The notes below the pieces were generated by a model. It ran no database searches and was not told where the DNA came from. It was given only the letters and a program-made list of their open reading frames with translations. Positions 1 through 64,000 of a stretch of 64,000 bases of DNA are shown here, in pieces. Origin of the DNA: a virus; IMG/VR virus record IMGVR_UViG_3300022701_000122, positions 118,758-182,757 of that record. One strand, given 5' to 3'. The position numbers were made by a program, and so were the translations under genes. Positions within the stretch are counted from its first letter, which is position 1. Every line of letters starts with the position of its first letter.

Positions 1-60
1 TGGTCAGACACAGATCTTCATTTTATATAAACCAAGATGAAGAAGAAACTGCGTAAATGA

Positions 61-106
61 ATGGGCATGAATTCTTAAGTTAATTCATGCCCATTTATTT
101 TTTTTT
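61..106 (+). terminator. Rho-independent terminator
   Basis: ATGGGCATGAATT / AATTCATGCCCAT inverted repeat followed by a T tract. Confidence 0.8.
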
Positions 107-121
107 GAAAAATGTGTAAAA

Positions 122-135
122 ATGAAGGACAAACT
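122..135 (+). promoter_or_regulatory. Candidate phage promoter motif ATGAAGGACAAACT
   Basis: Identical 14-mer at 3986..3999; both copies lie just after a terminator and before a beta-prime transcription unit. Confidence 0.5.
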
Positions 136-161
136 GTAAATTTGTATATAAAGGAGAATAT

Positions 162-563
162 ATGAAAGAAATAGATATATTAAAAGATATTGTGCGTAGT
201 AAAGGAATTATTACAGAACAAGAATTTATGAGTAAGAAATCGAATAGAGTAAGATTACATTCAACCAATCCAAAATCATTTTTAGCTGTTGGTAAAAATG
301 GAACACCAAGATTTCCAATAGTTAATCAATATAACGCTGTATCTATGTCTACATTAAAAAGAAGTTTAGCAGCAGCAAGAAGACAGAGATCAATAGCTCA
401 AAATAAAAGTAAGTATCAAAAAATAATTGATAAATTAAAAGTTTATATAAATAGAATTGAAAAAAGAACGAATACTTATCCAGTATCTTATAAGATAGAT
501 AATGCATTAAAAAATATATTGAATAAAGGTATGAAAAAAACACTCATAAAAATAGGCGAATAG
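162..563 (+). CDS. Basic hypothetical protein
   Basis: ORF with AAGGAG SD; no recognisable motif. Confidence 0.75.
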   Translation: MKEIDILKDIVRSKGIITEQEFMSKKSNRVRLHSTNPKSFLAVGKNGTPRFPIVNQYNAVSMSTLKRSLAAARRQRSIAQNKSKYQKIIDKLKVYINRIEKRTNTYPVSYKIDNALKNILNKGMKKTLIKIGE

Positions 564-573
564 GTTAATTGAT

Positions 574-1500
574 ATGATAAATGTAATAAATGTAAATAAG
601 TTTATTCGTGAAGGAAAATTGAAGGGTCCGATAACGAGTCCTCAAATATTCATGGGTAAATCTTATACACCACATCCAGAAGGGTTACATAGCGAAGAAA
701 TATTTGGATTAGACGGTTCACCGGAAAGAAGAAATTCGATGTCGTGGATTGATTTGAACTGTAATGTAATACATCCAGTATTTTATGATATTGTATCTAA
801 ACAAATAGAGAAAAAAATTGTTAAACTAATATCTAATGAAGAAATGTTTACTATAAATGAAGAGACAGGTGAACTTGTTCAAGACGAAGAAGGGGAATTA
901 ACTGGATTTTCAAGTTTTGTTAAAAATATAGATAAAATAAAATTTAGAAGAGCAGAAGAAGGATCAAAAGGTAATAGAAATAAGGTAGTTAGTGTTTTAG
1001 AAAAAAATATTAAGAATAATACATTTTTTATAAATAAATTGATAGTTATTGCACCAGACTATAGACCAATATTTTATTCAGAATCGGATGATCGACCAAC
1101 AATCGATGAGTTAAATGATATATATAAAAGTATTATAATATTATCTAATCAATTAAAAAGTGTATCTGGACCATTATTTGACATACTTAGCTATAAAATG
1201 CAGATGTATATGAAAGAATTGTTTGAATGGGTTAAATCGAAAGTGAGTAAAAAACACGGTATAATAAGAAGAATGATGCTTGGTAAACGAGTAGATTTTT
1301 CTGCTCGATCTGTTATATCACCAAATCCAAATCTTAAACTTGGTGAAGTTGGAATACCACTTAATACGGCGTGTGGTTTATTTGAACCAAATTTGATATA
1401 TGGTATAGTAAATTCTCCGTATTCCAAAGATATACCAGATGAATTTCATGAAGAAGTTAAATCATTTTTGGGTAAAGAATTACTTCCTGATTTAACGTAA
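574..1500 (+). CDS. rpoC: Multisubunit RNA polymerase beta-prime, N-terminal part
   Basis: GLHSEEIFG, VIAPDYRP and GKRVDFSARSVISPNPNLKLGEVGIP are conserved beta-prime segments; the ORF ends before the NRQP/NADFDGD region. Confidence 0.93.
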   Translation: MINVINVNKFIREGKLKGPITSPQIFMGKSYTPHPEGLHSEEIFGLDGSPERRNSMSWIDLNCNVIHPVFYDIVSKQIEKKIVKLISNEEMFTINEETGELVQDEEGELTGFSSFVKNIDKIKFRRAEEGSKGNRNKVVSVLEKNIKNNTFFINKLIVIAPDYRPIFYSESDDRPTIDELNDIYKSIIILSNQLKSVSGPLFDILSYKMQMYMKELFEWVKSKVSKKHGIIRRMMLGKRVDFSARSVISPNPNLKLGEVGIPLNTACGLFEPNLIYGIVNSPYSKDIPDEFHEEVKSFLGKELLPDLT

Positions 1501-1519
1501 TAATAAAGGCGATTAAAAA

Positions 1520-2200
1520 ATGTATATATCAGAACAGTATTTAAATGAATTATCTTATTTCGTAACGCCATACGTTAAAAAATTAATAAATAATATCCCA
1601 ACTGTTACTAAAAAAGATTTCATTGGCAATGTTGAGCCAGGAGATATTGTTCTTGGATTTTCGCCAAGAGAACTGAAAACGGTAAGAACATCTAAGATAA
1701 TTGCATCTGTTCAACGATCACCATATACTACTTCAAAAATTGTTGCTGATAATAAGACTATTATTGGATATGGAGTTAAGGCAGTCAATACAGTTGATGA
1801 AAATTTTCTTAGAACATATCAATTAAGAAATTTATTAATTGAACGACATGAATTATGTTTAATTAGAATAAATGATGCTACACTTACACAAAAAAGAAAA
1901 GCTATAGATTTTTGTTTAAATAGACTTGGACTTGAATATAATTCTTCTGATTTATTGAAAACTATATGGAATGTTTTTACACGAAAGAAACTATTTCCAT
2001 TTTTTAGAAATGAACCATTGGAGAAAAAAGAAGTAGATAATTTACAAAGACCACTTTTTTGTTCTTCTATTATTGCATTGGGTTATTGGTATGCCGGATA
2101 TAAACATAAATTTAATGGTAAGAGTCCATACGAACTTTGGCCTATTGATTTTTTAATTGATGATAATACAACTGGTGTTTGTAGAGTGGAGCAATTATAA
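1520..2200 (+). CDS. Permuted papain-like (YiiX/YebB-type NlpC/P60) protein with N-terminal MYISEQYLNE tag
   Basis: VEPGDIVL...LGLEYN...LFCSSII..GY...P.DF order; the expected His (YSHVG) reads YTTSK. Confidence 0.65.
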   Translation: MYISEQYLNELSYFVTPYVKKLINNIPTVTKKDFIGNVEPGDIVLGFSPRELKTVRTSKIIASVQRSPYTTSKIVADNKTIIGYGVKAVNTVDENFLRTYQLRNLLIERHELCLIRINDATLTQKRKAIDFCLNRLGLEYNSSDLLKTIWNVFTRKKLFPFFRNEPLEKKEVDNLQRPLFCSSIIALGYWYAGYKHKFNGKSPYELWPIDFLIDDNTTGVCRVEQL

Positions 2201-2219
2201 AAAATAAAGGATAATCGTA

Positions 2220-2507
2220 ATGATGGATTTTTTTAAAGAACGTCACATTTATGATAAGTTAGTAGATGATAACGTATTAGTATGGGAAAGTCATGAAGAT
2301 GATGTAGATTATTTTGTAAAATGGACGAGAGTAAGTGATAATGAACACAGAATAAGAGAACATGTGCCAGTTAATAGATGTAATACATTTGGTCAATCAA
2401 GATTAAGTTTAAATTTTTTAAAAAAAGGAAAATATCAAATAGATATAACTGCATATAGTGAAAAAGGTCTTCAGAGTGATAAGTCATCTATTTTATTGTC
2501 AATATAA
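2220..2507 (+). CDS. Small fibronectin-III-like protein
   Basis: VWE...DYFVKW...KYQIDITAYSEKGLQS pattern. Confidence 0.5.
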   Translation: MMDFFKERHIYDKLVDDNVLVWESHEDDVDYFVKWTRVSDNEHRIREHVPVNRCNTFGQSRLSLNFLKKGKYQIDITAYSEKGLQSDKSSILLSI

Positions 2508-2566
2508 CAAACATTTTTATTAGTTAATGTCAATAGTATAAACACTGGTAAGAAAGGATTAAAGAA

Positions 2567-2971
2567 ATGAAGAAATTAAATTTTACATTAATTTTATTGC
2601 CGATTATTGTTGTTTGTTTTATGGTTTCCCCATTATTTGCTGCAACTGTAACATTAACATGGAATCAACCAAATGAATCGGAAGAAAATATTACGGAATG
2701 GGAAGTGTTTTGGGGATACGAGGGTAGAGGTGGAAACGGTGAAGAGTTTGTATACCAATTTAATCCAACCACAAATTCAGAATTACTTGTGACTGAGAAA
2801 ACATGCGTTATAGAAAATGTAGATAATGGAAAACAGACATTTTATGCAGTTAGAGCCAAATCTGGAGAAGTAAGAAGTTTTTATTCAGAAGAAGTATCAA
2901 CTACTATTCCATTATCAAGTCCATCTGGAATTCAGATTAATATATCGATAACGATTACAACAAATCCATAA
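2567..2971 (+). CDS. Secreted fibronectin-III domain protein
   Basis: Signal peptide (MKK + hydrophobic stretch + FAA), then VTLTWNQP...WEVFWG...FYAVRA...SFYSEEV. Confidence 0.7.
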   Translation: MKKLNFTLILLPIIVVCFMVSPLFAATVTLTWNQPNESEENITEWEVFWGYEGRGGNGEEFVYQFNPTTNSELLVTEKTCVIENVDNGKQTFYAVRAKSGEVRSFYSEEVSTTIPLSSPSGIQINISITITTNP

Positions 2972-3012
2972 ATAATTAATAGTAATTATATAATAAATAA
3001 AATGGGTGATTT

Positions 3013-3516
3013 ATGTTTTTATCAGAAGAATGCATCAATGAAAAAATAAATTTAAGTGAAGGAAAATTTTGGGAATGGTTAAAGAAAGTATTCTATGATC
3101 ATAATCCAAGACATCCACGAATGGTAGAATTAAATCAAGATTATTATGAATATATTTGGCATTGTAAAAGAGATCATCGAGATACAACGATGAAAGCAAA
3201 TATTCCAATTGGTAATGATACTGAAATAAAAATGGATTACGATGAAGAAAATATTCAAAAGACTGCATGTGTTCTTGAAGCACGTATTGAATATTTAGAA
3301 GGAATAATAGCTGTTATAGAGGAGGAAGGTATAGAGGAAGTTTGTCAATATAATAAATATAAATCGGAATGTCACAATGTATCACGTAATCTTCTTAGAG
3401 CATCAAAAATACGATTAAAACATGATAAAAAATATCTGCAAGGAATAAAATCTGGAAGGGTAAAACCAAGACGAGATTTTAAAGCAGAATTAGATAATGC
3501 CAAATATATAATTTAA
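3013..3516 (+). CDS. Hypothetical protein with N-terminal tag (MFLSEECINE)
   Basis: ORF; tag variant. Confidence 0.75.
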   Translation: MFLSEECINEKINLSEGKFWEWLKKVFYDHNPRHPRMVELNQDYYEYIWHCKRDHRDTTMKANIPIGNDTEIKMDYDEENIQKTACVLEARIEYLEGIIAVIEEEGIEEVCQYNKYKSECHNVSRNLLRASKIRLKHDKKYLQGIKSGRVKPRRDFKAELDNAKYII

Positions 3517-3533
3517 AATGAGAATAATAAAAA

Positions 3534-3899
3534 ATGTTTATATCAGAACAATACTTAACTGAAATGTCTGTTACTGTAAAATATAAACGAAAATTATTTG
3601 ATGCTATTGTTTGCCCAAATAGTGGCTTATATTTTTTAGCTGATTTTAATGATTGGTCTATAGAATGGGCTGAATATGTTGCTCTTGAAGAAGATATAGA
3701 TAAAATAACTGAAGATCATTGGAAAGTAATTCATTTTATTCGAAGTTATTACTCTAAATATAATAGACCACCACGTTTAAGAACAATATTTCGTAAAACT
3801 GGATTTAAGTTAATGCATATTTATGAACTATTCCCAAATGGTCCTGGTCGTGGTGCTGGACGAATGGCTGGACTCCCATATAAACAACTTCCGATATAA
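3534..3899 (+). CDS. dsrC: DsrC/TusE-family protein lacking both C-terminal cysteines, with MFISEQYLTE tag
   Basis: FNDWSIEWAEY...ITEDHWKVIHFIRSYY...TGFKLMHIYELFPNGPGRGAGRMAGLP matches DsrC (YELFPSGPGKGACKMAGLPKPTGCV). Confidence 0.9.
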   Translation: MFISEQYLTEMSVTVKYKRKLFDAIVCPNSGLYFLADFNDWSIEWAEYVALEEDIDKITEDHWKVIHFIRSYYSKYNRPPRLRTIFRKTGFKLMHIYELFPNGPGRGAGRMAGLPYKQLPI

Positions 3900-3928
3900 T
3901 ACATAAATAAAAGTTCAGATAATTTAAT

Positions 3929-3968
3929 AAAGCGTATCTATTTTATAATAGATACGCTTTATTTTTTT
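3929..3968 (+). terminator. Rho-independent terminator
   Basis: AAAGCGTATCTATT / AATAGATACGCTTT hairpin plus T tract. Confidence 0.8.
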
Positions 3969-3985
3969 AATAAAATTAAGGAAAT

Positions 3986-3999
3986 ATGAAGGACAAACT
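3986..3999 (+). promoter_or_regulatory. Candidate phage promoter motif ATGAAGGACAAACT
   Basis: Second identical copy, upstream of the C-terminal beta-prime gene. Confidence 0.5.
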
Positions 4000-4089
4000 A
4001 CAAATGAATATATTAATATAATCTAAATAAAATAAGATAATAATATATATAGTTACAACAACGCTATTTAAACAATGAGAGGTCTAAAT

Positions 4090-6858
4090 ATGGCGGTTGA
4101 GAAAATAACAACGGAAGAAGCAAGAAACATATTGTTAATGATGAGTCAAGGGTATAAAGTTCCAAAAATTGTAAAAGATGTAATATTTAAAGTTGCTAAG
4201 ACGGAGATAGAAGATAAAGGGAGAGTCGTAATTATAAAACGCGACCCAAATGTGGGATCACGTCGTATGCAGGGTATGTATGCTAAAATAGTTGATGGTA
4301 GTACTATGGAAATACATCCTGCTATCGTCGGTGGGTTTGGCGCAGATTTTGATGGTGACACCGTTAGGTGCAGACTTCGATGCACTTGTAAATTTGAGAA
4401 AAACGAAACAGGACATACTGTGAATCACGAATGTCATATAGGAGAAATTTTATCTGTTACTAATGCATTTGAGTTTTACAGTAAAGAAGAAAAAAGAAAT
4501 GGTATATTGGTATCGAAATATAAGCCTAAAAAAGGTTATACTGTAAAAATAAAAGCCATTGATATTGAAACTGGCAATGTTGAGATGAAAAATGTTTCTG
4601 AATATTCTATCCACGAATTTATAAAATTATACAAGATAGAAGATACAAAAGATAGATTTGAAACGATTCATGCTTCTTCAGATCATTCATTAATCGTTTA
4701 TGACGATAATGATAAACAGATTAAGAAAATTTCTCCTATAGACTTGTTGGAAAATCTTAATAATAGATATTTAATCAAAGAAAATAATAATACTAAATCA
4801 AATCATTTAAATGATATATCTATACAAAAACTGCAAGAAATGGGATTAGAATTAATACCAGTTTCAGAAGTTAATATAGAGTATGATCCAGATGAAACAA
4901 CTGGATATGATTTAACAGTAGATGATTTCTATACATTTGCAACTCATGATGGTTTATTTATTCAAGATACAATGGCTGTTTATCATCCAATTTCAAATGA
5001 AGCCCAAAAAGAAGTCAAAGATAAAATGATTTCTACATATGGTATAGAAGGATTAAATAAACCAAATTTTGAGTTATCAAAAGAAATGTTGACTGGTATT
5101 TTCACTCTTACATATGATGAGAATAAAAAATCTCAAATCAAAACTATAAAAAAAGCAGATGAAGCGAATACGTTACCCATTGATCAACGTGTTAAATTCA
5201 ATGATATAGAAACAACTGCTGGTAGAGTTGTATTTAATAGTAATTTACCAAAATATATTCCATTTGTTAATGAACCAATTGATAAAAAGAAATTAAATGG
5301 AATACTTGCAGGTATATTAGAAAAAAGTATTCAAGACAATGCCACTACAATTGATAAATTAATGAGAATTGGATTTTTTTATGCTACTGTATACCCAAAA
5401 ACTATGTCTATCGATATGATGAAATTAAATCCAAAACTTATTAAACTTAAACAAAAATTAGCCAATGAAGAAGATATTGCCAGACAAATGGATATTCAGA
5501 ATGAAATGGAATCTGAAATGTTGAAATATCTTGAAAAAAATCATAGCGATATTTTTTATATGGTTAAAAGTGGTGGAGCTAAAGGGAGTAATCAGATACG
5601 TCAATTAATGGTTGCGAAGGGATTAACATCAGACCCAATGGGAAATGTTATACCAGCAATTTCTACCAGTATTTCTGATGGTTATTCTCCAGAAGAATAT
5701 TTTAAAGTGTCTGCTGCTGGAAGGAAGGGTATAATTGATAGAGCATTAAACACCGCTAACGGTGGATATGCTTATAGAAAATTTATCTTCTTAATGGCGA
5801 ATGTTGAAGCAGATATAAATATTGGTGATTGTGATACTCCAAGAACATTAGATATCAAACTAACTAATGAATTGATGAAAAGAATGCCTGGAAGATATGT
5901 ATATAATAATAGTAATAAGATAATTCCCATTAATGAAAAAATGATTGGAAATGTTATAAAATTAAGATCTCCAATATTCTGTAGATCACAAAAGATTTGT
6001 AGAATTTGTTATGGTGATTTATTGAAACAATTGAAGAGTAAAAATGTAGGTATTCTGGCTAGTATGACCTGCACCAGCCTTTCAGAGCGCATAATGAAAG
6101 CATTTCATCTTGGTGGTGCTGTTATATTAAATAGAGTTGATATTATAAATGAAATTATGGATAATTTAAATGATGATATGTTGCAAAAAGTTAAATCATT
6201 AGTTCATCAGAAGGAAGATGACTTATTCAATGATTCTGAATTTGCAACTATAAGAATAGATAAAAATATATATAATTCAACTATACCATCAAATAGAATA
6301 GTCGAAGAACATGGTTTTATAAAATTAGTAGTTGGTCATTTTACATTATCTTTAGATGGGTTTGAAATAAATGTTGAAATAGAACAACCAGTTAAAATAT
6401 ATATTCCAGAAGAACGAGAAGATAATGATAATATAATATCTTGTATGTACGCAAAAGGAGATAAATTATTTAGAATTGAATCAATAAGAGAAGATTTTTC
6501 AAAATTGGCTCAGAATCTTGATGGGTTGGTTGCTGGAAAGTCTCCGTGGTCAAGTATTCCCGGTATATATAAGAAATTTTATAAACAGTTAAGTGTTGTT
6601 GGATCATGGGATTCAGTTCATTTAGAAACTATTATTTCAAATGTATTGAGAGCAAAGCGTAATCCACAAAAACCAGCAAGATTGGTTGAACCATTTGATC
6701 CAGATTTTTATTCAATTAAGAGATTGCCAGGAATGATGTCATGGCCCCTTGGCGTAGCCCTCGAAAATTTTTCTGTGGGGTTGCAAAGTGGGCTATGTGA
6801 GGATCGTGCTCCATCATCTCAAATTGAAAAAGTATTATTTGGAGAACCATTGTATTAA
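4090..6858 (+). CDS. rpoC: RNA polymerase beta-prime, catalytic/C-terminal part, intein-containing
   Basis: GADFDGD|intein|TMAVYHP; TTAGRVVFN; SGGAKG; GRKGIIDRALNTANGGYAYRK; ICRICYG; trigger-loop-like ERIMKAFHLGG. Start placed at MAVEK after a GAGGT SD (the ORF track starts at 4075). Confidence 0.93.
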   Translation: MAVEKITTEEARNILLMMSQGYKVPKIVKDVIFKVAKTEIEDKGRVVIIKRDPNVGSRRMQGMYAKIVDGSTMEIHPAIVGGFGADFDGDTVRCRLRCTCKFEKNETGHTVNHECHIGEILSVTNAFEFYSKEEKRNGILVSKYKPKKGYTVKIKAIDIETGNVEMKNVSEYSIHEFIKLYKIEDTKDRFETIHASSDHSLIVYDDNDKQIKKISPIDLLENLNNRYLIKENNNTKSNHLNDISIQKLQEMGLELIPVSEVNIEYDPDETTGYDLTVDDFYTFATHDGLFIQDTMAVYHPISNEAQKEVKDKMISTYGIEGLNKPNFELSKEMLTGIFTLTYDENKKSQIKTIKKADEANTLPIDQRVKFNDIETTAGRVVFNSNLPKYIPFVNEPIDKKKLNGILAGILEKSIQDNATTIDKLMRIGFFYATVYPKTMSIDMMKLNPKLIKLKQKLANEEDIARQMDIQNEMESEMLKYLEKNHSDIFYMVKSGGAKGSNQIRQLMVAKGLTSDPMGNVIPAISTSISDGYSPEEYFKVSAAGRKGIIDRALNTANGGYAYRKFIFLMANVEADINIGDCDTPRTLDIKLTNELMKRMPGRYVYNNSNKIIPINEKMIGNVIKLRSPIFCRSQKICRICYGDLLKQLKSKNVGILASMTCTSLSERIMKAFHLGGAVILNRVDIINEIMDNLNDDMLQKVKSLVHQKEDDLFNDSEFATIRIDKNIYNSTIPSNRIVEEHGFIKLVVGHFTLSLDGFEINVEIEQPVKIYIPEEREDNDNIISCMYAKGDKLFRIESIREDFSKLAQNLDGLVAGKSPWSSIPGIYKKFYKQLSVVGSWDSVHLETIISNVLRAKRNPQKPARLVEPFDPDFYSIKRLPGMMSWPLGVALENFSVGLQSGLCEDRAPSSQIEKVLFGEPLY
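4360..4968 (+). mobile_element. Mini-intein (203 aa, no endonuclease) in the beta-prime active-site motif
   Basis: Removing it restores ADFDGD-TMAVYH; block B IHASSDHSLIV; blocks F/G GYDLTVDDFYTFATHDGLFIQD; +1 Thr. Confidence 0.85.
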
Positions 6859-6867
6859 AAATTACCA

Positions 6868-6879
6868 TATATATTAAAT
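6868..6879 (+). promoter_or_regulatory. TATATATTAAAT candidate promoter
   Basis: One of 8 exact intergenic copies found by eye. Confidence 0.55.
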
Positions 6880-6939
6880 AATAAAGAGATGTTCTCATCA
6901 TTATTTTTTCATTGTTTAATATATAAGGAGAGTTATATT

Positions 6940-9231
6940 ATGACTGTAAAATGTGAAATTTGTGGAAGAGAATTTGAAAAAGTATTGGGTTTATCGAGAC
7001 ATATTGCTCATGCTATTAAAAATGATAATGTACGACATAATGGGATAACTGTAAGAGAATATTATGATAAATATATAAAAATTGATGAGAATGAAGGGAT
7101 ATGTCCAACTTGTGGATCAGAAACAGATTTTAAATCTATGGGGCGAGGTTATTCTAAATATTGTCCAAATAGAAAATGTTTAAGAATGAGTAAAGAAACT
7201 ATAAATAAAAGAAAACAAACTAATTTAGAAAAATATGGTGTTGAAAACCCATTATCAAATAAAGAAGTTCAAGAAAAACGAAAACAAACATTTATTAAAA
7301 ATTATGGAGTAGATAACCCATTAAAAAATAAAGATATTCAAAAAAAAGTAAAAAGGACTTGTTTAGAAAAATATGGTGTTGAAAACCCATTATCAAATAA
7401 AGAAGTTCAAGAAAAACGAAAACAAACAATGGTTAGACGATATGGTGTTGAAATATCGATTCAAAATAAAGAAATAAAAGATAAAATAAAGAAAACTAAT
7501 ATAGAGCGATATGGTGTAGATAATCCTGGAAAGTCTAAACAAGTTCAAGAAAAAATGAAGAAGACTAATATAGAACGACATGGTGTAGAAAATGTGTTTA
7601 TGATAGATTCTTTTCAAGAAAAAAGAAAGAAATCAATGATTAAAAAATATGGTGCAGAATATCCAATTCAAAATAAAGAAATAAAAAATAAAATAAAGAA
7701 AACTAATATAGATCGATATGGTGTAGAAAACCCATTACAAAATAAAGAAATAAAAGATAAAATAAAGAAAACTAATTTAGAACGGTATGGTACTGAATTT
7801 GGTCTTTCTTCAGAAGAAGTAAGAAAAAAAATTGAACAAACAAATACGGATAGATATGGTGTTAAGTCAACTCTTTCAGTTCCAGAAGTTCAAGAAAAAA
7901 TAAGACAGACTAATATTAAAAGATATGGTGTAGAATATCCGATTCAGAATAAAGAAATAAAAGATAAAATAAAGAAAACTAATTTAGAGCGATATGGTGT
8001 AGATAATGTGTTTATGTCTGACAAAATAAAGAAGCGAATTAAAGAAATTAATTTAGAACGATATGGTATAGAATATCCAGCTAAAAACAAAGAAATTTAT
8101 GATAAAGTTAGAAAAACAAATATGAAGAGATATGGAGTAAGAAACTATTCACAATCAAACGAATATAAAGAAAAAATTCAAAAATATTGGTTTAACAGAT
8201 TAATGAGTAATAAAACTATATTATCCAAAGTTGAACCATTATTTACTATAGATGATTTTGATGGTTTTTCAGATGGTCAAGAGTACACATTTAAATGTAA
8301 AAAATGTGATTCTATTTTTAATGGTAGAATAACAAATGGGTTAATTCCAAGATGTTATACATGTTATCCGTCTCATGGTACATCAATAGGTGAAAGAGAA
8401 ATATCTGAATTTTGTGAACAATATACAGAAGTTATAAATAATAGTAGATCTATATTAGAAGATGGAAAAGAAATAGATATATTTTTACCAGAATTTAATA
8501 TTGGTATAGAATTTGATGGGTTATACTGGCATAGTGAATATATTATAAATAAAGATTATCATCTTAATAAAACACTAAATGCTTTAGCTGTTGGGATTAA
8601 TCTTATTCATATTTTTGAAGATGAGTGGTATTCCAAATCAGAAATAATAAAGTCTATGTTGCTTTATAGAATGGGTAAAATAGAAAATAGAATATATGGA
8701 AGAAAATGTGAAATAAGAGAAGTATCTAAAAAAGATGAAATAACATTTTTAGATAATAATCATATAAGCGGATACGTTGGATCAAAAATAGCTATTGGAT
8801 TATATTATGAAGATGAACTTATATCAATAATGACATTTGGTAAATCAAGATTTAATAAGAAATATAATTATGAACTAATACGATTTTGCAATAAATTATT
8901 TACTACTGTTATTGGTGGAGCATCAAAATTATTCAAATATTTTATTTCAAATTATTCTATTTATTCTATTATTTCATATTGTAATATGAGATTTTCTACA
9001 GATGGCTTTTATTCAAAAATTGGGTTTGATTTAATTGATATTAGTAGACCAAATTATTTTTACGTTAATAGTAGTAATATACGTGAATCGAGAATTAAAT
9101 ATCAAAAACACAAATTAAAAGATAAATTAGAGACTTTTGATAATAAATTAACAGAGTATGAGAATATGCAATTAAATGGATATTATAGAATTTATGATTG
9201 TGGAAATTTAGTTTATACATGGGAGAAGTGA
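6940..9231 (+). CDS. Putative homing-type endonuclease: Zn fingers + 14 x 23-aa repeats + PD-(D/E)XK (Vsr-like) domain
   Basis: CxxC/HxxH N-terminus; TNLExYGVENPLxNKEIKEKIKK repeats; EIDIFLPEFNIGIEFDGLYWHSE; start after AAGGAG (the ORF track starts at 6889). Confidence 0.8.
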   Translation: MTVKCEICGREFEKVLGLSRHIAHAIKNDNVRHNGITVREYYDKYIKIDENEGICPTCGSETDFKSMGRGYSKYCPNRKCLRMSKETINKRKQTNLEKYGVENPLSNKEVQEKRKQTFIKNYGVDNPLKNKDIQKKVKRTCLEKYGVENPLSNKEVQEKRKQTMVRRYGVEISIQNKEIKDKIKKTNIERYGVDNPGKSKQVQEKMKKTNIERHGVENVFMIDSFQEKRKKSMIKKYGAEYPIQNKEIKNKIKKTNIDRYGVENPLQNKEIKDKIKKTNLERYGTEFGLSSEEVRKKIEQTNTDRYGVKSTLSVPEVQEKIRQTNIKRYGVEYPIQNKEIKDKIKKTNLERYGVDNVFMSDKIKKRIKEINLERYGIEYPAKNKEIYDKVRKTNMKRYGVRNYSQSNEYKEKIQKYWFNRLMSNKTILSKVEPLFTIDDFDGFSDGQEYTFKCKKCDSIFNGRITNGLIPRCYTCYPSHGTSIGEREISEFCEQYTEVINNSRSILEDGKEIDIFLPEFNIGIEFDGLYWHSEYIINKDYHLNKTLNALAVGINLIHIFEDEWYSKSEIIKSMLLYRMGKIENRIYGRKCEIREVSKKDEITFLDNNHISGYVGSKIAIGLYYEDELISIMTFGKSRFNKKYNYELIRFCNKLFTTVIGGASKLFKYFISNYSIYSIISYCNMRFSTDGFYSKIGFDLIDISRPNYFYVNSSNIRESRIKYQKHKLKDKLETFDNKLTEYENMQLNGYYRIYDCGNLVYTWEK
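7218..8185 (+). repeat. Coding tandem repeat, 69-bp period (14 units)
   Basis: 67-bp exact duplication at 7224..7290 and 7362..7428; YG(V) motif every 23 aa. Confidence 0.85.
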
Positions 9232-9236
9232 TTTAA

Positions 9237-9392
9237 ATGGAAAACGTAAATAAATATTTACTCGAAGATAAAAATAAAGATGAAAAGGATATAAGATATA
9301 TAGTTAAAGAAATGATTCTTCTTAATTATAGAATGTCTGTATCATTTATGAATTTTCAACTTAAGCAACTTAAATTATTTTTTAATAAATAA
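9237..9392 (+). CDS. Small hypothetical protein (51 aa), not in the ORF track
   Basis: MENVNKYLLE... fills the gap between two genes. Confidence 0.5.
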   Translation: MENVNKYLLEDKNKDEKDIRYIVKEMILLNYRMSVSFMNFQLKQLKLFFNK

Positions 9393-9409
9393 AAAGGATG
9401 TGATTTGCT

Positions 9410-10309
9410 GTGACACAAGGTAGTTATAAGAAACGTAATCCCGAAGATGTTGTTCATAAATGTAGAGTTTGTGGATATGAAGCAACTAATTGGACTGATT
9501 TTAAGAAACATGTAACAAGATGGACAAAATATCATCCAACTCTTGAAAAATATTATATCCGATATATGAAGAACGATGGAGAAGGAATATGTGCTATTGA
9601 TGGTTGTAATAATGAAACTGAATTTATAACAATTAATGGTGATAAATCATATAAATTATATTGCAATGAACACTTTCCAAAACATGTTCAGATAAGAACT
9701 GATGAAGAAATAGAGCATAATAAGAAAGTATGTCAAATATGCGGAAAGGAAAATATAAAGAAGATTGGTGGTCATACATATCTATGTCATAAAATTACTG
9801 CTAAAGAATACTATGATAAATATTTAACGAAGTATGAAGATGAGAAAATATGTTCAGTATGTGGTCGAGATGTTACTTTTACTGGTAGAGTAACGGCAGG
9901 ATATTATAGGACATGTACTCATCTTGGAGTATGTGCTAAATTAGATAAAGAGTACAAAAAGAAACAAAAATCTGTTTCATTAAAAAAATATGGAGTAGAT
10001 AATCCTGCAAAATCTCCTGTAATAATTGAAAAAATAAAAAGATCTACTAAAGAGAATAAGGATAAAGAGTTACGTAGATTAAAACTAAAGCTATCTAAAC
10101 CAAATATATATGTATTAAATATAAAAGAATTTGCTGATAAACATGATATTATAGAATCAAAAAGAAAAAATAGTAAAGAAGAATTAGAATGTATTATTAA
10201 AGAAGTTGATGATGATAATTCTGAATTAGAATGTAGTGATTCGAATGGAATAATTATAAAAAAATCAATAAAAAAAGATAAGACCATCTTCAATTTTGGA
10301 AAATTCTAA
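9410..10309 (+). CDS. Zn-finger protein: two CxxC-H-H/YYxxY/CxxC modules plus one KYGVDNP repeat
   Basis: Paralogous to the N-termini of the two endonucleases; lacks a nuclease domain. Confidence 0.7.
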   Translation: MTQGSYKKRNPEDVVHKCRVCGYEATNWTDFKKHVTRWTKYHPTLEKYYIRYMKNDGEGICAIDGCNNETEFITINGDKSYKLYCNEHFPKHVQIRTDEEIEHNKKVCQICGKENIKKIGGHTYLCHKITAKEYYDKYLTKYEDEKICSVCGRDVTFTGRVTAGYYRTCTHLGVCAKLDKEYKKKQKSVSLKKYGVDNPAKSPVIIEKIKRSTKENKDKELRRLKLKLSKPNIYVLNIKEFADKHDIIESKRKNSKEELECIIKEVDDDNSELECSDSNGIIIKKSIKKDKTIFNFGKF

Positions 10310-10314
10310 CTGTT

Positions 10315-10506
10315 ATGAGAAATAAAGATATAAAGAATCTAATAAAAAATAATATTACATGTAATAAATGTATTGGGTGTGGAAAAAAGTTTGTCACATT
10401 TGAAGATTATATGGATCATATGGAAAGATTTAAACAACGAGTTAAATTAATAATAGTTCTTAAAAAAATAATATTGAAAGCGATTGATTCTAATGATGAT
10501 AACTAA
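10315..10506 (+). CDS. Small Zn-finger-like protein
   Basis: CIGCGKKF..FEDYMDH. Confidence 0.55.
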   Translation: MRNKDIKNLIKNNITCNKCIGCGKKFVTFEDYMDHMERFKQRVKLIIVLKKIILKAIDSNDDN

Positions 10507-10822
10507 AGAAATTCAATACACTGAAAATGTACCTACATTCAAAACTCGACAGTTAACTTTTCCAATATATTTAATATATGATATGACTAATAAAGATAAT
10601 CCAAATGAACAAGAATGTTGTCTTTATTGGAGAATAGATGAGTTTTTAAATTGTACTAAAATATATATAAATGATTGTTTTGATAGCAAATCTATTACAT
10701 TAGAATTTGAGCAAATAGACGGAACAAAATTAATAGAAATGATGAATGAATATAATGAAACAAATGAATGTGATTTCAGATCAGCAATATGTGAATTAGA
10801 GAATAAGATGTTAAATTTGTGA
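10493..10822 (+). CDS. Hypothetical protein
   Basis: ORF (the track starts at 10484). Confidence 0.6.
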   Translation: MMITKEIQYTENVPTFKTRQLTFPIYLIYDMTNKDNPNEQECCLYWRIDEFLNCTKIYINDCFDSKSITLEFEQIDGTKLIEMMNEYNETNECDFRSAICELENKMLNL

Positions 10823-10830
10823 AAAAAACA

Positions 10831-11047
10831 AGCATTTACTTATTACCCGAATAATTCGGTAAATGCTCTGGCGCACATACTTCACGCCAATTTCTCGTAT
10901 AGGACCATGTACTCTCTGATATCCATGATCCCATTCGGGTTTACGGTCAGGGCACCAATCTTGACAACGGGTGCTTTTATTAACTACATATATGTATCAG
11001 AGCCATATATATAGCACACTATAGAAAGTACAAATTTTCTATAGTGT
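10831..11047. ncRNA. Candidate structured RNA, possibly on the minus strand
   Basis: GC-enriched ORF-free gap with 6-7 stems; on the minus strand it ends in a hairpin plus U tract. Confidence 0.4.
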
Positions 11048-11086
11048 TATTACTTAATATATAGTGAATTTATAAGGAGAAATTGT

Positions 11087-11350
11087 ATGAATAAGTTAAA
11101 ATGTAGAGAGTGTGGAAAAGAGTTTAAAAATGTAGCTGCTACAAGTAGACATGTAACAAAAGAACATAATATGAAAGTTAAAGATTATTATGATAAATAT
11201 TTTAAAGAAAATGGAGAAGATAAGTGTAAAAACGATCTTTGTGTTGGAGGTGGAAAGAACAGTTTTCTATCATTGGGTAGAGGGTACAATAATTGCTGTT
11301 GTACTAAGTGTGGATCAATATGGGGATTAAGTCGAAATAAGAAAGGGTAG
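11087..11350 (+). CDS. Stand-alone Zn-finger module protein
   Basis: CRECG..H...H.MKVKDYYDKY...C...C...GRGY..CC..C. Confidence 0.75.
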   Translation: MNKLKCRECGKEFKNVAATSRHVTKEHNMKVKDYYDKYFKENGEDKCKNDLCVGGGKNSFLSLGRGYNNCCCTKCGSIWGLSRNKKG

Positions 11351-11354
11351 ATTT

Positions 11355-11609
11355 ATGAATGATAAAACAAAGTGTAAACTATGTGAAAAAAAATTTGTAA
11401 ATATATCAGAAATCAGTAAGCATATAATAAACGATCATAATATTTCAGTTAAAGAATATTATGATCGTTTTTATAAGGAAGATGGAGAAGGAGAGTGTGC
11501 AAATATCATATGTGGAAAAGAAACAAGATTTTTGTCATTAGGTCGTGGATATAATTTATGTTGTAGTACTGGTTGTGGAATGGATTATGGTCGCTGGCAA
11601 AAAAACTAA
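11355..11609 (+). CDS. Stand-alone Zn-finger module protein (paralog)
   Basis: CKLC..H...H..VKEYYDRFY...GEC...CG..TRFLSLGRGY. Confidence 0.75.
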   Translation: MNDKTKCKLCEKKFVNISEISKHIINDHNISVKEYYDRFYKEDGEGECANIICGKETRFLSLGRGYNLCCSTGCGMDYGRWQKN

Positions 11610-11633
11610 ACCTTATTGGAGGACAAATTTTAA

Positions 11634-11882
11634 ATGATATGTCAGATATGCAAAAAGAGATATGATGATTCATATTGGTTTTTATATCATTTAACTAAAG
11701 GTTACAATGAGGGTACTCATTGTAGTCATCAAGAATATTATGACAGATTCATGGCAATTGATGGGAATGATGTTTATTGCATTCGAAAAGGATGTGATAA
11801 CTTATGTAAACTAATAGATGCTATATCTGGATATGAAGATTATTGTTCAAAAGAATGTGAACAAAAAGATAAAAGGGTGTAA
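11634..11882 (+). CDS. Stand-alone Zn-finger module protein (paralog)
   Basis: CQIC...H...H.SHQEYYDRF...C..C...GY..YCSKEC. Confidence 0.7.
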   Translation: MICQICKKRYDDSYWFLYHLTKGYNEGTHCSHQEYYDRFMAIDGNDVYCIRKGCDNLCKLIDAISGYEDYCSKECEQKDKRV

Positions 11883-11888
11883 TAAATT

Positions 11889-13853
11889 ATGTATACATAC
11901 TTGTCAGAAGAATACATTGAAGAATTTACTATGTTTTCTCCAGAAATAAAAGAAGCTGGTAAATATATTACTGTTTCTAAATTTCCAGTAAACATATTTA
12001 AAGCTGATCTAAAAAGGCAATATAATACTATAAAAATTGCCAATGTTTTTGATCATGCTTTCTTATTCTTTGGAACTGGTAAATTAAGAATTCATAAATT
12101 CTTCTTACCAGAATTTGTATATCTTCTGACAATATTACCACCTTATCCCATCTATTCAAAAGTAAGAGAACTTATATATAGAGATACATGGATGGCAAAT
12201 ACTGTTAAGAATTTTTCATCCATAATTGATTATTCGGCTATATCTAAAATGCTATTTACTCCAATGTCTCATCAGAAGAAGTTTATTGATTTATATCAAG
12301 ATAGAAAACAAAAATTTCTTCTTAATGGATATATATTGGCATTTGACATGGGCCTCGGAAAAACTGCCACATCTTTATTTTTAATGGAAGGGTTACATAA
12401 AGATGTAGTAATCATCATTGCTCCAAAAAGTACCTTGTTACCCGTTTGGAGCAATGAGATTGATAATATATTTAAAGATCATAAAGAAAAATGGCTACCA
12501 TTTGATAGACCAAAACCAGCAGATTTTTTTATTGTTAATTATGAATCCATAGATAAATTAAAAAATGTTTTACCATATTTAAGAAGAGCAAAAAATGTTG
12601 GTATAGTTGTTGATGAATGTCATAATTTCAGAAATGCTAAAACAAAGAGAGTTCAAAATCTAAAGAAAATAGCCGATTTAACAAATTGTAAAGATATATT
12701 GTTAATGAGTGGTACTCCAATTAAAGCATTGGGAACTGAAATTATACCAGTTCTTGAACTCATTGATCCATTTTTCGATGATGAGAGCAAAGTTGTATTC
12801 AAAAAAGCTTTTGGTGTAAATGTGCCAGTTGCACTCGATATTGTTAAGAATAGACTTGGTATAATGATGCATAGGAAGTTGAAGACAGAAGTTCTTAAGC
12901 TTCCAAAAAAATTTATAAAAGAAATAAAAATAAAAATAAGTAATGGGATGGATTTTACTCTTGTATCTGTTAAGAAACAAGTTATGGATTTTATAGTTGA
13001 AAGAAAAGCATATTATGCCAAAAATATGTACAAATATAGAGCAGATTACAATGAATGTATTGTGTATCTTAGATCACAAATACCATATAATGATCCAGAT
13101 TTTGTAGAATATAGAAAAATAGTCGATTATCTTACTAAAAAAGGTTATGATCGACAGAATCAAAAAGTTGTAGAAAAAGTTGCTTGGGCTAATAATTACG
13201 AAAAAGAAGTATTACGTCCATTATTAACATCAGAACTAAAAAAGAAATTTGATAAATCTAAATCTGCTGTAAAATATGTAGATTTGAAGATAATGGGTGA
13301 AGTCATAGGTGGATTGTTATCAAGACTTAGAGTAGCGATGTTTAAAGAGATGATAAATAATAGTCCAACTTGTAAAATAATAAATGATGCTAAGAAAAAA
13401 ACAGTTATGTTTACAACTTATGTGGACGTTTTAAAAGAAGCAAATAGTTATTTAAGAAGAAAATGTAAAAAAGATCCAATATTGATTTATGGAGATACAA
13501 GTAAGAATATAAAAACTGAATTAAGAAAATTTAAAGCCGATGAGACAATTAATCCACTTGTTGCAACAATTCAAACACTTTCAACTGGTGTTACGCTAGT
13601 TGAAGCAAATACTGTCATCTTTATAAATAAGCCTTGGAGAGATGCAGATATGCAGCAAGCTACAGATCGAATATACCGCATTGGTCAGACGGATGATGTT
13701 TACATATATACATATACATTAGATACTGGAAATGAACCAAATCTTTCAACTCGAATGGATGATATATTAGCATGGTCTAAAGAGATGTTTGAAGGGATAG
13801 TTGGTGAAAAGGAAGCCGAACAAGTTATAAAAAGATTAGCTTATAGAGGATAG
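11889..13853 (+). CDS. SNF2-family helicase/ATPase with N-terminal tag (MYTYLSEEYIEE)
   Basis: DMGLGKT, VNYESI, DECH, MSGTP, STGVTL, QATDRIYRIGQ. Confidence 0.9.
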   Translation: MYTYLSEEYIEEFTMFSPEIKEAGKYITVSKFPVNIFKADLKRQYNTIKIANVFDHAFLFFGTGKLRIHKFFLPEFVYLLTILPPYPIYSKVRELIYRDTWMANTVKNFSSIIDYSAISKMLFTPMSHQKKFIDLYQDRKQKFLLNGYILAFDMGLGKTATSLFLMEGLHKDVVIIIAPKSTLLPVWSNEIDNIFKDHKEKWLPFDRPKPADFFIVNYESIDKLKNVLPYLRRAKNVGIVVDECHNFRNAKTKRVQNLKKIADLTNCKDILLMSGTPIKALGTEIIPVLELIDPFFDDESKVVFKKAFGVNVPVALDIVKNRLGIMMHRKLKTEVLKLPKKFIKEIKIKISNGMDFTLVSVKKQVMDFIVERKAYYAKNMYKYRADYNECIVYLRSQIPYNDPDFVEYRKIVDYLTKKGYDRQNQKVVEKVAWANNYEKEVLRPLLTSELKKKFDKSKSAVKYVDLKIMGEVIGGLLSRLRVAMFKEMINNSPTCKIINDAKKKTVMFTTYVDVLKEANSYLRRKCKKDPILIYGDTSKNIKTELRKFKADETINPLVATIQTLSTGVTLVEANTVIFINKPWRDADMQQATDRIYRIGQTDDVYIYTYTLDTGNEPNLSTRMDDILAWSKEMFEGIVGEKEAEQVIKRLAYRG

Positions 13854-13857
13854 ATTA

Positions 13858-14460
13858 TTGAAAATAGATGTGAAAGTTATTGGACATCAAAGATGTGGGA
13901 ATAATTATTTAGCTAATTTAATAAAATTAAATTTTGGAGATGATGTAGAAGTACAAAGTGATTTACACGGGATACTTAGCAGAGACAAAGTACAATATTG
14001 TGTTTATTATGTATATATTGTTAGAAGAATTGGACCAGTTATGAAATCTATGTATAAATTAAGAAATAGATTTGGTTTGAACGTTTCTTCTTATAATGAA
14101 TTTAAAAAAACAAGATACAGAGATATGTGGTCTGAAAATATAAAATCGAAAAATGTTATAATAGATGGAAATAATAAATCTGATTATGTTAGTGATAGAT
14201 TTAAGAAAAATAAACATACTCCTATACAATGGTATAACAAACATGTATCGGATTGGGTTGATTTAAAAAGTGAATTCAAAAATATATGCATTATTCATTA
14301 TGAAGATTTAATAATTAATTTTAATGGAACTATGAATAGAATATCTGATTTTTTTGGTTTAGGAAAAAGAAAGAGTTTTAAAAATATAGATAAAAAAGTT
14401 GGTCCAAGAATAATTGATGATGAAGTAATAAATAAAAAATACATAGATAAAATGAGGTAA
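13858..14460 (+). CDS. Sulfotransferase-fold protein
   Basis: GHQRCGNNYL (5'-PSB loop), YIVRR...KSMY (3'-PB), IHYEDL. Confidence 0.7.
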   Translation: MKIDVKVIGHQRCGNNYLANLIKLNFGDDVEVQSDLHGILSRDKVQYCVYYVYIVRRIGPVMKSMYKLRNRFGLNVSSYNEFKKTRYRDMWSENIKSKNVIIDGNNKSDYVSDRFKKNKHTPIQWYNKHVSDWVDLKSEFKNICIIHYEDLIINFNGTMNRISDFFGLGKRKSFKNIDKKVGPRIIDDEVINKKYIDKMR

Positions 14461-14464
14461 TTTA

Positions 14465-15085
14465 ATGCGAGAAATTGTAAAAGTATTTGGACATCAGCGA
14501 AGTGGAAACCATTATTTGAATCAGTTACTGAAATTAAATTTTGAAAAATTTATTAATATTAAAATAGAAACAAATCATAAATTACTTAAACCAGAAGATA
14601 TAGATAAAAATATAAGTTATATTTATATAATTAGAAATAGAGAAGCTGTTTTGAAATCATTATTCAGAATGAAAGATAGTTATGGATTAGATATTGATAG
14701 TTATGAAAATTTTATATCAACAAGATATTGTGATATGTGGTCTGAAAATATTAAATCAAAAAGTAGAATGATTAGAAGAATTGATTCATCTCTTAATGAA
14801 ACTGTAGAACATACAAGTGAGTGGTTTAGAAATATAAAACATAATCCAATAAAATGGTATAACATTCATTGTAAGCATTGGGTTGATTTAAATCATAAAT
14901 TTGATAATATTTATATAATCTATTATGAAGAAATTATAAAGCATTTTAATGACACACTTGGAAATATAAGAAAATTTTTAGGAATAATTGAGAAAATAAA
15001 ATTCAAAGATGTAAAGCTTAAAATTGGTCCAAGCAAAATTAATGATAATAAAATTCATAATGATTATATCAAAAAGGCATCATAA
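14465..15085 (+). CDS. Sulfotransferase-fold protein (tandem paralog)
   Basis: GHQRSGNHYL, YIIRNREAVLKSLF, IYYEEI; shares DMWSENIKSK with the upstream gene. Confidence 0.7.
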   Translation: MREIVKVFGHQRSGNHYLNQLLKLNFEKFINIKIETNHKLLKPEDIDKNISYIYIIRNREAVLKSLFRMKDSYGLDIDSYENFISTRYCDMWSENIKSKSRMIRRIDSSLNETVEHTSEWFRNIKHNPIKWYNIHCKHWVDLNHKFDNIYIIYYEEIIKHFNDTLGNIRKFLGIIEKIKFKDVKLKIGPSKINDNKIHNDYIKKAS

Positions 15086-15615
15086 TGTTTATATCAGAAG
15101 AATATATTAAAAACTTTTTTCATTATGAATATTGGCTTTCCAGAAATTTATGGAATGATAAAGTACATGAAGCCATGAAGACGTTTGGTGTCTTTTTTGA
15201 TTTAGAAAATAATGATACTAATAAAGAACAAAGAAATATTACAATTCCACAAGATAGATGGGAACATTCTAAGTGTAAATTTAGATGTGAAATGTGGGTT
15301 GCTGGTGGTGATTGGGAGTATCCAGTTCATTATTTTAGATGTCAATTAGCAGACGGTTATGCTTATGAATTGCGACAATATGGTGATCCATTTTTTATTT
15401 TTATACCAAATAAAGAAGAAGGTAACTCCCATCTTGTTGAAATTGATAAGGGTAAAAATAAAGGTGATTTTAGAGCGCCTCATGATGGTGAAAAAGAATA
15501 TGATCCAAAAGTAGATAAAAATCCAAGTAAACGTAAATGTTGGGAATCATTAAATAAATATTTGAAAAAATTGGTTGATATGGAAATTGAGAAGAATAAA
15601 AAGGGTAAAGAGTGA
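15085..15615 (+). CDS. Hypothetical protein with MFISEEY tag
   Basis: ORF; tag. Confidence 0.75.
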   Translation: MFISEEYIKNFFHYEYWLSRNLWNDKVHEAMKTFGVFFDLENNDTNKEQRNITIPQDRWEHSKCKFRCEMWVAGGDWEYPVHYFRCQLADGYAYELRQYGDPFFIFIPNKEEGNSHLVEIDKGKNKGDFRAPHDGEKEYDPKVDKNPSKRKCWESLNKYLKKLVDMEIEKNKKGKE

Positions 15616-16190
15616 TGTTCATATCTGAAGAATATGTTACTATACAAAATAGAAAAGTTTATCATTTAGTTACTGGTAATATTAAAACAATAAAGAAGTA
15701 TGGATTGTGTTCTCCACGTAGAATGTATGAAGTTGATAAAAATTTATTTATGAAAACTTCTTATTCTATTTATCAGAAACGTGCGGCAGATTATAAAAAT
15801 ATTTCTATTAATGACGTAACAGCAGAAGATATATTATATTACTTAGATAATTCACCTCAACGAGTACCACAATTTAGCTCACGTTCTTTATTTTTTAGTT
15901 ATTTGCCTCTATCTGAACATCATAATGATTTACAAAAATATTTTTCAAATGCTATAGAATTAAGCTTACCAATGAAATTTTTAGAAATGTATTATAGCAA
16001 ACCAGTAATTGTTGGACCAGGACCACCTGCTATTGTTAGCAATTGGAATATTATTAAAGATCCCAAGTTTATGGAAACTGTTAAGAAAGCAGCAAGAAGG
16101 AAGCCGCATCCAGTACTTAGATTTAAATATATTCCACATTTAGCAGTTGATGCTTACCATATTCCATTTAATAAATTTGAGGTTATTTAA
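15615..16190 (+). CDS. Tagged protein, possible ADP-ribosyltransferase-like fold
   Basis: MFISEEYVT tag; VYHLVTGNIKTIKKYGLCS resembles the YHxT..L.SI...GL.S start of DarT/Tpt1-like ARTs (the track starts at 15612). Confidence 0.5.
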   Translation: MFISEEYVTIQNRKVYHLVTGNIKTIKKYGLCSPRRMYEVDKNLFMKTSYSIYQKRAADYKNISINDVTAEDILYYLDNSPQRVPQFSSRSLFFSYLPLSEHHNDLQKYFSNAIELSLPMKFLEMYYSKPVIVGPGPPAIVSNWNIIKDPKFMETVKKAARRKPHPVLRFKYIPHLAVDAYHIPFNKFEVI

Positions 16191-16261
16191 TGTATATATC
16201 AGAACAATTCATAAATGAAAAATGTAGTAGTACAGATCGAATAAAAAAACTAAAGTATTAG
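16190..16261 (+). pseudogene. Tag-only mini-ORF MYISEQFINEKCSSTDRIKKLKY, possibly frameshifted at an A7 run
   Basis: ATG overlaps the upstream stop; one extra A would extend the frame (KTKVLAEEKYKSAKECMLKMG...). Confidence 0.5.
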
Positions 16262-16318
16262 CAGAAGAAAAATATAAATCAGCTAAAGAATGTATGTTAA
16301 AAATGGGGGTTAAAATAA

Positions 16319-16846
16319 ATGTATATATCAGAACAATACTTAAATGAATTTTTAAAAGGTAAATATTCATACATACACATTGATCTTATAAAAATATATA
16401 ATGAATATCTATCAAATATAAGAAATTGTGTTAGATATTATGATGAAAATAATCAAGGGGATAATGAATTACATTTTTTTATAATAGAGCACGGTCATAT
16501 AAGTATACCAGTAACTACTAAAATGGAATATGGTTCATTTGTTCAAAATTTACCAATTTTTTCTATTCGTAAAAGAGATACTTATAAAGATTCTGGTTTC
16601 CATAGTGTTTATTTTGAACATAATATACCGATTACTAAATTCGCATTATGTACTGCACTCAATGATCAGAAATTATTAATGAATTGTCTTAAATTTATTA
16701 ATAATACAAATATTGATGAATTATATAATGGTTACTTTTGGGATAGAGATTATTGTATTGGTAGTTATGATTATATTAAAAAAGATATTAAATATTCTTT
16801 AAATCAATATAAACAAATGATTATAGAATTTAAAAGGAAAATGTAA
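16319..16846 (+). CDS. Hypothetical protein with MYISEQYLNE tag
   Basis: ORF; tag. Confidence 0.75.
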   Translation: MYISEQYLNEFLKGKYSYIHIDLIKIYNEYLSNIRNCVRYYDENNQGDNELHFFIIEHGHISIPVTTKMEYGSFVQNLPIFSIRKRDTYKDSGFHSVYFEHNIPITKFALCTALNDQKLLMNCLKFINNTNIDELYNGYFWDRDYCIGSYDYIKKDIKYSLNQYKQMIIEFKRKM

Positions 16847-16848
16847 AT

Positions 16849-17571
16849 ATGTATATATCAAAACAATTCATAAATGAAAAATGTAGTAGTACAATAATGT
16901 TTTTATCGGAACAATACTTAACTGAAAAATTAGAAGACATCAGAGTTGATAAAAAATGGTATGATTTATTTAATACTAAATTGAAAAAAGCTTTATTAAA
17001 AGAAACTGAAATGGTATTTCTAAAACATTTTAGATTATCTCATCCAATTATTGATTCAAGAAAAACATCTATGATATTTGATCATCAAATACTTGGAGTT
17101 AGTATTAGTGTTACTATTGTATTATATGATAAATTTGGAAATCGTATAATGTATGAAAGTGAAGATTTTCCAGGTCAAGATCAATTTGCTGTGTATTTAA
17201 AAAGAAATAAAAAATCTGGAAGATGGAGTATAGAATATTATAACTTGAATGTTAAAGAGGAATATAGAAATAAAGGTATAGAACGACAATTGATGCAGTC
17301 AGTAAATAAATGTGTAAAAATATTGCAAAATGAACGAACTGTAACTCTTGAAACGATGGATGATGAACGATATTTTATCTCAAGAATGCCTGGAGTTCGA
17401 TTTGCAGATGGAGATCCTTATGGAATAATTGGTGTTCAAAAAGCTTATAAATATTGGTGCAGGAGGAATAAGATACCATATGAAATTCTTACTTTACCAT
17501 CAGAATACCCAAGAGATTTTTTAACTTCAAAACATGCACCACCTTTTATAGAATATGTTATCAATATTTAA
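16849..17571 (+). CDS. GNAT-like protein with two tandem N-terminal tags
   Basis: MYISKQFINE...MFLSEQYLTE; YNLNVKEEYRNKGIERQLM resembles GNAT motif A. Confidence 0.6.
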   Translation: MYISKQFINEKCSSTIMFLSEQYLTEKLEDIRVDKKWYDLFNTKLKKALLKETEMVFLKHFRLSHPIIDSRKTSMIFDHQILGVSISVTIVLYDKFGNRIMYESEDFPGQDQFAVYLKRNKKSGRWSIEYYNLNVKEEYRNKGIERQLMQSVNKCVKILQNERTVTLETMDDERYFISRMPGVRFADGDPYGIIGVQKAYKYWCRRNKIPYEILTLPSEYPRDFLTSKHAPPFIEYVINI

Positions 17572-17594
17572 TATATGATCAAGAGGGATAATAA

Positions 17595-20500
17595 ATGCAA
17601 TTTAACAAATTAAAATTATATAAACCGATTACTAATATAGTTGTACCTCAAACAGGTTATAACTCATTAAATATATGTTTAGCATATTTTCCAGAAAATA
17701 CGTCATTTCTTGAATCATTTAATTATATACATATAAAACCATCAAATAGTGTTAAACGTATATTAATCCCCAAAACAAAAAAACCACCAACACATCTTAC
17801 AAATAAATATAAAAGAGAATTGATGGATAGAAAATTGATTCCAGCAAGAGGATTCTTTGGTGATTATAGTAGAATGATCGGTAAGAATTTTTATTTAGAT
17901 TTTGGATTATTTATAAATAGAATCGCTAAAGTATATGATATAACGAATTATAATGTAGGAAGACCGTATAATATGATTCAGCAGTTAATGAATACTTTAG
18001 ATGAAACAGAATCTAATTTTTATACAACTGTATTATATTCAGTAAATATAGAGAAATCTTTGTCTTCAAAATTAATTAGAAGAAGAGTATTTCCTATATA
18101 TAAAATGATTGCTGATAAATTAACTGGTAAATTGGAATCTTTACCATTCAAACGAGTTATACTACATATATTCAATCATTCGAATTCAATGTTTAATATG
18201 GTTTATGATGAATATGAGAATAATAGTATATCCAGATTAAAATCAGTATTATCTAAAGTATATAGTGTCAATGAAGCTGATTCTGAATTTGTAGAAAAAG
18301 AAGAAATATCTAAAGATATATCTTCTGATCTTATAAAGAAATATTCATCACTGAAAAAGTATGGGAAACCAATTCAAGATTCTATATCAAATTTATTACA
18401 ATCTGACTCAACTCTACATAGTGTTACATCAGATAATATAAATAAAGATATGCTATCATTATCAGCACTTGCTTATAATATAACAGGCGATATAGATAAG
18501 TCAAAAAATATAGCTAAATCTATAATGAATATATCTGATAATGTTAAAAGAGATACTGCTATAAACAATTTAGTAACTAGTTTTTCAGAAATGATGATTA
18601 AACGTCCACCTATAACATCATATTCTGATAATCCAATAGTTACTGCTTCTAAGCCGATACAAATAACTGATGGAAAAGTACCATCTCATATATTAGAAAA
18701 AAGAAAAATGGATTTTGAAAATATATTAAGAGATGATTTGGAATCAGTATTTAAACCATTTAAGAATGAGTTTGTTCCAATAGAAGTTGTAGATCTTGAA
18801 GTAAAACACATTGAATCTCCACCAGGAGAATTGAAGAAGACATTACTTGATAGATATTTAATAAAATTAAAAGATGGTGATGGTAAAATACACAATGTAA
18901 CAATAGAAATACCAACACTTACCAAAAATGGAACGTTTACTATTAATGGTCAAGATAAAGTATTAGTTAATCAATTAGTACCATTTCCCATTTTTTTCTT
19001 GAAGCCATATTCTGGTCGATTTGAATCAATATATTCAACTATTACTATATATAGTCGCCATCTTAAAAATACATCATATTTACATTCGTTTATATCAAAT
19101 TATTATGTTCCATTAATGATGGTTTTTGGATATAAAGTTGGTTTTAAAGATACAATGGATTTATTCAAAGTTAGATATAAAATAGTTAAAGAAAAACCAA
19201 CTTTTAATCCAGATATAGAACAAGTTGTAAGATTATTAGATGGAAGATATATAATATTTACACATGGTCAAGATAATCAAGTTGGTTATGAGATGGTAGA
19301 ATCTTTTAAACGATGCATGAAAGATTTTCCAAAAAGAAATGTTGATGTAGAAGATACAAAATTTTGGATGAGAGTATTGATAAATAATATCGGAACAAGA
19401 AATTGTATTTATATGATAGATCTTGTTTGGAAATATATTGTTACTCCATCTGAAGAAAAGATATTGAAATCGAGAGGTTATCCAACTGATATTGTAAATA
19501 TATTGAAATATATATGCGATGAAGTTGTAAAAGGAAGAGTAGATGATCGAAATTCAGTAGATCGACAAAGAGTTAGAACAAGTGAAGTATTTACACATTC
19601 TATTCAAAAACAAGTAATTGCTGCATATAACGAATTTTTAAGTAAAAAATTAGGGGGTGATGAAACAGCAGAAATAAGAATAGATCCAAAGAAAGCATTC
19701 AATGAAATTGCTCATTCTCAAAATGTGCAAGCATTAGAGATGATTAATCCAATGGAAGAATTATCAATGATGACGAGAATAACTCCAATTGGTATTGGTG
19801 GTATTCCAGATAAGAATGCTTTTCCACAAGTAGCGATGAATGTTCATGATACATATTATGGTAATATAGATCCATTTGAAACTCCAGATGGACCTGGCAT
19901 TGGAATTCAACAACATTTAACAGTTGGTGCAGCGCTGACAAATGCGAGAGGTCAATTTAATGTAAAAGATCGTGGAATGATAACTCCAACTGAAATACTT
20001 AGTGTCGGACCATGCATGGTTCCATTTGTTGAATCAAATGATGGTCCAAGAATCACGATGGGTACGGGTCAATCAAAGCAAGCATTACCACTTGTCAATC
20101 CAGAAAATCCAGCTATTCAAACTGGTTATGAGTCATTATTTACTCCATTATTATCCGATTCATTTATAAAAAAATCACCAGTGGATGGTAAAATTGTAGA
20201 AATAACTGATGCATTTATAACGATTGAAGATAAATTAACTGGTGAAAATATAACAGTTAGTATTGCTCCGAAAAAGATAAAAAGTGGACAGGGTAAATAT
20301 GGATTAAGTAAATTTAAACCCGTAGTGAAGAAGGGACAAATTGTAAAGAAGAATGCACTAATGGCAGAAGGTGCAAATATAAAGAATGGTTTAATAAGTA
20401 ATGGGATAAATCTTTTAACTGCTGTTATGCCTTGGAAAGGCTACAATTTCGAAGATGGTATAGTTTTATCTAAATCAGCATCGAATAAATTCTTATCTGC

Positions 20501-21704
20501 CCATATAGAAGAGAAACAGTTATATTTAGATGTAGATGATGAATTGATATTTATATCGCAAATAGGCGATACAATAAAAAAGGGTGGAATAATTGCCACT
20601 CGTTCTAAAGCTCTGTACGATGTAGAATCATACAATCATACGCATTGTGATGGTGGAACATTGACTTATATAGAGGTGTATTCTAACGTAGAAGAAGAAG
20701 AGATACCAGAAAAGTTAGTACCAATATATAAAGATTTTAAACACCAATATGAGTTAATAAATGGAACTTACCCGACTGGTAAGTTTAGAGAAAAACAGAG
20801 CAAGATAGAAGGTATATTAATAAAATTCACACTTGAGCAACAATTAGTACTTAATAAAGGTGATAAATTAAATAATAGACATGGGAATAAAGGAGTAGTC
20901 GGTATAATAGAAGATGATGAAAATATGCCTCGTACACCGTGGGGCGAACATTGTGAAATCGTAATTAATCCAATTGGTATAGTCAATAGAATGAATAACG
21001 GTCAGTTGTTCGAAATACATTGTGGTTTGATTTCTCGTGAATTATCAAAACAAATGGGTAAACTTGAGCGTCAAGCATTTATAAAATTATACGAAAGAGT
21101 TCTCTCTTTCTTAGATGGAACAAAGAATCAACAATATAGTAAAAACGTAATCCAATATCTTACCAAAATATCAGATAAAAAATACAACGAAGTTAAAACA
21201 AAACTCGTTAATGATAGATTTATCCCATTACTTTTTACACCATTCAAGTCACCTACCCGAATGAATATTCTTGATGCATTAAAAGTTGTTGGATTAAAGC
21301 CAAAATATCCAGTTACATTTACTTGGAATGATAAAAAGATAAAAACTGATCCAGTAAATATTGGATATATGTTAGTTCAAAAATTAGAACATTTGGCTGA
21401 TAAAAAGATGGCTACGAGAGGAGTTGGTGCATATGTTGGTAAAACTTTGGCTCCTACTCAAGGTAAGAGGAGGGGTGGGGGTCAGTTTTGTGGAGAATAT
21501 GATATGTATGGGTTGCTCTCATGGGATTGCCCATTGGTCATAGAAGAATTTTTTGGACCATTATCTTCAGATCATCCCACTAAAAATGAGATGATTGGAG
21601 AGTTAATACAAACCGGTGAATGTGAAACTAAAAGAGCGAAAACGAATCCAGTTAAAGATCTTCTTTCACAAATGTTTACAGCTATACATTTAGAATCACA
21701 ATAA
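17595..21704 (+). CDS. rpoB: Multisubunit RNA polymerase beta subunit with N-terminal extension
   Basis: NGTFTINGQDKVLVNQL, HDTYYGNIDPFETPDG, MGTGQSKQALPL, GYNFEDG, GDKLNNRHGNKGVV, KLEHLADKK, GGQFCGEYD. Confidence 0.95.
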   Translation: MQFNKLKLYKPITNIVVPQTGYNSLNICLAYFPENTSFLESFNYIHIKPSNSVKRILIPKTKKPPTHLTNKYKRELMDRKLIPARGFFGDYSRMIGKNFYLDFGLFINRIAKVYDITNYNVGRPYNMIQQLMNTLDETESNFYTTVLYSVNIEKSLSSKLIRRRVFPIYKMIADKLTGKLESLPFKRVILHIFNHSNSMFNMVYDEYENNSISRLKSVLSKVYSVNEADSEFVEKEEISKDISSDLIKKYSSLKKYGKPIQDSISNLLQSDSTLHSVTSDNINKDMLSLSALAYNITGDIDKSKNIAKSIMNISDNVKRDTAINNLVTSFSEMMIKRPPITSYSDNPIVTASKPIQITDGKVPSHILEKRKMDFENILRDDLESVFKPFKNEFVPIEVVDLEVKHIESPPGELKKTLLDRYLIKLKDGDGKIHNVTIEIPTLTKNGTFTINGQDKVLVNQLVPFPIFFLKPYSGRFESIYSTITIYSRHLKNTSYLHSFISNYYVPLMMVFGYKVGFKDTMDLFKVRYKIVKEKPTFNPDIEQVVRLLDGRYIIFTHGQDNQVGYEMVESFKRCMKDFPKRNVDVEDTKFWMRVLINNIGTRNCIYMIDLVWKYIVTPSEEKILKSRGYPTDIVNILKYICDEVVKGRVDDRNSVDRQRVRTSEVFTHSIQKQVIAAYNEFLSKKLGGDETAEIRIDPKKAFNEIAHSQNVQALEMINPMEELSMMTRITPIGIGGIPDKNAFPQVAMNVHDTYYGNIDPFETPDGPGIGIQQHLTVGAALTNARGQFNVKDRGMITPTEILSVGPCMVPFVESNDGPRITMGTGQSKQALPLVNPENPAIQTGYESLFTPLLSDSFIKKSPVDGKIVEITDAFITIEDKLTGENITVSIAPKKIKSGQGKYGLSKFKPVVKKGQIVKKNALMAEGANIKNGLISNGINLLTAVMPWKGYNFEDGIVLSKSASNKFLSAHIEEKQLYLDVDDELIFISQIGDTIKKGGIIATRSKALYDVESYNHTHCDGGTLTYIEVYSNVEEEEIPEKLVPIYKDFKHQYELINGTYPTGKFREKQSKIEGILIKFTLEQQLVLNKGDKLNNRHGNKGVVGIIEDDENMPRTPWGEHCEIVINPIGIVNRMNNGQLFEIHCGLISRELSKQMGKLERQAFIKLYERVLSFLDGTKNQQYSKNVIQYLTKISDKKYNEVKTKLVNDRFIPLLFTPFKSPTRMNILDALKVVGLKPKYPVTFTWNDKKIKTDPVNIGYMLVQKLEHLADKKMATRGVGAYVGKTLAPTQGKRRGGGQFCGEYDMYGLLSWDCPLVIEEFFGPLSSDHPTKNEMIGELIQTGECETKRAKTNPVKDLLSQMFTAIHLESQ

Positions 21705-21711
21705 ATAATTA

Positions 21712-21723
21712 TATATATTAAAT
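21712..21723 (+). promoter_or_regulatory. TATATATTAAAT candidate promoter
   Basis: Exact copy immediately after the rpoB stop. Confidence 0.55.
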
Positions 21724-21749
21724 ATTAATATATAATCATTTGGTTTTTT

Positions 21750-21790
21750 AGGGGAATTAGTTTTTATACTGATTCCCCTTCTTTCTTTGT
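21750..21790 (+). terminator. Terminator/attenuator hairpin
   Basis: AGGGGAATTAG / CTGATTCCCCT plus a T-rich tail. Confidence 0.65.
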
Positions 21791-21816
21791 AAAATCAATT
21801 TTATTTGGAGATCGTT

Positions 21817-23979
21817 ATGAAAGAAATTAGTTTAACATGTCAAGTATGTGGAAAAGTAACTAAAACTGAAAGTGGTCTTGGATTACATATTTCAAGATCT
21901 AAAAAAGATCATCCTACCATTAAAGAATATTTTGATCTTTATATCAAAGAAGAACAAGATGGAATTTGTTCTTTAGATGGCTGTGAAAATAAAACCAAGT
22001 TTAGAAATTTGGTAAAAGGGTATGGTCCTTATTGTTCTCCAAAATGCATGAATAATTCACCGGAGAGAAAGAAAGCTATAAAGGAAGGAGTAAGGAAAAA
22101 GTATGGTGTTGATAATGTATTTCAATCAAAGAAGATTAAAGAAAAAACTAAACAAATGTATTTAGAAAAATATGGTGTAGAACATAATTCTCAACTTAAA
22201 GAAGTAGTTCAAAAAAGAAGAAATACAATGTTAAGAAGATATGGTGAAACTCATTATTTAAAAACAGAAGAGGGAATGGATCGAGTTAGAAAAACCAATT
22301 TAGAAAAATATGGTACTGAATATGTGTTACAAAATGAAGATATTAAAGCTAAAGCAGATGCTACTGTTAAAGAGAAATACGGTGTTGATAATGTATTTCA
22401 AAATGAAGATATAAAAGAAAAATCAAGAGAAACGATACAAGAGAAATATGGTGTTGATAATGTATCTCAAAATGAAAATATAAAAAATAAGAAAAGAGAA
22501 ACAAATCTTAGAAGACATGGTGTTCAACAACCTTTTCAATCTGAAAAAATATGGAACAAAGTTAAACAAACTTGGTTAAGTAAACATGGATTTGATAATA
22601 TATCTAAACTTGGTGAGACAAAAGATAAAAAGAAAAAAACATCTTTAAAAAATCATGGTGTAGAACACCCTCTTCAATCAGAACAAGTTAAATCAAAAAT
22701 GAAACAAACTAATTTAGAAAGATATGGTGCTGTTGCACCTACTCAAAATGAAGGTGTAATGGCTAAAATGAGAGAAAATAATTTGGATAAATATGGAGTA
22801 GAGTATGTATCACAAGTAGAAGAATTTAAACAAAAAAAGATAGAAACCAATCTTGAAAGATATGGTTGTAAAGTACCAACTCAGAATAAAGAAATTATGA
22901 GTAAAGTAATAAGAACACAACATAAGAAATTTTTTAATGAATTATTAAATGGTAATAGATTAAATGATTTATGTATTCCTGATTTTGGATTGGATGATTA
23001 TAAAGGAATAAAATGTAAATACAATTGGATATGTAAAAAATGTAGTAATAAATTTAAAGATCATTTATATAATAATCTTATTCCAAGATGCCCTATCTGT
23101 TTCCCTATATATTCTTCTATGTCAGAAATAGAAGTTCTTGAATTTGTTAAATCTATTTATGATGGAGAAATAATTCCTGGTGATAGATCCATATTAAAAA
23201 ACAGAGAACTTGATATATATCTTCCAGAATTAAAATTGGCTATAGAGTTTAATGGTTTATATTGGCATAGTGAAGGAAGAGGAAAAGACAAAAATTACCA
23301 CATCGATAAAACAAAAAGATGTGCAGAGAAGGGTATTCAGCTAATACATATATTTGAAGATGAATGGAATTATAAACAAGATATCGTTAAATCAATATTA
23401 ATAGCGAAAATGGGATTATGTAAAAATAGAATATACGCAAGAAAATGTGAAGTTCATATTGTAACAAATAACAATGATATATGGGAATTTTATAATGATA
23501 ATCATATTCAGGGTCCAATTCATGGGAATACAACTTTTTCTTTAAAATATGAAAATGAATATGTTGCAATGATGACAATTGGAAAGAGTAGATTTCATAA
23601 AGAAGAAATTTATGAAATTCTAAGATTTTGTGTCAAAAAAGATACTATAGTTGTTGGTGGGTTATCAAAATTAATGAAACAAGTAAGACTTCATCAATTT
23701 GGAAAAGTTATCAGTTATGTTGATTTGAGATATGGAAATGGGAATGGTTACGAATTAGCAGGAATGAAATTTGTTAAATATACTCAGCCAAATTATTTCT
23801 ATGTTCGTAATGGTGATTTCATTAGAGAATCAAGAATTAAATATCAGAAACATAAATTAGAGAAACAATTAGAAATATTCGATCCAGAATTAACTGAATG
23901 GGAAAATATGCAATTAAATGATTTTGATAGAGTATATGATTGTGGGAATAAATTATATGAATTAGTAATAGAGAAATAA
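21817..23979 (+). CDS. Putative homing-type endonuclease: Zn fingers + 12 x 23-aa repeats + PD-(D/E)XK domain
   Basis: Paralog of 6940..9231; ELDIYLPELKLAIEFNGLYWHSE (the track starts at 21805). Confidence 0.8.
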   Translation: MKEISLTCQVCGKVTKTESGLGLHISRSKKDHPTIKEYFDLYIKEEQDGICSLDGCENKTKFRNLVKGYGPYCSPKCMNNSPERKKAIKEGVRKKYGVDNVFQSKKIKEKTKQMYLEKYGVEHNSQLKEVVQKRRNTMLRRYGETHYLKTEEGMDRVRKTNLEKYGTEYVLQNEDIKAKADATVKEKYGVDNVFQNEDIKEKSRETIQEKYGVDNVSQNENIKNKKRETNLRRHGVQQPFQSEKIWNKVKQTWLSKHGFDNISKLGETKDKKKKTSLKNHGVEHPLQSEQVKSKMKQTNLERYGAVAPTQNEGVMAKMRENNLDKYGVEYVSQVEEFKQKKIETNLERYGCKVPTQNKEIMSKVIRTQHKKFFNELLNGNRLNDLCIPDFGLDDYKGIKCKYNWICKKCSNKFKDHLYNNLIPRCPICFPIYSSMSEIEVLEFVKSIYDGEIIPGDRSILKNRELDIYLPELKLAIEFNGLYWHSEGRGKDKNYHIDKTKRCAEKGIQLIHIFEDEWNYKQDIVKSILIAKMGLCKNRIYARKCEVHIVTNNNDIWEFYNDNHIQGPIHGNTTFSLKYENEYVAMMTIGKSRFHKEEIYEILRFCVKKDTIVVGGLSKLMKQVRLHQFGKVISYVDLRYGNGNGYELAGMKFVKYTQPNYFYVRNGDFIRESRIKYQKHKLEKQLEIFDPELTEWENMQLNDFDRVYDCGNKLYELVIEK
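22084..22915 (+). repeat. Coding tandem repeat, 69-bp period (12 units)
   Basis: (K/R)(Y/H)G motif every 23 aa. Confidence 0.8.
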
Positions 23980-23983
23980 TTAT

Positions 23984-24187
23984 ATGAATACAATTACAAT
24001 AAATCAATTTATTATATTATATAAATATAATCCTGTAACATTAGATAATTTAACCATTAATTATAATGTAACAAGAAGAGAATATTGGATTAATTTAAGC
24101 AATTCGTTTAACTGGTATATGTTAAAAGATCCAATTAATATTTTTAATATAATCAATAATATAGGAATTAACGGAATAATAGTATGA
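23984..24187 (+). CDS. Small protein, shared C-terminal motif family
   Basis: Ends DPINIFNIINNIGINGIIV. Confidence 0.7.
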   Translation: MNTITINQFIILYKYNPVTLDNLTINYNVTRREYWINLSNSFNWYMLKDPINIFNIINNIGINGIIV

Positions 24188-24564
24188 GTTTTTCAGATTT
24201 TATTGAATGGTGTTTTATTAATAACAATATTAGAATAAAATATAATAAATCAGTTAAAAAATATGTTGTAAGTTTAGACTGTCTTGATGAATGGTATGGT
24301 TTAGATGATTATGACTGTATACTATTTGAGGATGTAATTGATAATATAGGAATTAAAGGAATAATAATTATGAATGTGATGGATGAAAATTATTTGCTTG
24401 AAGGTCTTGTATGTGATTTTAACAGCATCATAATAAATTATAATTATTCGATTAACCAATATTTAATAACTTTTAATAATTTTGCTAAATTATATATTCT
24501 TGACGATTATTTACGTATAGATAATGTAATAACTGAACTTGGAAATTATGGGATTATATTATGA
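24184..24564 (+). CDS. Two fused units of the C-terminal motif family
   Basis: Internal FEDVIDNIGIKGIIIM and terminal IDNVITELGNYGIIL. Confidence 0.7.
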   Translation: MSFSDFIEWCFINNNIRIKYNKSVKKYVVSLDCLDEWYGLDDYDCILFEDVIDNIGIKGIIIMNVMDENYLLEGLVCDFNSIIINYNYSINQYLITFNNFAKLYILDDYLRIDNVITELGNYGIIL

Positions 24565-24803
24565 GCGTTGTTAGAATTAATTGTGATATAAGAAGATTTA
24601 TAATGTATTTAAATCGTATAGCTCCAAAATATAAAGATGATGTATTAGAGTTTTTAAAATCACCATTTTATATAGAATACGATAAATATATTAATAAATT
24701 TAAAGCGAAAGTTCTATATATTCCTATATATTATAGAATAAATGATAATGTTAATGTATATGATGCTATAACTAAACTTAATTATAAGGGGTTTATATGG
24801 TAG
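24561..24803 (+). CDS. Small protein, C-terminal motif family
   Basis: Ends YDAITKLNYKGFIW. Confidence 0.7.
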   Translation: MSVVRINCDIRRFIMYLNRIAPKYKDDVLEFLKSPFYIEYDKYINKFKAKVLYIPIYYRINDNVNVYDAITKLNYKGFIW

Positions 24804-25051
24804 GAACACTTATTAATTATAATATGAATAGCGTTTTACATGCTATAAGACGTGATAACGTTAATAATAAAAAATTCAGAATAGATGATTGTAAGGTTAT
24901 TATATTTAAAAATAGTGATTATTTATTAGTTTCAAGTTGCAGATTAAAATATAATAACTATGGTGACGATTGGTGGTATTCTATAGATGATCCGATTTGT
25001 TTTGATAGTGTAATTAAAAATATAGGAAATAATGGAGTAATATATGAATGA
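24797..25051 (+). CDS. Small protein, C-terminal motif family
   Basis: Ends DDPICFDSVIKNIGNNGVIYE. Confidence 0.7.
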   Translation: MVGTLINYNMNSVLHAIRRDNVNNKKFRIDDCKVIIFKNSDYLLVSSCRLKYNNYGDDWWYSIDDPICFDSVIKNIGNNGVIYE

Positions 25052-25274
25052 TAAATATAGTTTACATGATGCTATGGTAGAATGTATGAACCAACCAAAA
25101 GGTTTAATCGATGACAATATTGATCATGGAATAGGAGTTATATATGGAAAATCAACTTGTTTATATTATATATATGCAAAAAATAATAATCATTTTGTAA
25201 TAAAGAGTATTGATGATTATGTAAAATTTGAAGATGTTGTACATAAACTTTCTAAAACTGGAGTTATTATATGA
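25044..25274 (+). CDS. Small protein, C-terminal motif family
   Basis: Ends DDYVKFEDVVHKLSKTGVII. Confidence 0.7.
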   Translation: MNDKYSLHDAMVECMNQPKGLIDDNIDHGIGVIYGKSTCLYYIYAKNNNHFVIKSIDDYVKFEDVVHKLSKTGVII

Positions 25275-25654
25275 TTAATAGAATTATATTTATAAATAAT
25301 GTTAAAGTTAATGGATTTAGTCGTTATGAATTTATATTAACAATATTTATAAATGATCGTGATGTAGATATAAAAAATATCTATCATTTATTTAAGTTAT
25401 ATGAGTTGAAACTTAAAGTTGATAAAGTTCTACATCAAATACCTATTGGAAGACGAACTTCCATATTAAATATTAATAAATATAATTGTTCTATAAATAA
25501 TGAACATATACATGATTTACGAGATGTAAGACAATTGATAAATAATCATTTTAGATGTTCAGATCCAGAAATTAGAAAAATAATATTTAAACAGAGTATA
25601 ATTAATTTTGAATATATTTTATTAAATATTAGTAATATAGGAGCTATATTATGA
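25271..25654 (+). CDS. Protein, C-terminal motif family
   Basis: Ends INFEYILLNISNIGAIL. Confidence 0.7.
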   Translation: MINRIIFINNVKVNGFSRYEFILTIFINDRDVDIKNIYHLFKLYELKLKVDKVLHQIPIGRRTSILNINKYNCSINNEHIHDLRDVRQLINNHFRCSDPEIRKIIFKQSIINFEYILLNISNIGAIL

Positions 25655-26550
25655 TTGATATATCTACTGTTACCACTTTTGGTTCAGAAGGTCGAGTCAA
25701 GTATAAATTTGAATCTGGACATGATTTATGGGTTAATCATGATGATCTAACATGGAAGTTAACATCTGATGTATTTATTGGATTAAGAGAAAGTCAGAAT
25801 TTTGGATTTAAAGTAAAATATAATGGTTTTTATAAAAAAAGATTTGGAATATTTGTATATAATAATGTTGTGTTTAATCGTTCTGACGTTGGGCATCTTA
25901 CTAAACTCAATATGATGATAAGAAGAGTTGCAAAATATATAAAAAAATATAAAGATAATATAAATGAGATAGAATATAAGAATAGTAAATATAGAGTAAA
26001 TAAAGCAAAAAAAATTGTGGCGATATATTTATATGGAAGAGAATATTATCTTACAACATTATATAGAATAATTATTAATTATTCTATATATATATCTGAA
26101 TATTATAATGTAGAAGATAGAATTGAAAGAATTACTGCTTGTGATTTGGCAGATTATGTATGTAATATATCGAATACAGGGATAATTATGAAATCTATAA
26201 AGTCATTTAAAGAAACCTTATTTTATTATGATTATGATCCACTTTATAGATTCAGTTCTGATTTCGATATTTTAAAAGTAAATGTATGTATAAATAATTT
26301 AATATTATTTAATATGTTATTTTATACACTTGAAAGTATAAATATATTTAATAAAAATAGTATTGTAGTTGCCGTAGGAAATCGTTTAGTTGATGTACTA
26401 CTTACAACAGAAGTATTTCAATTTTTCAGAAATACAATGGAAGATATAAAAAATAAATATGATATAAGTTATGATGATATACCAGTTAAAATAGTATTCA
26501 TTGAAGATGTTATATTTAATTTGGGGGGAAGTGGTGGTATTAATTTATAA
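25651..26550 (+). CDS. Fused-unit protein, C-terminal motif family
   Basis: Internal DLADYVCNISNTGIIM; terminal FIEDVIFNLGGSGGINL. Confidence 0.7.
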   Translation: MIDISTVTTFGSEGRVKYKFESGHDLWVNHDDLTWKLTSDVFIGLRESQNFGFKVKYNGFYKKRFGIFVYNNVVFNRSDVGHLTKLNMMIRRVAKYIKKYKDNINEIEYKNSKYRVNKAKKIVAIYLYGREYYLTTLYRIIINYSIYISEYYNVEDRIERITACDLADYVCNISNTGIIMKSIKSFKETLFYYDYDPLYRFSSDFDILKVNVCINNLILFNMLFYTLESINIFNKNSIVVAVGNRLVDVLLTTEVFQFFRNTMEDIKNKYDISYDDIPVKIVFIEDVIFNLGGSGGINL

Positions 26551-26560
26551 ACATGGATAT

Positions 26561-26974
26561 ATGGATTATTTAAACATGACAAACGATATGATGGCATTTG
26601 TTGGAAATATATTTGATCATATATGTCAAATGAAAGAAATATATGATTGTGTTGTTTTAACTGAAAGTAAAGATATTATTATAAATGGAGAAATGTTTTA
26701 TTATTGTGATTATAAACATATAATGATTATAAATGTATTATTTAATCATAATAGATTAAAATGTTATAATATGGAATATATATTTAAACTTGTTAGAGAT
26801 AGATTGATACAAGAAGAAGAATTTATATCTGTTGTTTTAAGCATAGCATTTCATAAAATAAATGAAGAATTTAAACTGATAGATGAGAAAAATGTAAGAT
26901 TTCATAAATTTATAGATAAAATAAACATATATGAAATATTCAATGTCATTTCTGATAAAGGGTATTTATTATGA
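26561..26974 (+). CDS. Protein, C-terminal motif family
   Basis: Ends DKINIYEIFNVISDKGYLL (the track starts at 26501). Confidence 0.7.
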   Translation: MDYLNMTNDMMAFVGNIFDHICQMKEIYDCVVLTESKDIIINGEMFYYCDYKHIMIINVLFNHNRLKCYNMEYIFKLVRDRLIQEEEFISVVLSIAFHKINEEFKLIDEKNVRFHKFIDKINIYEIFNVISDKGYLL

Positions 26975-27510
26975 TAAAATATTTAAGATGGTCACCACGT
27001 GCAAATTTTGTATATATCAATCTACATATTCAAAGATTATTTACATCAATTTTTAATTTAAAAAATTATAAATTAATATATGCACTGTATAAGTGTATTA
27101 ATGTATTACGTATTAATGAACAAAAGTTTCATTCATATAATGATGAAAATAAAATATTAAACTATTTAGAAAATAATAATATATACTATAGTAAAATATT
27201 AACAAAATTAAAAAAATACAATGGCTATCATATTCCAAGATACATTAAACCATTAACTGAATTGAATGTATTAATTAAGGTGAGTAATATGGCTATGTTA
27301 TCAACTAATAATGTATTAATTGAAATATATAAGAATTTAACTTTAGTAAAAGATTTACATATAGCTGTATCGCTTTTTAGATATGATTTACGAAAAAATG
27401 GAATATACGACGATAAAAAACATAAAAAAATATTTAATGATCTTTTGAAGATAAAATCTATAAAATTTGATAATGTTATTGAGAAAATTTATAGGGGGGT
27501 TGTATGTTAA
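26971..27510 (+). CDS. Protein, C-terminal motif family
   Basis: Ends IKFDNVIEKIYRGVVC. Confidence 0.7.
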   Translation: MIKYLRWSPRANFVYINLHIQRLFTSIFNLKNYKLIYALYKCINVLRINEQKFHSYNDENKILNYLENNNIYYSKILTKLKKYNGYHIPRYIKPLTELNVLIKVSNMAMLSTNNVLIEIYKNLTLVKDLHIAVSLFRYDLRKNGIYDDKKHKKIFNDLLKIKSIKFDNVIEKIYRGVVC

Positions 27511-27839
27511 GTAAACATATAAATTACGATATACTTAAAAATAATTACTTTGATTGTAAAGATTATTTAAATATATTTAATCATTATTTATTTAAATCTT
27601 TAATTTATGATCATGATATAACTAACAATCTGATAATTAGAGTTGTAGATAATAATGGATCTTGTTATTTAACAAATAGTTCAACTATTTTACTTAATAA
27701 AAATGTATTCAAAAAAGAATGTGAATCTCGTCAATTCTTTCTAAGATTACAATATGGGCAACATATTCCAAAATTTATGAATGTAATAAATATTTATAAT
27801 GTTATTAAAACAATCGGTAATATAGGTAGTATATTATGA
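27504..27839 (+). CDS. Protein, C-terminal motif family (YGxHIP subtype)
   Basis: QYGQHIPKFMNVINIYNVIKTIGNIGSIL. Confidence 0.7.
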   Translation: MLSKHINYDILKNNYFDCKDYLNIFNHYLFKSLIYDHDITNNLIIRVVDNNGSCYLTNSSTILLNKNVFKKECESRQFFLRLQYGQHIPKFMNVINIYNVIKTIGNIGSIL

Positions 27840-28213
27840 ATAAAATTATAGGGTTATTCGAATCTTATCCCCAAATGGTTACTTTATTTAGAGAATATAC
27901 TCATTATTTTATGAATGAGTTTTATAACGATGTAATTTCTGAAAATAAAAAATTAGATCTTTCAGATTATAGAACTATTTATTCATTATATTATCCTCGA
28001 ACTATGAATACAATTAGACCTGAATATGATAATGGTGATTATAGGTGGCTTGAAATAATTGATGAACGTCGTGAATCATTTTATAATTCTATTGGAGATG
28101 AATTCTATCGAAATCTTAAATTAATACATGGTGATCATATACCAAAGAAAATAGATCATATTAAATTTGTAAATATTATTTATAATTTTGGATTAAAAGG
28201 GATAGTTATATAA
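27836..28213 (+). CDS. Protein, C-terminal motif family (YGxHIP subtype)
   Basis: HGDHIPKKIDHIKFVNIIYNFGLKGIVI. Confidence 0.7.
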   Translation: MNKIIGLFESYPQMVTLFREYTHYFMNEFYNDVISENKKLDLSDYRTIYSLYYPRTMNTIRPEYDNGDYRWLEIIDERRESFYNSIGDEFYRNLKLIHGDHIPKKIDHIKFVNIIYNFGLKGIVI

Positions 28214-28527
28214 TGCCGTCATTTAAACAACAAACTAAATTAAATAGATTAATATATGATTGTACTCAATTTATAATGGGTAGATCTATGTTTTATATGG
28301 ATTGGTTTGATTTAAAATTCACAGATATTGAAATAATATATTCTTTGTATTTTCCAATAAAATTTAAACATGGATTGCCATTACCATGTAAACCATTTAT
28401 GCATAAATCTGGAGATAAATTGCTCAAAATATTTAGATCCAAATATGGGAAACATATTCCAAAAAAAATAGATAAAATAACAATATTAACTATTTATAAT
28501 AATAGTAATAGAGGGATAATATTATGA
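28213..28527 (+). CDS. Protein, C-terminal motif family (YGxHIP subtype)
   Basis: KYGKHIPKKIDKITILTIYNNSNRGIIL. Confidence 0.7.
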   Translation: MPSFKQQTKLNRLIYDCTQFIMGRSMFYMDWFDLKFTDIEIIYSLYFPIKFKHGLPLPCKPFMHKSGDKLLKIFRSKYGKHIPKKIDKITILTIYNNSNRGIIL

Positions 28528-28859
28528 TGATTTATTCATGGATACAATTAATTCGAACTGGAATAAAAAAAGATTTAGAGAGAGTTTTATCTTATTATGT
28601 TTATGCGGATATTACTAAAAATAGAAGTAAATATAAAGGAAAAATATTTAAAATTAAATCAATTGGTGGATATGATGGAATTTCAGTTGGTCTTACATCT
28701 GCCGAACATGTTATGAAGAGAGATTTTTTGCAAGTTGATTTGAATAAATTATATAGAACTTTAAAATATGAATTTGGAAATCATGTTCCAGAATATATTG
28801 ATATTCATGATTTTATTAATATGATTAAAATAATAACAAATAATGGAATTTTATTATGA
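28524..28859 (+). CDS. Protein, C-terminal motif family (YGxHIP subtype)
   Basis: EFGNHVPEYIDIHDFINMIKIITNNGILL. Confidence 0.7.
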   Translation: MMIYSWIQLIRTGIKKDLERVLSYYVYADITKNRSKYKGKIFKIKSIGGYDGISVGLTSAEHVMKRDFLQVDLNKLYRTLKYEFGNHVPEYIDIHDFINMIKIITNNGILL

Positions 28860-28969
28860 CAAAATTAGTTGATGAATGTGACAATAATTTATTTTCATAT
28901 CCAACTATCGAATTTATAAGATTTGAAGAAATATTAAACAAAATAAAGAAAGGAATAATAATAACATGA
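28856..28969 (+). CDS. 37-aa motif-only mini-protein, not in the ORF track
   Basis: MTKLVDECDNNLFSYPTIEFIRFEEILNKIKKGIIIT; ATGA overlaps at both ends. Confidence 0.6.
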   Translation: MTKLVDECDNNLFSYPTIEFIRFEEILNKIKKGIIIT

Positions 28970-29238
28970 CATACTTTCTTAATTCATCTATAAATAAATC
29001 TATACATAGAAAAAAGTATAATGGTAAACGATTGAAATTTAAACTTAAATATCAAGATACAATAGGAAAATTAATCATTATGGGTGACGCAAATAGATCT
29101 ATAAAAAGTTATATTTTAAAAACAATATATGAAGGACATAATATATATGGTGTTGAAAAATATGATCAATATGAAATTACAGATTATGTTGATATAAATA
29201 ACATTTATAAGAGATTTATTAAAGGATTTATATTATGA
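28966..29238 (+). CDS. Small protein, C-terminal motif family
   Basis: Ends DYVDINNIYKRFIKGFIL. Confidence 0.7.
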   Translation: MTYFLNSSINKSIHRKKYNGKRLKFKLKYQDTIGKLIIMGDANRSIKSYILKTIYEGHNIYGVEKYDQYEITDYVDINNIYKRFIKGFIL

Positions 29239-29351
29239 GAGAATTTAGAATATGTACGTCTGGCATGTCAAAAGATATACGAGAATTAAGTTACATATTT
29301 ATTGATGATTTTATACTTGATACTTATAAATTTGGATGGTTTGTAATGTGA
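29235..29351 (+). CDS. 38-aa mini-protein, not in the ORF track
   Basis: MREFRICTSGMSKDIRELSYIFIDDFILDTYKFGWFVM; ATGA overlap. Confidence 0.55.
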   Translation: MREFRICTSGMSKDIRELSYIFIDDFILDTYKFGWFVM

Positions 29352-29399
29352 TGCGGACAAATAATAAATTGAATATATAATATTATAGGAGATATTACA

Positions 29400-29927
29400 A
29401 TGAGTATACTTGATATAGCAACAAGTTATTTGGTTGATGAAGAAGAGGCAGAAGAGTCGCAAACCGAAAAAAATGAAGATCTTCTGATTCTTCTTGATCA
29501 AAAAGATTTATTAAAATCTATAAGTATAAAAACGTCTAAATATGATCTAAATTATTATTTAGATAATTTAGATATATTGAATGATGAATTTATACAGTTA
29601 TTACTAAAACGATTTATAACTGTATATAGCTTAACTCCACTTAAACAATATCTATCCCCTGCTTTTTCGACTATAGATGTTCGTAAACATCTTATTAAGA
29701 TTATAAAATTAATAAAGATAAAATTAGTTGAAGAATTAATAGAAGATGATTCTCTTCTTGATTTAATACGAAACGGGGATAGAGAAGAAATACTTGAGAT
29801 ATTTAATAATATAGAACCAAATATTTTCATGAATCATTCTATGAAATTCATAGATAATGATAGTTTAAAAAGATTTATTACTGTCATTGAGCGAGAAAAC
29901 GAAGCGGAATATGATGAAAAGATATAA
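29400..29927 (+). CDS. Acidic hypothetical protein
   Basis: AGGAG SD; long ORF. Confidence 0.75.
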   Translation: MSILDIATSYLVDEEEAEESQTEKNEDLLILLDQKDLLKSISIKTSKYDLNYYLDNLDILNDEFIQLLLKRFITVYSLTPLKQYLSPAFSTIDVRKHLIKIIKLIKIKLVEELIEDDSLLDLIRNGDREEILEIFNNIEPNIFMNHSMKFIDNDSLKRFITVIERENEAEYDEKI

Positions 29928-29975
29928 TTAAAATTTGGCTATATCCAATTTTAAAGTAAATTATATGGAGAAATT

Positions 29976-30437
29976 ATGGGAGGATTTAAAGAGTATAGAA
30001 TACATAGTAAATTTGGGATAGTGTATAAATTTTCTAATTATAGATATTTAATCAATGGTTTATTAAAAAATAAATTTTTAGTTAAATTTATAAGTAATGC
30101 AATTTATACTCTTAGTTTCAATCATTACAATTTTAGTATTGTTAGAATGAAAATAACAGATTTTTCTGAATTATTTTATTATTATACATATTTGAATTTT
30201 TATATGAAAATTAATAAATTAACCATTAAAGATTATTATAATTATATGAAATTTGAAAGAAAATCTTTAAATGAATATGATGATATTTCATATAGTGAAT
30301 GGGAAACTTTTAGAAGAGTTGAACGTATAACACATGAAGCTATAATAAAATATGGTAATCATATACCATTTACAATAAAGACTATATTTGTTGAAGATTT
30401 AATGAAGCTTGATAATTGTGGTTTTATAATGAATTGA
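29976..30437 (+). CDS. Protein, C-terminal motif family (YGxHIP subtype)
   Basis: KYGNHIPFTIKTIFVEDLMKLDNCGFIMN. Confidence 0.7.
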   Translation: MGGFKEYRIHSKFGIVYKFSNYRYLINGLLKNKFLVKFISNAIYTLSFNHYNFSIVRMKITDFSELFYYYTYLNFYMKINKLTIKDYYNYMKFERKSLNEYDDISYSEWETFRRVERITHEAIIKYGNHIPFTIKTIFVEDLMKLDNCGFIMN

Positions 30438-30820
30438 TGAGGAGAAATTTTATGAGATTATATGAATATAGTAAAAGAATGTGGAATATTAATTATGAAT
30501 CATATTCACTATTTAGATATATAAATACTGATTCAATAAAATATAATAGATATGTATTATCAGTGTGTTTAGATAGTTATAAACAATTAACTTTTTATCA
30601 TATAACATTATGGAATATAGTTAAAAGATTTAATTTAGAGTATTCTGATAATGATATATTTGCAGATGCCCATTTTAGAAATTCTAATTATTTATTCTTT
30701 AGTAGATTTTATAATGTAAGATCTATCATATATGAAAAATATGGAAATATACATGCCATCATAAAAATAATATCGATACATGATATATATAATATCGGAC
30801 TCAGTGGTATAATAATCTGA
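30434..30820 (+). CDS. Protein, C-terminal motif family
   Basis: EKYGNIHAIIKIISIHDIYNIGLSGIII; start uncertain (track 30416; in-frame TTG at 30434). Confidence 0.6.
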   Translation: MMRRNFMRLYEYSKRMWNINYESYSLFRYINTDSIKYNRYVLSVCLDSYKQLTFYHITLWNIVKRFNLEYSDNDIFADAHFRNSNYLFFSRFYNVRSIIYEKYGNIHAIIKIISIHDIYNIGLSGIII

Positions 30821-30827
30821 ATATATA

Positions 30828-30839
30828 TATATATTAAAT
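30828..30839 (+). promoter_or_regulatory. TATATATTAAAT candidate promoter
   Basis: Exact intergenic copy. Confidence 0.55.
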
Positions 30840-30900
30840 TATAACATGTAAACGGTTGGGGGTATACCCAACATGTTTTGTTCATAGGAGAGATATATCT

Positions 30901-31209
30901 ATGACTGTGAGTATAGAAGAAATATTTGATTACATCAATTATCGACATTTGTTACGTTTTCACCAACAATTAGATGTCGATAATTGGTTGTCATCAGATT
31001 CATATTTTGCTTTTATAAATGATATACTTAAAGAAAATGAAGATAATTATACTATCGGCAATGGATTTTACTGTAACCCTGGTGAATTCACACGTATAAA
31101 AAATACCATTATTGATAAATATGGTCATCATATTGATTTTAATGATATATTTTTATGCAGAATGGATAGAGTTCTTAAAACTATTTGGAAGATAGGAGTT
31201 ACGATATGA
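30901..31209 (+). CDS. Protein, C-terminal motif family
   Basis: AGGAG SD; DKYGHHIDF...DRVLKTIWKIGVTI (the track starts at 30856). Confidence 0.7.
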   Translation: MTVSIEEIFDYINYRHLLRFHQQLDVDNWLSSDSYFAFINDILKENEDNYTIGNGFYCNPGEFTRIKNTIIDKYGHHIDFNDIFLCRMDRVLKTIWKIGVTI

Positions 31210-31496
31210 TTTGTTTACGATGTGGATATTGCTGTAAGAAATTGTTTGTTGTTATTATTGATGATCCAGAAAAAGGGATAATTGAAGGTAACTTAATTGC
31301 CAATATTGGCGATGGTCCATGTAAACATTTAGTTGGTGATGCCCCTGGAAACTATTCATGCGCAATTCATGATCATGATTGATACGAAGAAACTCCATGC
31401 TCAAAATATACTCAAGTCGAATCGTCTGATGAGTGTGTTTGTAGAGTTGGAGATTATCAAATGAAACTATATAAAAAGAAAAAAATAATTTTATGA
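31206..31496 (+). pseudogene. YkgJ-like cysteine-cluster protein interrupted by an in-frame TGA (31380..31382)
   Basis: MICLRCGYCC...CKHL...CAIHDHD*YEETPCSKYTQVESSDECVCRVG continues in frame. Confidence 0.65.
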
Positions 31497-31499
31497 TTA

Positions 31500-31511
31500 T
31501 ATATATTAAAT
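31500..31511 (+). promoter_or_regulatory. TATATATTAAAT candidate promoter
   Basis: Exact intergenic copy. Confidence 0.55.
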
Positions 31512-31645
31512 ATTAACATTATTAAGTTGCATTTATTAATAATATGTTATATGTGATAAGTATGGTCCGATTGGAGGTAGGACATACTTATAGTTTAAAT
31601 TATTTTTTGTTTTTCTTTGAATATACATAAATAAAGGAGAGAATC

Positions 31646-31909
31646 ATGCCAGAAGCCAAAGAAGTAAAAAGACCAACTACTGTAATTCATGGTGGAACAA
31701 AAGTTGTTGGTGTTGTATCTGGATTTACACCAGGAGGAGAAACATTTCGAATCGATTTTGAAAATGGATGTGCATTTGAAGTTGATCGGAAAGCGTTCGT
31801 TACAGATACCACTATGGATAAGTTAAGAGTTACGATGAATACTGTTGGACTCAATAAACTACCTGGAGCAACAATCAATTTCACAAATGCAACTTTGAGT
31901 CTTGGATAA
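31646..31909 (+). CDS. Hypothetical protein
   Basis: AAGGAG SD; ORF. Confidence 0.8.
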   Translation: MPEAKEVKRPTTVIHGGTKVVGVVSGFTPGGETFRIDFENGCAFEVDRKAFVTDTTMDKLRVTMNTVGLNKLPGATINFTNATLSLG

Positions 31910-31960
31910 ATAAATAAAATGGCGTTTACTATAGTTGATGCAAAAATGAAAGGATACCAA

Positions 31961-32326
31961 ATGACAAAAGATACAAAAGATAATGGCGTTGTGGAAAAAG
32001 AAAAACAATCAAAAGATAATGAATCTATAAGTAGTAATGAAAAAGCATTCGAATTATTCAAAGAAAGAGCAATCTCGCAATTACATATTCTTGTTAAAGA
32101 TCCCAAAAAGTTGGATGTACAAATAAATGAATATCCATCATTGATTGTTGTATCTGCATCAGCATCAACGATGATAGACACTGGTAGGCTAATTGGAGTG
32201 AAAGGAATAATTGCAAAATCGTTAAGACAAACAATGCTACCAGCAATTGCATCATGTGTTGGATTAAAGAAGAGAATCCATTTTGATATTGCTGATGGCG
32301 ATGTTGAGACGAAGATTACAACATAA
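31961..32326 (+). CDS. KH-domain RNA-binding protein, KhpA/UPF0109-like
   Basis: LVKDPKKLDV...DTGRLIGVKGIIAKSLR resembles KhpA (D.GKVIGKxGRTAxAIR); start uncertain (track 31919). Confidence 0.65.
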   Translation: MTKDTKDNGVVEKEKQSKDNESISSNEKAFELFKERAISQLHILVKDPKKLDVQINEYPSLIVVSASASTMIDTGRLIGVKGIIAKSLRQTMLPAIASCVGLKKRIHFDIADGDVETKITT

Positions 32327-32333
32327 TATATTT

Positions 32334-32410
32334 CGGGGTATATCTCAGTCTGGTAGAGTGTGCGGTTTGGGTCCGCATTGTCGGGGGTTCAAATCCCTCT
32401 GCCCCGACCA
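32334..32410 (+). tRNA. tRNA-Pro(TGG)
   Basis: CGGGGTA/TGCCCCG acceptor; TGCGG-TTTGGGT-CCGCA anticodon arm; GTTCAAATC; encoded CCA. Confidence 0.93.
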
Positions 32411-32419
32411 ATTTATCAT

Positions 32420-32460
32420 AAGGGAAATCAATTTTTTATAATTGGTTTCCCTTTTTATTT
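32420..32460 (+). terminator. Rho-independent terminator
   Basis: AAGGGAAATCAATT / AATTGGTTTCCCTT plus T tract. Confidence 0.75.
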
Positions 32461-32608
32461 GTGGAGAGTAGTATTATAACGATATTTCTTATATATTATA
32501 AAATAGGAAATATCGTTTTTATCATACTGTTTAACTTTTTTAATCCTTTTTGTACAACACAAATTTTTTTATGTTTAAATAAAAAAACTTATATTAAGAA
32601 AGGAAAAT

Positions 32609-32866
32609 GTGATGAAAAATTTAATCGTTTTAATTTTTTGTATCTTTTTAATTGGTTTAAATGGTTGTACTTCTGTTCATATCAAAATGGCTGATGGATC
32701 TGAATATACATATATGAGAATCTTTACAGAGGTATATGATCTTAAGGCAGAAACTTCTGGTGGAAATAGAATATCTGTTGGTTCTGCTGAAGTTAATACT
32801 GAACTTATAGAATCTGCTATTGAAGCATATTTAAGTACATATGATATATTGCATCTTAAAAAATAG
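32609..32866 (+). CDS. Putative lipoprotein
   Basis: MMKN + hydrophobic stretch + LNGC lipobox. Confidence 0.7.
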   Translation: MMKNLIVLIFCIFLIGLNGCTSVHIKMADGSEYTYMRIFTEVYDLKAETSGGNRISVGSAEVNTELIESAIEAYLSTYDILHLKK

Positions 32867-32938
32867 ATCTACTATCTCTTCGAGATAGATTAAAATTTTA
32901 TATATATAATGAATATATTATATATATATTAAGTATTA

Positions 32939-33487
32939 ATGGATACGATTCAGAAACGAATCGAAAATGCTATCCATGAGACTAAGCGTCTCTCGAAAGA
33001 AGTCGAAGGATTTCCGACCGACTACTTTCAAAATACGCTTAAGTCTCGCCAACCGGATGGTATCGGTTCGACATTTAATGGGAGAGTCACTGAAGACGAT
33101 CTCATTAATGCTGAATGGAAACCATTTAAACATCCGTCTGTAGCAGACGGATGTACGGCATTCATCACCCATAATTTGGGGGGTAAAGTGGGTGTCGTGA
33201 GGTTGGATGATCTCCCGAATCTAACCGTCATCGAACTCGATGATGGTAAAGAGACGGGCCAAGTATCTGCAGTTGTAGATCGAGAGGATATTGATCTTCA
33301 TCGATATTCTGTCGATTATACTGTGCTGATTCTTGGTCAGGAAATGGAAAGTGAAGTAGTATACACTTTCCATCCCGGAGATCCAGTTTTTCCATCTAAT
33401 GTCTCTTCGGAGATATTGGTTGGTACAATAGTTTTAGTCCAAGAAGCTATATCTCTTGGATTGGAATATTGTAAGATTAGAGGGTAA
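32939..33487 (+). CDS. Hypothetical protein in a higher-GC island
   Basis: Long ORF with GC-richer codons; preceded by the variant motif TATATATTAAGT. Confidence 0.75.
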   Translation: MDTIQKRIENAIHETKRLSKEVEGFPTDYFQNTLKSRQPDGIGSTFNGRVTEDDLINAEWKPFKHPSVADGCTAFITHNLGGKVGVVRLDDLPNLTVIELDDGKETGQVSAVVDREDIDLHRYSVDYTVLILGQEMESEVVYTFHPGDPVFPSNVSSEILVGTIVLVQEAISLGLEYCKIRG

Positions 33488-33727
33488 CTTCTAATCTGAA
33501 AACGTGCTAAATGGTTACTTATAAAGTGTAGCCATCCAATCGCGTAAGAATTGGTAAAAACTTTATACGAGAAGCAAAAAACTCGGCAATGTGAGAAAGC
33601 ATTGAAAAAATCAGTGGAATACCACTATAAAAGTAATGGTTTAGTCAGCCATATATCTAACAAAAATGATACTGGAATATGCTCCAGGGAACACGTTTGC
33701 ATTACGTGTTTTTTATTAAAATCACTA

Positions 33728-33739
33728 TATATATTAAAT
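33728..33739 (+). promoter_or_regulatory. TATATATTAAAT candidate promoter
   Basis: Exact copy ~150 nt upstream of the 33891 gene. Confidence 0.55.
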
Positions 33740-33890
33740 TCTAACATAACGTTGCATATTACGTTTATGAAAATATGCCGTGAGAGACTCCAGCGAAGAT
33801 ATTCTGGGTAAACAGATCTGACAAATCTGGTGACTGAATATTATAAGCACGGAGCATTGGACACGTAAATCCAATGGAGGGAGGATTCTT

Positions 33891-34799
33891 ATGTTGGATA
33901 ATATTTCCAAGATCGTCTGTGGGTTTAAGGTCGATCTTGATATTATCGGTGCTCTTTGGCTTTTAGCTTTTCGTTTCGACGTTAAGGCCGATGCCATTGA
34001 GTTCGTCTTTGGCGATGCAAAGGCTGAAGATCTTTCCGACCCAACCGTAGTTTGTATCGAATGCGGTGGAAGCGGTCGAGTCGATCTGATGAACTTTGAT
34101 CATCATGGCGAAGGATCTGAAGGTCTCGTTTCGGCGACCTGGCAGGCTTATGATAAATATAAGCCAGTCGGTGTCTACACCGAAGATACTCAGCGTATCG
34201 TAAAATACATCGATACGATGGATAGATTCGGCCCGGACGAGATCCGAAAATACTCTATCGGGGAACCCCCGTTCCTCTCCGACATAATTTCCGGTATCTT
34301 TCTGGTTAATCCGAAAGATAACGCGAAAAAGGTCGAAGAAGGGATATTGTTTCTCGACGATATTTCCCGCAGTGGAATTGATCCTTTTGGATCGATGAAA
34401 CTGTTGGTCGATGAAAATGAACATTATGTTCAATTCGTCGATGCACACGCCGAAAATAAACGGCAAGTGCAGAAGGTCGTCGAAAAGGCAACATGGGGTA
34501 AGACAAAGTCGGGGCTTATTATAGCTTCGGTGGAGTCTGGTTTCTTTGGAACCATAGGTGCACTGTATGAAAATGGTGCACAAGTGGTCGTGGCTGTTAA
34601 TCCCAATTTCCAAGGGATTAGAAAGTTTACGGTCGCTGGTAACAAGGGAATCTCCGTTGCCCCCGCTGCTGACGACATCAGTAAAGTCGAAAGTGGTTGG
34701 GGTGGACCGCCAAGTGGCACGATTATCGGCAGCAACCAGAAAAAAGATTCAGAATTGGATCTTGAACTGGTTACGCGGATAGTCGTCTCGGCGATCTAA
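33891..34799 (+). CDS. DHH/MYG1-like metal-dependent hydrolase
   Basis: VDLDIIGALWLL, IECGG..NFDHH, IDTMD; GGAGGGAGG SD; higher GC. Confidence 0.6.
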   Translation: MLDNISKIVCGFKVDLDIIGALWLLAFRFDVKADAIEFVFGDAKAEDLSDPTVVCIECGGSGRVDLMNFDHHGEGSEGLVSATWQAYDKYKPVGVYTEDTQRIVKYIDTMDRFGPDEIRKYSIGEPPFLSDIISGIFLVNPKDNAKKVEEGILFLDDISRSGIDPFGSMKLLVDENEHYVQFVDAHAENKRQVQKVVEKATWGKTKSGLIIASVESGFFGTIGALYENGAQVVVAVNPNFQGIRKFTVAGNKGISVAPAADDISKVESGWGGPPSGTIIGSNQKKDSELDLELVTRIVVSAI

Positions 34800-34805
34800 G
34801 AGACG

Positions 34806-34925
34806 TGATCCAGACCGAAGCGCGGGCCAGAGTGGGTGAAAATCCCATGTACAGATACGCGCTATAAACCCCGCAACCTGCGGGATCTGGCAGTCGGATA
34901 GAGCCACTATTACATTGGCTCGAAA
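34806..34925 (+). ncRNA. Candidate structured RNA downstream of the hydrolase
   Basis: CCAGA/TCTGG closing stem, GCGCG/CGCGC, TGGG-TGAAAAT-CCCA, CCCGCA-ACC-TGCGGG, GAGCCA/TGGCTC. Confidence 0.35.
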
Positions 34926-35063
34926 AGGGAAATATGATGAAACCCATCCGACAACCATTTGGGACTATCATGTCAAATCTCAAATGGAAATATATAAAGT
35001 GCAAAGAATACCACTTTATATATTTTTTGTAAAATTTATTATATTTATAAAGGAGAATATATC

Positions 35064-35378
35064 ATGGGTGATGGTAAGTTGGGAATGATGAGAGATGATT
35101 ATTGGGAAGTAAGAGATTTATTCTACAGTAGGAAAGTTAAAGCTGATAATAATAATGGAGATTTTATTTCAATTATTAAACAAAAATATGAAGAGAATTC
35201 TAATGCAGATATCGGATCTTATATGAATTGTCCAATATGTAATCGCAAAATAAGAAAAAAATCATATCAACATAAGTTTTGTTCCAATAAAGGAAGTGGT
35301 AATTGTAAAGATCGATATTGGAATATAGTAGATGAAAACCGATTGAAAAGAGCGAAGCTATTCGGGAAAGGAGAATGA
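35064..35378 (+). CDS. Zn-binding hypothetical protein
   Basis: CPICN...FCSNKGSGNCKD; AAGGAG SD. Confidence 0.75.
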   Translation: MGDGKLGMMRDDYWEVRDLFYSRKVKADNNNGDFISIIKQKYEENSNADIGSYMNCPICNRKIRKKSYQHKFCSNKGSGNCKDRYWNIVDENRLKRAKLFGKGE

Positions 35379-35379
35379 T

Positions 35380-36027
35380 ATGGATTTTTACTATAAGATA
35401 CATTCTTATGATAAATGTGATGATGGATCTGCTTGTGAATTATACAAAGTTCCATCATTTGTAAATGGTTATGGATTAGTTGTATTTATTGAGAATTGTA
35501 TTAAAGATAGATTGGAAGAAATAGGTTACAATTTAAAAGAAAATAAAAATAAGATACTGATAGATGCAAAAAAAGTTGTATTAAATGATGAAAAGTCGAT
35601 TCAAACACGATTCTTAATAACTGATATGTCAGTTGTTAAAAAATTACATAAATTATATTCTGTATTTAATAATAATACCAAATTTAATATTTATATGCCA
35701 AAAAATGGCTTAATGGGTATAACTTATTTTCAAGTTGATTTTAATATGCGGGATTGTATATCACCAGCACATATACGTGAACTTAATGATAAATTTTTAT
35801 CTGATTTAAATAAATCATTATTTGTTATAAATGATTGTAAATCAATAGTAGTAACATTAAAAACTGATTATAATCTATTAGTTGAGTTATTAAATAAAAA
35901 GTTTTTGAATGATACTATTGCTATGCATGACATTAAAAAGTTTAAATATGAAATACCAACACAAGATATTAATCTTCAAACCCGATTTAAAGTTAAGTCA
36001 ATAATTGATGGAGGTAAAGTATGGTAG
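35380..36027 (+). CDS. Hypothetical protein
   Basis: ORF. Confidence 0.7.
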   Translation: MDFYYKIHSYDKCDDGSACELYKVPSFVNGYGLVVFIENCIKDRLEEIGYNLKENKNKILIDAKKVVLNDEKSIQTRFLITDMSVVKKLHKLYSVFNNNTKFNIYMPKNGLMGITYFQVDFNMRDCISPAHIRELNDKFLSDLNKSLFVINDCKSIVVTLKTDYNLLVELLNKKFLNDTIAMHDIKKFKYEIPTQDINLQTRFKVKSIIDGGKVW

Positions 36028-36752
36028 ATTTATTGGGTAATAATCGTCCAAGTGAAAGATGTAAGATATTTTTATACACTTTAAGATATAAAGATGATAC
36101 ATCTATAGATGAAAGAATTATTGATAATGTAATTGGTACACGTCATGATGGTTTATATATACCACCATCCGATAAAATTGGATTAGATTTTGTTGATATT
36201 GTAAAAGAAGAAGATGGTTATGATTATCCAGCAACAATATTTTGTAATACTCCAAAAATTAATTGTGTATCATCGATAAACGTATCAGAAAAAATGGCAA
36301 GAAAATTTGGTATATTTAATGCATCATTTGATGTAAAAATAATTTTACCAAGATTATCGTTATCAAAGTATGTGAAAGTTGTAATTTATAAAAATTATTT
36401 AGATATTACTAAATTTGACTTTTGTAAAGTTTGGACATGGGTTAAAAATAGTAGAAAATTTAAAAAAGATTCTGAATACTTTAAACCCGAAAATATAAAA
36501 TCTATAATGATATCATATGAGTTAGACACCGATAGAATATTAAAAACTATATTAAAATATTTAAGAAATAATCAATATGAAAATATTATAATAAATAAAA
36601 TTTTCTATATATGGATTGATTTAAATAAGTCTGTTAATGAATCATTTTTAAATATGGAAGATACCCCCGATTCATATTTTAAAGAATTGGAAGAGGACAA
36701 ATATAATGAAGATAGATATTGTTCTGTTGTAAAAGTAGATTGCAGAACATAA
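36021..36752 (+). CDS. Hypothetical protein
   Basis: ORF; GGAGGT SD. Confidence 0.7.
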   Translation: MVDLLGNNRPSERCKIFLYTLRYKDDTSIDERIIDNVIGTRHDGLYIPPSDKIGLDFVDIVKEEDGYDYPATIFCNTPKINCVSSINVSEKMARKFGIFNASFDVKIILPRLSLSKYVKVVIYKNYLDITKFDFCKVWTWVKNSRKFKKDSEYFKPENIKSIMISYELDTDRILKTILKYLRNNQYENIIINKIFYIWIDLNKSVNESFLNMEDTPDSYFKELEEDKYNEDRYCSVVKVDCRT

Positions 36753-36780
36753 CTTTAAATCATTATATTTGGAGGGGCAA

Positions 36781-37392
36781 ATGAATTTAAATTTCAAGCC
36801 AAACATGCTCGTAAAGTATACTGGATATCCCGCGTGTAACTACATACCAGATGAGTACGCTGATGCCATCGTAGATATCTTCACTGAAGATTTCAATCGA
36901 TATGGTACAACTCTTTATATTCCTTCCGCTTCTCGTGCGTATTCCGCTGCTCGTGGATGTCAATTCAAAGATAATACTTTTGCATTATGTTATCCGACTG
37001 ACAATTCTCAAGAAATGGCTGAACGTACTCAAAACTATACTGCCGAAGAAAGATCAATATGGTATAGAACGAGGCATGAAGTAACTCATCCATTTGAGCG
37101 TCCAATTGTTGAACGAACAAAATACACATTCGTGCCATATAATCTGTTTGATGGTGATGAATTCACAGTTACTGTAATTGATTTAGAAAGAGTGTACCGA
37201 CTTATTCAGCGATTTAAACGATTTTTGCCTGAACAACACTCCATATACATGAATCAAAAAGTATGGACATCAATAGAAGAGATGTGTTCGGAACGAAATC
37301 TTTTAGACACAATTAAAAAGTCAGATACTCGCATGGATGTGAGAGATGTCGAAGATGATTATTATTACTTCATGAAGATCATTCTGAGATAA
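36781..37392 (+). CDS. Hypothetical protein (GC-richer codons)
   Basis: GGAGGGG SD (the track starts at 36769). Confidence 0.7.
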   Translation: MNLNFKPNMLVKYTGYPACNYIPDEYADAIVDIFTEDFNRYGTTLYIPSASRAYSAARGCQFKDNTFALCYPTDNSQEMAERTQNYTAEERSIWYRTRHEVTHPFERPIVERTKYTFVPYNLFDGDEFTVTVIDLERVYRLIQRFKRFLPEQHSIYMNQKVWTSIEEMCSERNLLDTIKKSDTRMDVRDVEDDYYYFMKIILR

Positions 37393-37420
37393 TAATTAAT
37401 CTTTCCAAATTTTTCAGATT

Positions 37421-37455
37421 ATCGGGAAGCTGATTATTATGCTTCCCGATTTTCT
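37421..37455 (+). terminator. Terminator hairpin
   Basis: ATCGGGAAGC / GCTTCCCGAT plus TTTT. Confidence 0.65.
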
Positions 37456-37482
37456 GCGTCTATAAATATTATATGATTTATT

Positions 37483-37683
37483 ATGAGGAGAATTATTATG
37501 TATTTGATTATTGATAAAGACATAACACAAGATGATGTTGGATTTTCTTTCGATTATGATGAAGATGATGTGAATGATGTAAAAAGTGGTGATAAAATAA
37601 TTATTGATTTAGATACTGAAGAAGTTATGTCTGTCGATGATTATGGTAATACTTGTTGGGATACTATATTGCATAGGGGTTAA
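37483..37683 (+). CDS. Small acidic hypothetical protein
   Basis: ORF; likely start at MYLII. Confidence 0.6.
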   Translation: MRRIIMYLIIDKDITQDDVGFSFDYDEDDVNDVKSGDKIIIDLDTEEVMSVDDYGNTCWDTILHRG

Positions 37684-37687
37684 ATTA

Positions 37688-37852
37688 ATGAATAAAAGAA
37701 TAATATGCCCAAATTGCAATAAGAAAGCCATTGTGTATTGGAAACAGATTCATGGTATTCGTTTGATGAAAGAGCGAAATGGGTCTTTCTTCTATGAATG
37801 TAAATGCTCTGATTGTGGTTGGATATGGGAGACGAAAAGGAAAGAACAGTAA
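37688..37852 (+). CDS. Small Zn-ribbon protein
   Basis: CPNC...CSDCGW (the track starts at 37637). Confidence 0.65.
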   Translation: MNKRIICPNCNKKAIVYWKQIHGIRLMKERNGSFFYECKCSDCGWIWETKRKEQ

Positions 37853-38037
37853 TGAATTATCGAGAATATAATTGGTTAGATACCAAAAGAAATATTCCAA
37901 TGTATGGAATTCAAGCTCAGATCGAAAAAGACGGAAAATGGTTTAATACTTCAGAAAGAGGAAAACCATTAATCTTTGAAAGTAAGAGTGAACGAGATCT
38001 AAAATTGAAAGAATTAAAAAAATATGTGAGGAAATAA
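37852..38037 (+). CDS. Small hypothetical protein
   Basis: TAATG coupling (the track starts at 37813). Confidence 0.6.
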   Translation: MNYREYNWLDTKRNIPMYGIQAQIEKDGKWFNTSERGKPLIFESKSERDLKLKELKKYVRK

Positions 38038-38039
38038 TC

Positions 38040-38303
38040 ATGCCATTATTTATGTGTTCCAAGTGTAAATGTGTAGAGAATACAGCTTTAACTGATTATG
38101 CCTATAGAATTGGAATGCTGAAAGAAGAGCCATTATGTTCAGAATGTTCACCAATAACGAATAAATGGCATGATGAATTTGAAAAGATGGATGCAAAATG
38201 GTGGTTTGTAGATCAATATAGATATTTATGGAAAGAAAAAGAACATATACCAAAACATTTTAAATGTATTGGTGTAATAGGAGATGATTATAAAGTTTCT
38301 TAA
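38040..38303 (+). CDS. Small Zn-binding hypothetical protein
   Basis: CSKCKCVENTA...LCSEC. Confidence 0.7.
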   Translation: MPLFMCSKCKCVENTALTDYAYRIGMLKEEPLCSECSPITNKWHDEFEKMDAKWWFVDQYRYLWKEKEHIPKHFKCIGVIGDDYKVS

Positions 38304-38313
38304 ACACCTTTAA

Positions 38314-38385
38314 GCCCGCATAACTCAGTTGGTAGAGTGCTGGATTTGTAATCCAGATGCGTCAGTTCGAATCTGACTGTGGGCT
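38314..38385 (+). tRNA. tRNA-Thr(TGT), no encoded CCA
   Basis: GCCCGCA/TGTGGGC acceptor; CTGGA-TTTGTAA-TCCAG; GTTCGAATC. Confidence 0.9.
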
Positions 38386-38415
38386 TACATTATTTTAAAC
38401 TATGGAGAATTTATC

Positions 38416-38670
38416 ATGACTGAATTAGATCAAGACAAAGTATACAAATGTGATGAGTGTGATGCAACATTTAAAAGAAATGAAATGAAATTCATAGAAC
38501 CAAGTGATAATATTTCAATTCTTACGCCTCTATCCCCATTTATTTATGCAGATAAAGATGGTAATCCTATAGGTGGATCTGAACAACCATCAAAAGAAAA
38601 GGGCGATAAAATATTAGCATGTCCAAAATGTGGGCAAATTCACTTATATGGATTTGATTTAATTGGGTGA
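38416..38670 (+). CDS. Small Zn-ribbon protein
   Basis: CDEC...CPKCG; GGAG SD. Confidence 0.7.
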   Translation: MTELDQDKVYKCDECDATFKRNEMKFIEPSDNISILTPLSPFIYADKDGNPIGGSEQPSKEKGDKILACPKCGQIHLYGFDLIG

Positions 38671-38674
38671 CTAT

Positions 38675-38971
38675 ATGATTTTACGTTCACGAGATAGAGT
38701 GTATAATACTTATTCTATTGAATATTCTTTTAATCCTGAAAGATTCGATGATAACTTTTATGATGTTACTTTTGAAGTTGAATCAAATAACTGTCAAAAG
38801 TTTTATGATAATAATAATCGGGTGGTTGAAATATTTATAGTTAGAATGAAACATAGACGCAAAGATTCTAACCCATCTGGTTGTATATTTTTAAATGGGT
38901 ATCTTATCTATAATGGAATATTATTTAATAATATAGTTGATAGATTATATGATAATGGTGTTTTTATATAA
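38675..38971 (+). CDS. Protein, C-terminal motif family
   Basis: Ends FNNIVDRLYDNGVFI (the track starts at 38663). Confidence 0.65.
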   Translation: MILRSRDRVYNTYSIEYSFNPERFDDNFYDVTFEVESNNCQKFYDNNNRVVEIFIVRMKHRRKDSNPSGCIFLNGYLIYNGILFNNIVDRLYDNGVFI

Positions 38972-38992
38972 ATTATACAATAGGAATTTATC

Positions 38993-39256
38993 ATGCTTTT
39001 AAATATTGGAAATAATCGACTGGTTGTATTAAATAATATAGATCGTCTATTAAATCAATATAATGATTATGAACATATAGTAGACATAAAAGTTAATCAA
39101 TATAAGTATAAGTATTATGTCCCATATTTATTTATAGTTACTATATCATTTATAAATATTAATACTTCTAATTCTCAAACAAATAAATGGATATGTTTTG
39201 AATTTATTTCTATTTATAATGTTTTGAATAATATATGTAATGGGGTGATTATATGA
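38993..39256 (+). CDS. Protein, C-terminal motif family
   Basis: Ends ISIYNVLNNICNGVII. Confidence 0.65.
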   Translation: MLLNIGNNRLVVLNNIDRLLNQYNDYEHIVDIKVNQYKYKYYVPYLFIVTISFININTSNSQTNKWICFEFISIYNVLNNICNGVII

Positions 39257-39504
39257 ATAAAAAATTTAATGAATTTATGGATAATTTCATTCATGATTTT
39301 TATGATCGTGGTGGATCTCATTTTGATGTATATAAATCATCTACCGATTATAAATCTAAATATTATAATGATGAATATCCAATATCTATAGATATATATA
39401 CGCATGAAGGTGTATATTGTATTACTCATATATTAACTGAAAAGTGTTGTATATCTTTATTTGACATTTATCAAAATATATCATGTGGCCTTATATTGGA
39501 GTAA
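39253..39504 (+). CDS. Protein, C-terminal motif family
   Basis: Ends ISLFDIYQNISCGLILE. Confidence 0.65.
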   Translation: MNKKFNEFMDNFIHDFYDRGGSHFDVYKSSTDYKSKYYNDEYPISIDIYTHEGVYCITHILTEKCCISLFDIYQNISCGLILE

Positions 39505-39508
39505 TATT

Positions 39509-39766
39509 ATGACGATAAGATTAACCGATAATATCAGAGATGTTTTATGTTACATAGATCTTTATAAAAGAAATTATAAGTATAATACAATGAGAGTTAA
39601 ATATTGTTCACCCAATGAGTATGGAGTTTTAGTTTACGATAATACTTATTCGTTTGGATTAGTATTACACAATGGGTCATTTGGACATACTATATATCTA
39701 AATGACAAAGATTGTGTACTTTTTGATAAAATATATAGTATGTCGAGTGGGCTTATTTTAAACTGA
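39509..39766 (+). CDS. Protein, C-terminal motif family
   Basis: Ends VLFDKIYSMSSGLILN (the track starts at 39461). Confidence 0.65.
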   Translation: MTIRLTDNIRDVLCYIDLYKRNYKYNTMRVKYCSPNEYGVLVYDNTYSFGLVLHNGSFGHTIYLNDKDCVLFDKIYSMSSGLILN

Positions 39767-39843
39767 AGTGGCGTGGTCGAGTGGTTTAAGACACATGATT
39801 TTGGCTCATGTTTTCGCTGGTTCAAATCCAGCCGCCACTTCCA
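39767..39843 (+). tRNA. tRNA-Gln(TTG)
   Basis: AGTGGCG/CGCCACT acceptor; CATGA-TTTTGGC-TCATG; GTTCAAATC; T73 + CCA. Confidence 0.88.
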
Positions 39844-39861
39844 TATAAAAAAGGGATTATT

Positions 39862-40293
39862 ATGGGATGGATTATAAAGAATAAAGGTATAACCATGACA
39901 AGTGATATGTGTGAACATAAGCTTGTTAATAGTATAGGGTTAGAAAACTGCAGTTTATTGGATTATAAATTATATACGATTACAAAATGTGATAGAATAA
40001 GATGTCCGATTAAAGAAACTAATTATGCAGAAATAACTAAAAACGAACCAGTAAAATATTTATTTCTTGATATTGATCCAAGAAATTATGAATTTTTTAC
40101 TGGAAAAGGTTATGCACGTAGTGATGTTGAAGCTGTTAAAAATGGTCAACTTGCTATAGTCGATTTAGAAACATTATCGATGATGGTTGTTTTTGATAAT
40201 ATTGTTAAATGGGTTAAAATCGATCATTCAGTTATTAGAGATAAATTGGCTATAGAAAATAAACTATATATGTTGAATAACGAAAAAACTTAA
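39862..40293 (+). CDS. Hypothetical protein
   Basis: Start MGWIIK; the track start at 39808 overlaps the tRNA. Confidence 0.7.
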   Translation: MGWIIKNKGITMTSDMCEHKLVNSIGLENCSLLDYKLYTITKCDRIRCPIKETNYAEITKNEPVKYLFLDIDPRNYEFFTGKGYARSDVEAVKNGQLAIVDLETLSMMVVFDNIVKWVKIDHSVIRDKLAIENKLYMLNNEKT

Positions 40294-40299
40294 TTATTT

Positions 40300-40389
40300 C
40301 CTGGGGTATCCAAGTGGCTCAAAGGACACGGGCTGTAAACCCGTTGGCCTATATGGTCTTCGAAGGTTCGAATCCTTCCCCCAGGACCA
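40300..40389 (+). tRNA. tRNA-Tyr(GTA) with long variable arm and C1:G72
   Basis: CCTGGGG/CCCCAGG acceptor; ACGGG-CTGTAAA-CCCGT; GTTCGAATC; A73 + CCA. Confidence 0.92.
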
Positions 40390-40631
40390 TTTTCATTTAT
40401 TAATGGAGATTTTATAATGACGATTTTAATGAAACAATCTGGAAAAGTGAACTACCCAGCGACTGCTAAAGCAGATCACGGGGTTTCCTACTCTGGCGAA
40501 TTATAAAATTAAACATAATAATAGAAAGATAGACGATATATTTAAAGTTATGGAAAGTAATAAAATATTTGCATCTCATGATAGATCAATAGAATTTTTA
40601 TTTCTGTAGAGATAGAAAAAAGGAGGCTTAT

Positions 40632-40949
40632 ATGCCGATTATATTTATAGATGAAGGAATAGTGACTGAAATAAATAACTTCGTTTTATCATTAGATGAT
40701 AATCCAGATAGTTCTGTTAGCATAGTACTATATGATAGATTAGAAGTTGGTGATAATTATCGTTCCCCGAAAAAGATAACTCTACGGGAACTTTTTGCTG
40801 TTCCGAGTATAGGGGTATACTACGGAGATATTCTCAGAAAAGCGCAAGTCGAATTGGAGAGGATATTATATAAAATAATTAAGAATAGAGCAGATAAAGG
40901 GGAAACTGTTATTTATGAATCTGGAAGCATAGTATTAATACTTAAATAA
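40632..40949 (+). CDS. Hypothetical protein
   Basis: AGGAGG SD. Confidence 0.75.
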   Translation: MPIIFIDEGIVTEINNFVLSLDDNPDSSVSIVLYDRLEVGDNYRSPKKITLRELFAVPSIGVYYGDILRKAQVELERILYKIIKNRADKGETVIYESGSIVLILK

Positions 40950-40968
40950 TTATAGGAGAATAGTTATA

Positions 40969-41319
40969 ATGAATAGATCTGAAGAAATAGAAGAAAAAAT
41001 GAAAAGAATAGATGAACTGAATGATGAAAAGAATGCTTTAATGGTTAAGCTAAAACGATCATTACAAATACAAGAAATTTGGCCCGATGCATTTGATTAT
41101 GGATCAGTAGTTTGTTCTTTATCTGGAAATATTCATAAAGATGAACTTATGTTTTCTATAAGAAATGGTAAAGATGAAGTAAGACTTTTTAAATTGGAAG
41201 AAGTTCCAATACATCTATTAGAGCATCAGATAGATATTCAAAAAAAGAAAGTCAATGACCATTTCAAACGTATGTTTGATAATATATTAAAAGATATTAA
41301 GAAGAGAAAAGGTGGTTGA
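40969..41319 (+). CDS. Hypothetical protein
   Basis: AGGAG SD. Confidence 0.75.
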   Translation: MNRSEEIEEKMKRIDELNDEKNALMVKLKRSLQIQEIWPDAFDYGSVVCSLSGNIHKDELMFSIRNGKDEVRLFKLEEVPIHLLEHQIDIQKKKVNDHFKRMFDNILKDIKKRKGG

Positions 41320-41771
41320 AAATGGATTGGATTAAATTTGGTGTTTTTGTGATTGGTGGGATATTTGGATTTATACTGATTTATATAACAAAACATTTAA
41401 TAATTATGTTTAATAATAATAAATCGAAAAAAACTAAAGAATTATCACCATCAGAAGAACTTATAAGAATAATCATGAAAGAAGAAGAAAAGAATATAAA
41501 GAATAATAATGAATATGATAAATTGAAGGGTACTTATGATATGTTGATGAAGATGATTGATTCTGAAAAATTACAAGTCGATAGATATAGATTATTTAGA
41601 GAATATGAAAAATTACAATCAAAAATAGATTGTATTAATAAACCAAAAGAGAAAGTATATTATGCAAATGAAGTTACAATCAAAAATAAAAATATGAGAG
41701 ATAAGAAATTGAGAAAAGAACTTGGTATTCAAACATTCAATAATTTTCATAGTACTGAATGGGGCGAATAA
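41316..41771 (+). CDS. Membrane-anchored coiled-coil protein
   Basis: N-terminal hydrophobic helix. Confidence 0.7.
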   Translation: MKMDWIKFGVFVIGGIFGFILIYITKHLIIMFNNNKSKKTKELSPSEELIRIIMKEEEKNIKNNNEYDKLKGTYDMLMKMIDSEKLQVDRYRLFREYEKLQSKIDCINKPKEKVYYANEVTIKNKNMRDKKLRKELGIQTFNNFHSTEWGE

Positions 41772-42061
41772 TGGAAAAGACAAAGTTTGAAAAATATTTA
41801 AATAATATGCTTGATGAAGATGATCCATGTAGAGAATACATTCATAATATTATATTATTAAATAAAACTATAAGTGATTTATATAATTCTAATAGATATA
41901 AATATCATGATTTTAACGATATAGATATTGGTTTTAAGTGTGTTTTAACCATCGATGTAATTGGTTCCGATAATAAAGCTTATAATCATATAGTAGTTTT
42001 AGAAGATCCAATTACTATAGATATTATAATTTATAAAATAGAATATGGATTTATTATTTGA
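41771..42061 (+). CDS. Protein, C-terminal motif family
   Basis: Ends EDPITIDIIIYKIEYGFII (the track starts at 41759). Confidence 0.65.
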   Translation: MEKTKFEKYLNNMLDEDDPCREYIHNIILLNKTISDLYNSNRYKYHDFNDIDIGFKCVLTIDVIGSDNKAYNHIVVLEDPITIDIIIYKIEYGFII

Positions 42062-42097
42062 TTCTTTCAAGCAGGACAAACAAATGGAGAGATTATT

Positions 42098-42424
42098 ATG
42101 ATTAGTTTGTTTTTATTTGTGAGTGTAGTTACGAATGTCATATTGGCTGCTATGCTGTGTCAATCAAGATTACATGAAGAAGCATATCGAAATAAAATAA
42201 TCAAACTCAGTTGTGCAACTGATGATATAGTTGATGAATTTACAAATCTTGTTCTTGAAAGAGATAGAAAAAATGATGAGAATAAAATAAGTGTAGAAGA
42301 TCGATTATTTGAAAAATATGATGCTTTCAATGATATGATAAAATCTGGAACTTTAAATGTAACCGAAGATGAATTGAGACAATTCATGCTTAAAGCTAAG
42401 ATAAAAAAACTTATTGTTGATTAA
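42098..42424 (+). CDS. Membrane-anchored hypothetical protein
   Basis: N-terminal hydrophobic helix; GGAGAG SD. Confidence 0.7.
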   Translation: MISLFLFVSVVTNVILAAMLCQSRLHEEAYRNKIIKLSCATDDIVDEFTNLVLERDRKNDENKISVEDRLFEKYDAFNDMIKSGTLNVTEDELRQFMLKAKIKKLIVD

Positions 42425-42443
42425 ATATATATTCAACTGACTA

Positions 42444-42455
42444 TATATATTAAAT
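42444..42455 (+). promoter_or_regulatory. TATATATTAAAT candidate promoter of the tRNA/ncRNA operon
   Basis: Exact copy 30 nt before tRNA-Leu. Confidence 0.6.
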
Positions 42456-42484
42456 TATAATCAAAGATCAATTTAGATTTTTGT

Positions 42485-42569
42485 GCCGGGATGATGGAAT
42501 CAGGTCTACATATCGGACTTAAAATCCGAGGTCATTGCGACCGTGCGGGTTCGAGTCCCGCTCCCGGTA
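42485..42569 (+). tRNA. tRNA-Leu(TAA)
   Basis: GCCGGGA/TCCCGGT acceptor; TCGGA-CTTAAAA-TCCGA; long variable arm; GTTCGAGTC. Confidence 0.92.
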
Positions 42570-42587
42570 CTCAATTAATCTTTGATT

Positions 42588-44082
42588 TTATAATGAGCAC
42601 AATCTTTATTTATCAATATTTAATCCGTTTGGTTGATTCGTGCCGAGTCAAGATTGTGTTCATTATAAACTGATCGAGCAAAACGAGAACATCATGCACT
42701 CGAAAGAGATTGGTGTTCATTCCGTTTACAAACACCGATGCTCGATCAGTTTACTATGAGTACAACGTTATCTGTTGCTTGATGGGGAAGCTATGGCTCA
42801 AGCAACGTATATAAATCTTATAAGGTTTATATATTATGATAACGTTGTATTCATCAATTTAAAGAGATTGAAGATTTTGTTGTTGATTTTCGTGGCAGTC
42901 AATCAATAACGAGATCTTCAACTCTTAATTAGTATATTGTAATATGGTTCCATGCATTTGTCGGATAAAATGTCGTCCATGTAGTGGATGATTAAAGCTA
43001 ATCCGATACAATCATAGTACACGTAAATGTGCATGATTGATGCATTGAGACGCGGCTGTGGTGGTCGTGTCAAAACGGCAGTAAGATGTCGTGATTATTT
43101 TGCGATGAGTGCAGATAATCAAAGATCGGTGATTAATTTACGTTAATCATTGCAATGTGTCATCGGTCATATTCAGGGAGTATTGTCTAACCAACGAGTC
43201 TCCCTGCATGGAATCATATTAGAATATATTAGTCGTCGTCAATCAGCAACTCTTCGCTTTTATGTCATGGGCGTTGAGTGTAAGACTGATTGGCCTGTGA
43301 GTAATCGGATAAATATTAAGGAAGGAGGTGATACCCACATATGAGTTTGATATAACGATAAGATAAGGGCATCGGCGGTTATTATTCATACCGGATGTAT
43401 AATCGCCACAAACGATGGTGCCCGATTTGGTTTCTCAGATGGGGAGATGGTAAAAAGTAGAATACCCACTCAAACTGTCCCATTTCCCCATTTGAGTCTT
43501 TTATATATGTATTAATCTGGTCACAAGTTTGAGAGCTTTACGGTTGCGGCAGACAACCCCTTCTTCTCTCTAATGATTACGATATTATTTAATCCTATTT
43601 CTCGTATCGTAATCATGGCTTGTGATCAGATTAATGCATATATATGCAAATGCTTTGATTTGGGTTCTCTTAATAAGTTCTTAGACCTTGATCGGTGACG
43701 CAAACTGTCAATGTTGGGGAACTCAAATCATTCAATTTATATGTAGTAAACTGATCATGAGACTCGCTTGCATGTATATGGAATATGGTACGCGCATACC
43801 ATCCTCCCACATACATGCCCATGATCAGTTTAGTGTGTATAAGTTATCTTAAATTTTAATATGCCTATGGAATAATCACAGAATCCCTGCCGATTGGCGG
43901 CATTAATGGTTATGGTTATTTCTAAATAAAATAAAAGGGATAGTAAATGAGTCGGTTTCTAACTCCTTTCTGACTCATTTGCGATAGAGATGCATTTATG
44001 TGACGGAATTAATATTTGATGGATTTTAATATCCATTCCACATCTCGTATAAAAATTCCATAGGCATATTAAAGTTCAAGAT
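42588..44082 (+). ncRNA. Array of back-to-back RNA units closed by long stems
   Basis: Stems of about 13-21 bp close 42588-42668, 42667-42752, 42756-42854, 42862-42926, 42942-43219, 43434-43496, 43507-43639, 43656-43730, 43747-43832 and 43846-44082; mismatches are mostly G-U compatible; no credible ORF. Confidence 0.7.
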
Positions 44083-44102
44083 ATATTGTAATTTAATTAT
44101 GT

Positions 44103-44179
44103 GGACCCTTCGCCAAGTCTGGTAAGGCCATCGGCTCATAACCGATCATTCGCTGGTTCGAATCCAGCAGGGTCCACCA
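44103..44179 (+). tRNA. tRNA(CAT): elongator Met or lysidine-type Ile2
   Basis: GGACCCT/AGGGTCC acceptor; ATCGG-CTCATAA-CCGAT; no initiator GGG/CCC; CCA. Confidence 0.9.
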
Positions 44180-44279
44180 CTCTTAATTATTTGATTTTAT
44201 TAAATATATTTTTTATTTAGAAAGTAATTGGAGAAGAGTTATGAATTAGATCGATTACTTTATAATATATAATTCATAT

Positions 44280-44369
44280 GGAAGAGTGGCTGAGTGGTTT
44301 AAAGCAATGGTCTTGAAAACCATCGACGTTTAAAAGCGTCCGGAGGTTCGAATCCTCTCTCTTCCGCCA
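44280..44369 (+). tRNA. tRNA-Ser(TGA)
   Basis: GGAAGAG/CTCTTCC acceptor; ATGGT-CTTGAAA-ACCAT; long variable arm; G73 + CCA. Confidence 0.93.
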
Positions 44370-44449
44370 TCAAAAACATGCAGTTAACCAGAAAACCAAT
44401 CAGAAAGGAGGTAACATGATGATAAGAATAAGAGATCATGATAGATAAT

Positions 44450-44887
44450 TTCATTAGGGAGAGATGGGTGGGAAGAGTACAGAGTAGGAGGAAGTAACAA
44501 GATTTATTGTGTTACACGCTTATAATAATAGATATAGGATCTAAGTTATAGATCTGATTTCATACATATCTACGTATTATAAAGCGTGTCGTGAAATACT
44601 CGGAACCTCACCGACTTGGCACATCAATAAGTCCATTGTATTCGGTGTGGGTGGATTGGGGTGGCATATTAATAAAAAATTATATTATTAGTTAGTACTA
44701 TAGAGTAAGTATTTAGTGTACTGATTATATCTAATTTATAAGATTAGATATAATTAAGTTGATCTAAATTAAGATTTAGATCAACATGCGACGGAAAATC
44801 CCGACAAGGACTTCGCATAGTAGTAAGCTGGAACGGTGATATGATTCTGCGATTTATATATTATAGAATAAGCAGAATCATATCACT
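44450..44887 (+). ncRNA. Further structured non-coding segment
   Basis: ACACGCTTATAATA/TATTATAAAGCGTGT long hairpin; perfect 15-bp GTGATATGATTCTGC/GCAGAATCATATCAC hairpin; G-rich tracts. Confidence 0.45.
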
Positions 44888-44971
44888 TTCAGTTATTAAT
44901 ATTTTTTAAAATTTTATTTTTTATTTGAAAAGTAATACGAATAGGACAAATACATAAATTGGGAGATTATC

Positions 44972-45124
44972 ATGGGTTTAGTATTACCATTATTAATTAC
45001 TGGTTCAATATTATGTTTATCTAAAACTTTTAGAAAGGAGGCATCAGAAACAATATTTGGACTTATTGGTCTATCTGATATCTTTGAACGCGAAATAAAA
45101 GATGAAAATTTAAAAGAAGATTGA
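44972..45124 (+). CDS. 50-aa membrane-anchored protein, not in the ORF track
   Basis: GGGAG SD; MGLVLPLLITGSILCLSKTFRK... Confidence 0.55.
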   Translation: MGLVLPLLITGSILCLSKTFRKEASETIFGLIGLSDIFEREIKDENLKED

Positions 45125-45253
45125 TAATGATGATTAATTGAAACATCATCATTTATATTGTAAAACAAAGAATCTATAGATGAAATATAAAAAAAATCAC
45201 ATGATAATTTTATTATAGTAAAAATGTAGTAAATATTATTTGAGGAAAATTAT

Positions 45254-45814
45254 ATGGCAATATTAAATGATTTTGTATCGGAAAAAGTTATTTTTGATAA
45301 TGCATTTGCAAAATTACTATTAAATGAGAAGCTTGTGGCTACATACATGGGCGAATTTGAAAATAGAAGAGAAGAAGATTGGCGAGATAAAGAATGCACA
45401 CAATGTGCTCCAGGTAATCCGTGCAAAAAACATAATCTTCTTTCAAAACTCTATGATTGCGATAAATGTATAAAATTCAAAAATGTGAATAATGGATATA
45501 CAGTATTCATGACAAAGTTTTTTATATTTAAATATAATGAACCTGAAAACTTACTTATATTCATAGATTGCCCTCCTTTTCAACTTGATGATTCAAATAA
45601 TAGTGATCAATTATCAGATTTATGGATAAGAAAAATAACACCATTCACTGTAAGAGTTGAAGATTTCAATATGCCTGAAGTTGTTCAAGTAATAGATTTA
45701 CAAATGATACGACAGTATCCAATGTTGACTATTCTATCATCGAATCATGTATTAGAATTACACAATGTGAAGAATTTATTTCGATGGAAATTAGTTAAGA
45801 AAAATCACTACTAA
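45254..45814 (+). CDS. Cys-containing hypothetical protein
   Basis: CTQC...C...CDKC; GAGG SD. Confidence 0.75.
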   Translation: MAILNDFVSEKVIFDNAFAKLLLNEKLVATYMGEFENRREEDWRDKECTQCAPGNPCKKHNLLSKLYDCDKCIKFKNVNNGYTVFMTKFFIFKYNEPENLLIFIDCPPFQLDDSNNSDQLSDLWIRKITPFTVRVEDFNMPEVVQVIDLQMIRQYPMLTILSSNHVLELHNVKNLFRWKLVKKNHY

Positions 45815-45845
45815 AAAAGTTTAAAAAATATATGGAGAGAGACGT

Positions 45846-46556
45846 ATGCAATTTTACAACCCAAAAATGTCGTCGTTAAAAGTTGGAGTAACGCTTGTTA
45901 AGGGAAACATTCAAATTGAAATGGCAAGAGCGTTGAATCCGCAAGCACAAGGAAGGCCACAAGCAGGAGCAAAAGTATTTGATTGGAACAACAAAAATTT
46001 CTTTTCTCTATCACCCGGAGAATGTGTAGGAATAACAAGAAGTTTTGATCGAATATTACAGGGAACATATGAAGATCCAGATCCAAAAGCACCACAAGAT
46101 CTGAAAAATGTATTCAAAGTAACGCATTTCAGACAAAATCAACCATCCAGACTATTTCTCGCTCCTGGAAAAGACCCTCAAGGCAATCTTAACGGATGTA
46201 TGCTTCTTACCACATTGCCTCCACAGAGTGAAGGACAAAACATATCATTCTTGCTGAGAGGGCAAGAATTGTTGCTGTTTAAATCATATATTGAAAACGG
46301 CGCACGAATGCTTCCATTTATTCATGACTGCTTTGAAGCTGTTGATAGAGCAAAGAAGTATAAAGAAAATCAACAGAATCAACAGGGAGGTCAAGGTGGA
46401 CAGCAGAGTGGTGGTGGATATGGTGGATATGATCAGAACTATAGTGGAGGTGGTGGACAACAGAATCAACCACAACAAAATAGTGGTGGTGGAGGACAAC
46501 AAACACCACCACAAGAAAATGTTGATAATATAGATAATCAAGATTTTCAGTGGTAA
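45846..46556 (+). CDS. Putative single-stranded DNA-binding protein, Whirly/PC4-like
   Basis: KVFDWNNKNFFSLSPGE resembles Whirly YDWxxKQxFSLSxxE; Gly/Gln linker and acidic-aromatic tail (DNIDNQDFQW). Confidence 0.6.
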   Translation: MQFYNPKMSSLKVGVTLVKGNIQIEMARALNPQAQGRPQAGAKVFDWNNKNFFSLSPGECVGITRSFDRILQGTYEDPDPKAPQDLKNVFKVTHFRQNQPSRLFLAPGKDPQGNLNGCMLLTTLPPQSEGQNISFLLRGQELLLFKSYIENGARMLPFIHDCFEAVDRAKKYKENQQNQQGGQGGQQSGGGYGGYDQNYSGGGGQQNQPQQNSGGGGQQTPPQENVDNIDNQDFQW

Positions 46557-46586
46557 TATAATCCACTATACTCATAATATATAATA

Positions 46587-46623
46587 TAGAGTGGTGCGTT
46601 GATGTTTAACTCACCACTCTATT
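46587..46623 (+). terminator. Hairpin, possible terminator
   Basis: ATAGAGTGGTG / CACCACTCTAT. Confidence 0.5.
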
Positions 46624-46640
46624 AATTCGTAATAAGGTAT

Positions 46641-48482
46641 ATGCTTATGGATATTTATGGAACTGAAGATATAGTTGTAATGGATGAAATCAATCATATT
46701 CGTCATAATACGGGTATGTATTTAGGAAGTACTGAAACTGCTACGAGATTAGCAGAAGAATTAATCGATAATGCTCTTGATGAAGTTCAAGCTGGCTACA
46801 GTGATATAATTGGTGTATTTATTGATACTGAAAATAAAGAATTTAGAGTATTAGATAATGGTAGAGGTATGCCATTTGATCCTGATCTTCCAGAAGAAGA
46901 AGATCCACCCATTTCTACTTCTCTTAAACTTTTTTCATCTGGTAAATTTAATAAAGACAAAAAAGATTCTGCTTATAAGATAGCGAGTGGATTACATGGA
47001 ATTGGAAATACAGCAGTTAACGCAGTATCTGAATATTTTGAAATAGATATTTATAGAGATGGAAAACGTGGAACATATTCATTTAAGAATACATCTGACT
47101 ATTCACGAAAGTTTGAAACATATAATGGTAATCCACCATATTCAACTAAAGTAACTGTAAAACCATCTTCTAAATATTTCAATGATACTGGTGTAGATTT
47201 AGATGTAATTGAAGAAAAATTAAGAATTGCATGTTCAAATTATCCAAAACTTAGAATTGTATATCGAGTAGATGGAAATGATGTTGTTATAAATACAGAT
47301 AGAAATGATCTTATAAAATATTATCTAACAAAACATATAGATAATATTGAATGGTTTGAATTTACTGTAAAAAAGGGACCAGAAGAATGTTTTCTTAAAA
47401 TTGGATGGGATGATCATCCACCAATTGCTACAAAATCATTCACATGTGTTAATTTAGTACGAGTACATAGTGGCGTTCATATAACTAAGTTAACAAATGA
47501 ATTAAAATCTGTATTTGAGCGAATTGGAAAGAAACATAAAGCAGAATATATTCCAGAAGATTGTCTTGCAAATCTTCGTATATTCATGGATCTTAAATTA
47601 ATAAAAACATCTTTTGAAGCTCAAGTTAAAGTTAAACTTGAGTCCAAAAGTGATTTATCAGTTTTGGATAAAATACTTAATAGAGAATTATTTAATTATT
47701 TTTCTAAGAATAAAGAAATAAGAGATAAATTAATAGAACGATTCGAATTGAGAAGAAAATCAATTCAAAATAGAGCATTGAAAATTGAGAAGGGAAATGG
47801 AACTGGTACAAAACGTGGATCAACTAAATTCACTAAATTATCAGATTGTAAAAGTAGAAAGAATTCTGAATTGATAATCGGGGAGGGTGATTCTGCAATA
47901 GGTGGTCTTATTCAAGTAAGAGATAAAAAACATCATGCCATACTCCCTCTTCGTGGTGTAATACCAAATGCAATGATGAAGAAAACAGATGAATTAATAA
48001 AAAATAAAGAAATAAAAGATATAGTGAATGCTGTTGGAACTGGAATACTTGATAATTGTAATATTAAAAAATTACGATATGATAAAATATTATTAGCAGC
48101 AGACGCTGATCCTGCTGGTCGATTCATTACAGTTCTTCTTATTGCTCTTTTTGCAAAATTGACTCCAGATATTATCAAAAATGGAAATCTTTATATTTGT
48201 ATTATTCCATTATATGGTGTTCGTAGAAATAAAAAATTGGTTCCAATTTGGACAACAAATGAAAGAAAAGAAGCATCAAATAAAGGAGAAAAGATATATA
48301 GATTTAAAGGATTAGGAGAATTCTTACCAAAAGATTTGAAACGACTTATACTGGATAAGAATACGAGAAAAATAAGAAAAGTAACATGGACCAGTAATAT
48401 TGATAAAATAACCGATTTATTAACATTAAGTTCTGAGAAACGGAAATTAGCTATGGGAGAATGGAAAATAGAAGAAGATTAA
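46641..48482 (+). CDS. Type IIA DNA topoisomerase, ATPase/TOPRIM (B) subunit
   Basis: ELIDNALDE, DNGRGMP, SGLHGIG, EGDSA, PLRG, DADPAG, YRFKGLGE. Confidence 0.95.
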   Translation: MLMDIYGTEDIVVMDEINHIRHNTGMYLGSTETATRLAEELIDNALDEVQAGYSDIIGVFIDTENKEFRVLDNGRGMPFDPDLPEEEDPPISTSLKLFSSGKFNKDKKDSAYKIASGLHGIGNTAVNAVSEYFEIDIYRDGKRGTYSFKNTSDYSRKFETYNGNPPYSTKVTVKPSSKYFNDTGVDLDVIEEKLRIACSNYPKLRIVYRVDGNDVVINTDRNDLIKYYLTKHIDNIEWFEFTVKKGPEECFLKIGWDDHPPIATKSFTCVNLVRVHSGVHITKLTNELKSVFERIGKKHKAEYIPEDCLANLRIFMDLKLIKTSFEAQVKVKLESKSDLSVLDKILNRELFNYFSKNKEIRDKLIERFELRRKSIQNRALKIEKGNGTGTKRGSTKFTKLSDCKSRKNSELIIGEGDSAIGGLIQVRDKKHHAILPLRGVIPNAMMKKTDELIKNKEIKDIVNAVGTGILDNCNIKKLRYDKILLAADADPAGRFITVLLIALFAKLTPDIIKNGNLYICIIPLYGVRRNKKLVPIWTTNERKEASNKGEKIYRFKGLGEFLPKDLKRLILDKNTRKIRKVTWTSNIDKITDLLTLSSEKRKLAMGEWKIEED

Positions 48483-48502
48483 ATATATAAGTAAATGATT
48501 AT

Positions 48503-49075
48503 ATGGATAAAGATAGAGCAGAAATTTTATTGAGAAAATATATGTTATCTGAATTAATGGAATTGATAAAATTAACATACGATGAATATTATAGTAAATT
48601 AAATGCTAATCCTTATAGAAGAGAATACCATAAATATAAAGAATATAATAATAAATTATTGCTTGATACAATATTAAATTTAACAAATAAATTATATTAT
48701 TTAATATATAAAAATTCTAAAAATTGTTTTGAATTTTGTAAAGGTGTAATGATATCACCAGATGTGTTTATATCAAAAGTAGATGAAAAATGTGTGTTTG
48801 ATCATATAAAAGCTAATGATATATATACTGTTATATTATTATGCGGAATATCTACAACTTATACTATATTTTATCAAAACTATATAAATCGTAAATCATT
48901 ATATTCAAATGTTATACATGGCGGAAATAGATATAAACATGAATTATTTAATATCGATTATGATTTTCACCATTCTGATTATATTAAATTAATATTTGAT
49001 TTAAAAATGGATGTTTCTCGTATAAATATAAATTGGATATATAAGAATATTAATAGTAGAGGTATAATTATATAA
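48503..49075 (+). CDS. Hypothetical protein, C-terminal motif family; paralog of 49087
   Basis: Y(M/L)LSEL, FC.GVM, ND.YT..LLCG; ends INSRGIII. Confidence 0.7.
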   Translation: MDKDRAEILLRKYMLSELMELIKLTYDEYYSKLNANPYRREYHKYKEYNNKLLLDTILNLTNKLYYLIYKNSKNCFEFCKGVMISPDVFISKVDEKCVFDHIKANDIYTVILLCGISTTYTIFYQNYINRKSLYSNVIHGGNRYKHELFNIDYDFHHSDYIKLIFDLKMDVSRININWIYKNINSRGIII

Positions 49076-49086
49076 ATGAAGATAAA

Positions 49087-49665
49087 TTGGATTTAATGGA
49101 AGTATTAATATCGAATTATTTGTTATCTGAGTTGCACAACATCATAAACAAAGCATCGAGAAAATATGTAGAAAAATTTGGAAAATGTATCGATCCATAC
49201 AGTAAAGATTTTCCAAATAGCAGAAATGAATTAATAATTGAACAACTTGTATATGTAACTAAAAAACTATACGAATTAATAAATGAAAAATCATGTGGTG
49301 ATTTTATTTATTGTAGAGGTGTGATGGCAGATCCATCTATATTTATCCGACACTTTAAAGATTCGTTATATTTATTAGATTTTATAATCCTTAATGACCC
49401 ATATACATTTGTACTACTTTGTGGTGTACCTGGAAATTATGCAGAATTTTCTAAACATATTAGAAAAGAAACAAAAAATGATAACTTTGTATTCGATGAT
49501 CATCGTGAACTTGGTTTTATATATGAAAATGATGCATTTATTATAGTTTTTAAAGTTGAACATGGTGAACCATTATATTCTTCGTTTTATCCTAATGTTA
49601 ATAGAACTAATATGAATGCGCATGGGATATATTCAATAATTAATAGTAAAGGCTTAATATTATAA
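49087..49665 (+). CDS. Hypothetical protein, C-terminal motif family; paralog of 48503
   Basis: Shared blocks; ends INSKGLIL. Confidence 0.7.
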   Translation: MDLMEVLISNYLLSELHNIINKASRKYVEKFGKCIDPYSKDFPNSRNELIIEQLVYVTKKLYELINEKSCGDFIYCRGVMADPSIFIRHFKDSLYLLDFIILNDPYTFVLLCGVPGNYAEFSKHIRKETKNDNFVFDDHRELGFIYENDAFIIVFKVEHGEPLYSSFYPNVNRTNMNAHGIYSIINSKGLIL

Positions 49666-49711
49666 TATAAGAAAGGAAATATATTATTTATGTGAGTAAA
49701 AGGTAATTAAT

Positions 49712-50086
49712 ATGGAAACAGCTACTATAAGAGAAGTGAAGATTATAACTTGTCCTCACTGTTCATCCGATATGGTTTTAAAACATGGTAGATTTGGTTG
49801 GTATTATGGATGTTTAAAGTATCCAAAATGTAAATCAAGTATAAGTGCTGATAGATACGGAGAACCAAGAGGAAAACCAATAAACGATACAGAATTAAAA
49901 AAATTAAGAGTAGAAACTCATAACTACTTAGATCTTATTTGGAAAAATGGTATTATGTCAAGAACGCGAGTATATTTAAACTTGTCTAAATTGCTCGATA
50001 TACCCTATAAAGATTGCCATATATCCAAATTTGGGAAAGAAACTTGCTTAAAAGTAATTGATCTCGTCAAAGCAGGGAAGATTTAG
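49712..50086 (+). CDS. Topoisomerase C4-type Zn-ribbon protein
   Basis: CPHC..MVLKHGRFGWYYGCLKYPKC; CHISKF. Confidence 0.75.
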   Translation: METATIREVKIITCPHCSSDMVLKHGRFGWYYGCLKYPKCKSSISADRYGEPRGKPINDTELKKLRVETHNYLDLIWKNGIMSRTRVYLNLSKLLDIPYKDCHISKFGKETCLKVIDLVKAGKI

Positions 50087-50089
50087 GAG

Positions 50090-51466
50090 GTGTACATATT
50101 GGATACTATTATAAAATCGTTATACTATAGCTATGCAAAATATGTGAATACTTCAAAAATGATACCATCTATTCTCGATGGATTAATCCCAATTCACAGA
50201 AGATTATTATTGACGGTTCATAGATCAGCTAAAAATAAGTTTGAAAAAACGGTTAAAATACTTGGTAATACTTCTGCCAGACTCCACCCATATGCTCTGG
50301 CAGAAGTTCCAATACAAACATTAGTGTCCAACGGGTTGGTTCATGGATCGGGGCAGTGGGGACTTTCTATGGGAATTGAGAAGACAAATGCTGCTGCTCC
50401 AAGATATACAAGTGTTAAATCGAATCCATTTATTGAAAAAATAGCATTTGAATATATTGATTATGTTGATTGGATAGATGGTGAACTCGATGGTGAAGAG
50501 GAACCGATTTCTCTTCCAACAACAATTCCATTATGTCTCATATCAAAGTTTGATTTAAACACGATAGCCTTTGGTTTCAAAGTAGATTTACCAACATACA
50601 AAATAGAAGATTTAGTAAAAAGATTATTATTTCTTATTGGTGAATCGAAGGAGGATATATTTATAAAACCAAGTCTCCCTGGATGCATAGCAATATCAGA
50701 TGATAAATTATATAAGAAACTTCTTAAAGACGGTTCAGCTAAAATAGAATTTAAGGGAGAGTATTATAATGATAATAAGAATTTTGATGTGATGGTTAAA
50801 GGGTTTGATAATAGAACATCTTTTGAGAAGATATGGAATAAAATAGATAGATATAAAAAATATAATCTTGCAAGTGATGGTAATATCTCATTTGTTGATG
50901 AAACTGGTGATGAAAAAGAAGATGATTATGAAGATTTAGATATATATACTGAAAAGCCACCTCGTATCAGAATCAGTGTTACCAGAAAAAGAAATAAGAA
51001 AAAAATGTTTGATCAAATGGTGGATGCTGTAGATAATGCTCTTACATTCACACGGTCATACAATATAATGGTTGTTGAAGATGATACTGTCAAAAGTATA
51101 GGCGTAGATGATTTTCTATTATCTGCATATAATCATTTTAAAGCTGCTAAAGAGAAATATCATAACTTACAAATAGAATCACTAAATAAAAAAATAAAAG
51201 AGTTAAATATAGTTGGTAAAATAAGACCATATATTAGTCATCTTTCTGAAACTGGCTGGAAAGATGAATATATCGATGATATATCTCATAAAATATATGA
51301 AAGTAGAGAAGATATAGAAAATATAATAAATAAATATAAGATAAAGAAATTATTAACTGTTGAATTAGATATACATGAATTAGAAAATAAAGTTAAAGAT
51401 AATGAGTCAAAATTAAAAAATATAAATAATGAATGTGTAAAAATATATAATGATATTATAACTTGA
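50090..51466 (+). CDS. Type IIA DNA topoisomerase, breakage-reunion (A) subunit, no C-terminal pinwheel domain
   Basis: DGLIPIHRRLL, AAAPRYT (catalytic Tyr), 458 aa. Confidence 0.9.
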   Translation: MYILDTIIKSLYYSYAKYVNTSKMIPSILDGLIPIHRRLLLTVHRSAKNKFEKTVKILGNTSARLHPYALAEVPIQTLVSNGLVHGSGQWGLSMGIEKTNAAAPRYTSVKSNPFIEKIAFEYIDYVDWIDGELDGEEEPISLPTTIPLCLISKFDLNTIAFGFKVDLPTYKIEDLVKRLLFLIGESKEDIFIKPSLPGCIAISDDKLYKKLLKDGSAKIEFKGEYYNDNKNFDVMVKGFDNRTSFEKIWNKIDRYKKYNLASDGNISFVDETGDEKEDDYEDLDIYTEKPPRIRISVTRKRNKKKMFDQMVDAVDNALTFTRSYNIMVVEDDTVKSIGVDDFLLSAYNHFKAAKEKYHNLQIESLNKKIKELNIVGKIRPYISHLSETGWKDEYIDDISHKIYESREDIENIINKYKIKKLLTVELDIHELENKVKDNESKLKNINNECVKIYNDIIT

Positions 51467-51484
51467 TTATAGGAGAACTTCAAA

Positions 51485-52531
51485 ATGTCAAAAAAATTAG
51501 AAACGTTTAATACATTTAACGATTTAATAAGAAGTATATCACTTGGTAGAATTAGTATTGATATTTTAAAAGATACAATAAATAAATTGGATACTATTAT
51601 TAAGAATACGTCATATGGTATATCTGAAATAAAATTTGAAGTTAATAAATACATGTATAATTCTTATAATGTTAGAATAAAAGGTACTGATGATTTATTA
51701 AATCTTATAAAATGGCGAATAATGAAATTAATGCCAAATAGAAAAATATATAATTTATATGGCAATATATTTGATATCAAAACAATGGGAAAATCATTAG
51801 ACTTAATAACTGATTATAATATCGATTCAAATTTACCAGAAAATGATGAAAAATTATTCACATTTATATCTGAATATGTAGATTCAAATAAAAAAATAAA
51901 CGGCTATACATCAATTCGTCAGTTATCATCAATTGCAGAATTTTATCATAATCAAAATGAACGAGAGCATATATGTTTTTATTGTGGAAATAGAAGAGAA
52001 GAATTTGGTAAACTACATAATAATGAATCTGATGATATTGGTTTAGTTACAGATTATATACCATTATGTAATGATCATATTATACCAGATACATATATGA
52101 ATATAACAAAAATATTTAGATTCTGTTCGTCGCATAATTTATATGGATATAATGGAAAATGTATGTATGTTCATGGTCATGATTATAAATTAGAAGTTAC
52201 ATTAAGATTACCAAAAGATTATTATGGATTTACTATAGATTTTGGAAAATTAAAAGATAAAGTAAATAAATATATAGTAGATAGATTTGATCATTCTTAT
52301 GTTAATCAAATTTTAAAAGATGTTAATCCAACTGCTGAAAATATTATTCTTTATATATGGTTGGTATTAGAAAAAGAAGCATTGTTAAAGGGATTATATA
52401 AATTGAGATTATGGGAAACTACAGAATCATATGTTGATTTAGAATATAATGATATTTTAATGTCTGATTATAGAAATTCATATATATCTGATAGGTATAT
52501 ATATGTTCCTGAAATGGACGATGATTCATAA
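51485..52531 (+). CDS. queD: Fusion: unknown N-terminal domain + QueD (6-carboxytetrahydropterin synthase)
   Basis: ITKIFRFCSSHNL...KCMYVHGHDYKLEV...IDFGKLK...FDHSYVN...NPTAENI...LWET. Confidence 0.85.
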   Translation: MSKKLETFNTFNDLIRSISLGRISIDILKDTINKLDTIIKNTSYGISEIKFEVNKYMYNSYNVRIKGTDDLLNLIKWRIMKLMPNRKIYNLYGNIFDIKTMGKSLDLITDYNIDSNLPENDEKLFTFISEYVDSNKKINGYTSIRQLSSIAEFYHNQNEREHICFYCGNRREEFGKLHNNESDDIGLVTDYIPLCNDHIIPDTYMNITKIFRFCSSHNLYGYNGKCMYVHGHDYKLEVTLRLPKDYYGFTIDFGKLKDKVNKYIVDRFDHSYVNQILKDVNPTAENIILYIWLVLEKEALLKGLYKLRLWETTESYVDLEYNDILMSDYRNSYISDRYIYVPEMDDDS

Positions 52532-52543
52532 AATTAAAAAGGG

Positions 52544-52810
52544 TTGATAATGAAAATAGACAATGAACCTAAAATCATGATGATTCATGATGAAGAACTT
52601 GGATTAATCAATATATTAAATATGGTTATAGAGCATATTACTGCAATGGGTAACTATTTAAGTTATGATTCTGCATTATCATTTTATCATGGTGCAAATA
52701 AAGCAATAGAAAATAATGATTATAAGTTTTATGGACTTGATATAACTAAAAAAGCTAAAGAAATAAAAATGATGATAGAAACTGGTGTACAGGGTGATAA
52801 TTTTGAATAA
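52544..52810 (+). CDS. Hypothetical protein
   Basis: ORF. Confidence 0.65.
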   Translation: MIMKIDNEPKIMMIHDEELGLINILNMVIEHITAMGNYLSYDSALSFYHGANKAIENNDYKFYGLDITKKAKEIKMMIETGVQGDNFE

Positions 52811-52824
52811 AAAAGGAAGACGTT

Positions 52825-54273
52825 ATGTTGGATAAAATAGGGGGGATATTATTACCAAGAAATCATAATCGTTTTGAGCAAATAAGAAGCGATCTTGATA
52901 GAACAATTCAGGGGTGGGATAATTCAGTTTCAAGAATAAAATTTTATGCAGAATATGATAGCAATAATATACTTATACCTCGAAATTATCCCATCACTTC
53001 TGAACCAATTGTTGACTTCACTATAAAAGGCGAAAAGATTGATATAAATTCGAAAATTGTTCCAAGAAATAAGAGACAAGAAAAAGCTATTAATTTTTTA
53101 GTAGCAAACACAAAAGGCGTACTTCAATTAGAACCTGGTTCTGGCAAAACAGTCATAACTATTGCAGCTATATCTAAAATAAAAAGAAAAGCAATTATAT
53201 TTGCTCATAAAGATAAATTATTGAAACAATGGGAAAATGAGTTTCTTAAATTTACTGATCTTAAAGAAGATGATATAGGGAGATTATCATCTACAAATTA
53301 TGAAAAAGTATTAAATAAAAAAATAATACTATCTACTCCACATGTAATATATACTGCTGTAAATAAAGAAAAATTAGATTTTTTAAATGCATTGAAGAAT
53401 TCAGATATTGGTGTTGGAGTAGTTGATGAATGTCATGTTGGGGTTGGACCAGAACAATTTTCTAAAGCTGTTCTTCATTTGACATGTCATCGTTTATATG
53501 GATTATCTGCTACTCCTACTCGTGAAGATGGACAAGACGATATTATATGTTATTATCTTGGAGATGTTAAATATTTCCCACAAGAAGCAGATGAGCGACT
53601 TGATCCATTTATTTATGCAGTTAAATTTAATTTTGGAATATATGATAGATATAAGAAATATTTATCCTGGGGAGGTAAATTTATATTATCACGATATTAT
53701 AAACAAATGCATAAGATAGATCATTATATAAATAATACAATATATCTTATTAATGAAGCATATGATAATAATAGACCAACACTTATACTTGGAAAAACAA
53801 AAGATTGTTTGATTACACTTGCTGATAAATGTAATGCTGACAATAAAGATATTGGTCTATTTGTACCAACTTCTACCAAAAAAGAAAGATTAAAAGTATC
53901 TGATACTGATGATTTGGATGTTGCATTTTATGAGAAGAAAATTGTATTTGCAACATATGCTGGTGGGAGAGATGGAAATAGTAGAGATGAGTTTACATGC
54001 TTTATAATGTCAACACCAACAGGTAATATAGATCAAGCAATTGGTAGAGTTCAAAGAGTTATACTGAATGAACATGGAAAAAATATAAAGAAGAATCCAC
54101 TCGTATTTGATCTTGTTGATACAGGTGGTCCAGTTGTTAGAGTACCAAAATATAGTCCAGATTATGATCCAAAGATTATAAAAAATACCACTTGGTTTGA
54201 AAGAAGTTATACCAAGAGAAAAATGACGTATGAAGAAAGAAATTGGCCTGTTAAAGAAATGATAGTAAATTAA
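52825..54273 (+). CDS. Superfamily 2 helicase (UvsW/XPB-like)
   Basis: EPGSGKT, DECH, GLSATPTREDG, QAIGRVQR. Confidence 0.88.
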   Translation: MLDKIGGILLPRNHNRFEQIRSDLDRTIQGWDNSVSRIKFYAEYDSNNILIPRNYPITSEPIVDFTIKGEKIDINSKIVPRNKRQEKAINFLVANTKGVLQLEPGSGKTVITIAAISKIKRKAIIFAHKDKLLKQWENEFLKFTDLKEDDIGRLSSTNYEKVLNKKIILSTPHVIYTAVNKEKLDFLNALKNSDIGVGVVDECHVGVGPEQFSKAVLHLTCHRLYGLSATPTREDGQDDIICYYLGDVKYFPQEADERLDPFIYAVKFNFGIYDRYKKYLSWGGKFILSRYYKQMHKIDHYINNTIYLINEAYDNNRPTLILGKTKDCLITLADKCNADNKDIGLFVPTSTKKERLKVSDTDDLDVAFYEKKIVFATYAGGRDGNSRDEFTCFIMSTPTGNIDQAIGRVQRVILNEHGKNIKKNPLVFDLVDTGGPVVRVPKYSPDYDPKIIKNTTWFERSYTKRKMTYEERNWPVKEMIVN

Positions 54274-54288
54274 AAAAGGGAAAATAAA

Positions 54289-55152
54289 ATGACAGATGAA
54301 AACTTGACTAATTTAGTTGGAGACAGACAAGAAGGACCAATTAGCATTCATTTAGAATCTGAGAAAGTGTCATGTTTACTTAACACTTTTAGTAGATTAG
54401 CAAAAGTGTGCCATGATGTGGAAATAATAAATGGTGAAATATGTCAACATACTAATTCAAAAACTGCAATATTTAATATTGATTTATCAAATATAATAGG
54501 AAATATATCTATAGATATGATATCATTGCAGGGTAAAGTAGATCTGTTAGATCCATTCAAGAAACAAAAAGTAGATATGGATCTTGAAATAACTGAAACT
54601 AAACATACGTTTAAAGATGATTATTCTCAAATAGTATTTATTAATCCAGTAAAAGAATATTTAAACAATAGATTTATATCAGAAACTGATAGAGATAATA
54701 GATATATTGTATTCGATCCAAATCAACCAATATTTGAAGTAGAGATACAAAGATTTCTCATCAATAGAATGGATGCATTAGGAAGGGGATTAGATTCAAC
54801 ATTTTTACAACTTGAATTCACTGGTGATAAATGTGATCTAATTGTATGTCCAGTGGGAGATGCTTCTGCATCAACAATCGGCAAAATATTAACTATTGAT
54901 TTGGATATAGAAACAACTGGAACAACTGTATTCCCACTTGATCCATTCATACTTGGATTTGATGAAATAAGTGTAAAATGTTATAAATTATCAACATTCA
55001 CAGAAGCAAATAGGTTTTCGAGAGATGGTATGACATGTATCGATTCATTAATAATGGTTCTCGAAACTGAAACTGATAATGTTGAATATAAAATATATTG
55101 TTATGGTAACTTAATAGTTCCGAATGATATGGTTCCACAAATAAATCAATAA
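54289..55152 (+). CDS. Possible DNA sliding clamp
   Basis: Size, acidity, two repeated beta-alpha-like domains and replication context; no definitive motif. Confidence 0.4.
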   Translation: MTDENLTNLVGDRQEGPISIHLESEKVSCLLNTFSRLAKVCHDVEIINGEICQHTNSKTAIFNIDLSNIIGNISIDMISLQGKVDLLDPFKKQKVDMDLEITETKHTFKDDYSQIVFINPVKEYLNNRFISETDRDNRYIVFDPNQPIFEVEIQRFLINRMDALGRGLDSTFLQLEFTGDKCDLIVCPVGDASASTIGKILTIDLDIETTGTTVFPLDPFILGFDEISVKCYKLSTFTEANRFSRDGMTCIDSLIMVLETETDNVEYKIYCYGNLIVPNDMVPQINQ

Positions 55153-55174
55153 ATATCAATAATTTTTGAATATG

Positions 55175-55212
55175 AACGGTTTATATGATCTTATTCATAT
55201 AAACCGTTTTTT
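55175..55212 (+). terminator. Rho-independent terminator
   Basis: AACGGTTTATATGA / TCATATAAACCGTT plus T tract. Confidence 0.75.
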
Positions 55213-55229
55213 GTTTTATAGGTGATTAT

Positions 55230-55832
55230 ATGAATGAAATCATATCAAAATTATTAAAGGATACTTATGTTGATAATAGAATTGGAATAATTAAATTTAT
55301 TGAAAATCAAGGAAAATACAAATTAGTTTCACTAACTAATATTTTATGTGAAACTAATTTTTTAGAAAGATTAAGAAAAGATGGAAATTTTGATGAGTAT
55401 TTTAAACGTGGTGAATATCTTACTACATTTTTAAATGATGAATTAAAAAAATTCTTTTTAGAAGAGTTGAATATTAAATATAATGATATATTGGATTTAA
55501 AATATATACAATTTGAAAAATTTAATAGTATTAAACTTGAGTGTGATCAAGTCTATATTCCAAAACCATTAAATTTATATACATTTATCTTATCGAATGG
55601 AATATTTTTATCATCAGATGAATTTAATAAAAATAAATATAATATAATTATGGAAAATAGTATAACGACAGATATATTTAATATGGAGTATTATATTTAT
55701 GAAAATATTATGGTATTTGTAGCATTTCATCCAGATTCTAAAAGAAAGACAATAACTTTTAATATTTGCCCTATTTTTTCAAAATTTATTAGAATATTTG
55801 ATATCATTAATAGTAGAGGATTTATGTTATGA
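55230..55832 (+). CDS. Hypothetical protein, C-terminal motif family
   Basis: NLYTFILSNG; ends FDIINSRGFML. Confidence 0.7.
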   Translation: MNEIISKLLKDTYVDNRIGIIKFIENQGKYKLVSLTNILCETNFLERLRKDGNFDEYFKRGEYLTTFLNDELKKFFLEELNIKYNDILDLKYIQFEKFNSIKLECDQVYIPKPLNLYTFILSNGIFLSSDEFNKNKYNIIMENSITTDIFNMEYYIYENIMVFVAFHPDSKRKTITFNICPIFSKFIRIFDIINSRGFML

Positions 55833-56335
55833 ATTTATCGAAATTAATACAAGATGAAATATTTTTCAAAAAATATGATGAATTATTAGACTATATTAAT
55901 GATAAATATAGTGATAAAAAATACACTTTTAATGGTAAAGTTAAATTACATGAAAAAATAAGAAAATATGTTACTGAATATTTAAGAAAGTATAATAGGA
56001 ATAATATTAAATATATAGATTATAGAATATCATTTGGTTCTAAACCATTAGTAAAAAACATTTATATAATTCCATCAAATTTATATAGTGCATTAAATAT
56101 AAAATTTGGTATATTTATAGATTATCATTATTTTAAATCTATGATAAATAAATTTAAACCAACCGAATTTAAATTTACAAATATATATGTATATAAGAAT
56201 GAATTAGGAGAATTTTTTGATGGTCATTTAAGTGGAAATAATGGTTTAGTTTTTGATTATACATTGAATTATGATCTATATATTGGAGTAGAAAAGATAT
56301 ATGATGTCTTGTCAGAGAAAGGATATATATTATGA
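55829..56335 (+). CDS. Hypothetical protein, C-terminal motif family
   Basis: SNLYSAL; ends YDVLSEKGYIL. Confidence 0.7.
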   Translation: MNLSKLIQDEIFFKKYDELLDYINDKYSDKKYTFNGKVKLHEKIRKYVTEYLRKYNRNNIKYIDYRISFGSKPLVKNIYIIPSNLYSALNIKFGIFIDYHYFKSMINKFKPTEFKFTNIYVYKNELGEFFDGHLSGNNGLVFDYTLNYDLYIGVEKIYDVLSEKGYIL

Positions 56336-56862
56336 TGAGTTATTTGAATATAAGAAGGGTTATAGATGAAACTAATAATATAATCCAAAAAGATATAAAT
56401 AATATAAGATTAAGATTTAAATTTATATTTGATGAACGAAAAATTGATACTAAATTTATAGAAGAAAATCATAAAAATTTTGAAAGAGAAGTTAAAAAGT
56501 ATCTAATTAAGCATGGTGCAACTATAGATAAAATTGATTTTGATGTTATGAATAGATCAATTCATATAAATTATAATAATAATAGATTATTGGCACCATC
56601 TATACATGACCCACGAAACTTTTATACATATATTTGTGTTAATGGTTATATATTACCATATAGAGAATATTTAGAAAAATTGCAACATAGATATACATAT
56701 AAAAATGAAAAGTATATATCCAGTAAAGCTATACATTCCGATATATTTGCATATTATATAAATCCAGTCAGTACATTTACAAAAAATATTCTTTCAACTA
56801 TACTTATCTATGATTTTAACAGAATAATTATTAAGTTAACCAACATCAATTTTTTCATTTAA
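56332..56862 (+). CDS. Hypothetical protein, paralog of the upstream pair
   Basis: RNFYTYICVNG. Confidence 0.65.
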   Translation: MMSYLNIRRVIDETNNIIQKDINNIRLRFKFIFDERKIDTKFIEENHKNFEREVKKYLIKHGATIDKIDFDVMNRSIHINYNNNRLLAPSIHDPRNFYTYICVNGYILPYREYLEKLQHRYTYKNEKYISSKAIHSDIFAYYINPVSTFTKNILSTILIYDFNRIIIKLTNINFFI

Positions 56863-56879
56863 GATAAAAAGGAGAAATC

Positions 56880-57596
56880 ATGAATGAATTAAATGAAAAT
56901 CCATCATCAACAGATGTTTTAGATCCACAATATCCATTGATGATAAAATTGAAAGAAAAGGCACCAGGAACTCATGCTCATTGTAAAAAAGTATCGTCTT
57001 TATTAATAACACTTGGTAATGAGTTTAAACTCGATACTCACAAATTGGAAATAGCTGGAATGTATCATGATATTGGTAAAACAGTCGATCCAAAATATTT
57101 CAGCGAAAATCAAAGAGAAGATGATAAGAATCCCCATGATACGCTTGATCCGTGGATGTCAAAAAAGATAATAACAACTCATGTATCAGATACAGCAATA
57201 ATTCTTCTTCCAGATAATAATATACCAAGAGATGTTATACAGTGGTGTTGTCAACATCATGGGACGAGATTATTGAAAATATTTTATGATCGTAGTAAGA
57301 GCAAAAATGAAGATGATTACAGATATAAAACACAAAGACCACGATCAATCGAAGCTGGTCTTTTAATGCTTTGTGACACAGTAGAAGCAAGATTTAAATC
57401 TGAATTTAGTTCTTCAGAATATGATCACGAAACATTATTTGATGAAATATTTAATGAAATAGTTGCAGATGAGCAATTCGATTATGTAACTATGTCATTT
57501 TATCAACAAAGAAAATTAAGAGAAATCATGATTGAAGAAATGAAGAGTGAGCATCATAAAAGAGTAAAATATGAAGAAAACGGTAACGGAAATTAA
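56880..57596 (+). CDS. Stand-alone HD-domain phosphodiesterase, PgpH (7TM-HD) type
   Basis: APGTHAH, YHDIGKT..P.YFSENQ, NPHD, THV, QHHGT.LL..FY, YRY..P, LMLCDTVEA. Confidence 0.88.
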   Translation: MNELNENPSSTDVLDPQYPLMIKLKEKAPGTHAHCKKVSSLLITLGNEFKLDTHKLEIAGMYHDIGKTVDPKYFSENQREDDKNPHDTLDPWMSKKIITTHVSDTAIILLPDNNIPRDVIQWCCQHHGTRLLKIFYDRSKSKNEDDYRYKTQRPRSIEAGLLMLCDTVEARFKSEFSSSEYDHETLFDEIFNEIVADEQFDYVTMSFYQQRKLREIMIEEMKSEHHKRVKYEENGNGN

Positions 57597-57599
57597 TCA

Positions 57600-57611
57600 T
57601 ATATATTAAAT
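57600..57611 (+). promoter_or_regulatory. TATATATTAAAT candidate promoter
   Basis: Exact copy immediately after a stop codon. Confidence 0.55.
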
Positions 57612-57692
57612 AGTAATAAGTAATTGTTGTGTAAATTTTTTACGCAACGGATTTGTTATGTTAATTAATTTTTATTAGAAAGGAGTATTTTA

Positions 57693-58259
57693 ATGGAACA
57701 CTCAGAAAAAGAATCTCCCCAAAAGAGAAAACTAAGAAATGAGGCTGGTGTTGAAAAAATCAAATTTTATGATATGCGATGTGATATCATTGGTACATTC
57801 GGCATGATATGTGTAATGTATGATAAAAGTGAAAACATTGTATCTTCGGGAATTGCAATTACATCTCTCGAAGATCATTTCGTGAGAAAAGAAGGAAAAC
57901 ATAAATCGTTTATGAGAGCAATGAAAGCTGCTCTTAGCGAGAAGACATCGGAAGAAATGGTTCCTATTTTCGAACGCAAGAATTCGGGGAAACCGAAATT
58001 GGTCAAGAGAAAAATCAAGTTGGATAAAGATCCATATCTGATATATGATAAACTTGATGCCATTGCTTCATCATACAATGAAGCAGGAGAAGATCACAAA
58101 TATACATTTGCAAGATTTTATAGATCGTTAACTGTCGATCTTACTCTTGCTTCGCTGGCAACAAGATTCAAATCACATTATAAACCAATTGTTATTTTCA
58201 AAAATCCAGATGAAGAATATCGGGATTTAAACATTGAAATAATTGAATCGAAACGATAA
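57693..58259 (+). CDS. Hypothetical phage protein
   Basis: AAGGAG SD; GIAITSLEDHFVRKEGK..S..RA. Confidence 0.75.
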   Translation: MEHSEKESPQKRKLRNEAGVEKIKFYDMRCDIIGTFGMICVMYDKSENIVSSGIAITSLEDHFVRKEGKHKSFMRAMKAALSEKTSEEMVPIFERKNSGKPKLVKRKIKLDKDPYLIYDKLDAIASSYNEAGEDHKYTFARFYRSLTVDLTLASLATRFKSHYKPIVIFKNPDEEYRDLNIEIIESKR

Positions 58260-58372
58260 AAAATATATGACTGAGCGTTTTGCAAGAGTGGAGAATATCT
58301 CGTACTTTTGCAAAACACTCAAAAATATTAATTAATTTAAATTTTTTTAAATAATCAAAAAGGACATACCTT

Positions 58373-59416
58373 ATGAATTCGTCAACCAGAGAAAAATTCA
58401 TTTTCACAGCAGATATCCATTTAAAGATGTGGAATGATAAAAAAAGTAATGATGATGGTATACCACTTAGATTAATAGAAACAATTGATACAATCGATCA
58501 TATGTGTAATTATGCTTTAAATAACGATATTCCAAAGTTAGTAATAGGTGGTGATATAAATGATCTTAAAAATACCATTCATACAAGAGCTTTTGATTAT
58601 TTTAGACGTAAAGTGCTACTTAAGTATAGAAGTATACATTTTGTGTTACTTCATGGGAATCATGACATTGGATCGAATGTTGAAAATGAATCTTCTATAA
58701 ATTTGTTAAGTGGTTACGGAAATGTTTCATCTATAACTGAACCATTCTTCACTGATAATATAATGTATATTCCACATTCTAAAAATATTATAAATCATAT
58801 AGAAAATTCATCACCAGCAGATATATTAATATCTCATTTTGGTTTATCAGATGCACATTTAGCATCTGGAATATCATTAAAAACTAATATATCGATGGGC
58901 GATTTATCAAAATTTAAATTAGTATTACTTGGTCATTATCATACTCCTCAGAAAATAGAAAATGATACTACTAAATTATATTATGTTGGTTCCCCTATAC
59001 CACTTCGTCGTGATGAGCATGGAGAAACAAAAAGATTTCTCGTTATAGATCCAGATGATTTATCAGTAGAAAGTGTGGAAACAAAAGGGTATAGGAAGTA
59101 TTATAATTTTATAATTGATGAATCATCAAAGAGTAATCTTAAGACAATGTTGGAAAATATAGAAAAGAGGAAAAAAGAGGGGCATCATGTAATCGTTAGA
59201 AATAAACTCAAAGAAGTTCCAAAAGAATTGGATACTTCTAAAGAAGATATTGTATTATTAGATGAATATGAAGAAGAATACGAAATACGTGGAATAACAT
59301 CTAATATGCAAATTAAAGATCAAATGAAAAAATGGCTTGAAATAGAAAATGTTCCAGAGCGGGATAGAAAAAAATACATGAAAGTTGGATTAAAAGCTAT
59401 AGGGGGTAATCAATAA
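58373..59416 (+). CDS. Mre11/SbcD-like (T4 gp47-like) nuclease
   Basis: TADIH, GGDIND, HGNHD, SHFG, LGHYH, YVGSP. Confidence 0.93.
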   Translation: MNSSTREKFIFTADIHLKMWNDKKSNDDGIPLRLIETIDTIDHMCNYALNNDIPKLVIGGDINDLKNTIHTRAFDYFRRKVLLKYRSIHFVLLHGNHDIGSNVENESSINLLSGYGNVSSITEPFFTDNIMYIPHSKNIINHIENSSPADILISHFGLSDAHLASGISLKTNISMGDLSKFKLVLLGHYHTPQKIENDTTKLYYVGSPIPLRRDEHGETKRFLVIDPDDLSVESVETKGYRKYYNFIIDESSKSNLKTMLENIEKRKKEGHHVIVRNKLKEVPKELDTSKEDIVLLDEYEEEYEIRGITSNMQIKDQMKKWLEIENVPERDRKKYMKVGLKAIGGNQ

Positions 59417-61779
59417 TGAGACAAGTAATATTCAAAAAAATAGAAATGCATAATTTCAAATGTTTCGAACATATAGATTTCGAATTTACACCGAATAGAT
59501 TCGTTATTGTTCAAGGGAATAATGGGCAAGGAAAAACAACATTATGTTGTGATGGTATAGTATATGCACTATATGGCAAAACAACCAAGAATATAAAAGC
59601 AGATGATGTAATACGAATAAGAAGTGGTAAAAATACATATGTTAAATTGACGTTTAGTATAGATGACGATGAATATAGAGTAGAACGATACAGAAAACAT
59701 AAAGTTTATAAAAATGAATTCTTAATATATAAAGATAATGGTAAAACTCCAGTTGATGTATCTATTGAAGACATATTAATGCCATTTAATATATTTATAA
59801 ACTGTTTAATGTTCTCTCAGTTTATAAAGAAATCTTTTACTGAAGAAACAGATGGAAATCAGAAAAAGATTTTTGATATGATGTTAAATTTGGATGCATA
59901 TGAAGAATATAGACAATCTATAAAAAATAAAGAAGATGAATTAAGTAAGAATAAAATACCAACTATATCATCTGAAATAGAATTTAATGAAAAATATTTA
60001 AATACCAGAAATGCAGAATTAGAAAATATTCGTAAATCTGAACAATCAGAAAAAGATAATCATGACAAATCGGTAGAAGATATAAATAAAGAAATAAAAC
60101 AATTATTAGATAAAAAATCAAAATTTGAAGCCGAATTAAAAACTCATGATATTAAAGATATAAAACGACAGTTAACCCAATATGAAATAGATCATACAAC
60201 TCTTAAAAACAAAATAGAGAGTAAACAAAGGGAATATAATCAAGATATAAATCTTATACGTCAGAAAATAGAATCAGATAAAAATAATGAGTTAAATCGA
60301 CAATTAAGAGATATAACTGATAAAATAAATCAATTGAATAATAAATTATCAAATCTTGATATCTCATTTAATAATAATAGATCTGGTATCGAAAATGAAA
60401 ATCAAAAAGCTAAATCTAAATATCTATTTGATAAATCAAATATAGATGAAGAATTTAATAGACAAGTAGAACCTGTTAGAGAACGACTTCAGACATATTC
60501 AATGGAATTATCTAATTTATCAGATAAAAAAGTTGAGATAATGGAATCGATGAAAACCGTAAATGATAGATTAAAAACTATGACTGATGGATTGAATAAA
60601 GATGATCCAACGTGTTATGCATGTGGTCAAAATTTATCTGATGAATATAGTAAATCTCAAATATTATCTGAAGTAAATAATATGAAAACAGAACTTAAAA
60701 GATTGAAACAAAATCTTGATAATATCGAAAGTTCATCTGAAAATTATGGAAAAGAAATAGATAAAGAATCTCAAAATATGGATAATATAAACAAATCAAA
60801 ATCTGAAAAGATGGAACTGCTTGAAGATTGGAAAGTAAATGTTAAACATTCTCTAATATATAGATTAGATAATATAACAACTGAATATCAGAGAGATAGA
60901 GAAGCATTAAATAATAAATTATCTGATTTAAATAATGATAAAACTAAAATAGAATTAACATTAGAAAATAAATACAAAAATAAATTGAATGATCTGATAG
61001 ATAGAGAAACAAAAAGACATAATGATGAAATTAATGATATAAATGATAGAATTGAAGTAGTTGGATCTATAATTTTAGAATTAACCACAACTCTTGATTT
61101 ATTAAATCAATTAGCAAATAATTTTAATGAATGCGTTAAAGAAATCGAAATGTATGAAGCCAGACTCAGAATAATGAATGAAAATAGAAAATTAAATAAA
61201 GAAAAATATGATGAATCTGTTAAAAATATACAATCTTCTATATTGAATATATCGACTAAAATAGATATTAACAATCAAGAGTTGAATAAGATAAAGACGG
61301 ATATAGAAATATTGAAATTCTGGAAAAATGCATTTTCATCTACTGGAATTAAAGCTGTTCTTCTCGATGAATCTATACCTATCATTAATTCTCGTGCGTC
61401 TGAATTATCTGAAATGACTGATAATTTAAGAGTAAGATTTAGTTCCCAAAGTCAATTAAAATCTGGAGAAATGAGAAATAAATTTTCGGTTAATTGTATT
61501 CATACTGAACATTTAACAGATTCAAGGGATTGTTTTTCTGGAGGCGAAGGTCGATTAATTGATATCATAACATTATTATCATTACGACATCTTCTTGAAC
61601 ACATGACAAATACACATTTCAATATAATCATAATGGATGAAATTTTAGACGCATTAGATCCAAAAAATGTTGACATTGTGATAAATATGTTGAATACATT
61701 ATCTAATGATTATATTGTTTTGTTAATTTCACATACATTAAGAGATACTGTTGAGGCGAATGAAATATTAACAGTTTAA
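59416..61779 (+). CDS. Rad50/SbcC-like (T4 gp46-like) ATPase
   Basis: GNNGQGKTT, coiled coil, Zn-hook CYAC, FSGGE, IMDEILDALD. Confidence 0.95.
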   Translation: MRQVIFKKIEMHNFKCFEHIDFEFTPNRFVIVQGNNGQGKTTLCCDGIVYALYGKTTKNIKADDVIRIRSGKNTYVKLTFSIDDDEYRVERYRKHKVYKNEFLIYKDNGKTPVDVSIEDILMPFNIFINCLMFSQFIKKSFTEETDGNQKKIFDMMLNLDAYEEYRQSIKNKEDELSKNKIPTISSEIEFNEKYLNTRNAELENIRKSEQSEKDNHDKSVEDINKEIKQLLDKKSKFEAELKTHDIKDIKRQLTQYEIDHTTLKNKIESKQREYNQDINLIRQKIESDKNNELNRQLRDITDKINQLNNKLSNLDISFNNNRSGIENENQKAKSKYLFDKSNIDEEFNRQVEPVRERLQTYSMELSNLSDKKVEIMESMKTVNDRLKTMTDGLNKDDPTCYACGQNLSDEYSKSQILSEVNNMKTELKRLKQNLDNIESSSENYGKEIDKESQNMDNINKSKSEKMELLEDWKVNVKHSLIYRLDNITTEYQRDREALNNKLSDLNNDKTKIELTLENKYKNKLNDLIDRETKRHNDEINDINDRIEVVGSIILELTTTLDLLNQLANNFNECVKEIEMYEARLRIMNENRKLNKEKYDESVKNIQSSILNISTKIDINNQELNKIKTDIEILKFWKNAFSSTGIKAVLLDESIPIINSRASELSEMTDNLRVRFSSQSQLKSGEMRNKFSVNCIHTEHLTDSRDCFSGGEGRLIDIITLLSLRHLLEHMTNTHFNIIIMDEILDALDPKNVDIVINMLNTLSNDYIVLLISHTLRDTVEANEILTV

Positions 61780-61786
61780 GAGGGAG

Positions 61787-62209
61787 GTGTATGGTATGGG
61801 AAGAATAATGACAAACATTCCATTTGGTATAGTTCCAGAAACAAAAGAAGCGTGTAAGATTTTATATGATGCTTTGGGTAAATTTATAAAATCTATAAAT
61901 CCATATATACTCGGTGATACAACTCACGGTGATCCTTCAAATCCAGATACAGAATATGTTAAAGAAGATGTTGTTGCTGGAAAACTCGTTGGATTTAAAG
62001 TTAAAGATCGAAAAATATTAATTGATGTGGAATTTATACGTTCTGCGATAACAGTAGGACAAACAGCAAAAGAAATAGATGATCGCATGAAAAATATTGA
62101 TTACGATATATTGCCAGTTGGAGATGTTGAACATGATGAAGATGGTAATATAACAAGCTTGGATATTAAGTATCTGCATATCCACGGAGGGTTATTCGAA
62201 TGGACATAG
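61787..62209 (+). CDS. Hypothetical protein
   Basis: GGAGGT SD. Confidence 0.7.
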   Translation: MYGMGRIMTNIPFGIVPETKEACKILYDALGKFIKSINPYILGDTTHGDPSNPDTEYVKEDVVAGKLVGFKVKDRKILIDVEFIRSAITVGQTAKEIDDRMKNIDYDILPVGDVEHDEDGNITSLDIKYLHIHGGLFEWT

Positions 62210-63906
62210 ATAGCTTTTTCCCATTTGAATCATATAGAGATAACCAGAAAGAGTGTATTATTGATATACTCGAACAATTTGAAGATGGTTATAAATTTTA
62301 TGTTCTTGAAGCTTCAACTGGATTGGGTAAATCTGGAGTTGGTTATACTGTTGCAAAATTTATGTTAAATGATACAAGTAATGGTAATATGAAAATGAAT
62401 GGTTCTTATGGACCACCTATTATCATATGTACATCTACGAAAAATTTGCAACAACAATATATTAATGAATTTGATGACGTTAGACGAATATGGTCTGCTT
62501 CAAACTATTCTTGTAATTTGTATGCAGAAATAGGCCAATATGATGCAATAAATGAAGAAATGTATTATGGATCACCATTATGCTTAAAAGATAAATGTCA
62601 ATACTTTATTGAATGTAATTACAGAGTCGATAAAAAGAGATTTATGGATTCTAAAATAGGAATATTGAATTACTACTATTATTTGCATTCAAGAGAATTT
62701 GCTCCAACATTATTAATATGTGATGAAGCTCATAATTTAGAAAATATTTTATGTTCAGTTATAGCAGTCACAATATCTAAAATGAATTTAAGCAGTATAT
62801 TAAAAACTGCAAACAGTATGGATATACGTGATTATACGGACGATGATATTGACGATACTATAGATAGTGTATTTGGTATTAAATCATTGCAGGATGAAGC
62901 AGATAAAACTATATTAATATTATTAGCAGATGAATTATTAGATATTGCTAATCATACAGAAAAATTAATAAAAGGAATAAAAGATAAAATAGAAATAGCT
63001 CAAAGTAATAAGATCGATCATATTGTTCAAACAAGATTAAACAAATTATCGAGTTTATACAGAAGAGCAGATAATCTCTACGAAAAAATAAATGATTTCA
63101 TATCAAGCGAAGCAAGATGGATAATATCAGAATGTAATGATAATAGATTAGTATTAAAGCCACTTGATTTATCAGAAATATCTGAAGCATTTACTAAAGT
63201 TCCTAAAAATATGATATTTATGAGTGCAACTATATGTGGCCATAAAGAATTTTGTAGAGAATTGGGTATAATGGAAGATGAATTCAAAGGGATATCTATA
63301 TCATCTCCAATACCAATTGAGAATAGAGGGATATATTCATTTAATCTTGGACCATTGAATAGTAAGAATATAGATGCATTATTTCCAGATTTTGTAAAAA
63401 TGATAGATAAATTGTTGGATAAAATGGAAAATGATAAAGGTGAGAGTAGGGGTATAATACATAGTGTATCATATAAAAATGCACAGAAAATAATTGAACA
63501 TTCTAAACATAAAAGTAGAATGATAATACCCAATGGTGATGAATTACTTGATGTGAATACATTATTACGAAAATCTGATAATACAATATTAGTTTCACCA
63601 AGGATGACTGAAGGCATTGATTTAGTTGGTGATTTATCGAGATTTCAATTCTTTCCAAAAGTACCTTACCCGTATCTCGGTGATAGATGGGTAAAAGAAA
63701 AATTGAAACAAAGTCAAGCATGGTATGCACGACAAACAGTTATAAAGATCATACAGGGTGCTGGTAGATCAATACGATCTGAGGAAGATTGGGCATATAC
63801 ATTTATATTAGATTTAGCATTTAGAAATCTAATATCGCAAAATAGACATATGTTTCCACTATGGTTTTATGAAGCAATAAAATACATAAACATTAATAGC
63901 ATATGA
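62200..63906 (+). CDS. DinG/XPD-family helicase with Fe-S cysteines
   Basis: EASTGLGKS, C..C..C..C cluster, DEAH, MSAT, EGIDL, QGAGRSIR. Confidence 0.92.
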   Translation: MDIDSFFPFESYRDNQKECIIDILEQFEDGYKFYVLEASTGLGKSGVGYTVAKFMLNDTSNGNMKMNGSYGPPIIICTSTKNLQQQYINEFDDVRRIWSASNYSCNLYAEIGQYDAINEEMYYGSPLCLKDKCQYFIECNYRVDKKRFMDSKIGILNYYYYLHSREFAPTLLICDEAHNLENILCSVIAVTISKMNLSSILKTANSMDIRDYTDDDIDDTIDSVFGIKSLQDEADKTILILLADELLDIANHTEKLIKGIKDKIEIAQSNKIDHIVQTRLNKLSSLYRRADNLYEKINDFISSEARWIISECNDNRLVLKPLDLSEISEAFTKVPKNMIFMSATICGHKEFCRELGIMEDEFKGISISSPIPIENRGIYSFNLGPLNSKNIDALFPDFVKMIDKLLDKMENDKGESRGIIHSVSYKNAQKIIEHSKHKSRMIIPNGDELLDVNTLLRKSDNTILVSPRMTEGIDLVGDLSRFQFFPKVPYPYLGDRWVKEKLKQSQAWYARQTVIKIIQGAGRSIRSEEDWAYTFILDLAFRNLISQNRHMFPLWFYEAIKYININSI

Positions 63907-63909
63907 TTA

Positions 63910-63921
63910 TATATATTAAAT
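63910..63921 (+). promoter_or_regulatory. TATATATTAAAT candidate promoter
   Basis: Exact copy after the helicase stop. Confidence 0.55.
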
Positions 63922-64000
63922 ATCAACAGATGAATTTGTTATAGTTGAATATATATATATATTTAATTATAACAAATACTTTATTTTAATTTATGTTTTT

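Follow-up and report, generated by a model that had tools for sequence, protein, structure and literature searches.

A portable N-terminal tag on unrelated proteins of an uncultured giant phage, a probable T4-style capsid-targeting propeptide

The internal proteins IPII and IPIII of phage T4 both begin with MKTYQEFIAE, a 10-residue sequence that closes with F-I-A-E and that the first-pass annotation of the present locus had cited for IPIII. Other T4 leaders end in L-R-E at residue 10 (gp24), I-A-E at residue 9 (gp22) and L-I-E at residue 9 (gp21). In the T4 capsid-targeting leader (CTS), targeting is governed by residues 4 and 7, and processing by residues 8 and 10 (PMC9026906). The CTS of IPII and IPIII, like the leaders akin to it in IPI, Alt and gp24, is removed by the prohead protease gp21 (Mullaney and Black 1996, reviewed in PMC9026906 and PMC5694885). 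This protease cleaves after the Glu of I/L-x-E, and its residues His85 and Ser140 constitute the catalytic pair that was mutated (PMC12991175). The hypervariable internal-protein loci of T-even phages comprise more than 30 IP variants that have the CTS alone in common (Repoila et al. 1994 and Comeau et al. 2007, cited in PMC2839356; PMC3012670). In the phages phiKZ, 201phi2-1 and SPN3US, the propeptides of ejection and inner-body proteins are cut after Ser/Ala/Gly-x-Glu by gp21-related proteases (PMC5694885, PMC9026906). In phage P1, the anti-restriction protein DarB is sent into the capsid by an N-terminal segment, which can do the same for a reporter (PMC9024508). The signal requires more than 9 and at most 30 residues, and the Dar proteins are without a common consensus (PMC9024508).

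Here we describe a 10-residue N-terminal tag shared by unrelated proteins of an uncultured giant phage, most of whose copies lie in a 64,000-nt stretch of its genome record (termed the window). We regard this tag as probably a T4-style capsid-targeting propeptide.

The N-terminal tag and its carriers

A position-matrix scan of the whole 183-kb phage record (182,757 bp, termed G000) in all six frames revealed 13 copies of a tag with the consensus M-[YF]-[ILV]-S-E-x-[YF]-[ILV]-x-E. These copies score 22-30 bits and are set apart by a clear gap from the next best match, at 13-14 bits. Ten of them lie inside the window, and the others are found at genome positions 48254(+), 7818(-) and 9994(-). 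All ten copies listed in the first-pass annotation were recovered, each right after a start Met, and every one of the 13 stands at an ORF start except that at window 16897, which comes after another tag in the same ORF; none of the 13 (0/13) is out of frame. The "weak match" formerly listed at 9237 stays below 11 bits and does not count as a member in the matrix test. At the nucleotide level, a degenerate DNA pattern with up to two mismatches gave 9 matches in the window, compared to a mean of 0.01 over 100 dinucleotide-preserving shuffles, none of which (0/100) reached 9 matches.

The tag is built as two [YF]-[ILV]-x-E half-repeats, in which Ser4 and Glu5 are fixed. An [ILV]-x-E ending occupies residues 8-10 in 11/13 of the G000 tags (11-12 in three longer variants). 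Among the 30 tags of G000 and the related phages G002 and G003, Glu is found at residue 10 in 18, and an [ILVT]-x-E occurs once or more among the first 10 tag residues in all 30. Glu10 is absent from 2/13 G000 tags and from most G003 tags, which keep [IV]-S-E at residues 3-5; cleavage at residue 10 would therefore not be universal.

The window carriers are all encoded on the + strand. A tentative promoter-like motif, GGACAAAyTnTAAAT, at 127..141(+) precedes an operon with the N part of RNA polymerase beta-prime and the tagged genes at 1520-3899. The first of these encodes 226 residues (1520..2200), with tag codons 1-10 at 1520-1549 and a body that weakly resembles the permuted papain-like amidase family C92; the amidase-like body proposed earlier does match PF05708 (E 0.001), but under the curated cut-off. 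Its orthologues P0007 and P0008 share the [IL]-N-E junction despite leaders ~20 residues longer, with S4, N9 and E10 kept at the same junction. The 167-residue ORF at 3013..3516 (tag 3013-3042) has an orphan body, and its orthologue in G002 is also tagged. In the 121-residue ORF at 3534..3899, the tag (3534-3563) is followed from Met11 by a complete DsrC/TusE-like domain, which bears out the earlier assignment (PF04358, 84.7 bits).

A second copy of the tentative promoter-like motif, at 11621..11635(+), lies ahead of a block that comprises the SNF2 gene with its tag as well as the tagged genes between 15085 and 17571. The SNF2-family ATPase, predicted correctly in the first reading, consists of 654 residues (11889..13853; PF00176 at 60.5 bits, and PF00271) and carries a 12-residue tag variant (11889-11924). 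Three further ORFs have orphan bodies: a 176-residue ORF at 15085..15615 (tag 15085-15114, with Asn at residue 10), a 191-residue ORF at 15615..16190 (tag 15615-15644, with Ile at residue 10) and a 175-residue ORF at 16319..16846 (tag 16319-16348). Family and fold searches with the body of the 15615 ORF returned no match; its orthologue P0005 (53% identity) has a different 10-residue leader, ending in Y-L-N-E. The 240-residue ORF at 16849..17571 possesses two tandem tags (16849-16878 and 16897-16926) and a weakly GNAT-like body, for which the matches to PF13508 (E 0.0019) and phrog_3810 (E 0.0025) agree with the original description, but fall under the curated cut-offs. An ART-like body, also proposed, gained no support from family or fold searches. 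The tag listed at 16190 is indeed present, but its ORF (16190..16261) is merely a 23-codon stub, the first 45 nt of which match the beginning of the 16849 ORF at all but one position. This stub is probably a recombination relic, a tag without cargo. The promoter-like motif also precedes the operons of the capsid protein and the protease, as well as a clamp-loader-like gene; because of the latter, the motif alone is no proof of late expression.

As first described, the tagged bodies are unrelated: BLASTP found no similar pair within one genome, and comparison among the 30 bodies yielded two cross-genome orthologue pairs and nothing else. Alignment of the phage DsrC-like protein against 15 bacterial DsrC proteins (105-106 aa) showed that the phage Met11 aligns with the bacterial start and that the extra length equals the tag, which thus sits directly before the old start, as had been noted. 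In the same alignment, both conserved Cys residues are replaced in the phage protein. The G002 orthologue of the SNF2 protein (54% identity) starts ~12 residues later and is untagged. Given the unrelated bodies, the untagged SNF2 orthologue and the addition before the DsrC Met, the tag is portable. Moreover, the tagged bodies are basic, like the T4 internal proteins, with a pI >8 in 27/30 vs 48% of other ORFs (binomial P 1.6e-6, Mann-Whitney P 3e-9).

A looser DNA pattern, searched against 2.9 million IMG/VR contigs, gave 35 exact matches, 13 of which belong to three relatives recognized by their capsid protein; as judged from sequence, the tag is confined to the clade of this phage. The relatives G002 and G003 carry 8-11 tags each, and G001, the closest relative by capsid protein, has just two degenerate tags. 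In G005, a more distant relative, the leader is a separate variant around Y-L-N that ends in L-x-E. The relatives encode two multisubunit RNA polymerase sets, and tagged carriers are found at several sites, including the inside of a split RNA polymerase beta-prime gene.

Head machinery and alternative readings

The prohead protease, which the first-pass annotation had named as a gene to look for, was located at 33178-33891(-) of G000. It belongs to Peptidase_S77 (PF03420 at 39-40 bits vs a cut-off of 27; phrog_207 at 6e-30) and keeps the T4 catalytic His and Ser: His70 and Ser129 align with His85 and Ser140 of T4 gp21, and are invariant in 7/7 clade proteases. The capsid protein is of the gp23 family (PF07068 at 107 bits, with the match beginning at residue 83), and its closest cultured counterparts are those of AR9/PBS1, at 22% identity. 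Its first 70 residues, the predicted propeptide region, contain three L-x-E sites (L6/E8, L44/E46 and L68/E70) that are invariant in 10 clade proteins, with a varying middle residue at the first two. A gp22-type scaffold was not identified. Two small tagged proteins of G003/G004 (75 and 82 residues, pI ~12) are encoded directly upstream of the protease and downstream of the portal-position gene, which is the position of T4 genes 67 and 68. In G005, the gene of a tagged basic 80-residue protein adjoins the portal-position gene.

These placements bear on an alternative reading, in which the tag would be a sorting or docking peptide to a non-capsid site, such as the phage RNA polymerase, the membrane or a replication compartment. 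A tagged gene does adjoin the beta-prime N gene in 4/4 genomes, and one conserved tagged family has a hydrophobic segment that appears membrane-spanning by eye. However, tags are also found far from the polymerase (G000 7818, 9994 and 48254) and inside the G003 and G005 head modules, the RNA polymerase subunits themselves are untagged, and the tag ends in the head protease motif that also occurs in the capsid protein. We therefore consider a non-capsid destination unlikely.

It is quite improbable as well that the tag serves as a RiPP-like recognition leader for an enzyme that modifies Ser4 or the Tyr residues. The invariance of Ser4 and the acidic flanks of the Tyr residues would suit such an enzyme, and candidates are at hand: a pair of Sulfotransfer_1 genes is flanked by tagged genes inside the cluster (window 13858-15085), and just upstream of the RNA polymerase operon there is a radical SAM gene (PF04055), whose place beside this operon is conserved in 4/4 genomes. 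In G002, sulfotransferase-like and APS-kinase-like genes, named by their N-terminal motifs only, are found near tagged genes. Yet the G000 sulfotransferases have no counterpart in G001-G003, even though G002 and G003 are richly tagged, and the radical SAM gene, in which no SPASM domain was seen, is equally present in the almost tagless G001. Thus, neither the sulfotransferases nor the radical SAM gene co-occur with the tags across the genomes. Besides, Phe, which is not sulfatable, is accepted at both aromatic positions, and such a leader would account for neither the head-module position nor the [ILV]-x-E ends nor the basicity of the cargo.

The codons of the 30 tags from G000, G002 and G003 were compared to weigh the peptide against its DNA. 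Ser4 is present in 30/30 tags and is encoded by TCA, TCT, TCG, TCC and AGT. Exchanges elsewhere in the tag are conservative (Tyr/Phe, Ile/Leu/Val and Glu/Gln), synonymous codons approximately follow genome usage, and the 60 nt 5' of the tagged starts are unrelated to each other. With the upstream DNA unconserved and Ser4 kept across codon families, the constraint acts on the amino acids rather than on a DNA element, a point that the first-pass annotation had left to be decided; purifying selection on the tag is suggested. It is accordingly most improbable that conservation concerns a nucleotide element, be it a translation enhancer, a recombination joint or a start context, with the peptide as a by-product. 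TCA is indeed over-used at Ser4 (20/30 tags vs 33% genome usage), and the 45-nt duplicate 16190/16849, the stub and the tandem tag indicate that tag DNA joins in rearrangements. Against this stand the preservation of Ser4 across the unconnected codon families TCN and AGT, the swapping of positions 2, 3, 7 and 8 among similar residues only, a third-position variation similar to that of the rest of the genome, and the motif's occurring 0 times out of frame or on the opposite strand. It is hardly credible either that the tag has no function and is a neutral leftover from the repeated duplication of 5' ends between adjacent accessory genes: most copies do lie within 16 kb and one 45-nt duplication is recent, but the tag persists on different bodies in phages at 64-69% capsid protein identity and on orthologues at 24-32% identity, its substitution pattern is conservative, and some copies are >70 kb off, also on the opposite strand.

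A proposed capsid-targeting route

The capsid-targeting reading is supported by the constraint on the peptide, the S77 protease, the L-x-E sites of the capsid protein, the ending of the tag, the basic cargo, the head-module relatives, and the presence or absence of the tag on orthologues. Each in-silico test that was able to contradict it came out in its favour. In such a route, approximately the first 8 residues (aromatic residue 2, Ser4, Glu5 and aromatic residue 7) would dock the protein to the scaffolding core during prohead building, and the gp23-type shell would then close around the docked protein. Within the core, the T4-type serine protease would cut after Glu in [ILV]-x-E, a motif present in the tag at residues 8-10 and also at residues 3-5. 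The basic mature protein would be released among the packaged DNA, and would exit the head together with the DNA at infection. As the address is just 30 nt long, it could be joined to any gene; its carriers here are the host-like DsrC, the SNF2 ATPase, the C92-like amidase and several orphans. That the tagged proteins might be packaged, cleaved and injected, and might act as "host-takeover effectors" as initially put forward, we purely infer.

More tentatively, the leader could be an evolvable address label by which a clade of giant phages delivers the protein of any captured gene along with its DNA at the very onset of infection, although we hold this broader view to be rather doubtful. The 16190 stub, the 16849 tandem and the variant labels in distant relatives suggest that the 30-nt label may also be a joint for cargo-gene swapping. 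The host-derived DsrC, without its redox cysteines, could on injection act as a decoy that counters the sulfite respiration of a sulfate-reducing host, and the SNF2 ATPase could serve early transcription beside a packaged polymerase.

Comparison with known systems

The P1 DarB signal likewise occupies an N-terminal segment, but has no protease-linked motif and belongs to another head type. Giant phages, too, are phiKZ, 201phi2-1 and SPN3US, which possess two multisubunit RNA polymerases along with a gp21-related protease, and many of their head-internal proteins are processed after Glu. However, their propeptides comprise 80-130 residues, share no common portable tag and have a small P3 residue, whereas the present leader has ~10 residues and Leu, Ile or Val at P3, as in T4.

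The T-even internal-protein loci present a similar organization, in which one leader is joined to many unrelated, fast-evolving proteins and the gene content differs among close relatives. Both also bear signs of recombination at conserved ends, here the 16190 stub and the 16849 tandem tag. They differ in that the present carriers are found at several sites and several of them are enzyme-sized.

The tag and the T4 CTS are both leaders of ~10 residues at the extreme N-terminus, with a hydrophobic-x-Glu end and an aromatic residue at position 7, and the most strongly conserved positions of the tag include 4, 7 and 8. The acidic, aromatic and [IL]-x-E features are common to the two over ~6 residues, a length too short for a statistic, and the likeness may reflect convergence on the same protease motif. 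The surroundings are also alike, with an S77 protease of the same catalytic His/Ser, a gp23-family shell and basic cargo. By contrast, the present tag has a fixed Ser4 and Glu5 and two half-repeats, and sometimes lacks Glu10. Outside the head, the phage does not resemble T4, and there are about a dozen carriers per genome, among them the 654-aa SNF2 ATPase and the DsrC-like protein. Altogether, this phage would represent a further case of the known T4-type internal-protein targeting, in an uncultured giant phage.

A ten-residue leader on unrelated proteins

A position-matrix search of the whole record (G000) in six frames revealed 13 copies of the tag at 22-30 bits, with the next match at 13-14 bits, and all tags listed by the first-pass annotation were recovered, each immediately behind the start Met. 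A degenerate DNA pattern of the tag (up to two mismatches) has nine matches in the window versus a mean of 0.01 over 100 shuffles, and de novo clustering of all ORF N-termini returned the tag as the largest N-terminal cluster of the genome. None of the 13 copies is out of frame, and only that at window 16897, which stands behind another tag, lies away from an ORF start. Outside the window, copies are located at genome 48254(+), 7818(-) and 9994(-). The tag at 16190 is present as described, but its ORF is only a 23-codon stub, the initial 45 nt of which differ at a single position from the start of the 16849 ORF. The proposed weak match at 9237 fell below 11 bits with the position matrix and was dropped as a member, though it ends in Y-L-L-E like the leader of P0005, an orthologue of the 15615 ORF.

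The bodies behind the tags are unrelated, as had been noted: BLASTP of 30 tagged proteins, with the first 16 residues removed, found no likeness within a genome and only two orthologue pairs across genomes. Among the proposed assignments, the DsrC body (PF04358 DsrC/TusE, 84.7 bits) and the SNF2 ATPase body (PF00176 and PF00271) are solid; the amidase-like (C92) and GNAT-like bodies do have matches, but weak ones below the cut-off, and the ART-like body found no support, the Atlas returning no usable match for the 15615 ORF. The model of the latter ORF has a pLDDT of 0.37, and the AlphaFold2 models of the 1520 ORF (three-row alignment) and the 16849 ORF (single sequence), with mean pLDDT of 33-34, were left unused. 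For the remaining bodies, which are orphans, no more than one or two homologues turned up in metagenomes. Most tagged bodies are basic, with a pI above 8 in 27 of 30; among the remaining 954 ORFs, the fraction is 48% (binomial P = 1.6e-6; Mann-Whitney P = 3e-9). The internal proteins of T4, which are located among the packaged DNA, are also described as basic (PMC9026906), and the basic bodies are an independent pointer to the head.

Comparison of orthologues shows directly that the tag is portable. The SNF2 orthologue in the related record G002 (54% identity) lacks the tag and has its start about 12 residues further downstream. In the DsrC-like protein (window 3534-3899), the tag is indeed placed ahead of the old start Met of a bacterial-type DsrC, the closest homologues of which are 105-residue proteins labelled Desulfobacterales/Deltaproteobacteria, with 50-55% identity. 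This cargo has lost both conserved cysteines; its affiliation hints at a sulfate-reducing host. The two metagenomic orthologues of the 1520 ORF, P0007 and P0008, possess leaders about 20 residues longer, in which Ser, Asn and Glu are retained at this junction, and the orthologue of the 15615 ORF has another 10-residue leader, ending in Y-L-N-E. Two paralogous Sulfotransfer_1 genes (window 13858-14460 and 14465-15085) lie among the tagged genes; in G002, sulfotransferase-like and APS kinase-like genes, judged by N-terminal motifs only, stand beside the tagged genes instead.

Head genes and the tag in related phages

Outside the window, G000 carries a head module. From residue 83 on, its capsid protein (24943-26397, minus strand) has a 107-bit match to Pfam Gp23; Bacillus phages AR9 and PBS1 have the closest cultured counterparts (22% identity). 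The prohead protease, which the first-pass annotation had proposed to locate, is encoded at G000 33178-33891 (minus strand); it belongs to Peptidase_S77 (T4 gp21 family) above the curated cut-off and matches the PHROG head-maturation protease at 6e-30. Pairwise alignment places its His70 and Ser129 on His85 and Ser140 of T4 gp21, the mutation of which inactivates gp21 (PMC12991175), and both residues are invariant in seven clade proteases. T4 gp21 cleaves after Glu in I/L-x-E (PMC12991175). The clade proteases have a conserved hydrophobic-x-Glu near their own start (residues 4-8), as does T4 gp21 with L-I-E at 9 (PMC9026906). Ten clade capsid proteins, which are 42-67% identical across the first 100 residues, share three invariant Leu-x-Glu sites within residues 1-70 (L6/E8, L44/E46 and L68/E70), the middle residue being free to vary at the first two. 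Such a pattern would be expected of conserved cleavage sites in a propeptide of T4 type; gp23 of T4 loses 65 residues (PMC5694885). Searches against Pfam and PHROGs recognised no gp22-like scaffold among the head-module ORFs. A complex prediction pairing the protease (seven-row alignment) with residues 1-45 of the 1520 ORF, run without controls, scored 0.00 and counts neither way.

Searching with the capsid protein matched eleven IMG/VR loci, and four records were read whole. About ten tags were found in G002 (236 kb) and nine in G003 (275 kb), again on unrelated bodies, and G003 has one tagged pair in common with G004. The nearest relative by capsid protein, G001, has only two degenerate copies. 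In G005, the capsid protein of which is 50% identical, a variant leader with a Y-L-N core and an L-x-E end precedes four unrelated basic proteins, including those at 86019-87293(-), 102517-103466(-) and 192566-192808(+). A strict DNA pattern of the tag had no match in IMG/VR outside its own record; a looser one had 35 exact matches in the whole collection, 13 of them in G002, G003 and G004, and nearly all the others in short ORFs without a ribosome-binding site. The tags in the relatives, together with the variant leader of G005, therefore indicate a clade-wide label that drifts with the lineage. Both types of leader occur one behind the other in the metagenomic protein P0008.

Some of these tagged genes sit within the head modules. 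Both G003 and G004 encode a pair of tagged proteins (75 and 82 residues; pI about 12) directly upstream of the protease and downstream of a portal-position gene and a conserved acidic protein, a position equivalent to that of T4 genes 67 and 68; in G005, the gene for an 80-residue basic tagged protein adjoins the portal-position gene. This arrangement is a second independent pointer to the head. The portal-position gene of G000 (34462-39207, minus strand) encodes 1581 residues with intein splicing, HNH and HINT domains; it probably encodes a portal protein with inserted inteins. Besides this gene, the protease and the capsid protein, the head module includes an acidic protein of 148 residues and a helical one of 138 residues.

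The record contains 26 matches to a promoter-like motif, GGACAAAyTnTAAAT, which is conserved in three relatives (G001-G003); for 20 of the matches, an ORF begins within the next 150 nt. Copies of the motif include window 127-141, 3991-4005, 11621-11635, 29355-29369 and 44944-44959, and G000 26899(-), 34381(-), 48207(+), 10026(-) and 9321(-). The motif precedes the capsid operon, the protease operon and the polymerase operon with its tagged genes, and it stands immediately ahead of several tagged genes. As a clamp-loader-like gene follows it too, the motif is no proof of late timing; since it fails to separate structural from replication genes, it lends weak support to co-expression with the head and is a weaker pointer.

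RNA polymerases and other readings of the tag

The record, of which the window is the terminal 64 kb (118758-182757, + strand), comprises 182,757 bp with a G+C content of 28% and a CheckV completeness of 58%. Outside the window, it includes a single 4675-codon ORF (G000 76282-90309) with DUF2341 and laminin-G-like domains toward the C-terminal end. The window encodes a multisubunit RNA polymerase, with the N part of beta-prime at 574-1500, its C part at 4075-6858 and beta at 17595-21704; compared to annotated phage polymerases of virion or non-virion type, this set has identities of 19-25%, with mixed annotations. The split in beta-prime falls within Rpb1 domain 2 (profile position 40 versus 96), and the gap holds five genes, three of them tagged, where G001 has a single gene. 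Residues 158-292 of the C part form a weak intein-like stretch (24.6 bits, below the cut-off) near the catalytic DFDGD loop. A radical SAM gene (G000 116607-117617, about 1.1 kb before the window) is conserved immediately ahead of the polymerase operon in each of the four genomes read. A family with a zinc-finger-like N-terminal start, DUF7487 repeats and a restriction-endonuclease-like C part occurs at window 6889-9231 and 21817-23979 and at G000 22816-24693(-) and 1967-3349(-), with at least six copies in the relatives, and looks like a mobile element that colonised the polymerase operon. A second, divergent beta/beta-prime set is found in G002 (about 141-147 kb) and G003 (about 165-171 kb), with 25-37% identity to that of the window, and is absent from the incomplete G000 record; the clade therefore has two multisubunit polymerases, like AR9 and phiKZ.

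A tagged gene always adjoins the polymerase, as would suit a sorting signal for another destination such as the phage RNA polymerase; we consider this unlikely, as it leaves the protease motif, the basic cargo and the copies in head modules unexplained. Because sulfotransferase genes sit among the tagged genes, we also tested the tag as a leader for a modifying enzyme. Across the genomes, linkage of the tag to the sulfotransferases or to the radical SAM gene was not found: the tag-rich relatives lack counterparts of the G000 sulfotransferases, and tag-poor G001 has the conserved radical SAM gene just as the others do. Phe is moreover accepted at both aromatic positions of the tag, and a modification leader appears quite improbable.

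Residues and codons were counted over 30 tags pooled from G000 and two relatives. Ser4 is found in all 30, encoded by TCA, TCT, TCG, TCC and, in three tags, AGT; the change between TCN and AGT is a jump across unconnected codon families. Position 2 is Tyr/Phe in 29 and position 7 in 28, position 8 is Ile/Leu/Val in all 30 and position 3 in 29, and Glu occupies position 5 in 26 and position 10 in 18. Synonymous codons approximate genome usage, with the exception of a TCA excess at Ser4, and the 60 nt upstream of the tagged starts have nothing in common except a purine-rich ribosome-binding site. Since Ser4 is kept across codon families, other positions vary conservatively and the upstream DNA is unrelated, the constraint acts on amino acids, which answers the refutation named at first pass, a DNA element without amino-acid constraint. 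Although tag DNA does take part in rearrangements, as in the 16190 stub and the tandem tag, the codon evidence excludes a nucleotide element as the main constraint, and such an element is hardly credible as the conserved unit.

Comparison with the T4 capsid-targeting sequence

A T4-style capsid-targeting propeptide, the reading we favour, has parallels in T4. In the T4 record, IPII and IPIII both start with the 10-residue leader MKTYQEFIAE, as stated at first pass for IPIII; IPI has a related 19-residue leader ending in I-T-E, and the initial 9-10 residues of gp24, gp22 and gp21 end in L-R-E, I-A-E and L-I-E, respectively. The tag and the T4 leader are of equal length, both end in [IL]-x-E and both have an aromatic residue at position 7; the copy at genome 9994 ends in Q-E-Y-I-A-E, compared to Q-E-F-I-A-E in T4. 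Mutants of the IPIII leader assigned targeting to residues 4 and 7 and processing to residues 8 and 10, with Asp at residue 10 blocking cutting and not loading (PMC9026906); the best conserved tag positions include 4, 7 and 8. The tag can also be read as two half-repeats, [YF]-[ILV]-S-E followed by [YF]-[ILV]-x-E, both of which fit the protease motif. Tags without Glu10, two in G000 and most of those in G003, may still offer this motif in the first half-repeat.

If the tag does function in this way, a simple sequence rule would list the proteins that an uncultured clade carries in its heads and delivers along with its DNA, a list that normally requires a cultured phage and virion proteomics. 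The candidate cargo is unusual, comprising an SNF2 ATPase, a cysteine-less DsrC with its nearest relatives in sulfate reducers, a papain-like amidase and orphans, and each tagged protein is a testable candidate for action on the host in the first minute. The capsid-addressing scheme of T4 would then have a far greater age and range than the T-even phages themselves and would extend to phages otherwise resembling the AR9 and phiKZ type, with two multisubunit RNA polymerases, its label drifting along with the head machinery. More natural labels would also be available for loading proteins into phage heads.

The capsid-targeting sequence (CTS) of T4 has been known since 1996 (PMC9026906), and more than 30 unrelated internal proteins with a common CTS are described in T-even phages (PMC2839356, PMC3012670, PMC9026906), whereas giant phages of the phiKZ group have long, non-shared propeptides instead (PMC5694885). 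In the literature searched, and subject to the coverage of that library, no account of such a short, shared leader was found for phages other than the T-even group. If the tag works as in T4, the mechanism would be the same as that of the CTS. The two systems differ in lineage, label sequence and cargo; the lineage is that of a T4-type head in a phage whose relatives have two multisubunit polymerases.

Follow-up and report, generated by a model that had tools for sequence, protein, structure and literature searches.

The window, i.e. the whole 64,000-nt stretch analysed (positions 118,758 to 182,757 of IMG/VR record IMGVR_UViG_3300022701_000122), belongs to an uncultivated jumbo phage with a GC content of 27%. 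Window positions 42,456-44,890 contain three tRNA genes and at least 13 non-tRNA modules, each of which is closed by a terminal helix of 14-36 bp. All genes and tRNAs surrounding this island are on the + strand, and all features described below are given for that strand. No ORF in the island has a credible start, Shine-Dalgarno (SD) sequence or product, and a small-protein reading of the island was rejected on these grounds.

The island is preceded by a promoter-type motif, TATATATTAAAT-NN-TAAT (42444-42461), 24 nt upstream of the first tRNA gene. The motif TATATATTAAATNNTAAC, with up to two mismatches, is present in 14 copies in the window, compared with 2.2 expected copies. The copies are mostly on the + strand and mostly in intergenic gaps, and a hairpin begins 1-7 nt downstream of many of them. 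By its sequence, the element immediately upstream of the island is a recurrent phage promoter motif. A scan for intrinsic terminators (a GC-rich hairpin followed by a U tract) found none at any unit end, and no U-tract terminator was called next to the last hairpin of the island; genuine U-tract terminators are present elsewhere in the phage (after tRNA-Pro and at ~37420).

The first gene, tRNA-Leu(UAA) (42485-42570; ARAGORN and Rfam), is enclosed in a 15-bp leader-trailer helix formed by an inverted repeat, 42459-42473 pairing with 42573-42587. The fold z value is -4.4 for 42459-42587 and -2.4 for the flank duplex; a helix of this kind was not seen around the other four to six tRNAs of the window. 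The non-tRNA units follow directly. U1 (42588-42668) is a long hairpin with a stem of 19-28 bp (z -7.2), and the + strand folds better than the - strand by 8.7 kcal/mol. The U2 hairpin (42666-42753, z -6.9) has the closing arms TAAACTGATCGAGCA and TGCTCGATCAGTTTA, and its outer extension re-uses arms of U1 and U3. U3 (42756-42854, z -8.8, + strand ahead by 9.8 kcal/mol) consists of two hairpins inside a 17-bp clamp, and U4 (42862-42926, z -8.6, + strand ahead by 13 kcal/mol) is a hairpin of 27-29 bp without cargo. The largest unit, U5 (42930-43231), is a 250-nt multibranch RNA inside a 26-bp clamp, with an MFE of -118.7, a z of -9.8 and a + strand advantage of 45.5 kcal/mol; compared with Rfam at E<=10 it gave nothing but a chance-level snoRNA match (ceN40, E 5.4).

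U5 is followed by three hairpins (43238-43294, 43304-43359 and 43361-43428) that appear as domains of the global fold, the whole segment 43238-43428 not being significant (z -1.7). The middle hairpin contains a perfect 11-nt SD sequence (43322-43332) and a mini-ORF, ATG AGT TTG ATA TAA (43341-43355). U6 (43434-43496, z -5.7) has a 17-bp clamp with a pair probability of 1.00 around an interior of 29 nt. U7 (43502-43644, z -10.5) has two hairpins inside a 28-bp clamp that is related to those of U9 and U2. U8 (43656-43730, z -4.0, + strand ahead by 10.5 kcal/mol) has a 15-bp clamp and an interior of 45 nt. U9 (43734-43845, z -6.4) is a long hairpin with the TAAACTGATC clamp and, by the helix count in the global fold, about 42 stacked pairs. 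U10 (43838-44090, z -8.1), again bounded by an inverted repeat, is a 181-nt three-branch RNA inside a clamp of 28-36 bp. tRNA-Met(CAU), with an encoded CCA end (44103-44179; ARAGORN and Rfam), begins 12 nt past U10.

An AT-rich motif of 35 nt (44194-44228) separates this part from the remainder of the island. It has a second copy at 44901-44936 (a direct repeat; self-BLAST 83% over 36 nt, E 1e-4) and is, from its sequence, a candidate for a second promoter or a punctuation signal. It is followed by tRNA-Ser(UGA) (44280-44369; ARAGORN and Rfam) and by a strong SD sequence (AAAGGAGGT) with a 10-codon mini-ORF starting at ATG 44416 (44406-44448). The SD segments 44406-44448 and 43316-43360 are alike (local alignment z 4.1). 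U11 (44514-44589; z -3.7 for 44510-44592) has a 14-bp clamp and an interior of 47 nt; it is the weakest unit, and its two strands fold equally well. U12 (44723-44785; z -6.4 for 44700-44790) comprises two perfect AT-rich hairpins of 15 bp and 12 bp. The 16-bp hairpin U13 (44835-44887; z -7.6 for 44826-44890) closes the non-coding stretch.

A sequence-only reading had proposed an array of stem-clamped units. Inverted repeats and fold z values against shuffles show that these units are real and lie almost exactly where they had been placed. Nearly all boundaries stand; the exceptions are U5 and U7, which really extend over 42930-43231 and 43502-43644. The unit list was incomplete, as the apparent gap at 43232-43433 is occupied by the three additional hairpins and the mini-ORF. 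Inverted repeats of 17-36 nt that are 81-95% complementary bracket every unit, and against dinucleotide shuffles the fold z values of all 13 units range from -3.7 to -10.5. The output of a permissive inverted-repeat finder was noisy and was kept out of the statistics. Clamps of 25-36 bp were found for U1, U2, U4, U5, U7, U9 and U10. The interiors had also been described as richer in GC, which is weakly true (GC fractions of 0.32 for the arms, 0.37 for the interiors and 0.28 for the window). The island is one of just two strongly structured + strand hot spots of the 182.7-kb record, and 15% of the 120-nt windows in the island have a z below -3, compared with 1% genome-wide.

To view the island as a whole, we considered a single MFE fold of 42440-44200. 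It resolves into 14 closed domains of 56-306 nt that lie side by side, separated by spacers of 0-11 nt. From 5' to 3' these are 42464-42589 (the clamped tRNA-Leu), 42590-42666, 42667-42752, 42756-42854, 42862-42926, 42928-43233, the three hairpins in 43238-43428, 43434-43496, 43502-43644, 43656-43730, 43735-43844 and 43845-44083. The clamp pair probabilities in this fold are mostly 0.8-1.0, and in 11 of the 14 domains at least 20 pairs are stacked ahead of the first branch. The fold bears on the suggestion that the region encodes one giant ornate RNA of the GOLLD/ROOL/OLE class, of ~1.6 kb and folding as a whole. Large ornate RNAs do occur beside phage tRNAs, and the MFE fold allows an AU helix of 13 bp to join the ends of 42449-44097. 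However, this helix overlaps the promoter and consists of A-U and G-U pairs only, all other structure is present as local abutting domains, and no match to GOLLD, ROOL or any other Rfam family was found at E<=10. GOLLD (RF01998) and ROOL (RF03087) resemble the island in being highly structured non-coding RNAs beside phage tRNAs, but each is one multi-domain fold of 500-800 nt, in contrast to the independent small domains found here. We consider a giant RNA very improbable.

The terminal helices contain 73 G-C, 185 A-U and 28 G.U pairs, together with 4 A.C and 9 other 1x1 mismatches, so that the mismatches are indeed mostly G-U compatible, as had been noted from the sequence. The 28:4 ratio of G.U to A.C is significant (binomial p = 2e-5; 2.5e-4 allowing for base composition), and for U1, U3, U4, U5, U7 and U8 folding of the + strand is favoured over that of the - strand by 9-45 kcal/mol. 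The excess of G.U over A.C and the much poorer folding of the - strand show that the structure is selected in the + strand RNA. Strand-asymmetric C-to-T mutation could be behind part of the G.U excess; the + strand has more G than C. A clamp shared by two units had been claimed, and this holds for 42666-42753 (U2) and 43747-43832 (within U9), which have a 10-bp clamp in common. The related U7 clamp differs from that of U9 by three one-sided changes that keep pairing, one two-sided change and one broken pair, with 15 pairs identical. The clamps of U1 and U3 are likewise paralogous and show one two-sided compensatory change. In the paralogous island clamps, changes are compensatory or proceed via G.U, and pairing is kept.

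These data also bear on an origin at the DNA level, according to which selfish or recombination-made palindromes (MITE, Correia or PeSL-like) accumulated in a dispensable tRNA region and the folds are a by-product. The units are bounded by inverted repeats, like Correia/MITE-type palindromic elements, and some arms are common to several units. The island is missing from relatives, as an insertion hot spot would predict. T4-type phages shuffle promoter-stem-loop (PeSL) cassettes (PMC2839356, PMC4122927), and the recurrent coupling of promoter motif and hairpin in the present phage resembles these. However, PeSLs function as DNA and lie on either side of protein genes, whereas the inverted repeats of the island vary from unit to unit, are single-copy and have an RNA-type G.U bias; this bias and the large energy gap between the strands point to selection acting on RNA from a single strand. 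Each unit is single-copy within the 182.7-kb record, and a consistent target-site duplication is not visible in the spacers. The exact U2/U9 clamp pattern (TAAACTGATC...GATCAGTTTA) was not found in other viral contigs, as a search of IMG/VR gave 12 chance matches in coding DNA. Six neighbouring ORFs compared with PHROGs yielded no function and no transposase, integrase or homing-endonuclease family; the ORFs 41316-41771 and 45254-45814 had no meaningful match in Pfam. We regard a DNA-level origin as quite unlikely. MITE or Correia-type mobile elements were rejected as such, since the units are single-copy, the arms are unlike each other save for two small paralogous groups, and the spacers lack a consistent duplication. 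Palindromes of a replication origin had been named as a possible refutation of the RNA reading; cumulative GC skew passes straight across the island without interruption, and an origin was rejected.

The role of the stems was approached through the tRNAs. Because real tRNAs sit in the same kind of clamp, we interpret the stems as processing or stability devices and not as the functional part; most likely they are leader-trailer stalks of the RNase III type. The same genome contains a second RNA operon (G000, 10046-12250) with tRNA-Lys, tRNA-Phe, a YrlA-like RNA and one other RNA, and a two-part clamp is common to all of them. The outer clamp helix is fully covarying (UGGGUAG/CUACCCA, GGAACAG/CUGUUCC, UGGGUG/CACCCA and UGAUGGAG/CUCCAUCA), and between the two helices lies an asymmetric internal loop (5' AC / 3' AUUA). 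In this arrangement the clamp resembles phage T7 sites for RNase III. The clamps around the tRNAs must be removed by processing because a mature tRNA cannot retain such a clamp. The YrlA-like RNA of this operon (L129, 857-963) matched the YrlA model end to end, with the T arm, the acceptor-like hairpin and the D arm in YrlA order, at a sub-threshold score of 26.6 bits versus 69. The scaffold pattern of the second operon gave 15 matches in IMG/VR, all of them by chance.

Alternatively, the stems themselves could be the product, i.e. a battery of long, almost perfect dsRNA hairpins that would divert or soak up a dsRNA-binding factor of the host (decoys or sponges), the interiors being incidental. 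U1, U2, U4 and U9 are plain hairpins of 27-42 bp with interiors of 6-58 nt, at least 13 such stems lie inside one tRNA operon that we take to be highly transcribed, and the stems are lineage-specific and fast-diverging, as arms-race molecules would be. Candidate targets of such decoys would include RNase III itself, a defence system sensing dsRNA or structured RNA, and an RNA chaperone. Against decoys, like clamps around real tRNAs, in the island as well as in the second operon, indicate processing, and the interiors of U5, U7 and U10 are large, strongly structured and have a + strand bias of their own. Moreover, a search of the record for dsRBD and TROVE revealed no candidate binding protein. 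We consider the decoy explanation unlikely. A release of cargo leaves unexplained that U1, U2, U4 and U9 are nearly cargo-free.

The hairpins could also act only in cis and tune the operon, by polymerase pausing or antitermination, insulation of tRNA folding or protection from exonucleases, with no trans-acting RNA. The array shares a single transcription unit with tRNA-Leu and tRNA-Met, which flank it, and the pairing of motif and hairpin suggests that transcripts of this phage commonly open with a 5' hairpin. Yet 1.5 kb of structured RNA would be a heavy cost for two tRNAs, the other tRNAs of the window manage without such flanks, and U5 and U10 have interiors more elaborate than spacers would need. 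An exclusively cis-acting role is improbable in our view.

The island was compared with known families and with related phages. With Rfam cmscan, both the window (gathering thresholds) and 42400-45000 (E<=10) yielded nothing beyond tRNAs and chance matches to miRNA precursors; GOLLD, ROOL, YrlA, tmRNA and ribozymes were not matched in the island. A motif scan for T arms (TTCRANN loop, 5-bp stem) detected them only in the three annotated tRNAs, and no anticodon-arm motif was present in the units. In a blastn search of 50,697 phage records, the tRNAs of the island were matched and nothing else. The closest proteins anywhere to the topo II large subunit, which was used as an anchor, are 60% identical, and neither the contigs that carry these proteins (L005, L008) nor the IMG/VR relatives have a syntenic island. 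BLAST of the units against G001-G004 revealed no similarity. With nhmmer, none of the non-tRNA units matched any of 124 loci, which included the whole related phage records G001 and G002, 10-kb flanks of about 80 other relatives and the T5 tRNA region (L128), the T4 region (L146) being left out. A fold scan of G002 flagged coding DNA and nothing else, its tRNA-Leu has no clamp, and clamp arrays are absent from the tRNA regions of the relatives. Covariation in related phages had been suggested as a check, and these searches yielded no homologue to align. Because the units have no homologue in the searched relatives, the array could be young or dispensable.

Genes for RNase III, dsRBD proteins, a reverse transcriptase (RVT_1), TROVE/Rsr, RtcB and RNA ligase were not matched in the 182.7-kb record, which is weak evidence because the record is only 58% complete. 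A retron msr/msd ncRNA was ruled out because RVT_1 was unmatched anywhere in the record. CRISPR arrays and anti-CRISPR repeat mimics were rejected as well: a repeat-spacer pattern and regular direct repeats are absent, and no CRISPR-DR family was found in 42400-45000 at E<=10, so that an earlier proposal of crRNA mimics is not supported. For antitoxins, also proposed, nothing points in this direction; a toxin partner was not recognised among the six neighbouring ORFs compared with PHROGs. Archaeal bulge-helix-bulge splicing motifs do not fit, as 3-nt bulges are missing from the clamps, which form near-perfect duplexes.

Ever since T4 and T5, phage tRNA clusters have been recognised as sites of "stable RNAs of unknown function". 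To our knowledge, nobody has explained these RNAs. The stable RNAs of the T5 tRNA region (rnaI, rnaIII, rnaIV, rna2H, rnaX and others; annotated in NC_005859 as "stable RNA with unknown functions") are, as in the island, non-tRNA RNAs amid tRNAs of the same strand behind phage promoters. T5 RNAIII, RNAIV and RNA2H also have paired 5' and 3' ends, the closing stem enclosing 2-3 hairpins. However, the T5 closing stems have 8-12 bp, the size of a tRNA acceptor, versus 14-36 bp in the island, the T5 RNAs are scattered among ORFs and not arranged as 14 abutting units, their fold z values are only -0.7 to -3.0, and nhmmer found no sequence similarity between the two. The species 1 and 2 RNAs of T4 (rnaC and rnaD; NC_000866), at the end of its tRNA cluster, are also small stable RNAs beside phage tRNAs, but there are just two and neither is long-clamped: rnaC resembles a tRNA in having a T arm and closes on a short stem, and rnaD has little structure (z -0.8). 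The non-tRNA RNAs of the island share with the T5 and T4 RNAs that they are co-oriented with phage tRNAs and adjoin them.

The closest parallels to the clamps are the leader-trailer stalks of 16S/23S rRNA and the R1.1-type stalks of T7, in which the flanks of a stable RNA within a polycistronic precursor pair around it in a helix of at least two turns (PMC1540722), as in the predicted folds of the island. Helices of at least 20 bp, i.e. two helical turns, are the size class of RNase III substrates (PMC1540722), and 11 of the 14 domains have a flank-derived helix of at least 20 stacked pairs. In contrast to those stalks, the clamps of the island mostly hold small orphan RNAs or no cargo at all. 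Bacterial and phage Y RNAs (YrlA, Rfam RF02553; Ro60/Rsr) similarly have a long end-paired stem that closes a structured module; however, no unit of the island matches YrlA, and TROVE/Rsr and RtcB genes were not found in the record.

Among the proposals of the sequence-only reading, a polycistronic cassette of small RNAs has become the best reading because no catalogued family matches; the island is a non-coding + strand array in a tRNA transcription unit, behind a promoter motif. We specify this reading, with moderate confidence, as a polycistronic stable-RNA operon whose terminal helices are cut by the host RNase III to yield tRNAs and orphan small RNAs. Transcription would start at the TATATATTAAAT-type promoter at 42444; because this start is inferred, it is not certain that the 5' arm of the tRNA-Leu clamp is part of the RNA. 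The + strand transcript would contain the Leu and Met tRNAs together with about 13 non-tRNA modules that fold on their own, and a second short transcription unit would comprise tRNA-Ser and three or four further modules. Every module is predicted to have its 5' flank paired with its 3' flank in a long terminal helix (14-36 bp, mostly at least 25 bp), which may work in the manner of the leader-trailer stalks known from bacterial rRNA operons or of the T7 sites for RNase III. The host RNase III, which is specific for double strands, would cleave the helices and separate the units, and the residual stem would shield both ends of each product from exonucleases. The tRNAs would mature after RNase P cleavage and 3' trimming. 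Besides tRNAs, the operon would yield a few structured orphan RNAs of small size, among them U3, U5, U7 and U10, as well as several dsRNA hairpins without cargo, and the released RNAs may act in trans.

A broader and more tentative idea, which we consider possible but doubtful, is that large uncultivated phages use a general, undescribed "clamp-and-cargo" grammar for RNA operons. Any small RNA, be it a tRNA, a Y-RNA-like molecule, a structured orphan RNA or a dsRNA hairpin without cargo, would be placed between complementary flanks that keep its folding separate and guide RNase III in excising it, yielding a fast-evolving library of swappable stable RNAs aimed at RNA-handling or defence proteins of the host. 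The island would be an extreme case with 14 abutting cassettes and idiosyncratic clamps, and the second operon would represent the conserved form.

The island concentrates the phenomenon known from T4 and T5, as ~1.6 kb of a jumbo-phage genome contains at least 13 stem-locked RNAs under clear RNA-level selection. If the clamps are RNase III stalks, phage small-RNA genes that escape homology searches could be located by a simple rule, multiplexed RNA expression would have a natural model, and a set of candidate anti-host RNAs would be at hand whose partners could be fished directly. If the clamps remain uncut, the island would be a natural and concentrated supply of long dsRNA in a bacterial cell, bearing on the sensing and tolerance of dsRNA by bacteria.

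Between 42,456 and 44,890 of the window, no ORF exceeds 64 codons or has a credible start. Three tRNA genes on the + strand were recognized by both ARAGORN and Rfam, i.e. tRNA-Leu(UAA) (42485–42570), tRNA-Met(CAU) (44103–44179), and tRNA-Ser(UGA) (44280–44369). Outside these genes, inverted repeats of 17–36 nt follow one another along the island. The sequence-only reading had described it as abutting RNA units closed by long terminal stems, and the predicted folds agree: each named unit folds well above dinucleotide-preserving shuffles (z −3.7 to −10.5; 0 of 100–200 shuffles were as good for any unit), and the proposed boundaries are matched almost to the base when 42440–44200 is folded as a single molecule. 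This fold has 14 closed domains with spacers of 0–11 nt, and the pair probabilities of the terminal helices, or clamps, are mostly 0.8–1.0. An apparent gap between units at 43232–43433 is filled by three further hairpins. About four units, U1 (42588–42668), U2 (42666–42753), U4 (42862–42926), and U9 (43734–43845), are plain hairpins of 27–42 bp with little interior. One giant structured RNA of the GOLLD or ROOL type had also been suggested; with 14 closed domains and no GOLLD or ROOL match in Rfam, this is very improbable.

Only two + strand structure hot spots exist in the 182.7-kb record, the island and window 32.2–35 kb, and 120-nt windows with z < −3 represent 15% in the island versus 1% genome-wide. 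We conclude that the island is a real, RNA-level, uncatalogued array. The interval 32900–35000, which has a GC content of 0.39–0.47 versus 27% for the genome, gives the strongest + strand folding signal outside the island. Its ORFs (32939–33487 and 33891–34799) have no Pfam match, and the second is overlapped by an antisense ORF of 216 codons, so that the interval represents either foreign genes or, in part, a large non-coding RNA. Directly after tRNA-Tyr, an 11-bp AU clamp surrounds a GC-richer segment (40408–40510, z −2.8) that can also be read as a 29-codon ORF led by a Shine-Dalgarno (SD) sequence; whether it is a small gene or an RNA is ambiguous.

The inverted repeats could instead belong to selfish palindromic DNA. 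Mutational decay of a DNA palindrome should yield G.T and A.C mispairs in equal number. The terminal helices contain 28 G.U pairs versus 4 A.C and 9 other single mismatches, while base composition predicts a G.U to A.C ratio of only 1.34:1 (p = 2e-5 for the excess, 2.5e-4 once corrected for composition). In addition, + strand RNA is more stable than − strand RNA, by 8.7 kcal/mol for U1, 9.8 for U3 (42756–42854), 13.0 for U4, 45.5 for U5 (42930–43231), 9.9 for U7 (43502–43644), and 10.5 for U8 (43656–43730). Because of the G.U excess and this energy advantage, the data argue for selection on the + strand RNA, and we regard selfish DNA as improbable. Strand-biased C-to-T mutation may contribute to the G.U excess, since G exceeds C on the + strand. 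A replication origin was rejected because the cumulative GC skew runs straight through the island.

The clamps partly fall into small families, i.e. TA(A/T)A(A/T)CTG(A/G)TC is common to U2, U7, and U9, and ATGAG(C/T)ACAA to U1 and U3. Between paralogous clamps, pairing is preserved via two-sided changes or G.U intermediates. The U7 and U9 clamps have 15 identical pairs, three one-sided changes that preserve pairing, one compensatory change, and one broken pair; U1 and U3 differ by one compensatory change and keep the same G.U pair. No relatedness between units was detectable outside the clamps.

The motif TATATATTAAAT-NN-TAAC occurs 14 times in the window versus 2.2 times expected, mostly on the + strand and in gaps directly after stop codons; one copy, TATATATTAAAT at 42444, lies upstream of the island. 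The copies include those at 6868, 21712, 30828, 31500, 32923, 33728, 42444, 57600, and 63910 on the + strand, and 11046 on the − strand. In many of them a hairpin starts 1–7 nt past the motif, a position that is occupied in the island by the 5′ arm of the tRNA-Leu clamp. This arrangement suggests that transcripts start at the motif with a 5′ stem-loop, and the motif is likely to be the promoter of a phage-encoded RNA polymerase with the stem-loop attached; the pairing of motif and hairpin is reminiscent of the PeSL cassettes of T4-type phages. A 35-nt AT-rich repeat, present after tRNA-Met (44194–44228) and after the last hairpin (44901–44936), is 83% identical between its copies, with the next gene 36–52 nt downstream of each. 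Additional transcription units may be marked by this repeat, for which a second class of promoter and a joint of terminator and promoter are candidate roles. Classic U-tract terminators exist elsewhere in the phage, e.g. after tRNA-Pro and near 37,420; none was found at the unit ends of the island.

The 3′ trailers of tRNA-Leu (42571–42595) and tRNA-Met (44180–44202) are similar (CTCAATTAATCTTTGATTTTAT versus CTCTTAATTATTTGATTTTAT), and CTCTTAATTA is also found after U4; together they may represent a 3′ processing signal. In two related segments within the non-coding operon (43322–43355 and 44406–44448), a very strong SD sequence precedes a mini-ORF (MSLI-stop and MMIRIRDHDR-stop, respectively); the SD sequence AAGGAGGTGAT is complementary to the 16S 3′ end over 11 nt. 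The segments recall lambda bar-type minigenes or decoys for ribosome binding.

A second operon, preceded by the same promoter motif, lies outside the window on the + strand of the phage record (G000 10,046–12,250; the stretches L129:241–1148 and L130:790–935 span G000:C1 10,041–12,235). It contains a 5′ hairpin, an orphan RNA in a 17-bp clamp with two G.U pairs as its only imperfect positions (L129:296–406, z −8.1), tRNA-Lys and tRNA-Phe, and further small RNAs. One two-part clamp is common to four consecutive cargoes (enclosed RNAs), i.e. tRNA-Lys, an orphan RNA, tRNA-Phe, and a YrlA-like RNA. Its outer helix of 6–8 bp (UGGGUAG/CUACCCA, GGAACAG/CUGUUCC, UGGGUG/CACCCA, and UGAUGGAG/CUCCAUCA) differs wholly in sequence among the four copies and is always paired. 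The asymmetric internal loop has the sequence 5′ AC / 3′ AUUA in two copies, and the inner helix has 10–11 bp in three, being shorter around tRNA-Phe. Six copies of a leader motif, GACTTTAAAATCATTACAG, are present. The YrlA-like RNA (L129:857–963) matches Rfam YrlA (RF02553) end to end below threshold (26.6 bits, E 5e-4), with a T arm, an acceptor-like hairpin, and a D arm in YrlA order.

Two tRNA-like genes with an acceptor stem and T arm (L129:995–1148, with an encoded CCA, and L130:793–932, reading CCAA and having a CAU anticodon-like loop) were not called by ARAGORN. Both carry a clamp-motif hairpin of 55–60 nt in place of the D arm, just after the 5′ acceptor strand, and could represent tRNAs that are split or contain an intron, or molecules similar to tmRNA.

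A mature tRNA cannot keep the flanks of a leader-trailer clamp, so the clamps of this phage are presumably removed by processing. As clamps enclose the tRNAs of the second operon and, in the same sense, the tRNA-Leu of the island, the island clamps would by extension be processing or stability devices. That they act solely in cis, tuning the tRNA operon, appears decidedly unlikely. We favor, with modest confidence, a polycistronic stable-RNA operon with clamps processed in the manner of RNase III. Of this model, the analysis shows the structure and strand of the array, its promoter motif, the lack of coding sequence, and the enclosure of tRNAs by clamps. The same cutting logic operates at rRNA leader-trailer stalks and T7 early-RNA sites. 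Each module would fold independently during transcription, the RNase III of the host, which is specific for double strands, would cut helices of at least 20 bp (cleavage determinants are reviewed in PMC1540722), and the leftover stems would shield both product ends. The parts that we infer are transcription itself, the nuclease involved, the stability of the products, and any function in trans; alternatively, RNase E or RNase Y could cut in the AU-rich spacers, with identical products. The cargo-less hairpins favor dsRNA decoys or sponges, an unlikely reading overall next to a processed stable-RNA operon.

The source contig (182,757 bp, IMG/VR viral, window at bases 118,758–182,757; ~27% GC) has all large genes of the window on the + strand. 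The phage is large and of the jumbo type, judging by its genes for RNA-polymerase-like proteins of the split multisubunit kind (Rpb1 and Rpb2 domains), for both subunits of topoisomerase II, for SNF2 and DEAD helicases, and for an SbcC-like ATPase. The Rpb1-like subunit (window 4075–6858) has a sub-threshold match to an intein splicing domain (residues 158–292, 24.6 bits). The closest topoisomerase II large subunit in a collection of 5.8 billion proteins is 60% identical and the closest cultured phage ~32%; the clade is uncultivated. No gene for reverse transcriptase, TROVE/Rsr, RtcB, RNA ligase, RNase III, or a dsRBD was found in the record, which is 58% complete (CheckV).

Rfam release 15 recovered only tRNAs and chance-level matches in the island, even at E≤10, i.e. 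no tmRNA, RNase P, 6S, YrlA, ribozyme, or CRISPR repeat, and a motif scan found no T-arm or anticodon-arm motif in the non-tRNA units. BLAST and nhmmer detected no homologue of any such unit in 124 loci, including two complete relatives (223 and 236 kb); island synteny is absent from contigs at 55–60% topoisomerase II identity, and exact clamp patterns gave only chance matches in coding DNA of IMG/VR. The 18-tRNA region of one relative (G002) is coding apart from the tRNAs, and no clamp surrounds its tRNA-Leu(UAA). By these searches, the cargo RNAs appear to be orphans. A more distant relative (G003, topoisomerase II 43% identical) has ORF-free, GC-rich (0.43–0.45) stretches of 0.73 and 1.07 kb beside tRNAs (L092:3971–4700 and 5429–6500, − strand). 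Both fold strongly (z −5.3 and −9.3), each into one large domain, without a clamp-array build or Rfam match, and are candidate large phage ncRNAs.

A full-text literature search found no description of such arrays. Among published RNAs, the island comes closest to T4 rnaC and rnaD and to those annotated as “stable RNAs with unknown functions” in the tRNA region of T5. When folded here, T5 RNAIII, RNAIV, and RNA2H, like the island units, close on a terminal stem around two to three hairpins, but with stems of only 8–12 bp and modest z-scores, and their genes lie scattered; T4 rnaC is tRNA-like and rnaD weakly structured. The island, in contrast, has clamps of 14–36 bp, 14 abutting units, and bare dsRNA hairpins. 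It is best filed as a variant of the long-unexplained stable RNAs of phage tRNA clusters, joined with RNase III-type processing stalks, that differs in clamp length, density, and the bare dsRNA hairpins.

Follow-up and report, generated by a model that had tools for sequence, protein, structure and literature searches.

The window, by which we mean the whole stretch of 64,000 nucleotides that was analysed, is part of a virus record of 182,757 bp that is estimated to be 58% complete, has a GC content of about 27% and carries nearly all of its genes on the plus strand. Its gene content, comprising a split multisubunit RNA polymerase, topoisomerase II subunits, helicases, SbcCD and seven tRNAs, identifies its owner as a jumbo phage. 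The open reading frame at 56880..57596 (+), with coordinates that proved exact, encodes a protein of 238 aa and is annotated here, on the grounds of its reading frame, phmmer, AF2 and Foldseek, as a soluble PgpH-type HD phosphodiesterase gene. A strong Shine-Dalgarno site, AAGGAG, lies at 56869..56874 (+), 5 nt before the ATG, and a Shine-Dalgarno core precedes 32 of the 68 ORFs of the window (47%), compared with 6% at random positions.

Three small genes of 200, 168 and 176 aa, to which no function is assigned, occupy positions 55230..56862 (+) immediately upstream; they are linked by overlapping stop and start codons, the last of them ends 17 nt before the HD gene, and they are probably co-transcribed with it. 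None of the three gave a Pfam or PHROG match. A terminator-like hairpin with a T-rich tail at 57624..57650 (+), 28 nt past the HD stop codon, probably marks the end of the transcription unit, and another terminator-like hairpin at 55174..55209 (+) probably closes the preceding one; the consensus scan found these 2 sites in 4.3 kb, with 0.7 expected from shuffles. A probable unit of four genes, ending with the HD gene, would lie between the two hairpins. Downstream of the HD gene, this phage carries an unassigned gene followed by SbcD/SbcC, while in one other lineage of carriers the gene is preceded by Rad52, a ClpB-like ATPase and a small ORF, and in another it is followed by an NAD-ligase, a zinc ribbon and HNH. 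Since no neighbour is conserved across the carrier lineages, the position of the HD gene carries little functional information.

The HD gene is the single PF01966 match of the virus record, which holds no other gene of the HD superfamily, and DAC, PhoH, 2H-phosphoesterase and 7TM-HD genes are likewise absent from it. A phage-borne cyclase partner was rejected, there being no DAC domain in the record, as was a link to the cellular phoH-pgpH-ybeY operon, there being no PhoH. The N-terminus of the HD protein does not show the capsid-targeting leader M[YF][IL]SE[QE], and synthesis after infection, as opposed to injection, is therefore probable.

The translation displays the motifs APGTHAH, YHDIGKTVDPKYFSENQ, NPHD, QHHGTRLLKIFY, DYRYK and DTVEA. 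The core HD domain with its putative binuclear metal site (residues 33-170; 56976..57389, +) was delimited by the match to Pfam PF01966 (E 1.5e-12), the sole Pfam domain reported for the protein, and NCBIfam HDIG was matched as well (E 2.5e-11). In a phmmer search against PDB sequences, the HD domain of Lmo1466/PgpH (4S1B) was the only strong match, with an E-value of 3.7e-37 over query residues 15-232 and chain residues 2-221, the runner-up reaching 0.36. An AF2 model, calculated with 22 homologues in the input and with a mean pLDDT of 90.4, had its top Foldseek fold matches in 4S1C/4S1B, with TM scores of 0.80 (query) and 0.91 (target), an rmsd of 2.0 Å and about 35% identity, whereas the remaining HD families in the fold search (HD-GYP, YqeK, YpgQ, dNTPases and Cas3) stayed at TM <=0.45. 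By sequence and predicted fold, the 238-aa protein is thus a member of the PgpH HD-domain family. Neither a hydrophobic segment nor a 7TM or 7TMR-HDED region was found in it by Pfam and a sequence scan, and PF07698 was not found anywhere in the virus record; with the defining membrane and sensor module absent, the protein does not have the full-length PgpH architecture. The preliminary description of a soluble PgpH-type HD domain, with all metal ligands but no 7TM or extracellular part, is therefore borne out by motifs, database match and fold alike. The published background it drew on also agrees with the literature, in which PgpH hydrolyses c-di-AMP to pApA (PMC12072042, PMC10117814) and the Listeria enzyme is inhibited by ppGpp (PMC10117814).

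Two other identities were considered and rejected. For HD-GYP, Pfam HD_5 gave an E-value of 0.047 and 13.9 bits, against a cut-off of 27.2, and the structures 3TM8, 4MCW, 4R8Z and 9RBZ reached only TM 0.38-0.45; for a CRISPR HD nuclease, Cas10/Csm1 scored 20.4 bits against a cut-off of 170 and Cas3 HD 16.8 against 43.45, and the Cas3 of T. fusca had a TM score of 0.29 to the AF2 model.

Alignment to 4S1B assigned all residues of the predicted active site, with PgpH numbering obtained as the chain position plus 493 and checked on Lys547 (HDIGK) and Asp648 (D.VEA), both named in PMC12072042. The seven metal ligands are H34 (PgpH His514), H63 (His543), D64 (Asp544), H101 (His580), H126 (His604), H127 (His605) and D166 (Asp648), and K67 corresponds to the catalytic Lys547. 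All 38 non-identical viral homologues have these eight residues, as do 78-80 of the 80 cellular relatives. Beyond the metal site, the 238-aa protein has kept the P.YF.ENQ, NPHD, YRY and C-terminal R..Y motifs, and 33 positions outside that site carry an identical residue in 85% or more of the viral and of the cellular sequences, among them E76-N77-Q78, N84, H86, Y149, Q199, R228 and Y231. Other positions conserved in the cellular sequences have been lost in the viral clade, namely the G-P after YRY, Thr129 and an E-L where the membrane module would adjoin, the last of which is expected because the HD domain is detached; D15, R100, D104 and E220 are confined to the viral sequences. As the viral homologues are only 32-54% identical to the window protein, the invariance of the catalytic residues indicates selection for what is presumably catalysis on a PgpH-like substrate, and the viral clade is under purifying selection in large uncultured phages.

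The relatives of the window protein fall into a soluble viral group and a membrane-bound cellular one. A word-indexed search returned 57 clusters of relatives of 159-274 aa at E <=3e-36, the best with 54% identity, and when 1.84 billion representatives were searched exhaustively with HMMER, the top ranks went to solo forms and fragments with a length of about 180-270 aa, followed by the C-terminal domains of proteins of roughly 450-900 aa with 32-38% identity. IMG/VR contained 40 loci with a relative, all of them solo ORFs of 234-273 aa except for one cut by the end of its contig. The cellular set, made up of the 80 best relatives among species-representative prokaryote genomes and covering 14 phyla, looks different: the complete genes all encode about 490-1120 aa, most of them 670-890 aa, with 5-9 hydrophobic (TM) segments ahead of the HD domain. 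No solo gene of the viral type was found among these 80 best cellular relatives, which gives no indication of prophage copies. In a maximum-likelihood tree, one branch separates the 38 viral from the 80 cellular sequences with an SH-aLRT support of 100 and a single change of architecture; the tree points to no particular donor phylum, and the stem of the viral clade is about 1.2 substitutions per site long. The long stem, together with an identity of only 27-35% between the viral clade and the cellular HD domains, means that substrate specificity could have shifted. In the ESM Atlas, the three nearest clusters, with 62-106 members, are 94-100% viral; next in line are bacterial PgpH clusters that contain 7TM domains. 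Since a few short clusters of bacterial origin are present as well, the soluble form is perhaps not exclusive to viruses.

The carriers of the gene are mainly very large phages. When genome size was extrapolated as record length divided by CheckV completeness, 37 of 39 carrier records exceeded 200 kb, and the three complete carrier genomes measure 276, 302 and 315 kb. The carriers of the solo HD gene are not one lineage but include at least two kinds of phage: a homologue of the large RNA polymerase subunit of this phage occurs in 6 of 38 carriers, and two complete or near-complete genomes are without it. Furthermore, the closest relatives of the window protein in the HD tree are those of carriers L002 and L004, whereas its kin by RNA polymerase are G001, G015 and G018, a difference that hints at exchange of the HD gene among jumbo phages. 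Verified cultured phages yielded no PgpH-type gene in a tblastn search of 50,697 GenBank phage records, which gave 8 matches; the 6 of these that were inspected are full-length PgpH proteins with 7-8 TM segments in records marked UNVERIFIED, which represent host DNA, and they were rejected as cultured-phage homologues. PHROGs holds no family for the 238-aa protein, and BFVD no similar viral structure, the best TM score being 0.42.

Several features constrain the host. The carrier loci are all low in GC (24-41%) and use Shine-Dalgarno sites, which precede 28-83% of their ORFs compared with a background of 5-17% and argue against a host among the Bacteroidota. An endolysin combining GH108 and PG_binding_3 is encoded in 10 of the 39 carrier records; G015 and G018, which make up two of the three close kin by RNA polymerase, are among them. 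Cultured phages with a GH108 endolysin of this type infect diderm hosts only, mostly Proteobacteria, with some Bacteroidota and Synechococcus. In the ESM Atlas, the cluster closest to the endolysin of G018 carries mostly Thermodesulfobacteriota labels, which, with few members labelled, serve as a lead only. The host is thus probably a diderm with low GC content that uses Shine-Dalgarno sites. Diderm phyla include both makers and non-makers of c-di-AMP, and whether the pay-off to the phage lies in host takeover or in escape from immunity would depend on the host. By RNA polymerase, the nearest cultured phages are only 19-29% identical; no cell-wall-binding or lysis domain was found among the other genes of the window, the names of NCBI/UniRef clusters gave no informative host clue, and psbA, as a sign of cyanophage origin, is absent from 38 carrier records.

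With regard to the substrate, the genomes that carry the nearest cellular relatives are informative. A DAC domain was found in 46 of 50 of them, the four misses being draft Saprospiraceae MAGs. Of the 14 genomes used as controls, four contain the PgpH 7TM module (Bacillus, Synechococcus, Bacteroides and Thermotoga), each of them DAC-positive, and the three DAC-negative controls (E. coli, Caulobacter and Sulfolobus) all lack it. Because the cellular HD family occurs where c-di-AMP is made, c-di-AMP is the most parsimonious candidate for the ancestral substrate of the viral clade. The preliminary description had proposed that the phage either lowers host c-di-AMP or destroys the second messengers of CBASS or type III CRISPR; the first half gains indirect support from the DAC domains in 46 of 50 genomes and from the 33 kept positions, while for the second half we found no direct support.

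c-di-AMP governs potassium and osmolyte balance as well as cell-wall homeostasis in many bacteria and archaea. We favour, with moderate confidence, a reading in which the viral protein is a soluble c-di-AMP phosphodiesterase of constitutive activity, which causes the c-di-AMP pool of the infected cell to collapse. The phage gene would then encode a variant of the PgpH HD phosphodiesterase that is catalytically competent, cytoplasmic and free of regulation; its synthesis would take place within the infected cell, from a unit that lies in the replication and repair gene region, and with a strong ribosome-binding site of its own. Like PgpH, it would convert 3'3'-c-di-AMP into 5'-pApA by attack of a metal-activated water, and since the sensor module is absent, it would presumably act all the time and drain the host pool. 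One possible pay-off is the release of K+ and osmolyte uptake inhibited by c-di-AMP and of growth control linked to c-di-AMP; the effect on K+ and osmotic control claimed in the preliminary description is likewise one that we infer. Another is that antiviral effectors which respond to c-di-AMP would be deprived of their input; a TIR-SAVED effector is described that senses c-di-AMP made by the host DacZ and treats it as a sign of infection, and infection raises c-di-AMP in Haloferax (bioRxiv 10.1101/2025.06.19.660554). Should the host resemble the proteobacterial controls, both of which are without a diadenylate cyclase, there would be no housekeeping c-di-AMP to erase.

Two further observations from the preceding analyses count against the reading as a c-di-AMP phosphodiesterase: the viral clade combines its long stem with the loss of the G-P after YRY and of Thr129, and the gene stands among DNA-metabolism genes with no neighbour related to signalling.

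A rather doubtful alternative is that the chemistry of PgpH has been kept but is directed mainly at immune second messengers and not at housekeeping c-di-AMP, the enzyme being an HD-fold counterpart of Acb1, Apyc1 and AcrIII-1. Its candidate targets are 3'3'-cGAMP, cUA and cAAA/cAAG of CBASS, the cyclic oligoadenylates of type III CRISPR and the c-di-AMP isomers of guard systems. Degradation of immune nucleotides by phage enzymes of other folds is established (PMC12657218), and phosphodiesterases of the HD superfamily in jumbo phages were predicted by Iyer et al. 2021 to be counter-nucleotide enzymes (PMC7824862). The stem and the lost positions would allow the required shift in specificity, though the positions shared with the c-di-AMP-specific PgpH are very well kept. 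In the same direction, the GH108 endolysins in 10 of 39 records point to diderm hosts that possibly have no housekeeping c-di-AMP, and no other known signal-degrading enzyme, of the 2H family, is present in the virus record; on the other hand, the HD gene has no conserved defence or anti-defence neighbour. Its absence from the verified cultured phages among the 50,697 records, which include those of hosts rich in CBASS or type III systems, argues against a general-purpose anti-CBASS tool.

Guard systems also weigh against this alternative. PanDA, with its 3'3'-c-di-AMP pool, and Panoptes guard pools of the c-di-AMP type against interference by phages (PMC13640721, PMC12657218), and degradation of c-di-AMP-type molecules would be expected to trigger PanDA, and perhaps Panoptes, rather than evade them. 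If immune messengers were indeed the targets, the viral clade would form a new class of HD-fold erasers of immune signals, acting on those of CBASS or type III CRISPR or on c-di-AMP read by TIR-SAVED-type effectors, in hosts that maybe lack housekeeping c-di-AMP, and it would be a natural trigger for PanDA-type guards; this wider proposal we put forward tentatively, considering it somewhat improbable.

Distinctly unlikely, in our view, is a substrate outside signalling, with the protein serving the replication and repair genes as a dNTP/NTP phosphohydrolase, a pApA/nanoRNA phosphodiesterase, a (p)ppGpp hydrolase or an HD nuclease. It is true that DNA-metabolism genes surround the HD gene in every phage lineage (topoisomerase II, helicases and SbcCD in this one), but no single neighbour is conserved across the lineages. 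The HD superfamily is catalytically versatile, PgpH binds ppGpp, and YqeK, RNase Y and the HD domains of Cas3/Cas10 are matched weakly, below threshold, in NCBIfam; these matches, however, lie far under their cut-offs (e.g., 25.6 bits compared with 70), dNTPases, YqeK, YpgQ and Cas3 HD reach TM <=0.45 as opposed to 0.80-0.91 for PgpH, and conservation follows the PgpH pattern along the whole domain of 220 residues. That the protein is a non-catalytic binder, either a sponge for c-di-AMP or ppGpp or an inactive remnant, is highly improbable, for, common as cyclic-nucleotide sponges are in phages (Acb2, Acb4, Tad1 and Tad2), none of the eight catalytic residues varies among 38 viral sequences whose identity to the window protein is otherwise only 32-54%, a pattern that marks selection for catalysis.

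The reading as a c-di-AMP phosphodiesterase touches on a field in which recent work has linked high c-di-AMP to suppressed phage production in Listeria, and in which the phage counter-measures described so far for c-di-AMP are all sponges, to which the PgpH-type family would add a degrading enzyme. In the literature searched, no paper describes or tests a phage PgpH-type enzyme or a phage enzyme that degrades c-di-AMP. The general idea of jumbo-phage phosphodiesterases directed against nucleotide signals is already published (PMC7824862); new here are the test of the viral clade, the co-occurrence with DAC, the restriction to jumbo phages, the finding of at least two kinds of carrier phage and the constraints on the host. 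The solo PgpH-type family is widespread in uncultured jumbo phages, whose biology of host takeover is largely obscure.

In comparison with known systems, HD-GYP and other phosphodiesterases have been predicted to be weapons of jumbo phages against nucleotide signals (Iyer et al. 2021, PMC7824862), and the phage protein resembles these HD phosphodiesterases in being a degrader of nucleotide signals proposed by computation, but the PgpH type is a different HD family. The HD proteins of the cultured jumbo phages Goslar, Noxifer, PaBG, RAY and phiRSL1 in BFVD show TM scores of <=0.42 to it. Among bacterial enzymes, DhhP/Pde2 (DHH-DHHA1) and AtaC are likewise soluble, cytoplasmic and able to hydrolyse c-di-AMP (PMC10117814); in contrast to the phage protein, they are housekeeping enzymes of the cell and have unrelated folds. 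The closest likeness is to the HD domain of PgpH (Lmo1466) from Listeria monocytogenes and to PgpH/YqfF from Bacillus subtilis, with which the phage protein shares its family, the seven ligands, the catalytic lysine and the motifs P.YF.ENQ, NPHD, QHHG, YRY, D.VEA and C-terminal R..Y. Unlike PgpH, it is encoded by a virus, has neither 7TMR-HDED nor 7TM, is soluble and presumably unregulated by sensor input, and belongs to a separate clade with a long stem and without the G-P after YRY. Acb1 (a 2H phosphoesterase), Apyc1 (with a metallo-beta-lactamase fold) and AcrIII-1 (a ring nuclease) are unrelated to it in fold and substrate, and none of the three, to our knowledge, has 3'3'-c-di-AMP as its main substrate, but the role proposed for the phage protein would be the same as theirs, that of a small soluble phage enzyme destroying a cyclic nucleotide messenger in the infected cell.

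The closest kin of the HD protein are the copies encoded in two other jumbo phages, G002 and G004 (loci L002 and L004), in neither of which a homologue of the RNA polymerase subunit of the window phage was detectable. The kin of the window phage by this subunit, G001, G015 and G018, carry HD copies (loci L001, L015 and L018) that are more distant from that of the window. This pattern suggests that the HD gene has been exchanged among jumbo-phage lineages.

Immediately upstream of the HD gene lie three small genes of 200, 168 and 176 aa (55230-56862), which yielded no match to Pfam or PHROG; the stop codon of one overlaps the start codon of the next (55829/55832 and 56332/56335). Together with the HD gene they probably form one transcript, flanked by two terminator-like hairpins. 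On the other side of the HD gene, about 0.8 kb downstream and separated from it by a single 188-aa gene of unassigned function, an SbcD-like protein (Metallophos, 347 aa) and an SbcC/Rad50-like protein (787 aa) are encoded as a pair (58373-61779), the stop of the former abutting the start of the latter.

Among the 50 genomes holding the nearest cellular PgpH relatives, diadenylate cyclase was undetected in only four (L058, L071, L088 and L089), all of them Saprospiraceae MAGs; the remaining Saprospiraceae of the same set possess it. The absence may reflect incompleteness of the MAGs or a lineage keeping PgpH without the cyclase.

Elsewhere in the window, two large ORFs of 780 aa (6889-9231) and 724 aa (21805-23979), each immediately preceded by an RNA polymerase subunit gene, matched homing-endonuclease/HNH PHROGs (phrog_3339, phrog_559 and phrog_12131), some of these matches being broken into four to six separate stretches. 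A 236-aa protein (45846-46556), encoded shortly before the topoisomerase II genes, gave a weak match, below the cut-off (E 2e-4), to the Whirly single-stranded-DNA-binding fold. A 348-aa protein (51485-52531) has a 6-pyruvoyl-tetrahydropterin synthase (QueD-like) domain confined to residues 207-320, with no family matched by its first 200 residues, and may be a fused queuosine/archaeosine-type modification enzyme for DNA or tRNA.
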